DNA of 63,772 nt, filler included, from Lenisia limosa (taxonomy: Eukaryota > Protista > Breviatea), in the NCBI GenBank assembly GCA_001655205.1. It is 17 parts of 17 records of this genome, joined end to end, with 100 filler letters (N's around TTAATTAATTAA, not from the genome) between each part and the next. Parts side by side here need not be neighbours in the genome. Positions count along the whole stretch, not along the records: positions 1 to 1,862 come from LPNZ01004880.1; positions 1,963 to 6,092 come from LPNZ01006824.1; positions 6,193 to 9,340 come from LPNZ01004043.1; positions 9,441 to 11,271 come from LPNZ01007374.1; positions 11,372 to 19,552 come from LPNZ01007895.1; positions 19,653 to 20,870 come from LPNZ01007544.1; positions 20,971 to 25,847 come from LPNZ01000819.1; positions 25,948 to 29,294 come from LPNZ01005778.1; 9 more parts are not named here. One strand, 5' to 3'. A model generated the notes under the pieces. It did no database searches. It was not told where the DNA came from and worked only from the letters and a program-made list of their open reading frames with translations. This document shows positions 1-63,772 of the stretch, one piece after another; position 1 is the first letter of the stretch; each line of letters opens with the position of its first letter. A program made the translations under genes and the position numbers.

Positions 1-173
1 GCCCCCCCCCCCCTATTATAATAATCTGATTTTGAGTAGTTTTTTGGGCGCAATATTTGAGCTAAGTTCCTATGCTTTTCCGTTTTTTTTGTGTGTGAAA
101 TTGCAAGACAATGATAGAAATATACAACCCAACTGAAAAAACCTTGAAGTATCAACGCACCACTGACCTTCAG

Positions 174-1601
174 GTTGTCCAATCAGAGCCCTACAACAAC
201 AAGGCTGATATCTGGTCGTTAGGCTGTATTCTCTACCAACTTTGCTGCCTGAAACCTGCATTCACTGGTAATAACATGCTCATTGTGGGGAGGGAGGGGG
301 GGTATCCGCTATTATGTGATGGGGTGGATGGCTTCGGTCAGATACAACCTTGTTATATTTTGAGATTATTGACACTTCCGATTTTATAGAGATAATTGAT
401 TTATCGTTAGTTCTCTATTGTTCACGCTTTCAAAGACGATTTAATGGTCCTTTTGAATTTATCACATTAACACACAAGGTTGCAAAGAAGATTGTAGAAG
501 GCCACATCAAGCCCCTCCCCGAGATCATGCCCGACCTTGACCCGGAGTATTGGTGTGGCTGGTTCCGCCTATTTGCTTCGTTTTCAATGAGTGTTTTTTT
601 CTTCGTGTCATGTTATCTGTATTTGAAAACACAATTATAATATGACCACCTTTCCAAGTTAGTATCAACAAAAATTTGAATTATGACAACATGCCTGATT
701 ACAGCATGTATCATCATTATTATAATATGACCAGATTTTTCAGAATATTGACAATTATAATTATCAGTTTTTCATATGACCATGTTTTCAGGATATTGAC
801 ACTAATCATCAGTATATAATATAATCATTCTTTTCAATATATTGACATTACAGGGCTGTTATCCAGAAGTTACTGACAGTTGACCCCAAAGAAAGGCCTT
901 CAGCTAGTGAAGTGAGCTTTGATAATTGCAAATGCATAGGTCTCCTTGAAATTGTTTTTTAAAGGAATTAATTGAGAGTATTCGAATTAAAGTGTCTGAA
1001 ATGGAGTTTAAGGCACTACGTCGCACTTCCATTGATTGAATTATTTTTTCAATTAATTGCACGGGGCCTAGAAATGTAACTTTGGAGGTATAAAATACTG
1101 CATATTAGAACACCCCCTTCCCCTCCCTTGTTTTTTTGAGAATTTGAATGACATAAATGTATGAAGGAATCCCACCTTACGCTGGAGTGNNNNNNNNNNN
1201 NNNNNNNNNNNNNNNNNNNNNNNNNNNNNNNNNNNNNNNNNNNNNNNNNNNNNNNNNNNNNNNNNNNNNNNNNNNNNNNNNNNNNNNNNNNNNNNNNNNN
1301 NNNNNNNNNNNNNNNNNNNNNNNNNNNNNNNNNNNNNNNNNNNNNNNNNNNNNNNNNNNNNNNNNNNNNNNNNNNNNNNNNNNNNNNNNNNNNNNNNNNN
1401 NNNNNNNNNNNNNNNNNNNGAACTACTTATGGACCAACTGGACGGCTTACAGGTAGCGGGGGGTAAATAAGGACACACCATCATGCATAAGAGATATTTG
1501 GATTATTGTATAATACTAAGTCACCGAAATGCTCACCCCTGCCAGGAATCAGTGGTGGCTCTTACAGTGAAAAACAGCCAATTAGCACTGAACGCCCAGA
1601 A
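174..1601 (+). CDS. NEK/NIMA-type Ser/Thr kinase, C-lobe exons (5'-partial, multi-exon)
   Basis: Exons 174-284, 479-552, 854-911 splice GT-AG in frame to [81 protein letters not shown] (kinase subdomains IX-XI, NEK-like [13 protein letters not shown]). Downstream exons near 1420-1452 and 1521-1601 are less certain. Confidence 0.85.
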
Positions 1602-1862
1602 GTATGTTCATGGTGGTTGATATTTAAAGACCTATTTTATTCAATAAATAATTATTTAAAAAAGAATAGTTTTTTACCAAAATTAAAATTTGAGATAAAG
1701 TGTCTGAAATTGTGTTTTGCTTTGTCAAATCAAAGTCTGAAATTGTGTCTGAAATTGTGTCTGAAATTGTGTCTGAAATTGTGTTCTCGTTACAATATGT
1801 CACACTTCCAATTTTGAAATTAATTTCCCAATTTTATTATTGTACTCTATAAATTCACTCTT

Positions 1863-1962
1863 NNNNNNNNNNNNNNNNNNNNNNNNNNNNNNNNNNNNNN
1901 NNNNNNTTAATTAATTAANNNNNNNNNNNNNNNNNNNNNNNNNNNNNNNNNNNNNNNNNNNN
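1863..1962. other. Artificial contig-joining spacer N44-TTAATTAATTAA-N44 (first of 16)
   Basis: Identical 100-bp spacers at 1863, 6093, 9341, 11272, 19553, 20871, 25848, 29295, 36231, 41188, 47280, 49516, 51117, 53359, 60332, 62453; TTAATTAATTAA gives stops in all six frames; genes do not continue across them. Confidence 0.97.
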
Positions 1963-2044
1963 CCTTTAAATTCATTTATCTTTTCTTGTTCAACCTCCCC
2001 ACTCCTCAATTGATACTTTTTTTTTTGTTTCATCAAACCCCCAG

Positions 2045-5000
2045 GCCGGGCAGAATCGGCTCCATTTCCCTACCCCGTTGACGCCTTTCTCATCACAAAC
2101 GCCACCGTTGACCTCACCGTAACGGGGAGATACAAATAAGGGGTATATGTAGGTCTTCACCTCGTTCGAAAAAGAGTGAATTTCTCGATAAATCCTCGTA
2201 AAGCCCAACTTACATTGTTTCATAAATTTTCCAATTTTACCTTGACGCCAATATTCTTCATTTTACCCCCCCCCCCNNNNNNNNNNNNNNNNNNNNNNNN
2301 NNNNNNNNNNNNNNNNNNNNNNNNNNNNNNNNNNNNNNNNNNNNNNNNNNNNNNNNNNNNNNNNNNNNNNNNNNNNNNNNNNNNNNNNNNNNNNNNNNNN
2401 NNNNNNNNNNNNNNNNNNNNNNGTAATTATTATGGTCTTATAATTGATGGTATTATTACAACATGATATGTTTTTACTGGGGATACACGCATGAAATTTT
2501 CGTATCTGGAGTTATAATACTAAAAAGAACAATGTGTGTCTGAGCTTTAAGGCAAAATGTGAAAACAATTAAGCTATAATCCAAGAGATTTTTATATATT
2601 ACGTGATTTATTTTGGCCAATTGCTCCCCATTTTAACAATAACTCATATCTACGTAGCCAAGCGAAGTCACCTCAACTCCAAGTGGCTTTGTAGTCACCT
2701 GTACTCTGACTGACACTGCAGTGCATCGCCTCAGTAACCTTGCTGTTTGCAGGGATTTGTGAAGGACGTAACAATATTGCATCTAGAGAATCATTTGAAT
2801 TGTTAAGATCACATTTTATGAATAGCGATTTTTGTTTGATTACATTTTTTGGTAATTTAATATTATTTCTGCTACTCACGCGAAAGGTGCGCAGTCGTGG
2901 CGTATATAACGTGGTTGGCGTTCCGGCCTTACGCAATGTCCCCGAAATCGTTTCTGTCCCCACAGGTGGGGGGGGGGGGNNNNNNNNNNNNNNNNNNNNN
3001 NNNNNNNNNNNNNNNNNNNNNNNNNNNNNNNNNNNNNNNNNNNNNNNTGTTTTTAGAAAAAATGATAAGCATAATTTTCTTGTTTAATGTAGTTCTTTCT
3101 TCTGGTCCTTATTGTTTTTTCTTCTTGATTCTTTTTTTCTCTTACTGCTACCTTTTTTAACTTTGTAGCACTTTCTCTTGGAGCTTCTTTTGAGTTCACC
3201 ATTAACGAATCCGACCTACCCTCCGCACACCTCATGCTGTTCAATGTAAATGGGAATAATAAATTGTTCATGATGTTGAATGGGAGTTTGTGTTGTTATT
3301 CAATGTATTGGGGAAATAGTTTTGCTCTAAGTACATGGAAATAGTGTTAGTGATATCATATTCAATGTAGTAGATGGGAATAGTGTTGTTTAAATGTAAT
3401 ATATACGATATCAATATTCTATATCTCTAATTGGAATAATGTAAAGAGTTGACCCAGGTTTTTTTTTTTTACAAACTTCCCCTGTTTACTTCCCTCAGGG
3501 ACCCACACTTGTCCACACGCTCGTCACCACTTGCCTCAACGCAACATGTAAAGCCACCCTGCCCGCTGGTGGGTGCGCCGCCGAAGCTTGGAAAGCTAAA
3601 ATCTCCAATTCCGGCTTGGATATTGCGTCTCATATGAGCGCTGGCGCCACGGATGTTTACGCGGTACCGACTCCGGTGATGACGTGGCCTCTGGAGATTA
3701 TTGATGAGGTGGGTTTGGTTAGTATTTATATAATAGATATTCGAATGCACGTACTATATCAGTATATTTGACGACCATATATATGTATATTGATTCATAT
3801 CATGACCATATGTACATGTACAATTATGTATATTGATTCATATGATATGATATAGTTTATATGATATATTAGACTATTTTATTACTCACCTTCTGATTCT
3901 CCAGCATGATGCACCCACAACGGTGGTGGTCGAGGGTTCCTGCTTTGTCTCCTCTCTAAAATGTTGCTTCGACGGGGTGTGTGTTGACAGTGTCTTCCAT
4001 AATAGCGAAAAGGTATGCGGGGGTGGAGACGATAAGGGGGGTGATGATAAGAGTATTGGAGGGGGGTAGTAGTGAGTAAGGAAAACTACGGGTTATGGGA
4101 CAAATTAAGTAGATAAATATGCAGTAAAGCTTGTGATATCTTGTATTTCTGTTAAATTGCCTCTTTTGCCTTAAATCATTAAAATAGACCCAACACAATA
4201 GGTGTTCTAGAGATACATATATTATAAGATGGTTTTGACACTATGCGGCAGTTTTAGCTGGAAAGTGGAAGTGGACTTCGGGTGAGGGAGTGGGTTCTCG
4301 AGGTCCTCAGTAGGGCTTCATTCGTTCGAAAAAGACCGATAAACTATATCATGATATCGATATATAGTTTTTGTAGATTTTTCGATAAAAGCCTCAACCA
4401 GGTAAACTGCCCTCTTCCTCCTGCAATTTTCAACGAGGAAAGCTTCAGTGTCGCCTTGACTAATAACGAAGTGCTCTTCTCAAATACCTCTATTGTCACC
4501 GTGAGAGGGGGGTGGGGTATTTCATTGGATTGTAANNNNNNNNNNNNNNNNNNNNNNNNNNNNNNNNNNNNNNNNNNNNNNNNNNNNNNNNNNNGCAGGG
4601 CTTCCCTACGGTCAGAAAAAGAGCAGTAAAATCGACATTTTATCGAGGATTTATCGGGACATTCTTTTTTTGGGACAGAAGCGCTAGTTATGAGAGGACA
4701 TCGAAGACGTTGTTTAGTTATTTTTACGAACACTTACCTCTTTAGGTCATCCCACTGCGGCACATTTCAATCCTCCGTGCCCCCACTATCTCTTATGTCA
4801 CTACTGCTCTGACGCCAACTCTTGAAATTCAGGTGGGGTTGACTTGGTGTATTAGCTTGTCTCGTTTTTTTATTTTCCTTTTTATTTTCTTTTCTTTTTT
4901 TTTTTTTTTTTTNNNNNNNNNNNNNNNNNNNNNNNNNNNNNNNNNNNNNNNNNNNNNNNNNNNNNNNNNNNNNNNNNNNNNNNNNNNTATACTGTATCAT

Positions 5001-6069
5001 ATAGTATATTAATTGATATTTTATTTGTTTTCGGTGGTCGAGCGAATTAGATATAATAGGCTTTTTTTGAAGATTCAAACACAATCTACTCGCATGATTC
5101 TTCCTATCAGCTGAATTTGGGGGGCAAACATAATGCTAAAACAAGAGAGACAAATAATCATAATAAAGACAACATATTCAACAAGATGTACAAGTATTAA
5201 TTCCACTAAAGCTTCCTTCTCTAATCGAACGTTGTCAATGTATTAGTGTTTTTCGGATGAAGATGTCGGAATCCTTGTAGTACTGTCACTGTCAACACAC
5301 TTTGGAGAGTGGAGCTTGTAATTATCGCAATATTAAGAAGAATGAATGCAAAAACTGGTCTGTGCTCACTGGCTTTCGGCGGTGGTCGACAACTGGACAT
5401 GGTTGCCAGTACATTCAGTGCAGTTGTTGCAAGAATCTAGGAAGTCGATGCTCAGCAGGCCGTGCCAGTGCACAGCAAAGCAGCCCTAAAGGCTATTACA
5501 GAGATATCAGCCTTATTTTGTTTCAATGTGTTTTAAATTTAAAGCACATTCCTCTGAAATGCCTTTTTCACTGTATAAGCATTGCCACCAAAGCTGATTA
5601 GTTCGTACCTTGCACTGAACTAATAGAGACCATAAATCGCCTAAAACGGTCAGATCTTGGCCCAATGATGAAAACCAACTCGAAAGATACTCCCAACCCA
5701 TTCTCCCCAGCACCCAGCTGGCCATACCTTCAGAAAAAAGCAAATTGGAGGGGAAGCCTGTCAAACTTAACTCCACTGAAGAACTGTTCATTCCGCGATT
5801 GGGGGTGATGATAGAAGAATGATAGAATATCGAGTGTACCATGTGTGCCCCCTGAACAACGCTATGACCTCACCTCACCCCCCACAACTCAGAAATACCG
5901 CTTCCCCCATATTAATATATGTAACATACACAATAACCCCGCAGTTACGCTACGACGATGGAACAGCCCACCCCGAGGAGGGAGTCACAGTGGAGGTCAC
6001 TACCACTGACGTGTCCGTTTTGGCTCTGACCGGGACTATCGGCGTGACTGACGCGGCCGGCCGGACCAG
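2045..6069 (+). CDS. IPT/TIG and Ig-like fold protein, probably extracellular (partial, more than 10 exons)
   Basis: Exons give HDAPTTVVVEGSCFVSSLKCCFDGVCVDSVFHNSEK-VNCPLPPAIFNEESFSVALTNNEVLFS (IPT/TIG pattern V.G..F....C.F....v.C..P) and LRYDDGTAHPEEGVTVEVTTTDVSVLALTGTIGVTDAAGRT (Big_1-like). May be more than one gene. Confidence 0.6.
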
Positions 6070-6197
6070 GTGGGTGCTGTAATGTACTATATNNNNNNNN
6101 NNNNNNNNNNNNNNNNNNNNNNNNNNNNNNNNNNNNTTAATTAATTAANNNNNNNNNNNNNNNNNNNNNNNNNNNNNNNNNNNNNNNNNNNNGGAAC

Positions 6198-8017
6198 TCA
6201 ATGCCTCTCTGAAACGTATAACTGTCTTAACATCTCTTCCCACCTTTGCCTCTTGTCCCTTTCTCTCCCCCTCCCCATAATCCCCACCTTTTCCTCAACA
6301 TCAAGAGCGGAGGAAAACTCCCTGGACTTGTCCAATGCGGACTCCAAATCATTCTTCAGTCTTCGTGATTCTTGGCCTAGAGGGGTAATCTTCAGTCTTC
6401 GTGATTCTTGGCCTAGAGGGGTAATCTTCAGTCTTCGTGATCCTTGGCCTAGGGGGGTAACATTTGTGGCGAACCAGGACAAGAAACATGACACGGGGAA
6501 AAAAAATTAGAGGTTCCCCCGATGTATACGTCTCCCAAGATTGCCTTTCATATTAGGGACCGGATTTTACGTAAATTTAGAATTTTAAGTTTTTAAGTAC
6601 CTACTCAGGAGGATACTTGAAAATTCGTAAATCTACGTAATTTGAGAACCCGAACAGCCCCTAAACAAATCTACGCATACTGTGCGCGTAACGCTCACGG
6701 GCATACTGACGTTCCTCATCAGAAATTTCCACTCCTACAAACGTGATTCATGAGTGTGATTCAAGAATTAGTAGGATTTATTCATAAACTACTCATACAT
6801 CGAAATGATACCTGTTTTCCTTGGGAAATCATTGAAAAAATCGATCAAGACTTATCCCGATATAAAACCGAAATCTCATCCTCAAAACACCATGAGTATT
6901 AATGAATACTCAATAAATCCTCGATAAATCCTCGATAAATCCTCGATAAATCCTCTTAAATATCATAGCACCCATCAACATTATGTCCCCATAACGCCAA
7001 TGACATGTTATCAACCCGCCGCCCACCACCACCACCAAACCATTCCAGTGCTAAAACTAGGGCTTCACTTCGGTTCCAAAAAACCGGGGAAATATCGGTA
7101 GTTTTCGGAAAAATGCCGTCTTTTTTCAAACCGAAGTGCCTAGCTAAAACCACCCATCCTCCCCTGCCCACCATCAAGATACTCCAGCGTTGGAAGCAAG
7201 TACACGACATAGGATCGGTAGGCTGGGAGGGTTGCAATTGGGTTGCCGAATAGGGCCAGCGTTGTAAGGGCCGAAAGAGCCGTAAGCGCATCTAATGTCT
7301 TGAACTGGGGGGGGGGGGGNNNNNNNNNNNNNNNNNNNNNNNNNNNNNNNNNNNNNNNNNNNNNNNNNNNNNNNNNNNNNNNNNNNNNNNNNNNNNNNNN
7401 NNNNNNNNNNNNNNNNNNNNNNNNNNNNNNNNNNNNNNNNNNNNNNNNNNNNNNNNNNNNNNNNNNNNNNNNNNNNNNCCAAAAAAAAACTATATATGAA
7501 GGAATAAATGACACTAAATGACATGGTGAATTGATAAATATGGAAACGCATAGTCCTCCTCTTACGGAATCAATCAGATTGTTCCTGAGATCAAGATCTG
7601 TAAGGCGTTGGAGACGTGCGAAGCTGGCTCGGCTGAGAATGCAAATCTTGTTACTCCTAAACAGTAAGGCTCGGAACACTCATAGAAAATGCCAAGAAAA
7701 TGTGCTAATGGTAATAAAGAATATATGGATGAAATCAGACATCATTGTAAGCAGAATCATTCCATCCTTTCAATAATTCCATATGAACCGCCCCCACCCC
7801 AAGTCAAGCCGCACGAGTTTGACCAAACTCTCAATTCCTGTCAACTTCACGAGGCAGTTCTGCGATAAATCTGAAGAAATAAGCGATGAAGAGGAAGCTC
7901 TCAGACAAGTTTCAAAAGCAAGATCAAAAGAAAGAAAATAACAATGATCAAATAAAAAAGACGTATACGGTGACGGTTTGCTTCATCAGGATAGATTTCA
8001 TCTTCAATACCACCCAT
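6198..8017 (-). CDS. SDS22-like leucine-rich repeat protein with LRRcap and coiled-coil tail (3'-partial)
   Basis: Minus-strand exons: LSQNCLVKLTGIESLVKLVRLDLG-SNKICILSRASFARLQRLTDLDLRNNLIDS-FKTLDALTALSALTTLALFGNPIATLPAYRSYVVYLLPTLEYLD-GVEISDEERQYARERY; YR..V...LP.L..LD is the LRRcap motif. Start codon uncertain. Confidence 0.85.
6354..6461 (-). repeat. 36-bp tandem repeat x3 in a probable exon of the LRR gene (RRLKITPLGQES)
   Basis: Unit CTTCAGTCTTCGTGATTCTTGGCCTAGAGGGGTAAT at 6354, 6390, 6426; frame-preserving in ORF 6198-6494. Confidence 0.9.
7058..7142. mobile_element. Family A hAT-type MITE with 8-bp TSD GCTAAAAC
   Basis: TIR TAGGGCTTCACTTCGGTT...AACCGAAGTG(--)CCTA; TSD at 7050-7057 and 7143-7150; inside an LRR-gene intron. 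Confidence 0.85.
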
Positions 8018-8137
8018 ATCTTTGTCCAATGGCTATGCCGGTGAAAATGTATATATAATATAGCAATGTTGTATCTGCGGGAGTTGTAAAGTAATATATT
8101 GAGTGAAATTGCAGTTAAATAAATATGATGGTGTAAT

Positions 8138-8274
8138 GGTGTGATGTTTGATGGTATGCCTGCTCCAACATTTTTTAAAAAATTGACTGTGTGATGGTGT
8201 GATGGTATGCCGGCCCCAACCTTTTTTAAAAAATTGACTGTGTGATGGTGTGATGGTATGCCGGCCCCAACCTT
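8138..8274. repeat. 51-bp tandem repeat (about 2.7 copies) between divergent genes
   Basis: GATGGTATGCC recurs at 8150, 8201, 8252 with intervening CCAACC(T)6(A)6TTGACTGTGT. Confidence 0.9.
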
Positions 8275-8283
8275 GTAAATATA

Positions 8284-9174
8284 ATGTTGCCTCTCCAACC
8301 CTCAAAAAAGGCGGGAACCTTCTCCCCTCCTACCAAGGGAAATGAGGGTGCTCAGGGTAGCAATCCCCTTCAAAGAGACAAGCTCATGGCGACACAAGCT
8401 CAGATCTTGGATTGCAGACAGCGTGTTAAGATTCTCAAGGTGCTACACTTCATAAGAGCCAACAAGATCATACCTGGAACTTTCCGTTGCCTTTTCGATG
8501 CGAAAGATCGAGAGCAGTGGCCGAGCTTGCGGGAGTGCCTTTTAGAGCAAGTCTCAAGACCTCTCGCGTTAAGTATGCGCGAGAAGGCGCTCTTGGCATT
8601 ACTAAAGTCTAAGACACAGAGACTCAAAACATCACTTAATGCACATTCTTTAATGTTACAATGCTTATACCTCGTTATTCATATTTATTTAGGGCAAACG
8701 AACCGTTTTTGACTGCCAAAATTCTATTTATATTCACTGGTCCAACATTTTTATTAGCCATGCAAGATAGAAATGAATTTACACCAGACACAGCAGACTA
8801 CGTTGGTGGACTTTGGTGCGCTAGGGATAGGTAGATGGGTATCATTGGAGAAGAATCCGCAACTCCAATCAACTTTGTTATTCCGTTCCTCTCCTCTTGA
8901 AGTTGTACGTTCTTCGTTGAAAAACGGGAATACAATGTTACCACGGCTCCTATGTTTCGTGTAAGAGGCGAAATAAGCAAGCATGTATCATGTCATATGA
9001 AGAACTTCTTGGTGAAGATAGTGAAGTGGACTCCTCATATAATTTAAATCCTTTACTCAACCGAGTTGAATTAATTTGTTTAGCTTCGTAACCCTTGTTG
9101 CCGTTGTCTCGGGTGTTATCCAAACCAGACAGGGATCTGTGGTAGTGACACAGCCGCTGAAGGCAGGGGGATGG
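8284..9174 (+). CDS. Hypothetical protein (exon structure unresolved)
   Basis: 142-aa ORF at 8284 and further open segments at 8985-9174; no recognised domain. Confidence 0.3.
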
Positions 9175-9222
9175 GGTACTATGTATGTTGTTTTCACTGG
9201 ATTGTATCATCTGTACTATATA

Positions 9223-9330
9223 ACAGAGTTGTAAGGCAAATGATTGGGTGAATTACTATTATATCTTATAATCGTGATGGTGTGGACAGCTTCGGCCAGA
9301 TACAACCTTATTTTTTCTTTATCATTGCTA
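9223..9330 (+). mobile_element. Family B dispersed repeat (about 110-130 bp, no TIR, UUCG hairpin)
   Basis: ACAGAGTTGTAAGGCAAATGATTGGGTGAA...GTGATGGTGTGGACGGCTTCGGCCAGATACAACCTT...CTCATTGCTA; other copies near 315, 10747(-), 21164(-), 27402, 40125, 42705, 45283, 47208, 48770, 53210(-), 63585(-). Confidence 0.85.
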
Positions 9331-9440
9331 TATGTATGTANNNNNNNNNNNNNNNNNNNNNNNNNNNNNNNNNNNNNNNNNNNNTTAATTAATTAANNNN
9401 NNNNNNNNNNNNNNNNNNNNNNNNNNNNNNNNNNNNNNNN

Positions 9441-10724
9441 TCATCCCTGCAGTGACCAGCCAGCTAGTCTCGACCGAGGTTCCGTATTCGGTGGGGGTGG
9501 GGGGTGGACAATACTCTGGATAGGGCTTCCCTTTGGTCCCAAAAATGGTTTACTTCTCGATAAATATCGATATTTTACCAGTATTTTTCGGACCGTAGGA
9601 AATCCCTAACTGTGCGGGGAGGGTATTGTTTTAGGCGGATTGCTCTAAGACGATGCATTATTCAGTTTAGGAGAGTATTACCTAGATCAAATACTGAACT
9701 TCCTTGATTTGCTCTCATTATTTCAGGCTCACCTTCTACCCCGTGTATGAGGATGGAAGAGACTTGGGCGTTTGATACCGCAACCCCTGCTAATTTCTCA
9801 TTCCTTTACCTCAATGCTATAATATCGTTCACCCTTTGCAGTTTTGTCGCGACTGCCTAAAGACGTCGAAGATAACGTACGCCACGAGTTGAGCAAAAAG
9901 GTGAAGGGTGCTTATATGATGCGATAGTTTAAAAAAAAAAAAAAGAGGGTTGAGCAAANNNNNNNNNNNNNNNNNNNNNNNNNNNNNNNNNNNNNNNNNN
10001 NNNNNNNNNNNNNNNNNNNNNNNNNNNNNNNNNNNNNNNNNNNNNNNNNNNNNNNNNTTGTTCTTCTCTTTTCATTTGACTGTTGTGACTCCCTCCCCCT
10101 CATTTCTTCATTTTATTCTTCATTCACATTTTCCAATTTTATTCTCTCTTCCAATTTGCCTCTATACGCCTGTTCACCCCCACCCCAATTTGTTACTGCT
10201 TTTTATTTTTTGTTGTTTGTTTTGTTTGTTTGGAGTTTTCGATTGTTTGGTTCGTGATTAGCACATTTACGCCAATATTCTTCGAAATTTCCTTCGTTTT
10301 TCTCCTCACCCCCAGGATATTGTGCTTTCCACCATCAAAACCGTGCCGGTGGGCTGGGTGAGTGCTATGGGCGGCATCGTCACGGCCCGGGCGGTCAAGT
10401 ACGTCTCCACGCGGCCGTCTGAGCTCGATATCGATGAGTGGTGGCGGGANNNNNNNNNNNNNNNNNNNNNNNNNNNNNNNNNNNNNNNNNNNNNNNNNNN
10501 NNNNNNNNNNNNNNNNNNNNNNNNNNNNNNNAAATTTATGAAACAAAAAAAAGCCCCAGGGGTGGGGGGGGAGGTAAAAAGTCTTAAATATTCTTTAGGA
10601 GGTGTGGATTGACGTTTTCAACCCCCTTAATTTCCACAGGTCCGAGCGGAGGTCAGGTCACACGCAGAGCACCTGAACTGCAATCACATCATAGGCTACA
10701 GGGAAGAGCTTTCCGCTTTTGAAG
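9441..10724 (+). CDS. C2CD5: C2CD5 (KIAA0528)-like protein, internal exons
   Basis: DIVLSTIKTVPVGWVSAMGGIVTARAVKYVSTRPSELDIDEWWR (from 10316) and VRAEVRSHAEHLNCNHIIGYREELSAFE (10640-10724) match the recalled C2CD5 segment GGVVSARSVK...DAWW.EIRQEIKSHAKALGCHAVVGYSE. Confidence 0.8.
10195..10315 (+). mobile_element. Family D repeat forming the intron 3' end
   Basis: GGAGTTTTCGATTGTTTGGTTCGTGATTAGCACATTTACGCCAATATTCTTCGAAATTTCCTTCG...CCCCCAG ends at the acceptor; homologous copies at 18460-18586, 30130-30190(-), 47460-47593, 51501-51610(-), fragment at 2240. Confidence 0.85.
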
Positions 10725-11371
10725 GTTAGTGTCATTAATACAGTATTATAGCAATGAGAAATACAAAACAAGGTCGTATCTGGCCGAAGCCGTCCACACC
10801 ATCATAGTTATATTGGCTTCTTTTGAGGAGGTACAGCTTTTTCTCGCAAGGTATTTGCTAGCTTCCCTTTGGTGAGGATTTATCGAGAAATTCAGTCTTT
10901 TTTGGGACAGTAGGGAAGCCCTTGTCACTCTTTGTTCAGAATTTTGCATTTTCTTTGGAGACATGAGGTCTCAATTATCAGGAAATGTTACCTCTAGGTT
11001 TCTTATTTTAATGACTCATTAGGGCTCCACTTCGCTTCGGAAAATTTGGTAAAATCTCGATAGTTTTCGAGTATTTATTGAGTAATTCAGTCATTTTTTT
11101 AAAACCAAAGTGAAGCTCTTGATCCCATACTCAATTAGTTTCATAATGCACGGAATAGTTATTTTTTAATGTAGAGAATGTGACTTCTCTAGTTCAAAAA
11201 AAAAATTATGACATCAACCTTCGTGTGCTTTCAGCCAGCAGAGTCGATTGGGGGTTTTTTTTGTTTCCTATNNNNNNNNNNNNNNNNNNNNNNNNNNNNN
11301 NNNNNNNNNNNNNNNTTAATTAATTAANNNNNNNNNNNNNNNNNNNNNNNNNNNNNNNNNNNNNNNNNNNN

Positions 11372-12261
11372 ACCCTGTTCAAAGAGTCTCCTCTGAGGAA
11401 GGATACTGTTCCTTGGACCTGAGGAGGAGGGAAAGAACGTAATCGTATCAGGCCTTGATTTTAAGAGCAAAAGTACCCCCCTCACCACTCCCCAGTGCCT
11501 GATCAAATAGGACTGAGTGTTGGCCTTGTTGCTGTACTGCTTGTAGAACGCTGAAATTTCTTCGGCCGAGTCGAATGGGCCATATTTCATCCATTGCCAG
11601 ACCTGGAGGGGCGGGGNNNNNNNNNNNNNNNNNNNNNNNNNNNNNNNNNNNNNNNNNNNNNNNNNNNNNNNNNNNNNNNNNNNNNNNNNNNNNNNNNNNN
11701 NNCGGTGAAAAAGAGGAAGAATCATCATAAAAAAAATTAGCTTTTGACTGGACATCAACGATAAAAACTCACCAGCCAGTTGAGTAAATCCAAGCATTGG
11801 GTATAAAACCCCAAGCCAAAAATTTTGCAGTTACTATCTAACAACAAAAACACTTAATACACAGTAGATAAACTTATGTCTTTGTTTGTTTATTTTCACC
11901 CACGTTTTTCTCCTTGGACTGGCTAGCATCAAGGAGTTGCTGGAAGTCTTGCAGCGGGGTTGCAGCATTGATGGGCTCCAGAACAGTGGTCCTGAAGGGA
12001 AATAAGGGCTCTTGTCGTTTCGACCTTGCACACTCCACCCTTATCTCCGTTTCGTTGATTTCCTGGCATAATATCTATTGACAAAGATGTTATTCAACCT
12101 CTACCATCATTATTCGGACTCTTTAAAGTTCTAATACCATTTCACGCAATCAATTCCATCCCAGACCTGAAGTACTTGAGATGGAAATCTTCGTCAGGGA
12201 ACTCAATAGGCTTGAACTCTGAGGGCTCGCAAACGGGGAAAGAGTTGAGGGTCGTGCGCAT
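11372..12261 (-). CDS. RimJ/RimL-type GNAT N-acetyltransferase (3'-partial)
   Basis: ATG at 12261; exons give MRTTLNSFPVCEPSEFKPIEFPDEDFHLK..TTVLEPINAATPLQDFQQLLDASQSKEKN-VWQWMKYGPFDSAEEISAFY...VQGTVSFLRGDSLNR; LEP...W.Y/W..YGPF...G..S.LR is typical of Acetyltransf_3 proteins. Confidence 0.8.
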
Positions 12262-12669
12262 TGTGATGATTAGAGGACCGGGGGATGCTAGGCAAATGTT
12301 AGGATTAGAGATAGCCGATTTACAAGAAAATCAAAACACAAAAACGGTCTAACATCAGGCTATAATACCCAAATTCATACCTTAATAACGTTTGGAGGGA
12401 CGTATTGTATCTAATGATGTCATTTTCGCGAAGAGAAAGGAGTTAAATACCTGCGCCACCGCAGAACAAAAACGGAACCAGATATGAGATAATGAGATTT
12501 GAATGTGATAGAGAGACATCCTAAAATACACTGTCAGTACGCTGTAATTATTTAAAAGTCTAAGCCGCAATACTTACAAGAGAGTCTTACAGATGTCGGA
12601 TATTTTAGTTTAGTGATTGCTTGTAACCTTTCGTCTACCTCTGCCTGGCTTGAGGGACCTTAAACGGAA

Positions 12670-15600
12670 ATGCCAGCATTCCGATTTCCAACAAGCCCAT
12701 GGGCGGTCTTCACATTTATGACCTTGGTGCTTGTACCGCTTGCTTCCGCCATTCCGTTTGCAAGCACTCCAACGGTTGTCAAGGCCCCACTCTATGAGGT
12801 ATATGCTAAAACCTTATTTGAAGCCTGGATTTTGAAGGGTATCTGACTTGGGTAGCTCTTCTTTAGCCACGTCAGCTTTAGTATCCTCTAATCAATCTCA
12901 TCTGTACAGCGGTGTTTAGTATCTTCTAATCAATCTCATTTTATTTGGGTTCTATTGTTCTTTATACAATTTATTATGACAAAAATATATCGTTTTGGCT
13001 CGTTGTAGAATCTGTTCTCTCTTCGCACCCTTCCTTGACATTCCCTGCCCTCTCACTCTTCTGATGTCTGATTAATGTTTAACTTGTCATCTGTTCACCA
13101 CACAGAACTCTGGCGATTTTGTACCCGATCCCCACATTCGACATCCAGGTAGGCTCAGTGACGTTAATGCTATGAGCAGAGGGAAGCCTATGTTGTGTTC
13201 TTGAAGTACACTGAAATTATATTGGTTTCCCCTACTAATCATCATCGGAAAATGCATAGTTCTCAGGTAGAGACCCAAGGATCACTGGGCCAAAGTGGAA
13301 CCCCCATTGTTAATGTTTACGAAAAATAGCATTGTTAATTATGTTGAATTCAATTGCACGAATGTTCATTCATTTGTTCCTTGCATTCCATGCGCTAGTT
13401 TTCCTGTTGTTGTTGACGTTGCAGTTGCGCGTCCATACTACTTCTATTCCGATGTTCCTTCGGCATCTTTTCAACCCACAGTGTTTGCCTGCCGCGCATC
13501 ACTGACTGATGATTGTATTGAAGTTCCCCATGAGGTGGGTAGTGATAAGGTACATACATTTCTTCCATGTCTGCCAATCATCAACCTCTGTGTGTATTCT
13601 ATTGCGTCATTTCTACAACCAAGTACGTTTTATCTCACACGTCACCTTAGTTTATCTCACACATCACCTTAGTTTATCTCACACGTCACCTTAGTTTATC
13701 TCACATGTCACCTTATTTTATCTCACACGTTCATCTTATTTTAGATTGTGGAGGAAGCCGAGAGTTACATTATTGCCGGCTTTGTCATCCCAGCAACTCG
13801 GATCTATAAGATCAGTGTTGTCGCGACCGGACAGTATCAGATGCTTCTCAATGACGGAATGGGGCTAANNNNNNNNNNNNNNNNNNNNNNNNNNNNNNNN
13901 NNNNNNNNNNNNNNNNNNNNNNNNNNNNNNNNNNNNNNNNNNNNNNNNNNNNNNNNNNNNNNNNNNNNNNCGGACCAAATTGAGGGCCAGGACAGCATAG
14001 GATGAGTAAATACACCTCACTGAGGGCCAGGTGATTGGTCGCGCTTGTGGCCTGTGTCTGCGTTTGTTTTCGTTGTTGACGCATTTAGCCACTCCCAATA
14101 AGTACGTCCAATTCAGTGACCTAAAGGGCTTCCCCCAGGAGATAGGGGCGAAGCTTTTTGTGGAGTTTCAAGTCGTTCACAGTGCAAATGTCCCTCTTGT
14201 AAGGGGGGTTCTATTCTTGCTCTTCTCTTTTTCTATGTATTGTTGCCCTTCTTTTTTCTGTTGATTGTAACGATCCATTCATCTGTTTTTAGTATCTTTG
14301 GGCTACGCTTGAAGACAAAAAGTCCAAGACTCTTGTGGAAGTCAAAGGGGACGTTGTACGTGGGATTGGTTATAGCTTAGCTTCCTATAATGGTGTAGAC
14401 TGGGTAAACACACCAACTTTTTCGAATTTTCTTTCTACGTTCCAGTAATCTCGCAGGGAACAGCTGCAGTGTCGACATCTACTACAACAACGTACTTCAA
14501 ACTTGGTGATATCGACGGGCCCTTGTTAGAGGGGTATTAATGGCGGTATTGAATGATCTTTGTTTAGCGGGGTATTAATGGGGGTATAGAAGGAGCCTTG
14601 TTGATGATGCTATCCTCAAAATGGTCAAATCAGCAATAACTTCCTCCTTACATAGCACATGTAGCTGTGTATCTTCAATCATTATATCATAGCATAATAC
14701 TTGTACATAAGAAGAATAATATCATATGATTTTTGTATTGGTATTTGTTCAAATCCCGATATTTAACCCACATCTCCCAGGCCTGGATCGAATACGATTT
14801 ACTACGCTGCTCCGAGCCTAGGTTTCGGAAAGTACCGACCAAAAAGTGGGGGGAAGGGGGGAAGTTTTTCTGGTGGTTTTTTATAACTTCCATCGCTCCT
14901 TTTCTTATTTCCATTAATTGTTTAGCTGAGGCTGGAGAGTACTCGTGAGCAGGGAAGGGTGTGAGCAATGGAGGAGGGGGGGGGGGGCTTTTCNNNNNNN
15001 NNNNNNNNNNNNNNNNNNNNNNNNNNNNNNNNNNNNNNNNNNNNNNNNNNNNNNNNNNNNNNNNNNNNNNNNNNNNNNNNNNNNNNNNNTTTGGATCAAA
15101 CAAAAGGAGTGCAAAACGTCTTAGACCCTCACTCACAACTAGTCTGCCACTTGAGTTCAAGAGCAAGGCAATTTACACGGGATTCCTGGAGGTTATGGAG
15201 ACTGGTCAGTTGCTCTATACCGACGGCACAACTGAATTGGTGGGAAGGAAGACAAATTTGATTTTGTTTTGTATGTTCACCCATTTTTATTCCTGACTAT
15301 TCCTCGCACCTCCAACACTTTAGATTGCGCCTGTGACTACTGGACAAACCGGACAGTTCCATGAGCTTCTTCCCGGAGGCAACTTCTTTATGGACGTAGG
15401 TCTTCACCTCATTTTTTGCCCGGTGACATAATATTCTTATGGATGAGGAACGCGTTGTTGCGCAATCCACAAGTTATTTTGAGTCAATTGACATTTCATT
15501 TTNNNNNNNNNNNNNNNNNNNNNNNNNNNNNNNNNNNNNNNNNNNNNNNNNNNNNNNNNNNNNNNNNNNNNNNNNNNNNNNNNNNNNNNNNNNNNNNNNN

Positions 15601-18600
15601 NNNNNNNNNNGATTTTTATTTTTGCTTTTTTGTTCCATAACCCCCCTCCCCCTCCCCCCCCAGGGTTCAACTATCAAAACACTGAGCGGACCAGCGACCC
15701 TGAAGTATGGCGCTATTTTCGGTAAGAGGCCAAGGCAGACCTAAACAAAACAGCCAGCATTGTAATTAAGAACTATAGCAAGCCCGGGTTTGCACTCTTG
15801 GCTTTATTGGGTCTTATTTTTGTTTATCTCAGAGGTCATGTTCCAACCTATTTGTGACCCCATAGACCCGCCGAATGTTTGTGATGGAGCGTCACGAGCT
15901 GCAGAGGAGGGCACTCATTACCCATGGCAGTGCTCCACCTGTGACTCAACAAGGTAATGATGATCGAAGGAAGAAAAAATATTTTTTTTCGTTTTACTTT
16001 AACGCACAATTCACCCATAACACTATTTCGTTTACGCTGCCGCAGTCAACTTCCGAGCGCAGGAGCCGGCCGATGCGTCTGTTTGGATGGAACCGTACCT
16101 TCTGATGGTACCTGGGATTATACAGGGCCTAATCGCCTGAGATTTAACTTCTTCACTACAATCAAGATTACTGCTACAAAACTTAAGTTTTTACTTCTTC
16201 CAGGAGTGGTTGCGTACGAAACGCATTTTGCAGCTCTTAATACAGCAACTTCAATTAATAACGTGGGGGGCTTTTGAGATGATAATTGGATAATTGATTT
16301 CTGCTATAGTGTATAGTAGCTACTAGTATATGATGGTTATACCATTTCAGATATGAGATTATTAATGTATCGTGCGATTCCTCTTCATTTGGTGGTCGTT
16401 TGATGAAAGATTAACATGATACTTATCATCACAGTTCACATTTCCCAACTTCTTCCTCACTATTGTAGATTGACCATTTGTTCTTCTCAGGAGGTCATCA
16501 ATTTGTATCGGGTGAGAGGGGTGTTATCATAATGGTCTGACAATGATGTGTTACTTTAGGATAGATATCGAGGTGAAACACTAGTTATTTAGAACGGAGG
16601 TGAATCATTATTCAGCTTTCTTTCCTCGCCTCGAGATAGTGTCTTTGTCTTTGATTCAAACTCACCATTCAGCAACCGAAATGAGCTCAGCAATGCCTTC
16701 ACTGCGTAGGGTGGTGTCATTGTTATTGGGGGTATATGATAAGGGGATGTTTATAGGGCGTTGATAGGGGAGGGGGTATTAGTATGGGCTTCACTTCGGT
16801 TCCAAAAATACCGGAATATAGATAGTTTTCGAGGATTTATCTAGAAATTCAGTGTTTTTTTCTAACCGAAGTGAAGCCCTAAGTACGTATATTCCAATCT
16901 ACTATCTACACGACATGTCCGCTGTCACTGCCCTTTTCAGCCCAAAGCTCACAATGTAGATCCTGTGGAACCCTTCGGAATCAACATGCCGCATAACTTC
17001 GTTTATGATGCCATTTCGGTAACTGGGGCACTGTTTGGCATCAGAGTACCCATTTGGAATTTTCCGTTTCGAATGTCAACAGGTAGGACATATCATAGTA
17101 TGCGTTTGTATGTTTGAAAAACCCTGATTCCACTATTCAAGGGATTTTCAAATGCGATTAAGTCACGATTAATTTTCATTAGACCTCCACCACTCAATAC
17201 GGCCTGATTGTCAGTGCTCCGTTCATCCTTGAGGAAGGCTTTACTTACTCCATGACCGTGAATGCGTACGTCTCAAACGCATGGAGAATGGCCCTGTTGA
17301 ACAACTACAAAGTCAATGTAAGAGGAGGGTAGTGAGCGATGGAAATATGTTTGTGTGTGTGTGTGTTTGATCTCATAATATGCATCTCAACTGTATCTTC
17401 ATAGAGACTATATTTGATCGAGAATATCATCTTTATGTTTTCCGTTTATTACATTTTGCAGATCTATTTGGACTATCGTCGAGACGGTTATTTGGACCAG
17501 TATTGGTCATATCACCACCATGTTGTCCAACCTGAAGAAATGACATCAAGATGGAACAAATTGTGGGGTCTTCCGTCTATAACTTCATCAACATATTTTG
17601 ATATGACACTTATACAGACGCCATGTGCTATTGGTGTTTTGTGAAATAGTATCTTCTTCTCACCCCCTCCAGCCACTGGGACATTCTCATCGATAAAACG
17701 AACACCTATCGTTTCCGAATCCACTACTATTGCGGCATAGGTACATATGAGTAATCTCTGTGCCATGGAATAGATCGTCTAAGATATCAACACAATTGAA
17801 ACCAATTGCCCCCATTAAATATCATTGATTTTGATGGTGATTTCAGACGTTCCGATTGCGGACGTGCCTTATCCCAGCAACCTGTGTGAAGGCGCTGATG
17901 TGGGGCTGTCTTACGTGAGAATCGCTCGTGACGCTAATCCCTATAGTGAGCGGTGTGAATAGTTTTTTATAGTGAGTATGTGCTGTACAGCGAGCATGGG
18001 TGATTGTTTCTTTTTATTTACTATCAACTTCAATGTTAATATCATTTTGATTATTATTATATTATTATTATCACTATTGTACTGGAAAAGTGTCTCATTG
18101 TCTGAGAATCACATTTTGGTCTTCTATGAGAGTTTTATGATATTAAACGTTCACATCCCCCTCTCTTTTAACATATCAGCTCCGAAATGTCAGACGGATT
18201 GTCCGGGAACAGCATTCCCCCAAAGGTACTCCGACGTTTGCCTTAACTGTCTTGATGAGTCCACCTGTGGGGGGTGGGGTGGTAAAGGTGTCAGTGATAT
18301 GGGCAGGGGTAGAGGGGTATTTATTATTATTATTATAATTTTAAACAAAATATGTATTGAATCGAAGTCTCCTTCGTGTTACCCTCCTTTTCACAACGTT
18401 CTTCATCGAAATCTCCTTTGTGTTACCCTCCTTTTGACCATTAATTTTCTGTTGTACCCCTCCCGCTCGTGTTTGTTATTGCTCGTTTTTTGTTTGTTTG
18501 GAGTTTCAGATTATTCGGTTCGTGATTAGTACCTTTACGCCAATTCTTCATCGAAATTTCCTTCATTTCACTCCCCCCCCCCTCAGATGACACAACCCTT

Positions 18601-19516
18601 GACGACTGCCTCTGTCCCAGCGGTTATCAGGGCAAGCCAGGCATGAGGAATCCTTACCAGCATCTCGGCTGCTCTCTTTGCCCCGCTAATACGTATAGGT
18701 TGGGGGTCATTACTATAGCTCTACCTCTTGTCTGCCAACAGATTTTGGGCTTTTTTTTTTGTATCTCATACAAGTTTAAAGGTTTTGTAAGAGATGGATT
18801 ATCACATTCAGCCTCGTATTTATTTTATTTATTTCCTTTATTCAAAGTTGTATACTCATAGATTTATGTTGTATTAAGCTATAATTTGCACGACGATAGA
18901 GGCTCTAAAAGTGAATGTAGAAGTATAAATCAAAAGAGGGTGACTTAGATAGTCCGTGAATTGATTTTTTTCGAAATAAGGGTAAACCTTATTTCTTTTG
19001 TTTCCACGCAACCTTTGTCTGTTATTTCTGAAATAAAACCGTTGTTAAACACACTTCTGCATTTANNNNNNNNNNNNNNNNNNNNNNNNNNNNNNNNNNN
19101 NNNNNNNNNNNNNNNNNNNNNNNNNNNNNNNNNNNNNNNNNNNNNNNNNNNNNNNNNNNNNNNNNNNNNNNNNNNTCGTGTCTTTCACAAATATTGCCAG
19201 TTGAGTTTATTTTGGAGGTTTTGCTTCATAAATTTCTATTTACCCCCCTCCCGCTGGAGTGATGGGATGCGGTGCTGCAGAAGCGATTGGCCTGGGCTTT
19301 GTTTGTTTTGTTGTTTTCAACCTTGTGTTATCGGCGGCCGACAGAGTTGATTTTGGGCTTTTTTTTTTGTTTCATAATTTTTTTCCCATTTTTACTCCCC
19401 CCACCCCCAGCACAAGTTCTGGTGGGCTGTCGAGCTGCAATTCATGTATATCGGGCTACACGTCCCCTAGTGGCTCGGGTCTTCCCTCTGACTGTGAGCT
19501 CTCTTGGGGGGAATAG
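12670..19516 (+). CDS. Large secreted protein with C-terminal Cys-rich (GCC2/GCC3, furin-like) repeats, about 20 exons
   Basis: Signal-like start MPAFRFPTSPWAVFTFMTLVLVPLASA; many GT-AG exons; tail APKCQTDCPG...CLNCLDESTC, DCLCPSGYQG...GCSLCPANTY, SCNSCISGYTSPSGSGLPSDCELSWGE*. Confidence 0.75.
13629..13744 (+). repeat. 22-bp tandem repeat x5 ending at a 3' splice site
   Basis: Unit TTTATCTCACACGTCACCTTAG at 13629, 13651, 13673 and onward; the exon IVEEAES starts at 13745. Confidence 0.85.
19253..19410 (+). mobile_element. Family C repeat forming the intron 3' end
   Basis: CGCTGGAGTGATGGGATGCGGTGCTGCAGAAGCGATTGGCCTGGGCTTTG...CAGAGTTGATTTTGGGCTTT...GTTTCATAA...CCCCCAG; preceded by the tail of another copy; about 20 copies or fragments in the window. 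Confidence 0.88.
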
Positions 19517-19780
19517 ATTGAGTCTAATCTAGAGGCATAATAAGGAATATTTNNNNNNNNNNNNNNNNNNNNNNNNNNNNNNNNNNNNNNNNNNNNTTAA
19601 TTAATTAANNNNNNNNNNNNNNNNNNNNNNNNNNNNNNNNNNNNNNNNNNNNCAAACAAGCTCAAAATCAACTCTGTTGGCTGACAACACACGAGGAAAG
19701 TACAAATCACGGGTTAATGGGGCAATGAGCGTGACGTGAGGGTAAAATTGGAAAATTTATGAAATAAGGGGGTCAAAATA

Positions 19781-20450
19781 ATGACGGGAGCTTGGAGAGC
19801 AGAAGGGGTACTTGTCCTCAGAATACACAACCCAGAATTCCGTCACCTGAAAGGAGGAGCGGTGAGGGACTTTGAGTCGGCAAAGACGGGGGAAGGTCCA
19901 TCAATATTTCCAGCCCATTGCACCCGTTCACTGCACACGAGAACGTCTGGAGTGTCATATGAGGGGGGGGGGATGGAAAATTTATGAAACCAAAATAGCC
20001 CAAGATCAACTTTCTGGTTAGCATTAGTAATATACGAAAATTGATAAAAACAAAACAAAGCCAAGGCCAGTCTCTTCTGCAGCACCGCATACCATCACTC
20101 CATCGTCCCTTTTCTTCATTATTTTTCAGATCCCCTCTCAGTTTGAAACATAGGTTTTTTATTAGTATACAAGGGGAGGGGTGAAGAAAGGGATTTGTTT
20201 CCCAACACATAAGAGTGTTATTCTTCAACGAAATGTGTTTCATTTACACCACCACCCAACCCCCTTGCTCCCAACACATAAGAGTAGGGCTTCACTTCGG
20301 TTCGAAAAGGGACGGAATTTCTCGATAAATCCTCGGAAACTATTGATACTTTACCGAACCGAAGTGAAGCCATAGAATGACAGCCCAGCCCACACATAAG
20401 CGTGACATCTTCTTTCGAATCCGCATCTTGAAGCCCCTGATGTACCTGGC
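19781..20450 (-). CDS. Hypothetical protein fragment, possible IQ motif
   Basis: Minus exons RYIRGFKMRIRKK and VLVCSER-VTEFWVVYSEDKYPFCSP; family C copies are sense to this strand. Confidence 0.35.
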
Positions 20451-21021
20451 TGAAAGAAAGGTAAATTTGGGACAAACCTATTTACCCCCCCCCCNNNNNN
20501 NNNNNNNNNNNNNNNNNNNNNNNNNNNNNNNNNNNNNNNNNNNNNNNNNNNNNNNNNNNNNNNNNNNNNNNNNNNNNNNNNNNNNNNNNNNNNNNNNNNN
20601 NNNNNNNNNNNNNNNNNNNNNNNNNNNNNNNNNNNNNNNNNNCGAACACAAACATACGGTGATGTCGAATTTTTTTTACTATATTTTACGGTAATTTAAC
20701 TAAACTTTTGGTCATTATGAAAATCATGATTGTTGTTCTTTTTTCTCAATAACAATTACTTTTACCACACCAAAATCTAAAACACGAAAGATATGCTCGT
20801 TTACGGCTACTTTTTCCTTCGACAGTACCAGGTTTTGGAACTATAACCTGCTTTAACCCCCTTCGTAAAGNNNNNNNNNNNNNNNNNNNNNNNNNNNNNN
20901 NNNNNNNNNNNNNNTTAATTAATTAANNNNNNNNNNNNNNNNNNNNNNNNNNNNNNNNNNNNNNNNNNNNTGAAAAGTAGATATCCCAGTATATTATGAA
21001 CATATCCCCATAATTGCAAAC

Positions 21022-22375
<1,354 letters not shown>

Positions 22376-22557
22376 CTATTTAAAAAGACATTGAAGTCAT
22401 TTTGAAAACTATTTATAGTCCAGTTCATTTCGAAAATTATCGGGTAGTTTATCGTACCTTTTTAAAGTGTTAGTTTTGTTCGTCTATGCCTCTATCAGGC
22501 CTCTATTTTCTCAATTTATTTATTTATTAAGTGATTATTATAATTGTAGAGGGAAGA

Positions 22558-24357
22558 ATGGAACTTGCTCAAAATCGTGTGCTAGAGCCATCAGCTTTCG
22601 CCATAGCTGCGCAGTCCGCTCTCGCTCCAATTGAAGGAGTCTGGAAGTAGGCTAAATTGAATTCTATGAGGCTCCCTGTGCAATACCCATTTCCTCTTTT
22701 GGTATTTTCCCTCATATCATATTATTATTATTCAGTAAATGTACCATAATATAGATCACTTCATTTTCACACTTAATGAAACCTGGCTTATCAGTCAAGG
22801 AATGTTCCCATGTGTGAGTTTTTCTCCCAAGATCTAGAGGCCAGAATGCCTGAATCCTGGAGGGAATGGTCTCAACAAATGGGTGGGTCTAGAGAATACA
22901 ACAAACAATCCTATGTATACCTGGCTTGTTCAACTGTGTATTTTTATTTTTATATTTTTTTTATTTTATTAATATTATTATTTTCTTTACTCCGCTTTTC
23001 ATACTACAGAGAAGCAGGAGGTATTCATCACATTTTCATCAATGCTTGGTGGCGAAATTCCTGTAAGCGGATTGTTCCCCAAATACGAAAACAAAAAACG
23101 ATATTCTTTGTTGGTATACTCTGTTGCTTCAGTATTCTTATCTATTCCAGAATGGCGTTCCTGAAAGCCTGAAGAAAACCGTCGACCAGCTCCTCACCCT
23201 GCAGCTGGAGAGATCGCACACCCCTAAGGTTGGTGCATCATTTTCTTCATTACATTTCAAAATCGGCACTTATCTCTTAAGGAAACAGACTTTGTCCTTC
23301 CTCCTTCTATCAAAAGATCCCATGCGCATGCAATGGAGGTGAGCTACAAGAGTGGAGCTTTTTTATTGCTGTTGGAGGGTAAGCCAATTCTATCCTTCTG
23401 TTTCGCTGTGTATCAGCGCTATATTTTTCATGTCTCTTCCTTCCCAATCAATATGTTCAAAATTCTTCACCCTTTTAGGCAGTAGGCCTTGTTTCTGCTT
23501 TGGGCAGGTCAAGTCTAACTTGGGTTGATTTCTCAAATGACAATGGTGAGATTGGCTTTATTCCTAAATTTCTCACTCTGCGTATATGTCTTATTATCCG
23601 TTACGGCCAAGTAATGCCTTACACGTAGGATGCTCCTCTAATGTTGCTGCATACAGTGGAAACAAAGTTCTATCAGTTTGCCCATCAAAAAAGGTTGGGT
23701 TTCCAATGACTTTTTTGAGAAATCTTCTCGATTGGGTCTTCCATCGATCAAGCTATTACACATTCCGTTGTACGATGTATTACTAGTAATATGAAATAAT
23801 ATATCGTCGTTAGATTTTAACCTTGTACAATAGTATTTTGTAATGACTGCCCCAGTCACGTAAAAGTGTGGAAGCACAGTGGGCGAAGACTAAAGACAGT
23901 GTTCCCAACGTCATTGACCCCCTCGAAGACATGGTTGTCATCACTGATCTAAAGGTTCGCGGATACGGTGTGTTTTTGAATTGTCCCTACAGAGAATTTA
24001 TTCGTTATTCGTGAAATGTTAAAGTTTGGTGCGCTTTTCACACGGTTTGGCCCGATATACATAATTTTTACATTTTTTCGTTGATAGTATGGACGGCTTA
24101 GGCCAGATTTATCTCATCTCTACATATTCTCGAGAAATTTGACCATAATCACTATGATGATGATTCAGGAAGTTGGTGTTGTTGAATCCATGTTTTTTTT
24201 AAAAAAGAAATAGTTTCCACATAATGCCTGTCCATTTCAGAAAGCGATGGCCCTCGCGGAGGAAACACGGCGCAACATTCTGAGTGAACATGCCAGGAAA
24301 AGAGGCAGCACAGAGGGATCCGTTGTGGTACCTGGGGGAACAGAATCGCATTATTAG
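22558..24357 (+). CDS. Hypothetical protein, multi-exon, divergent from DDX3
   Basis: In-frame exons e.g. DLEARMPESWREWSQQM-EKQEVFITFSSMLGGEIP-NGVPESLKKTVDQLLTLQLERSHTPK-IPCACNGGELQEWSFFIAVG...KAMALAEETRRNILSEHARKRG; no family recognised. Confidence 0.6.
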
Positions 24358-24606
24358 TAACTTCTTATTTTGGGTGTTGAAAGTTGCTTGTTTGGGGGTA
24401 TACTTGTTTATAATTTTCGAATACTCATAGATACATGAATGATATTTTTACTCTGCGCTATATGATATAATTCTTACATGTTGTAATATTATATTTTTAT
24501 GCTATATCTATGCGAATATAGTATATTATATACTAATTGATATATTTCTGGAATGTTGTTTCAGATGGTCATGTAATTTATCCATTAACTCTTCTTGACA
24601 CTTTAG

Positions 24607-25847
24607 GTAAAAGACAGTTTAGCATCGGCGCTTGGTGATGAACCGGTGAGGATGGGTAGTTACTAGGGCTTCACTTCGGTTCGAAAAAAGACTGATTTCT
24701 CGATAAATCCTCGAAAACTATCGATATTTTACCGTTCTTTTTCGAACCGAAGTGATGCCCTTGTAGTTACCTGGTCAAATGAGGATTTATGAGATATTAT
24801 ACCAAGTTCTTCCCAACTGTCCGAAAAAGACTGGTAATATATAGCAATTCACCCTGTAGTTTGTGATGTCGTCTCTCCATCCACGTGCACAGGATTTCAA
24901 GGTAATTGTCGAAGTATGTAAGGGGTCTTGAGTTGAAATATTAAATGTAGTATATCTTGCAAACATACCATCATAGCTCTTATTTTCCATGCTAGTCTTA
25001 TCCTCCAGACGATGAAATCCTCGAAATGCTCTGCTGGTGTTATTGCTCCTGAAGCCTTCCACCTCATTCCTGAGTCATGTGGGTTGCTTTAAGGGGTGTC
25101 AGTTGATAGTTTTCAAGGATTTATCGAGAAATTCGGTCTCGCAAGTGATATGTACAGCTTGATACCTTCTGATTTCCAACGCCGTAGGTTTTCCCATGTC
25201 ATCTTCGTCCGCAATTGCGTCAATTGGGCTCAATAAAGGAGTCCTTAAAATGGCCTGTCAGACAAGTGAAGCTGGTAGGGGCTACCCCAATACACCATTG
25301 AAGGGAATATTGACATATACTGAGCTTACATCGGTCATTGGTGCTGCTACTCTTTACATCTAACCCTGACAATCTCTATATTGAAGAGTTAACTGTAAAC
25401 ACAGAGTGTTTCAGCTTTTTATCTCACAATGGGCTTTTACTACTGCATATCAATTGTTTTTTTTTGTTTTTTTTTGTTTTAGCTCTTAAAAAACTGAAGC
25501 GGAGTATCAGAACTAAGCAAAATATTCCCCCAATGTCCCAATACTCTCCATCTTCCCCCAACAATGACAAAATAGGCCCGGGCCGCTGCTTTGATGTGTC
25601 CAATGTACCGACGGCTTCTAGAAGAGAGCGAATGAAGACTGCCGCGCAAAACGACGCAATTCGTGGCGCTAGCGCAGCGGACTGGAAAAATACTGAGGTG
25701 AGAGACGGGGGTGTTGGTATTGTTTCAGTTTACATTATCCCTCTTTTTCATGTCCGTCAGACGCATGCACAGAAAAAGGCGCGGTATGCTCGAAGCAAGA
25801 AGTTTGAGGAATCCATGACAGCCACCGCAGTCCGTGCCTGTCTTGAG
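24607..25847 (+). CDS. Hypothetical protein (partial)
   Basis: GT-AG-bounded open segments such as GPGRCFDVSNVPTASRRERMKTAAQNDAIRG and THAQKKARYARSKKFEESMTATAVRACLE. Confidence 0.4.
24664..24762. mobile_element. Family A hAT-type MITE with 8-bp TSD GTAGTTAC
   Basis: About 25-bp TIRs TAGGGCTTCACTTCGGTTCGAAAAA / TTTTTCGAACCGAAGTGATGCCCTT; TSD 24656-24663 and 24763-24770. Confidence 0.92.
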
Positions 25848-26289
25848 NNNNNNNNNNNNNNNNNNNNNNNNNNNNNNNNNNNNNNNNNNNNTTAATTAAT
25901 TAANNNNNNNNNNNNNNNNNNNNNNNNNNNNNNNNNNNNNNNNNNNNCCGGCGGTTACACCCGGATCCCTAAGTGACCGCTTTGACCTGCCATCCCCAGG
26001 TTTGCGTTATTTTTCATAATTGTTTATTTTTCTGTTGTAAATACCCCAAATCATTATATTAAAAAACTTGTTTTTTATTTCTGTTAAATACCTTGGTGTG
26101 TATGTTTTTATGAGTCTTGACCGCTTTGCTTTGTGATTTCCCAAGGAAAATAGGCCAACACTAATCACGATCACTGATGATATATTCTATAATATATCAT
26201 ATAATATGCAAATATATATACATATATATATTATATTATGTACAGGTACATGTATATATTTCATAACATACGTATATCTGTCCTAGTTG

Positions 26290-29184
26290 TCCTAATAGTC
26301 CCGTTGCAGCGTCCTCGATGTTTTCCCCGCCTCTCCCGCCTCTGGAGCTGAAGTCATCGCGAGGGTCGTTTTTTGGGTGGGTTATGTCGGGATGGTAAGA
26401 CTTTCCTACGACACCAACAAAGACTGAATTTCTTGAAATATCTTCAATAAACATCGATATATTTTACCAGTCTTTTTCGGACCGCAGGGAAGCCCAGGTG
26501 TAAACCTTTTTTGGAAGTGGTTTATCCATTCACTTTTCAGTGGTCTTTCAGACTTTGTTCCGCTTCAAGACGAGGTTAACATCGACTCTATCTTGGAGGA
26601 AGTGGGGAGGGGATTAGTGCAAGATAAATCTATCATATCAATTTTTGAATCATTTTCACACGTGTGAACTTTCATTTTTCACACAGTGATATGATACCTC
26701 ATATCCACTAGTGTAACACTCTGATACACTCGGGATGAACCATAGTGTTGTCTTCTTTTGTGTCGCAATGGTGAAAGAAGTTAACACTATGGTTCATCCC
26801 GAGTGTATCAGAGTGTCATTCATTTCGACAAAGTCGGTCATATAATCATGTACAAAGCTATATGGGTTAAGTATAATTAATAAATCTTTTCTACAGTGAT
26901 GGCGGCGGCGGGGGGGGGGGCTTTTTTCNNNNNNNNNNNNNNNNNNNNNNNNNNNNNNNNNNNNNNNNNNNNNNNNNNNNNNNNNNNNNNNNNNNNNNNN
27001 NNNNNNNNNNNNNNNNNAGTACGCTCAACGCCACCAAAATGACCACATCCAAACGCGAATTGAGATATCCGTCCTGGATCAAATACCACCCACCGGCACA
27101 GACAAGAGACAGCCCCCCGATACGGGCTTCGACAATGTTCCGATTTCAGCCGGGGACTTGCAACCGCGCGGCCGGCAAGGGTGGGTTACGATCATATTCC
27201 CCCTTCCGCGTCGGGGGAGGGGGAGTACAATTTACAAGAGGGCAGTTGGGATGTCCTTTATTTGAGCCTTATTTGGATGGCTCTTTTAAAAAATGTGTGT
27301 AGTTCTTAAAATTAACCTATTATGTTGATAATTTTGTTCACAAAAATACCACTTTATCCCCTTTTTATTTTTCAACAACAAACGCAATATCTCTGATAAG
27401 AGTGATGGTGTGGACGGCTTCGGCCAGATCAACCTTGTTTTTTTTTTTATTTCTCATTGCTATNNNNNNNNNNNNNNNNNNNNNNNNNNNNNNNNNNNNN
27501 NNNNNNNNTATATATATAAGATTCCCATATCCTCGTCTCTTTTTTCGATCTACAAGTAGACCCAAACAACATCATAAAACCCGCAACCCCTCCCCTCCGA
27601 CATTTTTTATCCAGAACCCCTCTTCTCTCTCTTTTTATTTTTTTTTTAATCTAGAACTAGGCCCAAACATGATGGTAGGAAAAGCCGTTCACCCTCGCCT
27701 ATTCGCCTCAAATTACCAGGTTAGTACAAGGGTGTATTATTATATTATTACTATTATTGTATTATTATTATTTTATTATATAATTAATATTATTTATCAA
27801 TTAATTGCCAATTAATTTCTTCGAAATAAACATAGCACTATAACCAATTGTGGCAATTAATTAATTAATTAATGACAAGGTGCCCTATTTATTTTTTATT
27901 TTTTTTATCTTATTATTTCTCATATTTTACCTATTAAAGGACCGCATAAACGCTTGCCTCCAGCGCAGCCATCCACACGGCCAACTAGTGCCCCTCCCCT
28001 GGTATGTTTAGGACGGTATTTGAAGTTCGGGTCATATNNNNNNNNNNNNNNNNNNNNNNNNNNNNNNNNNNNNNNNNNNNNNNNNNNNNNNNNNNNNNNN
28101 NNNNNNNNNNNNNNNNNNNNNNNNNNNNNNNNNNNNNNNNNNNNNNNNNNNNNNNNNNNNNNNNNNNNNNNNNNNNNNNNNNNNNNNNNNNNNNNNNNNN
28201 NNNNNNNNNNNNNNNNNNNNNNNNNNNNNNNNNNNNNNNNNNNNNNNNNNNNNNNNNCATACAAATACCAAACTTCCGCGCCCACTCCCTGGTGGTGGTG
28301 GGGGAGGGGGTATTAAGCGTATTCACTCCACATGTTTAATCACTCCCCATAGGTTTGAAGCCTCAGCTGACAGTAGGCCAATAGAGGAGGCTCCTGCGTC
28401 CACTGTCTTACCCACTCGCACGGGGTGGGGGGGTCTGGTGCTTTTTTTTGTTGTTACTATTTTTATTTCTATTATTATTATTTTTTTATTATTTTTATTT
28501 TATTATTTTATTATTTTTTTTGGGGGTGGGAGGAGTGATTGTTTCTTAAATACTCCATATTCACACCCCTTAAGAGGCGCAATTACAGCAGCGTTGAAAG
28601 CAAAAGACACGGGTTTCACACCCTATCATCTGGACTCTTCGCCTTCAAGTTGGTGGTGTAGTTGTGTGGTTACTAGTGTTGTTTTTGTTAGTTTTGTTGT
28701 TTTGTTCCTAATATCGATATGTTGGTTTTTTTATTATTATTGTTGCTTTTGTGTTTTTTTATATTGTTTTTTTTTTTTGTTTTTATATTGTTGTGTTTTC
28801 TGTTGCTGATGATTATATGAGTGTGTGTGAAGATGTGTTTTCTTATTGTCATTTCCCCAGAATTATTCTTATTTTTTTGTTTTTGTTTTTTGTTTTTTGT
28901 TCCATGAATTTTTTCATTTTCACTCCCCAGAAAAACACGTTCCAAAAAGAAGTCTATCCCCTGAACCCTTCAAACGCCCTGCAACAGCATCGCAAATCGA
29001 CCCCTTAGTTCAATTGGGATTCTACCAGGACAATCTTTCCCAAGATGCCAGTATTGGTGATGATAATGACGTTGACATCCCTGATGTTCCCGAATCCGTG
29101 GGTTTCAAACCTCGGAGAACGCGGACTGCACGGTCATTGCAGCTTTCCCCGAGGCAACAGGAGGATTCAAAGCAAGAGACGATG
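26290..29184 (+). CDS. Low-complexity Pro/Ser-rich hypothetical protein (partial)
   Basis: Exons DFVPLQDEVNIDSILEE, PKHDGRKSRSPSPIRLKLP, GPHKRLPPAQPSTRPTSAPPL, KHVPKRSLSPEPFKRP...QETM with canonical splice sites. Confidence 0.6.
26650..26860. repeat. Family E dispersed repeat, this copy containing a 34-bp perfect inverted repeat
   Basis: Core CAGTGATATGATACCTCATATC...CTCTGATACACTCGGGATGAACC...AAAGTCGGTCATAT shared with 39352-39530 and 50410-50582; arms 26716-26749 and 26783-26816 are exact reverse complements. Confidence 0.88.
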
Positions 29185-29544
29185 GTGAGTGTTTATTTTT
29201 TGGGATTATCATTTTCCCATTTCCCCCCAAATTATTTCTCTTTTTATTGTTTGTTTATTTCATAAATTGCTCCTCCCCCCCCAAGTGATGGGATNNNNNN
29301 NNNNNNNNNNNNNNNNNNNNNNNNNNNNNNNNNNNNNNTTAATTAATTAANNNNNNNNNNNNNNNNNNNNNNNNNNNNNNNNNNNNNNNNNNNNAAAAAA
29401 AAAAAAAGGGGGGGGGGGGGAAACTTATGGAGAAAGCAGACATTCTGATATTGGGGTACGTTATTAATCGCAACATTGACGTGAAATTGGAGTTTAAGAC
29501 ATGCATAAACAATACACCAAAAAAGCCACATACCCTCTTTTTCT

Positions 29545-32130
29545 TGAGAGAAGATCTAGCAGGTACCTTGGGCGTAACTCCTGAACAATTCAGCTAAATT
29601 CCCCTTTCATAAATAGTTTCACTCCAATATCAATCTCAATATCTTGGAACTATTACCAAACAGAGCCCAAAACACTACTACACACCACTCGGACATACCT
29701 CGAATTGAGCCCAGTTCCTGAAGACTATATCTCGGGGGGCAAACGCGTATTCAGCAAAAGAGTACAAAAGGCAGGGCTGGTCAGTAATGACGCTGTCAAG
29801 GAGTTAACAGTTTTATTCATACTTGGCAGTGCATCAAAACAAGTACCATTGATGAAATGGAACTACAAAAATGTGAAATATCACAATTCGATTGAATATT
29901 AAATGTCAGCCCCCCCCCCCACTTAATCCCAAGAGCGGTCACCATATTGCCAATGACGGAAACGGCCATAGCGGACTCGAGAAAAGAGAGCCTCATTTGG
30001 GCCAATTCGCAGAGGATGCCCACGCCGCCGTGTTGAGCCACTAACGTCGCAATAGCTGCGGGGGGGGGGGGGNNNNNNNNNNNNNNNNNNNNNNNNNNNN
30101 NNNNNNNNNNNNNNNNNNNNNNNNNNNNGTACTAATCACGAACCGAAAAATCTGAAACAAAAACAAAAAACAAACACGAGCAACCAACGCTAAAACTAGT
30201 ATAATTGGAAGATTTACGAAACAAGAAAGCCCAAATCACTCTGTTGGCTGACAGCACACAAGGGTTGATAACAAACAAAGCCCGGACCAGTCGCTTCTGC
30301 AGCTCCGCATCCAGAAAACGGACAGTTATCAAAAGAAGAAAATAGAGAAAATTCAATAACACTTTTAGTCCCTCTCACAGTCACTCTTGAGAATGAGATG
30401 GTTGAGGCAGGACACAGCGTAGAAGGGGAGGTAGATATTGTGTTGGTGGTTCAGAAAATCTGTGCTAACAGCTCGGCTGATGAAAGAAAGCTGTATGGGT
30501 AATGACTTTAACTTCCCGTGAAATATCGGTGATAATCAAGGATTTTTGAGAAATTCGGATCTCTTTTTGGAAATATGCGCAGATAAAGAATATTTCCGTC
30601 AATCATACTTGCACAATCTATCCAAAGCCTACAAATACGGGAACCGTGATGTACGCAATTCGAACGTCGATATTTTGCGGANNNNNNNNNNNNNNNNNNN
30701 NNNNNNNNNNNNNNNNNNNNNNNNNNNNNNNNNNNNNNNNNNNNNNNNNNNNNNNNNNNNNNNNNNNNNNNNNNNNNNNNNNNNNNNNNNNNNNNNNNNN
30801 NNNNNNNNNNNNNNNNNNNNNNNNNNNNNNNNNNNNNNNNNNNTCTGTTATCTCCCCTCACATATCAGAGTATTTCTTGTAGCATGCAGACATCCAGTAG
30901 ACACAGGATGCAGCACTGGTCTTCATCTAAAATAGTAAAACAGAGAAAGGGAAGACTATCACACTGTTTGACGGCTGGATTCGCTACAGCAGTATTATAT
31001 TATTTAAATCTTTCCAAGAGGCTACCAGGAGGTCTCTTCAGAAATATGTACCTCTTCAACCTGCTATTGATATGCGTAATTAAAATGTAGTAACTGATCG
31101 AAGCCGTTCACCACAAAAAGATTCATTCTCTCGAAGAGGGAGGAAACGAAATAATTCAACTCCTTCATATTTGTAGTTGTTTGATACTCAATAGCAATGG
31201 TGAATCTCTTCAATTCGTTGCATGAAGGATGAGGTAAACCCCAAAGATCAACCCACATCTGCTTCAACAAAGGTTTTTAGAAGGTTAATCGTCTTGTGAT
31301 CGTGAGTATATTCAAAGTCAGGCTAAAATGGTAAGTAAGAGAGCCTTGGAGGAGAAGCGGGAACAAACATGCATTATTTCCCTGAAAGCAGAGAGGGTAT
31401 CTTTTGGCTGGTGATAACTCATCATGCTTTTTCTATTTGAAACAATGGCTTCGCGGGCCCCAGTAAGGGCTTCAGTAGGAGGAATCATAATAACCAGGCT
31501 ACTTCAGAAGATGCTGTAAGCAGTATTGGGTGAGATTCCGTGAATGTCAACCTCAGACACAATGAGTTGGGCAGAAAAGAGGGAAGGAGGAAAAGAGCCT
31601 TCAATTGCGCCACGTTGAGCGTAAATATAAGCAACAGAGAGAACTCAAAAAACCTTTCACAGTCGACAAGAGCTACTCAGGAAGCTGTAAAAATCATAAT
31701 CAAACGGAGTTTTAATAATTTATTCAGTGTGTTATCTTGTGCTTCTGCTTGCTTATCAATTTTGTTGCTCTCCCAGCTCTAATTGAGAAGATGTTTATCA
31801 ATGAGGATGGATAGAGAGAGATTTTTGGCAATTCTCCGCTTCACAGTCCCCCTCCTCTGCTCTTGGTATGTGAGAGTTTCAGTCTACCAAGTCCAAGACT
31901 TTAATTTATTGTAAACCAAAGTGATTCCTATAGATTGTTTTCCTTGCAGAACTAACCGGTCAGGTGGGGTAAAGAGGCAGTCAAACGCATATTTTTAGAA
32001 TCCAACTTCCAAAGTCTGTTCTACGCTCTTTTCAGTGACTTGCGACATCAGACAGTGGGGGTGTCCGGGTGCGACAATTACATTTGGCTTCAACATGGAA
32101 ACAATTAATGGAGCAATTTTATATCACGTG
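29545..32130 (-). CDS. Hypothetical helical (ARM-like) protein, partial
   Basis: Minus exon AIATLVAQHGGVGILCELAQMRLSFLESAMAVSVIGNMVTALGI and other short spliced segments; upstream structure unresolved. Confidence 0.45.
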
Positions 32131-32615
32131 TATTATCTTCTTGACAGTCAGAATTGGCTGGAAAATATTTGTATAAATAAACCCCGTATAGTATTTTATT
32201 CATTTCATCCCAAGTCTATTGGTCACAAGCTTATGGAATGAGTGATTTGTTAAGTCTTCACAAAAATTTACAAAATATAAATGTTTGATCTCGTTTGTAA
32301 CCTGTACAGATCACAATGACATCTCTTCAGTCAACTGCTATGGTGGGCTTCAAAGTATCCATGATTAATTCAGAGACCCTCGTTTGCTGTGCTGCTCTAT
32401 TTTGGACCTTTTTTTTTGACATTGTTTAGCGAATTAAAGAACCTGGGAAACAGGTCACCCCAACAAGGCGATGTACAACCCCCTCTTCTTCGCACAATGT
32501 CACCGATAACTTAACTCCCTCCTGTATTACAAGTCCCACAGATTCCTACCCTCCTTCCTCAATCTCAAACCCATCTCCCGCATCCTCCATCTCGCAACCC
32601 TCCACTCCGTCCCAA

Positions 32616-34851
32616 ATGGTGAACATTTCATTCCCAACCCACTCGCCTTCAAAGCCTCCTCAGGCCGAACCAGCCGCCCTGGTCAAGTCCTCCTCTACGA
32701 CTGAACCACAGACAGAAGCCGCGCGATCTGAGAGATCTGAGAGATCCAGGTTCACGCTGGAGGTGGAACCGATTGGCTTTGTCGAAAGCTGTTTCAGAGA
32801 AAGATTTGGTAGGGACCATAATGGTACTGATGTATTACACACATTATAGCTAACAGACTGTTTGTGGTTAGTTTTGACTGCAAAAATCATCTTTGCTTCC
32901 AGAGTCGGTCAAAAAATTTTCATCACTGTAGATTTTGAGAGACATCAGGGGCAGTTTTACGTACAATTATTTTACTTTTCCGATAAGTAATAATAATATA
33001 TCAGTCATTTTTTGGACCGAGCGTCATCGCAAGCCATACACATGATCTTGAAGTTTTATTTTCAGTTGTGTTCTAATATGTAGGGTGCCCAAGACAAGGC
33101 GCCTTGGTGCCGGCTTCGAAGGGTCGTATACAGTTCGAGAAATGTTGGTTGTGTCTAATGGCGGACAGGCTTTAAGAATTATGTTTATCGAAAGATCAAA
33201 AGATGAAGATTTTTTCAGTTTGTTTGAACCAATAATCTTTGATTTGGATAGATTACGCTTAATATTAAACGCTGGATAGACTGAGATTACCATTTTTAGC
33301 TATGGGGGGAGAGTCCCTTTGCGATGGACTGTCAGACTTCTCCCATGTCTGGGTAATGTACCTCTTCCATACCAACACCAACATGCATAAGGTGAGCTAG
33401 AACTAATAAAACGTAAAGTAACTACCACATATTTTCCACTATTCTTTATATTTATCTTAATTGGGCCGTTTAGTTATATTTTTGTTAACATGGCTAATTT
33501 CTGAAGTCGGACCGAACAACGAAAGTCCGTCCACCTAAAATGGAAGGCTCCAAGACTGGTGGGTCAATGTGAATGAATATCTTCTAATTGTTGCTCTTGT
33601 CGTTTTCATCTCTTTCGTTTTTGGTTCTTTGTGACTACTTAATCCTTCCAATAGGCCAGTTAGCCTGCCGAAGCCCCCACAGGCCTAACCCCCTTGGCTT
33701 GACCCTCTGCAAGCTTGACAAAGTCTATGGGAGCACCTTGTTCATTTCGGGACTAGACCTCATTGATGGTACCCCGGTAAGACCTGGGTATATTGGATGC
33801 CTTTTGGAGGTTGCACCAATAAATGTCGCAATCACTTTTTGAGTTTTATTCCTAAACAATTGTGAACCCATGAAGGTCGTCGATGTTAAGCCCTACCTAC
33901 CAATGTACGAGGCCATACCCACTGCCTCAGCGCCCGACTGGCTCTCTCATGTACCAAAAATCAAGTTGGTTATCTTGAGATCCTATTACAAGTAACTAGT
34001 TGTGAATTTTTAAGAGAGATGTCAATTATAATCTACCTACCCTTTAATTTGTTGACAACTCAGTGACATTTGGTTTACAAGCGCTGCGGAAGAACAGCTG
34101 AAGGCCTCAGAAAAGTCTTTGAATTTATTTAGCTCGGTATGCAGGGCACTAATGGGTTGATCGTATGGATATGTTATACTATATTATACAGAGGCAAGGT
34201 GCTATTATATGATGCAGTGCTTCGGAATCACATATGATATTCCCACCCAAGTTCGGTACAGTGGATTATTAGTTAGTAATCTCATTTTGGTTGTTTTTGG
34301 TTTATCGTCACCATTCACCCTCCTTTTTAATATAATTTTTTTCAATTTTATCCCCTCCCCCAGTGTGATGAGATCAAAAAGGCCCTTATTGAGAGTCTAA
34401 GTCTCGACCCCCGCACAACATTCCGCAACAAGCGTGGCAAGCCTGGTGGAGGGAAGCAGCATGTGTCTCGCCTGGATACATTGACGTTCAACTGGCATGC
34501 TGGTTGGTGGTTATAAAGGTTGTGAGGATTGAAGTGTTCGCCTTTGTTGAGCCATTTTACCGTCTCTTTTGAAATGTTAGAATATGTATTTGGGGTTTTT
34601 TTTTTTGATCGAAATGAAGTGCTGTAGCCCTAATATCAACTCAACTTAGTTTCAGGAGCATTGACAATGTAGAACGTCTTGATGGATCTGAAGTGTTATG
34701 GGGCGACGACCCAAGTCTACTAGCAATTGTGATTGAGAGTGTGTCTGCCGTTTCTCCCAAGACCACAGGCAAAAAAGCAAATGTGGGTTGTGGTTTGTTG
34801 AAGTGTAGGATCAGGGTTTTGATTGATTCAACCATTTATACCATAATATAG
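32616..34851 (+). CDS. TRMO: tRNA (adenine(37)-N6)-methyltransferase TRMO/TsaA
   Basis: Spliced EPIGFVESCFRERFGCPRQG...DGLSDFSHVWVMYLFH...KVRPPKMEGSKTGQLACRSPHRPNPLGLTLCKLDKV...ISGLDLIDGTPVVDVKPY: TsaA signature motifs. Possible extra upstream exons near 32315; last exon uncertain. Confidence 0.95.
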
Positions 34852-35289
34852 GACAAGTACATAATAGAATACAATTTTCAGCCTCCTGCAATTTAGTGCG
34901 CAACACAAATTTCTGTAGATAAATAAACAGTGTTTACAAGATCAATAGATCTATATTATTACATGTAACAAAAATAACATTGCATATTGTTTCTCAAGGA
35001 GTTGAATTATCTTTGAATACTCTAATTCCCTTCAGACCATCGTTAAAGATACCTCCATAAAGCCTGCTAAAAAAGCCAGGAGTAATCCCTCAGAAAACGG
35101 TCCGACGTTTCAGGTTTGGAGGATGGCAAAGGGCTTCACTTTGTACCAATGATACATTTGAAAAGTAGGATTTATATTATTTGATTATTCATTATAACGT
35201 ACACTTTTTGGGCCTTATCATTTATAATTGTTGATGTTTATGTCACAAAAAAAGTAATACAACACTGATTACGATTGACTGCATTCGCA

Positions 35290-36119
35290 GTCGCCATCAC
35301 TCGAAAGTGCCACAACGACTCCTGAAGCTGTCCGCCCCCCTCAGCCAGAACCTCAACCCACGTGAGCTTGATATGCCAAGTTGTTTATTGGGGGCAACAC
35401 GGTCATATTGAAACATGTCTTATGTAAAGGTAATTACTCTTTTACATATTTCTCTTTGTCTCTCATATTACAATATTAGGTCTGCCCATCTGTCAAGGCC
35501 ACAGGCATCTCCAATCTTGGATGCGTCAGAACCTCTCTCAGCTTCCGATCTCACTATGTCGAGAAAGGTTTGCTTGTAAGTAGAATATACTATAATATAG
35601 GATATTATATCATATCGATATGATATTTTTATATAATGTAATGTATATCATATAATATATCAAATACATATGATATATTCAATATATGATATCGATATTG
35701 ATATATTGGTTACATCATCCATCAGTGACTTTTTTTTTTCAAGTTTTATGCTGTCAGATTTGTCTCATATTTTTTCCATTTATCCCCCCCCCCCCNNNNN
35801 NNNNNNNNNNNNNNNNNNNNNNNNNNNNNNNNNNNNNNNNNNNNNNNNNNNNNNNNNNNNNNNNNNNNNNNNNNNNNNNNNNNNNNNNNNNNNNNNNNNN
35901 NNNNNNNNNNNNNNNNNNNNNNNNNNNNNNNNNNNNNNNNNNNNNNNNNNNNNNNNNNNNNNNNNNNNGGGCGGTAGATACCCCATTTAGCAATATATCA
36001 GCACTTTTGAACTTCTAACCTTGTGAACATTATAATTATTGCAGCAAGTCAAACAATGACATCTTTTAGTCTACCCCACCCCAGCACAACCCCTCACCAG
36101 TACCGTCAAGCCCCCCAAG
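35290..36119 (+). CDS. Pro/Ser-rich hypothetical protein fragment
   Basis: Three GT-AG exons (SPSLESATTTPEAVRPPQPEPQP; SAHLSRPQASPILDASEP; STPPQHNPSPVPSSPP). Confidence 0.45.
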
Positions 36120-36539
36120 GTGGGTGACATTGGGAATGGAAATTTTGAAAGTGGAACCATTTCAATCGTTGATGGATTCAATCTTATTATTCAGAATTTA
36201 ACTTTTATCCAGCATAGGTGACCATACATANNNNNNNNNNNNNNNNNNNNNNNNNNNNNNNNNNNNNNNNNNNNTTAATTAATTAANNNNNNNNNNNNNN
36301 NNNNNNNNNNNNNNNNNNNNNNNNNNNNNNTATCATACCTCCCTCCCCTCACCATGACCTATCATTTGGGCTTCCACGGTCCCAAAAACGACTAAATCTC
36401 TCGATAAATCCTCGATGAATATCGATATTTTACCGGTCTTTTTCGGACTTATCATCAACCACCAATAACTCAACTAACTTACTCCACCTAAATCTCTACT
36501 CATATGCCAACTCACCATAACCTCAATGTCATTCACACC

Positions 36540-38605
36540 GACACGAACGAGGCTGAGAGCGTCCGCGCCAAGGGTCTGATTTCCCGTCCAAAACCCAGCA
36601 ATATTCAGGCAGTCATTGAAGGTCTCGGGTGTGGCCAGGTAATGCTGGCGGAGTGAAAGGAAGGAAATTTTTGAAACAAAAAACCTGGAAAAGGGAGGAG
36701 CGAAAATGGAACAACCTCAAAAAAAAAGAGGGGAGGGGGAGAAAAGTTGGAAAATTTATGAAACAAAAAAACCCAAATCAATTCCGTTGGCTAACAACAC
36801 ACGAGGGTTGATAACAACAAAACAAACAAATCCCAGGCCAGTCTCCAGCGTTCAGAAGGGGAGAGTGAAAATGGAACAACCGCAAAAATGGGGGTGGAGG
36901 GGGATATGATGATGTTTTAGTTGGGAGGGAACAATAATATTTGAGAAATACGAGAGTTGAAAAACAAAACAACGCTACAGCTGTGGAGAATAACAGGTAG
37001 GGCTTCCCTCCGATCCAGAAAATGATAAATCCTCGATAAATATCGATAGTGTGTCTGTCTTATTCGCCTGACGCCCTACTTACAGTGGTGTGGGTGGTGG
37101 AGAATAACGCGCATGCAGCCACGGCCTGCTCAAACGTGGTGTAGACTAGCTCCTCAGAATCACGGTAGAAACACCAGTTCCCAGAATCTGACACGCTGAA
37201 ATGCATGAAAAAGACAATCGAATCGGTTTAAAAAATGAGCAGAGGAAGCCCTGAGTTAATTAACCATACAAACACGATACTGCCCTCGTACACTCCATGG
37301 TAATTTTGTTTACAGTTGTGCTCGAAAAACTAAAAAGGTGAGTTGAATGCGGGAGGGGAGAGAGTAAAGATGGAAAATTTATGAAAAAAATAAAAACTCC
37401 CAGAATCAACCCTGTTGGCTAGCATTTGGGAAACACAAAAGGGTTGAAAGTAGGGCTTCACTGTGGTTCAAAATAAGACTGAATTTCTCGATAACTCCTC
37501 GAAAACTATCGATATTTGACCGGTATTTTTCGAACCGAAGTTTTTCGAACCGAAATGAAGCCGTAGTTGAAAGAAACAAGCNNNNNNNNNNNNNNNNNNN
37601 NNNNNNNNNNNNNNNNNNNNNNNNNNNNNNNNNNNNNNNNNNNNNNNNNNNNNNNNNNNNNNNNNNNNNNNCCAAAAAAGACTCAATTCTCGATAAATCC
37701 TCGGTAAATATCGACATTTTATCGGTCGTTTGGAAACGAAAGTGAAGCTCTAATATGCATCTTAACACAGACAAAAGAATGTGTTCTAGAGTCAAACAAC
37801 ACACAAACATAGAGCAAAGCCCTGCCCAAACCTTGGCGTTATAATCAACAGATTCCAACGATTCCTGAAGAAGTGAGAGAGGCCTATTTACCCAAGGCAA
37901 AATCGACAAAAAAGAGAGCCGAAACAAATAAAGCAGTTGTACACCCCCCAATTAATATTATTGTTTTTATGACTTTACTCTGATCCAAAAAATGACTGAA
38001 TGTCTCGATAAATCATCGCCATATTTCGATAAATCATCGCCATATTTCGATAAATCATCGGTTTCTTGCGGATTGAAGCCATAATAGTCTTGTTCGGAGC
38101 TGTCAACTACAGTCTCCAATTCATCATGAAAACTTCAAAGTTATCATTGATAATTATAATTGCCCCCCTCAGACCTTTAGACCAACAAGAGTTGAATTGA
38201 GGGTTGAGATTGTGGGGCTGACAATCTCTCCAGTAGCCTCAATATCGCCAGCAACAGAGAGGGAGGCGGATATCTGCAGTGCAATATTAGTATGACTCTG
38301 TACAAAAAACTAGAAGTGGGAGGAGGTCAACAAGTTTATCCCAAGAGTGGGACATTGTAACGAGAACTCCATTTCAGACACAAATGTTGTCAATAAAATA
38401 TTGCACAGGATTAACATTGATGAGAAGCATCGAGATAATGATGTCGCTATTCGCTATTGAGAGTTGAATAGAGAACAGGATCAGGGGTGTGAGATGAGAA
38501 GAAAGACCAACCCACTCGAGTTGCGCCAGGAGACTCCATTACATAAGCCAGTGCAACTGTAAAGAGGCTGATAACAAGGAGAAGGAGGCTCATTACGGAA
38601 GACAT
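36540..38605 (-). CDS. Secreted C-type lectin domain protein (3'-partial)
   Basis: Signal peptide MSSVMSLLLLVISLFTVALA (ATG 38605); later exons SGNWCFYRDSEELVYTTFEQAVAACALFSTTHTT-LATPETFNDCLNIAGFWTG fit the CTLD pattern C.Y....(W/F)..A...C......LA....W.G. Confidence 0.7.
37451..37565. mobile_element. Family A hAT-type MITE with 8-bp TSD GTTGAAAG
   Basis: TSD 37443-37450 and 37566-37573; TIRs as in other copies, with an internal duplication of the right TIR. Confidence 0.9.
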
Positions 38606-38806
38606 TGGTAAAACAAGACACTTCCTGAATTTTGGGTCATTGATATCCAGTCTATTACCATTTTCGAAATTACTCCAATGTTCCTTTTCATCCGAGATAT
38701 CTTCTTTTCCCCTCCTCTTTATTGCTTATTATTAAGAAGAAGAATAAAGCACGTGGAAGAAAGAGAGAAATCAAGCAATCAATTCTAAATTTTTGTGTTC
38801 ACAGCT

Positions 38807-40972
38807 ATGTTAATCAGGTTGTTCTGCGTCCTTCTTTGGGTAGTCTCTTTGGTTTCCAACGCTTCCTCCAACATTGCAATGTGGGAATGAGTTTAGAGGC
38901 GTATATATTTCTCTCATTGCTATATATAACACCTGTTGACAACCTAATTTTTTTCTCTTCTCATTGCTATATACGTAGTACTATATGATATACGTCAGAA
39001 CACCTCCTTGAAAGAGTGGCAAATGAAAGAACAATCTTACAACATAGGGGCCCGAATGGAATCTCTGTGCAGAACCCTCCATCTAACAACGAAGCTCCTG
39101 TTTCATTGGAGTATCTCAACCAGCAGGTTGGATGGAATACGTCGAAAATGACAGGGCAATTTTTGAAACCAAAGGGCATATATTCATTGCAGAAAGATTT
39201 TCCCGGCAGGGCATTTGCACAATTACCCATAACTCTTTAGATTCAAGCTCTAAATGCTTCTCTTCAGCTTGCAATCCAAACTGCGTATGGTTGAGATGTT
39301 TTTTGAAAGTGGTTGTCATATTTTACGTTAGAGTATTCATATCTCTTTTGGATCATTTTCACACGTGGAACTATCATTTTCCGCAAGTGATATGATACCT
39401 CATATCTTGTTTGAGAATTGACCGACAAGTTTGAACGATTCTCTGATACACTCGGGATGAACCCTCGTGTTATTCGTTTATCATTTAGAAAGTCGGTCAT
39501 ATCATCATCACTTGTGGATATGGGTTATCATTCGATCATATGATCATATAACTAGCTAGTGGGTACTGGTTAACATCAGTGAAGGAGTGGAATATGTGCG
39601 AACTAACTTTTTTAGGGTTGAGAAAGCCCAAAACCCTACTTCACCTTGTGAAACCCTTTTTCTGGAAGGTATGCGTCATGTTTTTTTTTGTTGTTATAGC
39701 CTTTATTGCAAAGATAATTTCCTTAGGCTCTCCTTCCGGTTCATACTTGGTTGACCATGACGGTAATGCAGCCACACCAAAGGTGGATAGGGATCAACAA
39801 AAAAGAATTTATTTACTTTTTAGAAAATGGTTCACTGTGACATGGAGCATGGGAGTGGATGGACCTTGGTCCTTGTGTACCACCATAAAGCAAGTATGGA
39901 AAGTCATATTTGTTTAAAACCTTGATACCGCCATAAACAAGTAATTTTATTTGTAAAACCTTGTTACCACCATAAATCAAGTATGGACAGTCCTTTTATT
40001 TGTGAAAAACCTCGAAATAAGTTACACTTCAGATACAAACCCAGATATTCGGATTTTGGACACAGAATTCCCGGCTTACACTGATCAAACCCTTGGTAGG
40101 TCAAGGTTGATATCTTATGGTAACTGTGTGCACAGAGTTGTAGGGAAAATGATTGGGCGAAATTATACTATAATTCCGCATCTACAATAAGCTTGATGGT
40201 GTGGACGGCTTCAGCCAGATACAACCTTGTTTTTCATTTCTCATTGCTAGGAAGCGACGGCTCAATTGGAAACACTGCCTGGGGACAAGCAGGACTGGGT
40301 TTAATTAAAGAAGTGCCATTCAAAAAGATACGCTTCTTTCTTCAGGTATTTCGAGATAATTTGTGGCTAATTTGTAGTCTTCAGCTCATAGTCGGATTGT
40401 GGATTTTTCCACAACAAATTCAGCTTGCAAGTCCCATATTACAGGAGAAACTACCAGCAACGGTTGTTTAGGAGTTAAGGTATGTCATTCGTGGTAAATT
40501 ATCGATAGTTTTCGAATCGAGAAATTCAGTCTTTTTCCCCCTAGTTATATCCTTATCCTTTGCAGTACGACCATATTCTCCTTTCGGATCATACATCCCC
40601 GATTTACCCTGAAGGTTGGAGGAGTTAAAACAAACTGGAACAAGCAGTATTGAAGAATATTGAGTATGATATATTATGTTCACGTGAGCTCTGTGGAAGC
40701 TGACGGAATCCGATCAAGACAATGTTTCACATGCTTACTTTTTTTCAGGCCTGACTACCTCCTCATCTTCCACAAATGACAGACTCAATAATCTCTTCGT
40801 GTAAGCGAGTGTGATTTCAAATTCCACCTTCTTTTTTGGATAATTCTCTAGTGGCAATTATGAAGGAACAAACCACTATTGGTACTGCAAAAAGGACTTG
40901 TGGTACGCAGAGGACGCGTCTTCTGCCCAGGGCACATCCAGAAGCGGAATCTACAAAATATGGGTGGCCTAG
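38807..40972 (+). CDS. Secreted fibrinogen-like (YCDxxxxGGGW-type) domain protein
   Basis: Signal peptide MLIRLFCVLLWVVSLVSNASS; short coiled coil LEYLNQQIQALNASLQLAIQ; GSPSGSYLVDHDGNAATPK-KMVHCDMEHGSGWTLVLVY matches the SG.Y..D.DG...V.CDM...G.GWTLV motif; stop at 40970-40972. Confidence 0.8.
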
Positions 40973-41388
40973 TAGCCTGTATTGATAGTATTATATGCTA
41001 GTGTATTAATATGTGTTTTCGTTTATTTTCAGCGATATGTCGTTTCCTGGAGAAATTAGCTTTTCAGTAGCTAATGAAATTGCAAATTCGACAGCTAAAA
41101 ACAGTCTATATATTTCGGTCGTGGAAATAATGATATGGAGGGTACAGAATGGAATCAGTTTACATTAGATTAAATAGAAACAGGAAANNNNNNNNNNNNN
41201 NNNNNNNNNNNNNNNNNNNNNNNNNNNNNNNTTAATTAATTAANNNNNNNNNNNNNNNNNNNNNNNNNNNNNNNNNNNNNNNNNNNNAATGGCAATGTAA
41301 CCCCTAAGCAGTGAAAATGGCAATGTAACCCCTAAGCAGTGAAAATGACAATGTAACCCCTTAGTTTCAATAGAGACTGTCCTCCAAC

Positions 41389-43803
41389 CGTCTTCTCTCC
41401 CAACAAAAACGTGCTTCTTGTTAAATCCACTGCATATGACATTCACTGCACAAGGTGCCTCGTAAATGGTCTAAATGGTAATGTGGTCTTGAGGTTGGGG
41501 TGGAGGAGTAAAATTTGAAAATTTTTGAAACAAAAAAGCCCANNNNNNNNNNNNNNNNNNNNNNNNNNNNNNNNNNNNNNNNNNNNNNNNNNNNNNNNNN
41601 NNNNNNNNNNNNNNNNNNNATCCCATCACTCCAGTGTGGGGGGTGATTTGATTCAAATGGATTCTGTGGAGTTGAAAGTATTAATAGCAACCAAACCAAC
41701 TCTCTTTTTATTGAGCCCAGGGTGTAGCAATTTAACAAAATTGTCCTCAGAGCCGGAGAAAACATGCCCTCCTTGAAATACTCTAAAATGTAAGATGATA
41801 ATATTCTGAATTTTCACCCATCATAGAGAAAAACAGAATTTATTATGTTTAAGTCATAATGATGTGTTTGAATTGTGATAGAGTGTATTACATCCTTGAT
41901 CAAAACAAAACACACAGAGCACCTCATACAGCGAAGATATGATGTGCATATGATGCTGGTCGATCTTAAACTTAACATTCTGACAGTCGGGTCCTGTTTG
42001 CGTAAAGCACATGAAGGAGTACAGGTAAGATCACTATTTCCCCATTCCTTGAACTCACTACTGGCACAAGACCCATAGTTACCTAATCTGATCAAAGATC
42101 CATCTTGAAGACCGATAAAGATGTCCCCCGAAGGAGTCTGCGCAACTGAGTGTACGAGAGGGGGATTGATGACTTCGCCTTCGCGAGGGTCTGAAATGTG
42201 GTCAGCATAATAGGACTAGACTTTGAGGATAATAAGATAACCAGTGAAAATGATATTTCTAAACTATTTTGACACGTTAGGTTTTTTTCACTTACCTTGA
42301 AGATGGGATCCACCAATAAAGCTCTCTTTCAGCATATTACTGCGGTACACTGTCGCATCAAGTGAAACACTAATTACTACAGTTGTAAGTGGACTTATTT
42401 CAAGAAGACTCCTGCTATATATCAAACAATAGCCTCTGACCATCTCCCGTCTTTCCTTTCGCAGCAAAAACGGCTTGGGAGCAAATCTACGATGTAACTT
42501 GGAAANNNNNNNNNNNNNNNNNNNNNNNNNNNNNNNNNNNNNNNNNNNNNNNNNNNNNNNNNNNNNNNNNNNNNNNNNNNNNNNNNNNNNNNNNNNNNNN
42601 NNNNNNNNNNNNNNNNNNNTCCGTTTTAGTACTAAAAAATCCTCATGGATCTGAGCTACTTCCCTGTAAAGAATTCGAATGCCGGTGGTGGCCTGCTCCT
42701 ATTAGGCAAATGATTGGGAATTGTAATTTTACTCTATTCCAATACTTCTAACAGCGTGATGATGTGGATTGATTTGGTAAGATACTACTTTGTTTTATTG
42801 CCCATTTCTCCATATTAGGTGAATTGTAACTGTAGGTGAGTGAATAGGGTATTGAATATTGTAATAATGTTACTTTCGAAAAAAAGGCAAACACAATTTG
42901 AATACAGTCCCACATTTTCATGGATTTGGAGATTAGAAAGGCATTCCATGTTAGGCATCTTGATGTAGCTTAAACAACCTTGGTCATCCGCCAATAAGGC
43001 TCGAGTGCACGCTGGGTTGATGTCAATCTTGAAACAGTAAGACAATCTGGTCTGTTGAATATAATTCCAGCAAAGAGTGTGAAAAATCTGGTCTGTTGAA
43101 TATGATTCCAGCAAAGAGTGTGAACACTTACAGAATTAATTTCATCTTCTGTTTCTTCCTCCATTATTTGTACACTTGTCTGTTCGAATTTTTCGAAGTC
43201 TAAAATGAACTTGTGGAGCTATTGCAGTTAAATAATCAAAGAATTAAGCCATTCTAATACATTTGTAATTGTAATTAGTATTGCAAGGATTCCCCTCAAA
43301 TAAATACCATATCATATTCTTTACAATTGGTATGTTCACAAATTCATTATAAGATATTTTANNNNNNNNNNNNNNNNNNNNNNNNNNNNNNNNNNNNNNN
43401 NNNNNNNNNNNNNNNNNNNNNNNNNNNNNNNNNNNNNNNNNNNNNNNNNNNNNNNNNNNNNNNNNNNNNNNNNNNNNNNNNNNNNNNNNNNNNNNNNNNN
43501 NNNNNNNNNNNNNNNNNNNNNNNNNNNNNNNNNNNNNNNNNNNNNNNNNNNNNNNNNNNNNNNNNNNNNNNNNNNNNNNNNNNNNNNNNNNNNNATTATT
43601 CACGAAACAAGCCTGCGGTTTCTTGCTATCAATGTTCCAAACAATAAGGCGTCCATCCTTGGGGGTGATAACGGCAAATAAAGAGGAGATCTTAACACCC
43701 TTGCAACCTCGCCACCACTGAAGAGGTACTTCTTGGAAGTTGTTAAACATATCACTCCATTTTTATGTTCAACAAGTTCATAATCCACTGTTTCTGTCTC
43801 CAT
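41389..43803 (-). CDS. WD40-repeat protein (WDR53-like features), 3'-partial
   Basis: HKNGVICLTTSKKYLFSGGE-DGRLIVWNID; DINPACTRALLADDQGCL; GGHVFSGSEDNFVKL; HVFVGREDG. Confidence 0.8.
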
Positions 43804-43892
43804 ACAGGTCAGTGTGGGTCGTAGGAAGTAAGCCAGTATTTCACTTCTCTTTCCCGTTTTCTTATTTAAACTGGTGGTAACTTTTTATCAGA

Positions 43893-46800
43893 TTAGGAGG
43901 CTGGCAAAAGGGAGAGCAAAATTCAAGCAAAAACCAATTTCACGAAAAAAGAACGAGAACCACTGGTACAACATTCTATACAGTATTTCAGTGAAAAAAA
44001 TGGTCCCAAAATGAATCACAAGAATGTATTGAATAAAGATTAGTGTATTGGAGAAGATATAATTGCAATTTGGCGGATATGGTTCCCCGAAATTCGGGTC
44101 AAACCGCAGTCCCATTTTCCTCTACATGGGGAGAAAACGTTATCCCTGTGTCAAGCAGCTCGTCATATCAAGGAAACTTCACACAGCAGATCCCACACTC
44201 CTCAATAAGGCATCCTAGCTATACCATCCAGCAAGATGCTCCCCAGAACCACTATCCACCCCAACAGATGAATGACTATTATTCCATACCTGTCATGCCA
44301 CCGAATGGCGGTAATCAGGTTTCTGCGACCCCAGCTTACTCTTTCCAAGTCGACAACCCGCCCCAGTACGCGCCGCAACATCAATCTAGACCAAGGTTTC
44401 CCAATAAAAACGGGCAGAACCATTACCCTCAGAGAATGAGGAGCAATCCCCCTTTCCACCCAAATTCTATGAATCAGCATCCCTCCAAGAAGAACCCCTA
44501 TGCTTATGTAAGTGGTGCTTTCTGTTCTTCTATTGATACGATGAATTTCACATTTCAGGCACATCCCCCTAGCTCCAACGCCCCGAATCCCTCTCAGCCG
44601 AATCCTTATGCTCAACAGCCCAACCCGTTTTCTGAGAATGCCTGGCAAATTCCCGTCCAAGCCCCGCACACAACCGTCAAGCAGCAGCCAGTGGCGAATC
44701 GTCCAGAGGCCAAACCTGCCACGTCTACCAGCGAAGCGGGACAGGTCAGTCTTTATTGCCATTCTTTGATTTATTTCTTGACTGACTGTGGGGGGTTCTT
44801 TGGAGGATTTAAAACTCTGATATGATGGAAAAGCTTTTTGGGATGACGTCTATTAAGCGTAACATTCATATTCTGCGTTGCCGTTTGAAGAATGGGAAAT
44901 GAAGTTCCTTTTTCTTTTCTTTGTTAGTCTGATATGACATCATAGATTATGTACAAGAGCGTTGGTATGAAATCATATGAAGTAAAATAATTGTCTCATT
45001 ACTAACTCATTGTATGTATTATTCATTGCACTATATTCATGGACTAGGTTTACAACCTCTTCTCCTCGTTGGTGGGCCAAGGCGGCATTTGTGACTTATT
45101 GGAGTCAGAAGAGGGTCGGAAGCGGGACAGTCGGGAGAATGTGAGCCGACGGAACAGTTTGCCGCTCCCCACCTCCAACAGTGAAGTAGACGTCACTGCT
45201 CTTGCCGACCAGGCGTTGGAAAACCTTGCGCACTTTGTGGGTAATAATAATGTTATATACTATAATCTAATATCTCGTAAGCGTGATGGTGTGGACNNNN
45301 NNNNNNNNNNNNNNNNNNNNNNNNNNNNNNNNNNNNNNNNNNNNNNNNNNNNNNNNNNNNNNNNNNNNNNNNNNNNNNNNNGCCTTTACAAAATACTACA
45401 GAAGGATCACATAAACGAACTAGATAAGAAATGTTCTGTGAATGGATTGTGTATGATAATTTAGCCCCGAAAAACTGCCCTCCCCTCCCATTTCGTCCAA
45501 GGCAACACCCGAGAAATCTGGTAGGATAATATTATCTTTCAGTCCCACTCCCCGAGAAATAGAATACGATGCTTCAGAATACACATGGACGGTAATCTTT
45601 TATATTTTCCAGCCCTTGTGTCTTAGAGCTGAAACCTTGGTTTTAATTTTGATTTAACATTTCCTGGTGTTTGTTACCCCCTTCAGACGTTGCTGCCCGA
45701 TGTCGTTCAAACAGTACTCCCTCCCGTGTATGTTGGTGTAGTCACCTCCCTCCTCGTGTAATGGGCTTTCTACTTTCTTTTTCTCTCCGATTACTTTTGT
45801 TTCACAGCCGCAGGCATTCCGATCCTCACAGATTGATCTCTCTCTTCCATCATCATCAATACCCAAACCCAATTTCAATGTTGAAACTGCAGCTCAGGGT
45901 GGGGACTTCCTTAGCATTCCAAAAGTTGATATTTAACACCAACGAAGGATTTTTACTCCACCTATGACCTTTCAGAACCAGTTATTGTTGAAACAAGTGA
46001 ACCAGTATCTCCACCATACAAATTGGTATGCTCTCCCCCTTTTTAAATGGGTTTGTTCAAACATACAATCCCACCCATACTAAATATAAATTATGTCTTT
46101 TATCTTTCAAAGCGAAGGTCTGCTTGATTGGCTCTTTTGAAATAGGCATTTGATGCCCTCACTTCTTTAGTCTCCCTCAGCTTCACACTCTTCCGTGAAC
46201 TCCATCCCTTCCGCTGACCTTCCCCCCAAACCGTCACATTCCCGCTCCAAGTCCGCGTCTCTTGCCTCAAGTCCCACCAAGATCAAAGAGGACTCTACGG
46301 TGTGCTTCAATACCTTCTGTTATCGGATTGATATTAATCTGTGGTGCTGCTTAACCCCCCCCCCCCCNNNNNNNNNNNNNNNNNNNNNNNNNNNNNNNNN
46401 NNNNNNNNNNNNNNNNNNNNNNNNNNNNNNNNNNNNNNNNNNNNNNNNNNNNNNNNNNNNNNNNNNNNNNNNNNNNNNNNNNNNNNNNNNNNNNNNNNNN
46501 NNNNNNNNNNNNNNNNNNNNNNNNNGGAACAGCGTGCTCTTTCAGAGCCGGCCACATCACCGCAACTTGAAGTGGGTCCTGTGCCCATTTCCTCCAATAT
46601 TGAATTCCAACATATCTGGCTGAACTGGACTTTGTTTTTTGTTTTTTCCGAACCATCTTGCGTGTCTCATTTGCCTTTACCTTCAAAATCATTTGCCTCT
46701 ACCTTCAACAGAAACGCACAGCCCTCCTCCCACCACCGGAAATGACACAGACACCCATGATCGTGGACCCCCCACTGGCCTTGGCCGGCGACCGTATTAC

Positions 46801-47154
46801 CTACACCCGCAGAGAGCCTCTGGAAGATGACTCAAATGTAGGACTGGGTTGGTTGTTCGTGTGTGTCGTCTCAGACTGTCCAATTCCCAAATATTGAGCT
46901 CCCAAGGGTGTGTTCCATTTTTTCAGTATTAACAAGGAGTTTAATCTGATCAAATGGGTTTCCTTGACAAGCTTCGTCCTTGTCCTATTTATACTTGTTG
47001 AAAATACATGGGCCATTCTTCTTTTTTTGACCTCAGACGCAATATCTGGTGGACTACGTGGCGCGAAGGTTGGCGTGGTCTTGTGGCCACCCATGCTCAA
47101 TAAGGGCCATTTCTGCCGTACTGAGAAGAGGCCGACTCGCGTACCCAAAGCCGG
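43893..47154 (+). CDS. Pro/Gln/Asn/Ser-rich hypothetical protein (partial)
   Basis: 260-aa ORF 44043-44825 rich in P/Q/N/S plus downstream spliced exons ending TQYLVDYVARRLAWSCGHPCSIRAISAVLRRGRLAYPKP. Confidence 0.6.
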
Positions 47155-47736
47155 TATGTTCCTGGCTATGTCTCATGCACAACTACCAATATATCTCTCT
47201 TATAAGCGTGATGGTGTGGAAGGCTTCGGCGAGTTACAATCTTGTTTTTATTTCTCATTTCTATATATTATACATATAANNNNNNNNNNNNNNNNNNNNN
47301 NNNNNNNNNNNNNNNNNNNNNNNTTAATTAATTAANNNNNNNNNNNNNNNNNNNNNNNNNNNNNNNNNNNNNNNNNNNNTGTTTTGTTGTTATCAACCCT
47401 CGTGTGCTGTCAGCCAAAAGAGTTGATTGGGGGTTTTTGTTCATAAGTTGTCAAATTAACGTTGCTCCTGTTTGTTATTGCTTGTTTATTTTGTTTTCTG
47501 TTTGCTTATAGTGTCAGATTATTCGGTTCGTGATTAGTACTTTTACGCCAATACTCTTCATCGAAATTTCCTTCGTTTTACCCCCCCCCCCCCNNNNNNN
47601 NNNNNNNNNNNNNNNNNNNNNNNNNNNNNNNNNNNNNNNNNNNNNNNNNNNNNNNNNNNNNNNNNNNNNNNNNNNNNNNNNNNNNNNNNNNNNNNNNNNN
47701 NNNNNNNNNNNNNNNNNNNNNNNNNNNNNNNNNNNA

Positions 47737-49146
47737 GCCGAGAGTCCCGCAGAATCGAAGGAGGGCAGCCTGTTGGAGAAGTGCGAGGGGTGTTGATGTG
47801 GTTTTTGGGAAATCCGCATTACCGTAGATGTGGCAGTCAACAAAAAAATTATACCCTTTTACGTCTTTTTTGCTATTTAGTGAAAAACATCAAATCAAGT
47901 CAAGGTTAACACAGGGATAGTTTGGTTACTGTAGTTTACTATTGAAAGTATATAACTCCATTGACTGCTTTAGGTGTGGGTGGTCAACCCCTCGCTTTCT
48001 CAGGTCACATTCGGTGTCACAAATGGTACGTTGTCAGGTTGTGAAGTTGTCATTGCTGGGGCTTCACTTCGGTTCGAAAAAGACCAGTAAAATATCGATA
48101 GTTTTCCAGGATTTATCGAGAAATTCAATCTTTTTTCGAACGGAATTGAAGCCTTAGTCATTGCATTTTGGTTATTTTTAATAAACAACTGCTTGTGCTT
48201 TTCATTTTATCTCTCAAAATTTTTTTTATAGTGGATTGCACCACTCACCCCGACAGTTCCTGCAGGCTTCAAGTGCCAGAATCAACTGATCACCTTACCG
48301 CCGCTGTCGGAGTTCTTGCTTAACATCACCTTTGCTCCTCCGAACCCTCGGGTGCATTATCAGTGGGGGCAAGGGGTTGAGACAATGCAGTATTTGATTA
48401 TTAAAAAAGAGACGTGGGGGTACGTATCAATTTTATGAGTTGTTTTGCTTTTTTTATTACGTATTTGGATTCCTTTTTTCCTGAGAAGAATCTGATCCAT
48501 TATGGATGGTTAGGTTGAAACTTTAATTGCAGATTTCAGATTTTATTGTTTCTCCACACCTTCCTCCTTAGCTGGAGTGGGTTACTCCTTAGCTGGAGTT
48601 GGTTACTTCTTAGCTGGAGTGGTGGTTATTGCATACATTTTCCTTTTGACCCACCTAGAGGAGAAGTTGTGCTCCGCGAACTTTCTTATGAGGAGCATGG
48701 ATCAAGCAAGAACAACCCCGTCCTTCCTAATGTGGGACCTGGGGGGGGGGGAGGCAGAATACTGTGTTTACAGAGTTTCAAAGCAAATGATTGGATGAAA
48801 TAATATTGTACCAATGTCTCTTATAAGTGTGATGGTATAGACGGCTTTATTTGTAAATAAGTCTTTCTTGCCAAATAATACAAGCTTTTTTTTATATTTC
48901 TCATCTCTATGGAGACTTGTTATTTTCTAGGATTCAATTCATATTGTTGCAGTTTATTTTTGAAAATACCATTATAACAGAGATGTCATAAAACAAGTAA
49001 TTTGATATAATATTACTAGAGTGTTAAGCAAAATGTGAATCCTTTGATATAATGAAATTCCTATCGCATTCTACTGATGATTTAGGATGCACACGAGGGA
49101 TGGGAAGAAGGGTTCATGCACGAGTCCTCTTTCGACAACGGCAGTT
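47737..49146 (+). CDS. ASH/PapD-like Ig-domain protein fragment (Hydin/CFAP-like)
   Basis: VWVVNPSLSQVTFGVTN-VPAGFKCQNQLITLPPLSEFLLNITFAPPNPRVHY-GEVVL resembles the ASH pattern V.N......F......L.P......I.F.P. Confidence 0.5.
48057..48156. mobile_element. Family A hAT-type MITE with 8-bp TSD GTCATTGC
   Basis: TSD 48049-48056 and 48157-48164. Confidence 0.9.
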
Positions 49147-49615
49147 TNNNNNNNNNNNNNNNNNNNNNNNNNNNNNNNNNNNNNNNNNNNNNNNNNNNNN
49201 NNNNNNNNNNNNNNNNNNNNNNNNNNNNNNNNNNNNNNNNNNNNNNNNNNNNNNNNNNNNNNNNNNTCACTATCATTTAGAAATTTGTACATATTATTTC
49301 ATATAATATAATATTTGTGGGGGTGCGGGTTTCTGTTTTTGGGTTCGAGTTAAAAAATAACATCCACCAAATCCTTCTTACTTCTAACTTGATTTGGGCC
49401 TTTTGATTTTATAAATTTCCCAATTTTACGTCCGCTAGAGTGGTGGGATGCGGTGTTACAGAAGGGACTAACCTAGGTTTTGCTGTTATCAACCTTCATG
49501 TGTGATTTGGGCTTTNNNNNNNNNNNNNNNNNNNNNNNNNNNNNNNNNNNNNNNNNNNNTTAATTAATTAANNNNNNNNNNNNNNNNNNNNNNNNNNNNN
49601 NNNNNNNNNNNNNNN

Positions 49616-51069
49616 CACCGCTACAACAATCCACTGGGAAGAGTCTTCATTTACCTCCTGCTGGAAAGTTGGCAGGAGTGGACTATATGTTTCATGAGAG
49701 TGGAAGGAAAATGATTGGATCATTTATTATCCAATATCTCTTATTGTGCTGGTGTTTACGATTTTAAGATCCTCAATTTTCATTTGTCAATTCCACTATT
49801 GTCAACATAATTTTGTTTCACAACTCCATATATACATATCATATACATTATTCCAGTGTTTCCAACATGGTTTTATTTGGCCATTCCACATATAATACAA
49901 CATGGTATCATTAATCAGGACGCTATGTTGTGCGTGATGCGATTAAGAAGGATGGCAAAGCATTCGAGGAAGTCCCCAAGATCACTCCCGCAAGAATCAG
50001 GTCCGTTTTGGGTCGCTTTTTCTCTGTGGATGATGGTGTGTAGAAATGAATGCGTAGGACTCACCACAACGTTTTATGTTTCAACATAATTTGTCCTTGG
50101 TTATTTCTCACACATCTCCCTATCAAACCCTTAACATCCCATCTCCGTATCATACCCTTAACATCCCATCTCCTTAACATCCCATCATACCCTTAACATC
50201 CTATCAAACCCTTCACATCCCATCTCCCTATCATACCCTTAACATCCCTCCTGGATCAAGCTCTACCGTAGTTAACAACCCCCTTTCATGTCATAAGGAT
50301 CAAAAACAATAAAGCAAACAAGCCCCCCAGGCCAGTCGTGGGGTAAATGGAATATTTATGAAACAGTAATAATAATAAATAATAAATAATAATAAAATTA
50401 ATAATAACATTTTCACATGAGTGATATCATTTTTTACGCAGTGATATGATCCCTCATATCCACTCTTTAATAATTGACTGACAAGTTTCAATGATACTCT
50501 GATACTGTCGGGATGAACCCTCGCGTTATCTTCGTTCATCATTTCGACTCGAAAGTCGGTCACATGATCATATCACTAGTGTTAACATTACCCTCACCCA
50601 AATACCGCTCACATCTCAGATGGATGAAGCTCTATACGATGGTCAACAACCCCCAGATTGCCGTCGACTCCAAGAACTATGGTTGGTAGGGTGTTACCTG
50701 AAAGACCGTAAAAAATCGCACTTGTCGAGGATTTATCGAAAATTCAGTCTTTTTTTGTTGCCGAAGTTATGGGGATGACTGAGTAATTCGCAAAATCTGA
50801 AATTAAGAGTCTGTATATATCAAATAGATAATATTATATCTGATAATATATCCAATTGCAAAATTCCAATTAATTGCAGTTCCGAGCGTGCACAAAATCA
50901 CGTTTTTATATGGACAAGAAAAGACATTTTTTCTGAATAGAATCTCTTGACATTTCCAATTTACACACCGAACATACGATCTCTTCATCAGCCCTATTTG
51001 AAACGCTGCTTACCCATTTCAGACGGAACAACCCACCCTGTTGGCAGACAGCGCTACGAGGCGGAAGGT
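49616..51069 (+). CDS. Hypothetical protein, internal exons
   Basis: GRYVVRDAIKKDGKAFEEVPKITPARI-RWMKLYTMVNNPQIAVDSKNYGW splice in frame; no family recognised. Confidence 0.5.
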
Positions 51070-51370
51070 TGGGGGTTAGTGTCAAAAACCAAAGCTAAAA
51101 TGCAAATAGTGAGATGNNNNNNNNNNNNNNNNNNNNNNNNNNNNNNNNNNNNNNNNNNNNTTAATTAATTAANNNNNNNNNNNNNNNNNNNNNNNNNNNN
51201 NNNNNNNNNNNNNNNNCTACCCCCCCCCCCCCAATCTACATTTACATCTATCTCTACAACGGATTCCTCACGGTCCCAAAAAAGACTGAACGTCTCGATA
51301 ACTCCTCGATAAATATCGATATTTGACTGTTCTTTACCTAACAGTGTGGAGAAGCCCTCCTCTCTACCCC

Positions 51371-53190
51371 CCACAATAACATTTCCAGTCTGGGTGTAGC
51401 GAAGGAGGGTGGTCCCGTTGTTAAAGAAGCAAGTTGCCTTCTGACTGTCTGCTACCAGGGTGGGTGTGGGGATCCGCTCGATTCCTGAGCATGGCTCGGC
51501 CTGGGAGGGGGGTAAGAAGGAAGTGAAACGAATGAAATTTCGACGAAGAATTTTGGCGTAAAGGTACTTAATACGAGCTGAATAATAATCTGAAACTTCA
51601 AAAAAACGGGGGAGGGGGGGAGGTAAATTGGGAAATTTATGAAACAATAGAAAAAAAAAAAACATCCCAAAATCAACGCGTGTGAAATTTCGATGAAGAA
51701 CATTGGCGCATCCCTTTACAATGTATCATGAAAAAGAAACCCCCAAAATCAACCTGCTTGTTAGATCATTAGATCATTAGAGAGGGGAGTTCAAAGTAAA
51801 GTAAACAAAAGTTCACTTCGGTTCGAAAAAAGACTGAATCCGATAAATCCTCGAAAACTATCGATATTATACCGGTCTTTTTCGAACCGAAGTGTACAAG
51901 TAACACACCTTAATTTTGTTATGTTCGAGATCGTAGACAATGAGCCGTGCCGGGAGAGTAGCAGGATACATGGGAGCAAGAAGGATGTACTGGAGGGATG
52001 AGACTATGGCTTCACTTCGGTAAGAAAAAAAGACTAATTTCTGGATAACTCCTCGAAAACTACCGATATTGTATCGGTCTTTTTCAGACCAGAGTGAAAA
52101 GCACAACATTGGGGTAAGAGGTGTATTGGAGCAATATATGATATATTATTATATTAATATTTGCAACCAAATTATGAAAAAAATTGTTAAATATGGGATA
52201 GCATTGGTTCTTATCGAGGGTTTATCGTGAAATTACACTTCTTATGTATTCCAAAAAGCCCCAAACACAACTCACGAGGTTGGAACGGAATATACAATAA
52301 GATGAATGGATGATTGATATATCGTGTGGTATGATGTTGATACCTATCGAGGATTTATTCCGTTTCAATAATATATCTCGAAAAATATGCCCTTAACCAC
52401 TCACAAGATTGGAATGGAGGATGTCGGTATCGATACTCAGTACAATCTCGTTTTCGAAGACTGTCACTCTTTCGGGACGAAGAGCTGAGGAATAAAAATT
52501 AGAGCTGCACTTTCGGTTCCAAAAAGACTGAATTCTCGATAAATCCTCGATAAATATCGATATTTTACAGGTGTTTCGGAACAGAAAGTGAAGCTCTAAT
52601 ATGGTTGGGTAGTTTAATAATTAAGTCAAATCTGAGATATTTAGACACATGTACATAATAATATATCATGTATCAAATGTTTTGAGATTATAAAAAGAGG
52701 ATTATTGCAATTAATTTTCATCCAGTGGGTGTCTAAAATGGTGTTTTCGTAAAAGCTCCCACTTGTTATTTAGAAATAGTCTTCACAAAATAATAACACA
52801 GAGTACAAATAACAGATGCGTTTGGTTCCAAAACGGATTGAATGTTTCATCTTTTATTAAGTCACAGAGGGTACCAACCTTGGTCTTCTGACGAGAACTT
52901 GTAGATGATAGAACCGACAAAATCGGCTGGGTTTGTCAGAAAAGAACTAGGGATAGTTCATGAAAGAAGGTAAAAAATGTACAAAGTGCGTGATAAGATA
53001 AGATATACTACCAATACTGAAAGAAAAATGACAGAAAATAAAAGAAAGAGGTGAATAAGAGAATAAGATGATATTTGCACCCCCCCCCCGTGACCCACCC
53101 TTGGTTTCGGACTGGTGGGGGGCATCAAGAGTAACCGTGTAAAACACCGTGTCAGTACGGTCATCAGCACTGGGTTGGTAAGGGGGGGAG
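51371..53190 (-). CDS. Hypothetical beta-rich protein, internal exons
   Basis: Exons ALRPERVTVFENEIVLSIDTDILHSNL, YILLAPMYPATLPARLIVYDLEHNKIK, AEPCSGIERIPTPTLVADSQKATCFFNNGTTLLRYTQTGNVI. Confidence 0.55.
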
Positions 53191-54610
53191 GGGTATATGA
53201 TATGAGAGAGATGAGAAATAAACAAGGTTGTATCTGGCTTGCAGTATACTATATAGTGACCGTGGTAAGTCTTGACCGTGTCTGGAGGGAAATCACTCAT
53301 ATCATACTATTTTGTTTTTACAAAGGATTCACCTGTGTTGGCTGACAACTCACGAGGGNNNNNNNNNNNNNNNNNNNNNNNNNNNNNNNNNNNNNNNNNN
53401 NNTTAATTAATTAANNNNNNNNNNNNNNNNNNNNNNNNNNNNNNNNNNNNNNNNNNNNTGAAGGGGGTTGATGGAGTGCTGCTGTCTGGGAGGGGTGAGA
53501 TGAGGCTGTTGACATGGCAAGACAAGTGAATAAATACGATCAAGTAATTGAATCAAAAGACAAATTCACATTATTGTAAAAATTTTAGAAGTCAAATTTT
53601 TGTACTTGTGTTCATTTGACTCTAATAAGACCGATAAAATACCGAAAATTATCGATAGTTTATCGGGGCTTTGCTTGACAAAGTTATACTATTTCAAATG
53701 AAATCAATTAAAATAATAATAATTTTATCAAAATGATGTGAAGTTNNNNNNNNNNATCTTGGTGGCCAACTTTCCGGAACTGCGGTGACGGGCGTTTCCG
53801 GTGAGGAGAGGCTTGGGGAAGTGCTTAGCGACATCACCAGCAAGAGCACGAATTGAAGGGGGTTGATGGAGGGAGTGCTGCTGTCTGTGAGGGGTGAGAT
53901 GAGGCTGTTGACATGGCAAGACAAGTGAATAAATACGATCAAGTAATTNNNNNNNNNNNNNNNNNNNNNNNNNNNNNNNNNNNNNNNNNNNNNNNNNNNN
54001 NNNNNNNNNNNNNNNNNNNNNNNNNNNNNNNNNNNNNNNNNNNNNNNNNNNNNNNNNNNNNNNNNNNNNNNNNNNNNNNNNNNNNNNNNNNNNNNNNNNN
54101 NNNNNNNNNNNNNNNNNNNNNNNNNNNNNNNNNNNNNNNNNNNNNNNNNNNNNNNNNNNNNNNNNNNNNNNNNNNNNNNNNNNNNNNNNNNNNNNNNNNN
54201 NNNNNNNNNNNNNNNNNNNNNNNNNNNNNNNNNNNNNNNNNNNNNNNNNNNNNNNNNNNNNNNNNNNNNNNNNNNNNNNNNGCGTCTGCCAGCGCCGTGT
54301 TTGGCGGTGTGAGTCAATATTGTCGATTGAAGAGTAAAAAGTAAAATTTTTATTTAAACAACACAACTCCCCCTTTACAAAGAACGGAGTGCATCGGTGA
54401 GATCAACGTACACCATGATGAGGTTGTACCAATGCACAACAGCGGGACAGGAAACGGTCTAAAACAAGCATGTGTACAATACAGTTAATAGTATCCTAAG
54501 AAGGCAAAATAAACACCAGAAGGACAACAAAGAGGTTTAAGTAAAGAAAAAGAAAATCACAAAGTTTTTAATTAATCACAAGGTTTATGCTGAGCAGCAT
54601 ATTATATAAT

Positions 54611-57600
54611 TAGGTGTTTAAAACCGCGAGCATGATTAAAACCGCGAACAAGCCAAAAATCGACAAAAATCGCTTCATTAACACCCTTTTTAGTGTGAAA
54701 TTCAGCAATTTTGAACACTAGACTATCAATTAACATCCAAACAAAGCAATTTTGACCAAAAAGAAGAAAAACAAAAGAGAACATAGCAGCAGAACTTGCT
54801 TTGAAAAAAAATGCTGAGTTTGGATTCTTGTGATGCGTTGTCCCTTCAGTTTGATTTAATTTATTTTTAAAAAATGATAAAATTAATTTGAATTTTTGTA
54901 TAGACTTGGGGGAAAGAAAGAGAGGGTGTTAAAAAGAAGGCAAGGGAAAGCAAAGTAACTCTTTATGGCTTTGAATGTATTTTTCAACGAGCATATTTTT
55001 TCTGAAGCTATATCGCAACCTCCCTTAACCATTCCAATCTCGGTTTTAGTGGACCCCGGCTTTATTGATTATCAACTAGGTTTGAAATTGAGAGATTCTC
55101 GCTATTTTTGTCTCTCTTTTTGTCTTGCCTTCAATTCCCAACTATTTTTAACCTCTTGTGATTTCATACATCTATTTTCAAATGGTGTATAGTTGGCTTT
55201 TTTTTTTTCATTTTTGGGAAAAAAAATTGTGAGTTTGGAAATTACAACCGCAGATCAACGTAGTTATTGTCCAAATAGAGCTTGTCTTTAAGACTCACAA
55301 GGTTAGCACTGATCTCAAGTGATGGTTGATATCGATAGAGGATTGGGTAGGTAGGAACAACATCCTCCCCCCCCCCCCTTTTTTTTNNNNNNNNNNNNNN
55401 NNNNNNNNNNNNNNNNNNNNNNNNNNNNNNNNNNNNNNNNNNNNNNNNNNNNNTTATTGATTCCAAACTCATTTACACTAAATACTAACATCTTCTTGGG
55501 TTCTATATCCACCCGTCCTCATGTGCACCTTGGTTTGATCGAAATAATCCAAGAGTAAGATTTGCCAGTGTTTAGGATTGAGGCTTCACTATCCTTAGAG
55601 TATATTATATTATATGATGATATATAATTAGTACACTATCATATTTGTTTTGTCTCCTTAGGTAATATTTTTATTCCTCGCCATTTTCGCATTATTTCTA
55701 CAGCTTAGGAGGATGCCTTTTTAGTGTAGAGAAATGAGAAACTGAGACACACTCACGATCATCAAAATTTGGCGATCACGCTATCACCCCTGATTTTCGT
55801 TCATCAAGTCAACAAAGGGCTGTTAATCTCGAAATTGAAGGGGAGCTGACCCCGTCAATTCTACATTGTACAACTAGGGGGGATGCCTAAGTAATGAAAG
55901 AAAAACTATGTATTCTGATTTCTTTAACCGACATAGCGAGGCTGGAAACATCCGCTTTTAAGTTTCCTTAATTCAGTCACAATCATGACAAGTCGAAGAA
56001 AATGGGTGAATAAAACAATGGGTATACAAATATCCCAATAACTTAATTAGTTATCCAATGTATACTTTTAAAAAGCCAAAATATTTCAAACACCAAAGTC
56101 CAGTGCAATACTACACGACTTACTAGGTACGAGGAGGACAAATTTCCACCCTTTTAGAATATTAATGATCTATTTTTGCTGTTTTAGATTGAAGGGTTTT
56201 CCAAGTGTACATCAATACGACAAAGTATGAGCTCTATGAAAAAAAAGGAAAAAAGTTATGATTTTCATAACTTTATTGTGGAACTTACGCATATTCTTTC
56301 TATGTTTTGATTTTATTGTATTTTTCACCGATTTAGGTCATGATAAATTCAAAACCGTGCACGCTATCCCAAGTTGGAGCTCCCACTGTAATGTTCTATC
56401 TTCAGGAAGAAACCATTCCAAAAAAGGTTCAAGTTCTTACGGTTTATCCTGTTTATTGATAAGATTAACAAAGCTCACCATTCTGCTGTTGATTTTGAAT
56501 TAAAGAACGTGCGCAAACTATTTTGTACGTCAATTATCGCCATAATTCTTGATGAAGAAATTACTCTTCCAAATTCTGATCTGAAAGAAAAGCCTCAAGA
56601 GTCTGTATTACTGTCTTATATAACTGGAACAGTTTTTTTTTACATTTCCTTTTTTATTATTTAGATTGAAAGGTTGTTAGAAAATGCAAAAGATCTAAAA
56701 ATGATTCCTCTTATCCGTATTAAAGTAATCTTTCCACTAATTAAGTGGTTCATTCATGATCATTCAATAACCCCTATTTTGATTCAAAAAATTGGAAGTA
56801 AATTTATTGGACGAGTTGCAAATCCTTCTTCTTTAATTATATTTTCCAAGTTTTACATATCTTTCACAATAGGCGTGCGGATGTTAAGTTTTTAAAATCT
56901 GGCCCTGTCGTGAAACCTCCAAGTCCACTTCTCAAATCAGGAGTTACAGATTTGTTATCTCAAACAATTACCAACCATCAACTTATCGTCTTACAGGTTA
57001 GTTTTGATTCAGTTTTTTCACATTACCTCTAATTATTCAAATTCCTCGAATACCATGTTTTCTAATTAGATGGGAAAAAAAAAAACGAAACTGAAAGTCA
57101 AAAATTGGAACAACCGTATGAGTCGGGGAAAATGGGCATTGTTATTTTTTGCAATCCGAAGCTGTTTCATACGAAAAACTACATGCGGAATTATCCCGAA
57201 GGGTAATTTTAGTTATAAATAAACCGCCGCTGGCAGATAATTGCATTGACGACAGCATGACAGACACCAAGCAACACGGTGAAGACCTCTACTTACGACA
57301 ATTTTTCAGTTGTTTTGGACTGAACACTGATATGCATCAGAGGTTTTATTTCAATTTTTAAAGATCTTTAAAAAAGATGTATTGAGTAAGAAAAGGTCTG
57401 ACACGAATGATATGTAACTAATTGCTCACCAGGAGCGTAACACCCCGGCGTCACGCCTTTCCGACCTTCTGGCCCACCCGTTTTGTCTTATTTTATTTTT
57501 TTTAATAGCAAATTTTACAGGTATACCTTCGTTTCCGGTTTACTCTTCTCTTTCTACTAACCTGCCATTTATTTAAAAAAACTGAATTGAAACAATTATG

Positions 57601-60157
57601 CTCAAAGACACTCCTTCGAGGTAAGTGTTGGTATAAACGACCGACGGTTATGTGTGATCCCATTGATGTCCATCCTTTCTCATAAGTTAGTCTTGTAAAC
57701 AATATACCGTGTTGTATTTGAGTATTTCATATTATTAATATAGAAGAGGCTAACTTATCTTCATAGTAAGGTTGTCATCTATTTGTAGTGTTGTGTTACA
57801 GGTGTTTTTAGTTTTTCGTGTCCCTCCCCCCCCCCCAAATTATAAGAAAATCATTAGTGTGAATTTGAACGTTTTCAAATTAAGCAAGTTTGGTGAGAAA
57901 CTAATATGCATAAACAAACATGATGCGTAAGACAACAGACTCATGGCAAAGCAATCAACNNNNNNNNNNNNNNNNNNNNNNNNNNNNNNNNNNNNNNNNN
58001 NNNNNNNNNNNNNNNNNNNNNNNNNNNNNNNNNNNNNNNNNNNTACCCAATAATAGAGATTGTTTAAATAGAAGCGTAACCCGGGGAAAACAATAATTAC
58101 CTGTAACAATAATAACCAGTACCATGAAAACAATTTCAAAAATAATCACCAAATAATGCAGTGATTTCAAAACAACAGGTGCTTACATTAATGTATGTAT
58201 GTCATAACACAATGAAAAATACAAGGACGCTGGCAACATAAATATGATATATTACAATATATTACATGTACTATATACATATCCAAGAAGATAACGGCTT
58301 TCTAATTTCCAAAACAATTGCTGATACTTTATACAAAACTACCAGAACGTTGTTTGTATGTAAGCTGGTCGCCTGAACATCATTTTAAAATAATGAAGAA
58401 GAACAAGCAGCGACAATTAGAACACATCAGATAAATGAGTGTTAAATATACTTACTATTATTGCTTATTACGCCTGTTCAGATTTCAATAATAGGAGTTA
58501 TAAGATAAAGAGAGATTAGATAGGTTGATAGTTTTTATTGATTTTCAATAATAAAACCCATCAAACCATTGGACACCCGATTTTCATTCACAGTCTTGCA
58601 AGAGCGGGCAAATAAAGTCCACATGTTGATTTTTTTCATTAATACCTAGTGGAGCAAGGGTTACAACCCCAGTGATCTTGTTAAAGTCAGTCTGGGAACT
58701 ACCTTATTAAGTAAACATTTTCTGTTCAAATCATTTTCTCAAAGAAAGCACAATCATCAACTGATCGCCTAATTTTGCAATAGTACTGTAATCATCTTCT
58801 GGGAAACCAATTCTATGAGTGGATTAGTTGTTAGAAGCTCTCAATTGTTTCTTAAGACTCACAAATATTAGGTTGAGGACATGGCTGAAGCTGTTTCCAA
58901 ATTTGTGAATAAATCAGAATTGAAGGCTGTTAATGAGTTTATTCTTCATCATTACCAGAGCAATTTCTCTTTCTATCAATAAAAGGCAATCTTGTAGAAA
59001 ATCACAAATAATGTTGAGTCAGTAGTTTGGGAAAAAGGTGTAAATCATTGTTGTTATATGTATATCCTCTACAATTCATGAAATATTGACATTGTTTTTT
59101 TTTTCCTCGGTTAATTAAAAGAGTCCCGTGTTTGAGTGTGAAAGCAATGCTGCTGAAATATCGTGTTAAAGCGGGAGCCTGAGAACCAAAAGTCAACTTA
59201 GCATTATTAAAGTTATTTGAGGGAAGTCAACACTACATACAGGTGAATCATACCACCTTGGACATCATTTTTCTTTCGGCCAAGAGTCGGACATTAACAT
59301 CCAGATTTAGGGTTGAGGGCAAACTTGACGTGAAGTGTTAAAAAGGCTAACTTTTACATTTACAAACAATGTGCCTACCCAGGCAGTGAGTCTCGGGTCC
59401 AGCTTGGTGTTGCATTGTCTCTGCGCTGGTTGGCCCACAGGCCAGGCTGCTCCAGACGTAGATGTGCATATAAAGTGTCCCCCCCCCCCAGGCGACCCTT
59501 TTTCGAAGTTGCGAGCCCCTGGCCACTATTATTTGTGAATACTTTATCAGTGACAAACACATTAAGAGTTTAAGTTTTAAATCATTGGACAATAACGTGA
59601 ATGACAAATGAGAAGCCAACTTGGTGTCTGCTGCGAAAATATACTCAAGCGAAATCCATAAGTTCTGAGACGGTTCATCAAGGTGTTTTCACTGGGTCAA
59701 AAGGTTTTATTGTTGGAAAGGCTGTAGACACCCACAGCCTTGAATCTGTGTTGAGGGTTTGCTCAACATGGCAAACCAAGGCTAAGAGCAGCTCAGCTGC
59801 TTGAAAGCGGGGTTAATGGACATTGTTTGCTCGCCTTTTTTTAAGTGGCTAAATGGGATAAAGGTCGTTTTCAGACTGTTTTTGTAAGAGTCAAATTCGT
59901 TTAATTTAACATCCTCTATCATATTTTCGCCCCATAGCCAGTGATTTTAATTTATTTCACATCAAAAATTGAAGTACCATGAAGGTGGTATTTTGCATGT
60001 ATGTTGATACCCCTTCCTATTCTTATGAATAAAACCCTGTATAAAGGAGTGTTTCGTGCGATAATTTGCAAAAAATGCGAAAGAGGCGTAAATAAGAAGC
60101 GTATTGGCTCAAAAATTGAAAGAAAAGCCTCCTTTTTGTTCGCGGTTTTAACTATAG
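54611..60157 (+). mobile_element. AT-rich island with fragmented coding potential; candidate decayed DNA transposon (Mutator-like, tentative)
   Basis: 16-bp inverted match TTAAAACCGCGAACAA (54636-54651) / TTGTTCGCGGTTTTAA (60136-60151); broken frames such as FSHNHD, NYPE..CID, RPTVMCD, HCLC and DCFC; none of families A-F seen inside. Confidence 0.35.
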
Positions 60158-60298
60158 GTTGGTGTTGGAAACGTGGACATGCATAAAGCCGTGGACAAAA
60201 TTGAACTTCTTCTCATAACATTTAAAAGTTGTTTTAATAATTTTGTTGTGGCTGATTCTGCATTTACGTACGTTCTTGACGATGAGCTTCAATTGCAG
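60158..60298 (+). CDS. Isolated phase 0-0 exon (47 codons)
   Basis: TATAG|VGVGNVDMHKAVDKIELLLITFKSCFNNFVVADSAFTYVLDDELQLQ|GTATGT. Confidence 0.5.
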
Positions 60299-60483
60299 GT
60301 ATGTAGTATTGACCGATGTACTCCAAAAAAGNNNNNNNNNNNNNNNNNNNNNNNNNNNNNNNNNNNNNNNNNNNNTTAATTAATTAANNNNNNNNNNNNN
60401 NNNNNNNNNNNNNNNNNNNNNNNNNNNNNNNCTTATAATATCATATGCATATATTATATATTATAATATATATTTTTGGTATA

Positions 60484-60559
60484 CAGTGACCGGGATAAAT
60501 TGGCCGATTTGCTATGTGATTTCTCAAGAATAATATGACAAGGCTTACCCCGGTCAGTG
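60484..60559. mobile_element. Family F Tc1/mariner-type MITE (about 75 bp, TA TSD)
   Basis: TA|CAGTGACCGGGATAA...TTACCCCGGTCAGTG|TA; second copy 60857-60929; fragments near 6810, 53256, 62335. Confidence 0.8.
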
Positions 60560-60586
60560 TATATGTATCCCATTCTTAACCATTCA

Positions 60587-62100
60587 GTGCACTCCTCTCG
60601 AAAGATCGGCCCGTCACCAAGACCAGGCCTGTCGCCTCTCCCATCACCAAGTCTCACCCCTCAGTAGGATTGGGTTCCGCCTTTCTAGAACCCTTAGTGT
60701 TTCTCCTGAGTATACAAGCACTCTTTTTTGGGGGTGTATCTAGGGCTTCACTTCAGTTCGAAAAAGACGGAATTTCTCTATAAAACTCGAAAACTCTATA
60801 TTTTACCGGTCTTTTTCGAACCGAAGTGAAGCCCTAAGTATAATATGTTGCGTAAACAGTGACCGGGATAAGCCTGGACCGATTTTCCTTGGGAAATCAT
60901 GTAGAAAATTGGTCTTATCGCGGTCACTGTATGCTGGAGGGGGGTTGTATTCTCCCGTGAATATTTGTGTGTTGGAGGGGGGTTGTATCCAATGGATACG
61001 TGGCATCATATTTGATCTTCGCTAAGGGGGTTCACTCCGGTCCGAAATAGACCAGCAAAATAACAATAATTAAAATATTTATCGTGACATTCAGTCTTTG
61101 TTTTATTTGGACCGAAGGGAAGCCCTATTTTCAATACGACTTGACCCCCCAGTATCAGCAGGAACCCCTCCCCAACCCTCGAGGAGGAAAATGAAAATCG
61201 TACGCTGGAGTGATGGGATGCGGTGCTGCAGAAGCGACTAGCCTGGGCTTTTATGCTGAAGTGATGGACTGTTCTTTGTTTGTTTTGTTGTTTTTAACTC
61301 TTGCGTGCGTCTAAATGCTAACCAACAGAGTTGATTCTGGAAAATTTCAAAGATTGTGCGTTTTCTTTGTTGTTTCATTAATAGCCCATGATTCCCCCAC
61401 CAACATAGTTGATTTTGGGCTTCTTTTTATTTTTCAAGTGTTTCAATTACACTCCCTCCTCTAGCGTCCTCAGTCTCCCCTCGTAGTCTCTCATCAAGTT
61501 CACTGTCCCCCACTTTGCCCCCTAATTCAGCTGTAATTCCCCTTGCACGGTGGGAAAGAACTCTTTTTTGCTGTAAAGTCTCTATTGAAACTATAATTAT
61601 AAAGATAAAGTCTCTATTGAAACTAGGATCAATATGACGCGCATTAAGAATAGCTTGCTTCAGATATCCGGGACAACTTTCCTATCTGAAACCCTTGCTT
61701 TAAGTGGAATCGTTAGCTAGCTGATAGTTAAGGTGTAAATTAACATTTATTTGGTTAATTAGTAAGGGAATCTCTACTAGTGGTTAATTTTATCTTTATG
61801 ATCCTGGTTTTAATTTTGATTGAACTTGAATCACGCCACTTATGCCTCTTTTACTCCTGTCTCAAAATCGACTTCAGGTCACTATCAATACAAAATAGAA
61901 TAATATTTTGAAATCGCTCCAAGGAAGGCCTATACTTCGATAATTAATCTGTTACAACTTTCCCATGAGAAGAATCAACGACGATTTCCCCTTACGTTAA
62001 CAGGTCACCGTCAATGACGTCGCATTCTGCCACAGAAATCCCAAGTCTCACCAAGTACTGCTGGATTACAAAGCAGCGCTTACACCATTTTCATTGACAT
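60587..62100 (+). CDS. Hypothetical protein, internal exons
   Basis: GT-AG-bounded open segments at about 60587-60709, 61153-61199, 61465-61550 and from 62005 (VTVNDVAFCHRNPKSHQVLLDYKAAL). Confidence 0.45.
60741..60836. mobile_element. Family A MITE, near-perfect 28-bp TIRs (TSD not preserved)
   Basis: TAGGGCTTCACTTCAGTTCGAAAAAGAC / GTCTTTTTCGAACCGAAGTGAAGCCCTA (1 mismatch). Confidence 0.9.
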
Positions 62101-62619
62101 ATACATGTTTCACATTTTTCATTGACAAACATTTTTTCATTGACATAGAATATGCACGTACATTTCCAAATTCATCCCACTGTTATTCCACTATTCTTGC
62201 TTCGTTTCACTTTTTTTGTTATCAACCTATGTATGCCATCAGAGTTGACTTTTTTTTGTTTCATAAATTGTCCAATTTCACCCCCTCCCCGAAAGCCGCG
62301 ACTCAGTTAATACATATAGTATATGCATAGCATAGTTCGGTCAAGTCTTATCCCGGTCACTATATATCATATATATTCCAATCTCACGTGTTATCATCCA
62401 ACACATTGTTTTTGTTTTTGTTTCATAAGTTTCCAATTTCACCCCCCCCCCCNNNNNNNNNNNNNNNNNNNNNNNNNNNNNNNNNNNNNNNNNNNNTTAA
62501 TTAATTAANNNNNNNNNNNNNNNNNNNNNNNNNNNNNNNNNNNNNNNNNNNNTAGTTGTTCCATGATGAAATGGCAATTAATAGCCAAAGTGGAAAGTGG
62601 GTTCATTACTAATCTTGGC

Positions 62620-62886
62620 GTTCCCGATACGATGACTTCAGCAAGGTGAAGCGCAGTATCACAGATCTAAAACGTGAGTGGAAAAATCCGCCCAAAAACA
62701 ATTTTTTTTTCAGATTAAAATTTAATAATAGGGAAACAAAAGAAGAAAAACAATACATAAGGATACAAACAATGAAGAACAGCAGGAAGAAGACACCAAC
62801 CTCATGGTTACGAACTTGGAAAAGTCCTGACACAACCTCAGCCAGAGGCTCCAGCCGTGCCGCATCGCGACTCAACAGATTTTGCA
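62620..62886 (+). CDS. 3' end of a hypothetical gene
   Basis: RYDDFSKVKRSITDLK|GTGAGT then ...HQPHGYELGKVLTQPQPEAPAVPHRDSTDFA*. Confidence 0.4.
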
Positions 62887-63772
62887 TGATAGTCAGGCAT
62901 TGGGCCTGGCTTGCAGTGTTGCCCCGCTAAATTGTCACGTGTTAACAGGATAGTACGTTCAAGCTTCCTTATAGTACACAATTGAGAATCATGACCCCCC
63001 TCCCGATGTACATATTAGTATCTCATATCACGTAGTATACACAACAGAAAAAAAGAAAAAGAAAAAAACACAGAATATAAAATCCTCCTACCCCTCCTCG
63101 GATGATTTTGATGACGTTGTTGAATTTCATGGGCTCAGACTGTAACGAGTACCCCTCTGGAACGTCAGCCAAAAACACAGCGAGAAACAAACGGTTTTTG
63201 CAGTATTAAAGAAATAGAAACCTGGTTGCCAAAAATAGAGAATGTGTGTTTGAAAAGAGAACAAATAGGCAATGTGCAAATTAATCCTCAGTAAAGTCCC
63301 ATCCATACAATTTGAACATTCCTCCTCCCCCCCTCTCTGGAATATCAGCCAACAAACACCTTGGGAGAAAGGGTTTTCAAAGCAAAAAAGATAAAAACAG
63401 GATCGCCAAAAAGATACTTGGAGAGAAAGTGTTTTGAAACAAAGCCTGATACTCCTTTCATATCTCATTTCTACAAATGAATCCTCAGTAAAGCCCCATC
63501 ATTGCAACTTGAGCATAGCCCCTCCCCAAAATAGTCTACTCCATCATCCAAACAATAAGAAACAAAACTAAAATAAATATTACATAGCAATGAGAAATAA
63601 ATAAGGTTATATCTGGCCGAGCGTCCACGCCATCATGCTGATAGAGATATTGGATTATAGTATTCACTCAATCATTTGCCTTACAACTCTGTACACACAG
63701 CTTTCTGCGTGCCTCCCCAAAAAAAATAATAAATAATACTAACAATAATAACAAGCAAATCACCCCCCCCCC

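What the first reader, a model, noticed from the sequence alone, without database searches (positions are those of the whole stretch)
174..63700. Introns built from a shared kit of sense-oriented repeat modules (candidate Introner-like or intron-homing system)
Seen: unrelated genes on different contigs share the same intron sequences. Families C and D lie sense to the host gene in about 20 of 22 copies (by eye) and family B in about 10 of 12, on both strands, whereas the family A MITE occurs in either orientation (internal control). C/D copies repeatedly end at the acceptor AG (10315, 18586, 19410, 51501 minus, about 30056 minus across a gap). Known: Introner elements (Micromonas, Aureococcus, Dothideomycete fungi) create introns and are sense-oriented. 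Inference: these TIR-less modules either create introns or insert in a transcription- or splicing-coupled way and donate the branch point and pyrimidine tract; purifying selection against antisense copies is the alternative.
Basis: partly seen in the sequence, partly recalled or inferred. Interest (0 to 1): 0.8.

Follow-up and report, generated by a model that had tools for sequence, protein, structure and literature searches.

The report
Mobile repeats that supply intron ends
In this intron-rich eukaryote, two short repeats lie almost always in the gene's own direction and right at the predicted end of introns, likely because they are RNA-copied mobile elements that land in the C-rich end signal of existing introns and supply a new one, rather than creating new introns.

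Summary
Observation largely confirmed; the Introner reading mostly fails. C/D clusters are sense to the predicted gene in 20 of 23 window cases and 9 of 9 in stray contigs carrying the same repeats. In 16 of 18 introns the last copy ends within 30 host bases of the predicted AG (4.1 expected; MITE A 5 of 22). But the 5' ends of these introns are unrelated, and without the repeats a normal-sized intron remains (median 167 vs 140 nt). One B-bearing DDX3 intron matches a human intron position. So most copies are passengers that now form the acceptor end. D copies are mostly 5'-truncated (14 tail-only, 1 head-only), chained, C-tailed, lack long TIRs, and one has a 33-nt flanking duplication: likely SINE-like retroposons landing in C-runs, filtered by selection. 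Full-length D is shaped like a whole intron, and one site (61200-61464) may be exactly that. RNA covered none of the five named junctions. MITE A is a poor control (6:21 in the window).

The parts
10191..10315 (+). Family C copy forming the 3' end of predicted C2CD5 intron 9901-10315
   Evidence: Pfam YbjQ_2 on the next exon; open spliced frame
10532..10558 (-). Antisense D tail beside the gap that hides the donor of the next C2CD5 intron
   Evidence: 16.6 bits
2215..2276 (+). D tail plus C tail running into a gap that likely hides an exon
   Evidence: a GT follows the gap
11209..11270 (+). D middle part, sense, cut by the scaffold end
18361..18586 (+). Two truncated C tails and one C copy in chain, ending at the predicted AG
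18729..19410 (+). D fragment, D tail and near-full D in chain, ending at the predicted AG
19657..19767 (-). D tail and D middle, sense to the minus-strand gene
19960..20105 (-). Full D, ending about 14 nt before the predicted AG at 19947
28536..28574 (+). D tail at a predicted acceptor
28894..28930 (+). D tail supplying branch-like TTCAC, C-run and AG
30056..30312 (-). D joined to C, then gap, C-run and predicted AG at 30056
   Evidence: gene strand shown by RNA joints elsewhere in the gene
35759..35795 (+). Weak D-like tail before a gap that holds an 89-nt exon seen in RNA (TRMO gene)
   Evidence: (8.4 bits)
36645..36890 (-). D with internal deletion, flanked by a 33-nt direct repeat (30 of 33 identical), then a second tail at the predicted AG
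37351..37449 (-). D 3' half split from the rest by an A MITE, ending about 20 nt before the predicted AG at 37330
41497..41636 (-). D spanning a gap, ending 10-26 nt before a predicted AG
47380..47593 (+). D joined to C, C-run running into a gap before an exon
49389..49515 (+). D tail joined to a D head (tail-to-head chain)
50287..50365 (-). Antisense D tail plus D piece in an intron interior
51501..51780 (-). Chain of D and C fragments ending at the predicted AG at 51501
53329..53358 (-). D middle fragment, sense, cut by the scaffold end
61200..61464 (+). Candidate whole-intron D: GT at its first base, nested second tail, AG at its last base, between putative exons 61153-61199 and 61465-61549
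   Evidence: not RNA-verified, two other open models exist
62211..62452 (+). Two 5'-truncated D copies; gene context uncertain
21159..21240 (-). Family B copy inside DDX3 intron 21099-21245, a position shared with human DDX3X
40124..40250 (+). Full B copy; the one B whose end meets a predicted acceptor
24662..24761 (.). Reference copy of family A, a TA-flanked hairpin MITE used as control
   Evidence: (z -9.3)

Best explanation
C and D are short repeats without long inverted ends that lie in sense at the predicted 3' ends of normal-sized introns; they are likely non-autonomous retroposons (SINE-like, with a C-run where a SINE has poly-A) that insert at C-runs, and they likely survive at acceptors because their own tail restores the branch point, C-run and AG. 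Shown: strand bias, acceptor-side position, unrelated 5' intron parts, tail-only fragments, tail-to-head chains, one long flanking duplication. Inferred: an RNA copy ending in the C-run primes reverse transcription on the G-rich strand of a genomic C-run and often stops early; each new tail is a new target, so chains grow at the intron end; selection removes most antisense copies, which carry cryptic splice signals, and most interior sense copies followed by a good AG. B and A are separate passengers.
For: Position: 16 of 18 C/D introns have 30 or fewer host nt after the last copy (12 have 5 or fewer), 4.1 expected; A 5 of 22, B 1 of 10, E/F 0 of 8; p=3e-6 (five of the added introns have approximate donor coordinates). 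Host remainder median 167 nt vs 140 nt for 61 repeat-free introns. First 60 nt: 1 of 66 pairs similar, mean score 14.1 vs 12.8 background; last 60 nt: 10 of 45 pairs vs 1 of 3403. Polarity among 31 D hits: 14 tail-only, 1 head-only, 8 with both ends, 8 set aside (gap, internal deletion, split, or middle only) (p=0.001). Chains in the window and in X1 contig joints: C-end to D-start, D-end to C, D-end to D-start. A 33-nt direct repeat flanks the copy at 36850 and a 14-nt one the copy at L008:100; each begins right after a C-run on both sides. No fold better than shuffles in 7 of 7 B/C/D strands, against z -9.3 for A. Module-free introns have TYAC peaking 9-11 nt before the AG, which the tails mimic. 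Antisense D19252 holds an acceptor of 10.3 bits and a donor of 13.4 bits against real medians 7.7 and 8.6; of 15 interior sense tails 5 have no AG within 40 nt and 9 have one below the 30th percentile.
Against: Only 2 of 20 copies reach p<=0.06 for a flanking repeat, one of them a gapped marginal match; the L008 repeat has p=0.08. No partner LINE was found: the RT I read in G001 is a bacterial group II intron type, and a second RT hit on a large contig was not read. No tRNA- or Rfam-like head. G-runs at donors (23 of 90) are commoner than C-runs at acceptors (14 of 90), so pure C-run targeting predicts many antisense copies at donors; one candidate is seen (10532). The second antisense D scored only 5.7 and 5.0 bits, and antisense C has no cryptic site, so selection does not clearly explain C. 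Tail-only excess could be inflated because tails used as acceptors are conserved. Two copies lie outside any predicted intron (L009, L021:3168). No element-end junction is RNA-verified. A C-tailed retroposon has no precedent in my searches.
Confidence: 0.45

Rival explanations
1. Selection alone: C/D insert without site preference, by any mechanism, and only sense copies at the acceptor end persist because there the tail does no harm.
For: Cryptic donor and acceptor in antisense D19252; weak or absent AG after interior tails. A also shows a strand skew in the window. Copies exist outside predicted introns.
Against: A, B, E and F sit in intron interiors freely, so well over half of C/D insertions would have to be purged. 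Antisense C has no cryptic site. Chains of several copies in one intron end point to repeated targeting. The 10 nt before 5' junctions are 36% C vs 17% in intron interiors, though chains inflate this.
Confidence: 0.25
2. Splicing-coupled homing: full-length D is itself an intron (GT start, branch-like motif, C-run, AG). Its excised RNA, linear or circular, is reverse-transcribed and joined at 3' splice sites, replacing the acceptor of resident introns and now and then making a new intron.
For: GTA precedes the D head in the loose-end consensus of 105 X1 contigs (agreement 0.46) and in a joint, at 61200 and in L008. 61200-61464 has 3 host nt at each end; the upstream acceptor 61152 scores 10.2 bits, matched by 1 of 641 decoy AGs. 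Some head junctions fall 1-3 nt after a branch-like TTYAC (49433, L008), as trimmed-tail circles would (PMC10996645). The head can pair with the intron end in 3 of 4 folded copies.
Against: The donor at 61200 is weak (14th percentile) and two other open models exist. Junctions vary on both sides. The folds are no better than shuffles except one (z -2.4). Copies outside introns exist. [quoted passage not shown]
Confidence: 0.15
3. A DNA-level element: a decayed short-TIR MITE whose right end contains the AG, or a non-autonomous Helitron-type element.
For: A 7-9 nt inverted match between the D head and the intron end in some copies; TA before the head in some; CTAG after some tails. A Tc1-type DDE_3 fragment and a 1969-aa Helitron-like ORF are in G001 contigs.
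Against: Tail-only fragments dominate, which a two-ended transposase cannot move. No 3' hairpin. The 33-nt duplication fits neither. The Helitron contig shares no sequence with the window or the profiles.
Confidence: 0.1
4. Classical Introner: the modules created most of the introns that carry them.
For: Sense orientation, AG supplied, one candidate whole-intron copy.
Against: 17 of 18 introns fail the both-ends criterion; the remainder is a normal-sized intron; B sits in an intron shared with human.
Confidence: 0.05

Closest known systems
Introners / introner-like elements (Micromonas, Aureococcus, fungi; 10.1101/2022.06.06.494994 and PMC12130899, passages read)
   Same: Repeated intron sequence in unrelated genes, sense orientation, element-borne 3' splice site; full-length D has GT and AG ends; PMC12130899 counts about 5% of classified introners as non-LTR derived.
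   Different: Introner similarity must reach both intron boundaries, and these papers filter out secondary insertions. Here similarity reaches only the 3' boundary in 17 of 18 introns, and copies are truncated and chained.
SINEs moved by target-primed reverse transcription, such as Alu with L1 (mechanism recalled; intronic Alu papers seen as search listing only)
   Same: Short, non-coding, 5'-truncated, homopolymer tail, dimers (D-C), insertion into earlier tails, variable duplication, tail acting as a pyrimidine tract.
   Different: The tail is a C-run read in sense, not poly-A read in antisense; no tRNA/7SL/5S head found; no partner LINE found; copies gather at real acceptors instead of avoiding them.
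Mobile fungal stwintrons with near-terminal inverted repeats (PMC12403724, passages read)
   Same: Intron-shaped mobile unit with a short near-terminal inverted match; nested intron architecture.
   Different: Those integrate at new positions as complete units and nest in the donor; D mostly joins the acceptor end of resident introns and leaves no second AG.
Maize dSpm insertions spliced with an acceptor in the terminal repeat (recalled, no call)
   Same: Element end supplies the AG while the donor comes from the resident intron.
   Different: Single mutant alleles of a TIR transposon, not a genome-wide family of truncated copies.

Membership tests
Introner | Similarity between introns starts within about 10 intronic nt of the 5' boundary | tested here: not met
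   1 of 18 (61200) meets it; first-60-nt scores at background
Introner | Similarity reaches the 3' boundary | tested here: met
   12 of 18 within 5 nt; 10 of 45 pairs similar vs 1 of 3403
Introner | Intron position absent from orthologues or alleles | tested here: inconclusive
   One B-bearing intron is shared with human DDX3X. No orthologue with gene structure found for any C/D intron
Introner | Element is spliced out at its ends in RNA | tested here: inconclusive
   RNA run did not cover the junctions laid
SINE (TPRT retroposon) | 5' truncation with fixed 3' end and simple-sequence tail | tested here: met
   14 tail-only vs 1 head-only of 31 D hits; C-run tail
SINE (TPRT retroposon) | Variable-length target site duplication | tested here: inconclusive
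   One clear 33-nt and one weaker 14-nt repeat among 20 copies
SINE (TPRT retroposon) | Head derived from tRNA, 5S or 7SL with a Pol III promoter | tested here: not met
   No Rfam or ARAGORN match on B, C or D; so it works like a SINE but is not filed as one
SINE (TPRT retroposon) | 3' end shared with an autonomous LINE | not testable with these tools
   No whole genome held; none seen in G001
TIR MITE | Terminal inverted repeats at both ends and fixed TSD | tested here: not met
   C/D/B fold no better than shuffles; only a 7-9 nt imperfect match in some D copies. Met by family A
Helitron / Helentron | 3' hairpin before CTRR, no TSD, ends shared with a RepHel element | tested here: not met
   No hairpin in C/D tails; no match to the Helitron contig. 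B was not tested in depth

The most novel reading that the evidence does not exclude
D is a mobile spliceosomal intron that homes to 3' splice sites: its excised RNA is copied back so that it replaces the branch point, C-run and AG of resident introns genome-wide, builds chains there, and sometimes (61200-61464) founds a new intron. This would be an acceptor-replacing intermediate between SINEs and Introners.
Probability: 0.15. Interest if true: 0.85.

Novelty: new variant of a known kind. Interest (0 to 1): 0.5.

Why it matters
Transposons usually avoid splice sites. Here a repeat family appears to form the working 3' splice signal of many introns: 18 predicted introns in the window and six stray contigs. 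If RNA confirms this, splice signals in this genome are being renewed by a mobile element, and published Introner pipelines would discard exactly such cases as secondary insertions. With what are likely thousands of copies, one genome plus deep RNA could separate targeting from selection and test whether an intron-shaped RNA can be copied back into 3' splice sites, an open question in intron gain.

Tried and rejected
No whole genome is held, so no genome-wide map. Pattern scans found nothing in metagenome contigs or viral contigs; one GTDB record, G001, held stray contigs with the same repeats. The first gene finder confused strands and was replaced. The hit tables are stale output of a failed command and were discarded; one search replaces them. 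RNA cover was absent over the + gene at 12600-19552 and over the exon at 30055, which shows nothing either way. Ribozyme, snoRNA or tRNA origin: Rfam gave 4 sub-threshold hits, three on the A hairpin. Pairing of G-rich donors with C-rich acceptors in the same intron: weak, rho 0.19, p=0.06. Galactokinase-like (L012) and P450-like (L021) labels are my recall of motifs and were not confirmed; strands there rest on open frames and splice signals. Literature searches for a described case returned nothing or mostly mammalian transposon and splicing papers; the terms were narrow and most subscription papers are missing. Two earlier scan notes on GT-AT introners in other genomes did not bear on this.
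Full report
Setting. The window is 17 scaffolds joined by a fixed linker, with many N gaps. It comes from an intron-rich eukaryote; no whole genome is held and I did not identify the organism. I built gene models with a self-trained finder and by hand: 121 introns, 104 with GT-AG ends. Pfam supports a kinase, an LRR protein, C2CD5, a DEAD-box helicase and TrmO. RNA contigs of run X2 confirm strand and canonical joints in three genes. Donors are G-rich and acceptors C-rich; module-free introns show TYAC peaking 9-11 nt before the AG.

The repeats. A is a TA-flanked hairpin MITE (z -9.3). B, C and D fold no better than shuffles (7 of 7 strands) and match no Rfam family or tRNA. Copies are 73-96% identical to their profiles. 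D and C are often joined, and both end in a branch-like TTYAC followed by a C-run. 11,156 contigs of DNA run X1 lay on one 8.2-kb scaffold, with summed depth of tens of thousands over A, C and D against 25-33 in unique DNA; I infer thousands of copies. A bacterial genome record, G001, holds stray contigs with the same families; I fetched 45 of its contigs and used them as a second sample.

Orientation. C/D clusters at 8 bits or more are sense in 20 and antisense in 3 window cases (p=0.0005), and sense in 9 of 9 assignable G001 cases, with 2 unassigned and 2 chance-level hits ignored (hand tally; p). B is 12 to 3 with 1 unassigned (p=0.035). Gene strands are predicted for most scaffolds.

Position. 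After masking all repeats, 16 of 18 C/D introns have 30 or fewer host bases after the last copy and 12 have 5 or fewer; 4.1 are expected under uniform insertion. A gives 5 of 22, B 1 of 10, E/F 0 of 8 (p=3e-6). The two exceptions are a gap that likely hides an exon and a copy followed by a decayed second tail. Five of the introns added have approximate donor coordinates. The nearest RNA support is an 89-nt exon hidden in the gap that follows a weak D-like tail at 35795.

Do they make introns? The Introner papers require similarity near both boundaries and drop secondary insertions (10.1101/2022.06.06.494994 and PMC12130899, passages). Here the last 60 nt are similar (10 of 45 pairs vs 1 of 3403) but the first 60 nt are not (1 of 66; mean 14.1 vs 12.8). 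Without repeats the remainder has a median of 167 nt, against 140 nt for 61 repeat-free introns. The B-bearing DDX3 intron falls after the first base of the glycine codon that follows MACAQT. Human DDX3X has an intron after c.679 (PMC8127248, passage), which is the first base of codon 227; placing T226 uses chain positions with construct starts that I recall. So most copies are passengers in older introns. No such test was possible for a C/D intron.

The exception. Full-length D appears to start with GTA before the recognisable head: the loose-end consensus of 105 X1 contigs ends so (agreement 0.46), as do 61200 and a copy in L008. It is then shaped like a whole intron. At 61200-61464 D sequence spans GT to AG with 3 host nt at each end. 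The upstream acceptor at 61152 scores 10.2 bits, matched by 1 of 641 decoy AGs, but the donor is weak (14th percentile) and three exon models are open, two of which make D the whole intron. This is a candidate, no more.

Mechanism. Of 31 D hits, 14 keep only the tail, 1 only the head, 8 both ends, and 8 were set aside. Chains of tail-to-head copies occur in the window and in X1 joints. The copy at 36850 is flanked by a 33-nt direct repeat and one in L008 by 14 nt, each starting right after a C-run; the other copies show nothing convincing (2 of 20 at p<=0.06). Truncation, a homopolymer tail, nesting in earlier tails and a long duplication are what target-primed reverse transcription leaves (established knowledge, recalled). 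I infer a SINE-like element primed at C-runs (0.45). Targeting alone is not enough: G-runs at donors are commoner than C-runs at acceptors (23 vs 14 of 90), yet one antisense copy sits near a donor. Selection likely supplies the rest: antisense D19252 carries a strong cryptic acceptor and donor, and interior sense tails are mostly followed by weak or no AG. Against this, a second antisense D scored weakly and antisense C has no cryptic site. No partner LINE was found; G001 gave a bacterial group II RT, one RT hit not read, a Helitron-like ORF without shared ends, and a DDE_3 fragment.

Rivals. Selection alone (0.25); splicing-coupled homing of an intron RNA (0.15), for which the trimmed-tail circles of PMC10996645 (abstract and first part of the Discussion) give a chemistry and the near-terminal inverted repeats of mobile stwintrons (PMC12403724, passages) a parallel; a DNA-level element (0.10); classical Introner (0.05). 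The review PMC11282704 was seen in passages only.

Novelty. My searches found no described family that gathers in sense at acceptors of existing introns, but they were narrow and I saw no supplements; the Introner surveys' tables might list this organism. Verdict: a real, replicated pattern, a new variant of intronic mobile element rather than an Introner, with one lead worth testing in RNA.

Noticed in passing
G001 (L008-L012, L021, L022, L028, L031, L035, L042-L044, L046): A bacterial species-representative genome carries eukaryotic contigs that share repeats with the window: contamination of that record.
   Followed up: partly
window, all genes: Donors are G-rich (GTGGG-like, 29 of 93 with 6 or more G in 12 nt) and acceptors C-rich, with a branch-like TYAC only 9-11 nt before the AG.
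   Followed up: partly
window, families A and B: A and B lean to the donor side: 10 of 22 A introns have 38 or fewer host nt upstream and 6 of 10 B introns 30 or fewer. Could reflect growth of introns at the 3' end.
   Followed up: no
window 26633-26821, 39338-39516, 50406-50581 (E); 6810, 26110, 53255, 60484, 60857, 62326 (F): Two further repeat families with inverted ends, both also in G001 contigs.
   Followed up: no
window 11617-11702, 14994-15089, 15503-15610: X1 contigs bridge these gaps with about 23, 49 and 61 letters, so the N runs overstate gap size by about 55. Many gaps sit at C- or G-runs, some at D/C tails.
   Followed up: partly
L008:5490-5503: The predicted exon after a D copy begins with 14 letters that match the D head at 13 of 14, while that D copy lacks its first bases; chance or the start of a further unit.
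   Followed up: no
L018:1163-7069: A 1969-aa Helitron-like ORF flanked by tandem repeats in a G001 contig; source organism not established.
   Followed up: partly
L010:600-1563; L008, L009, L012 minus strand: A frameshifted Tc1-type transposase (DDE_3) and decayed transposase-like stretches inside or beside introns; possible partners of the MITEs.
   Followed up: no
L009:4060-5500: A DnaJ-like gene (by eye) broken by very short interruptions of about 20-25 nt, unlike the window's introns; decayed or from another organism.
   Followed up: no
window 8338-8700: An unusually long open frame on the + strand overlapping the 5' region of the minus-strand LRR gene; gene strand at 8330-9340 unresolved.
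   Followed up: no
X2 contigs on window 18465-19321 and 30270-30313: PolyA RNA contigs from other loci hold C and D sequence, one of 740 nt at depth 43 beginning in C; retained introns, element transcripts or DNA in the library.
   Followed up: no
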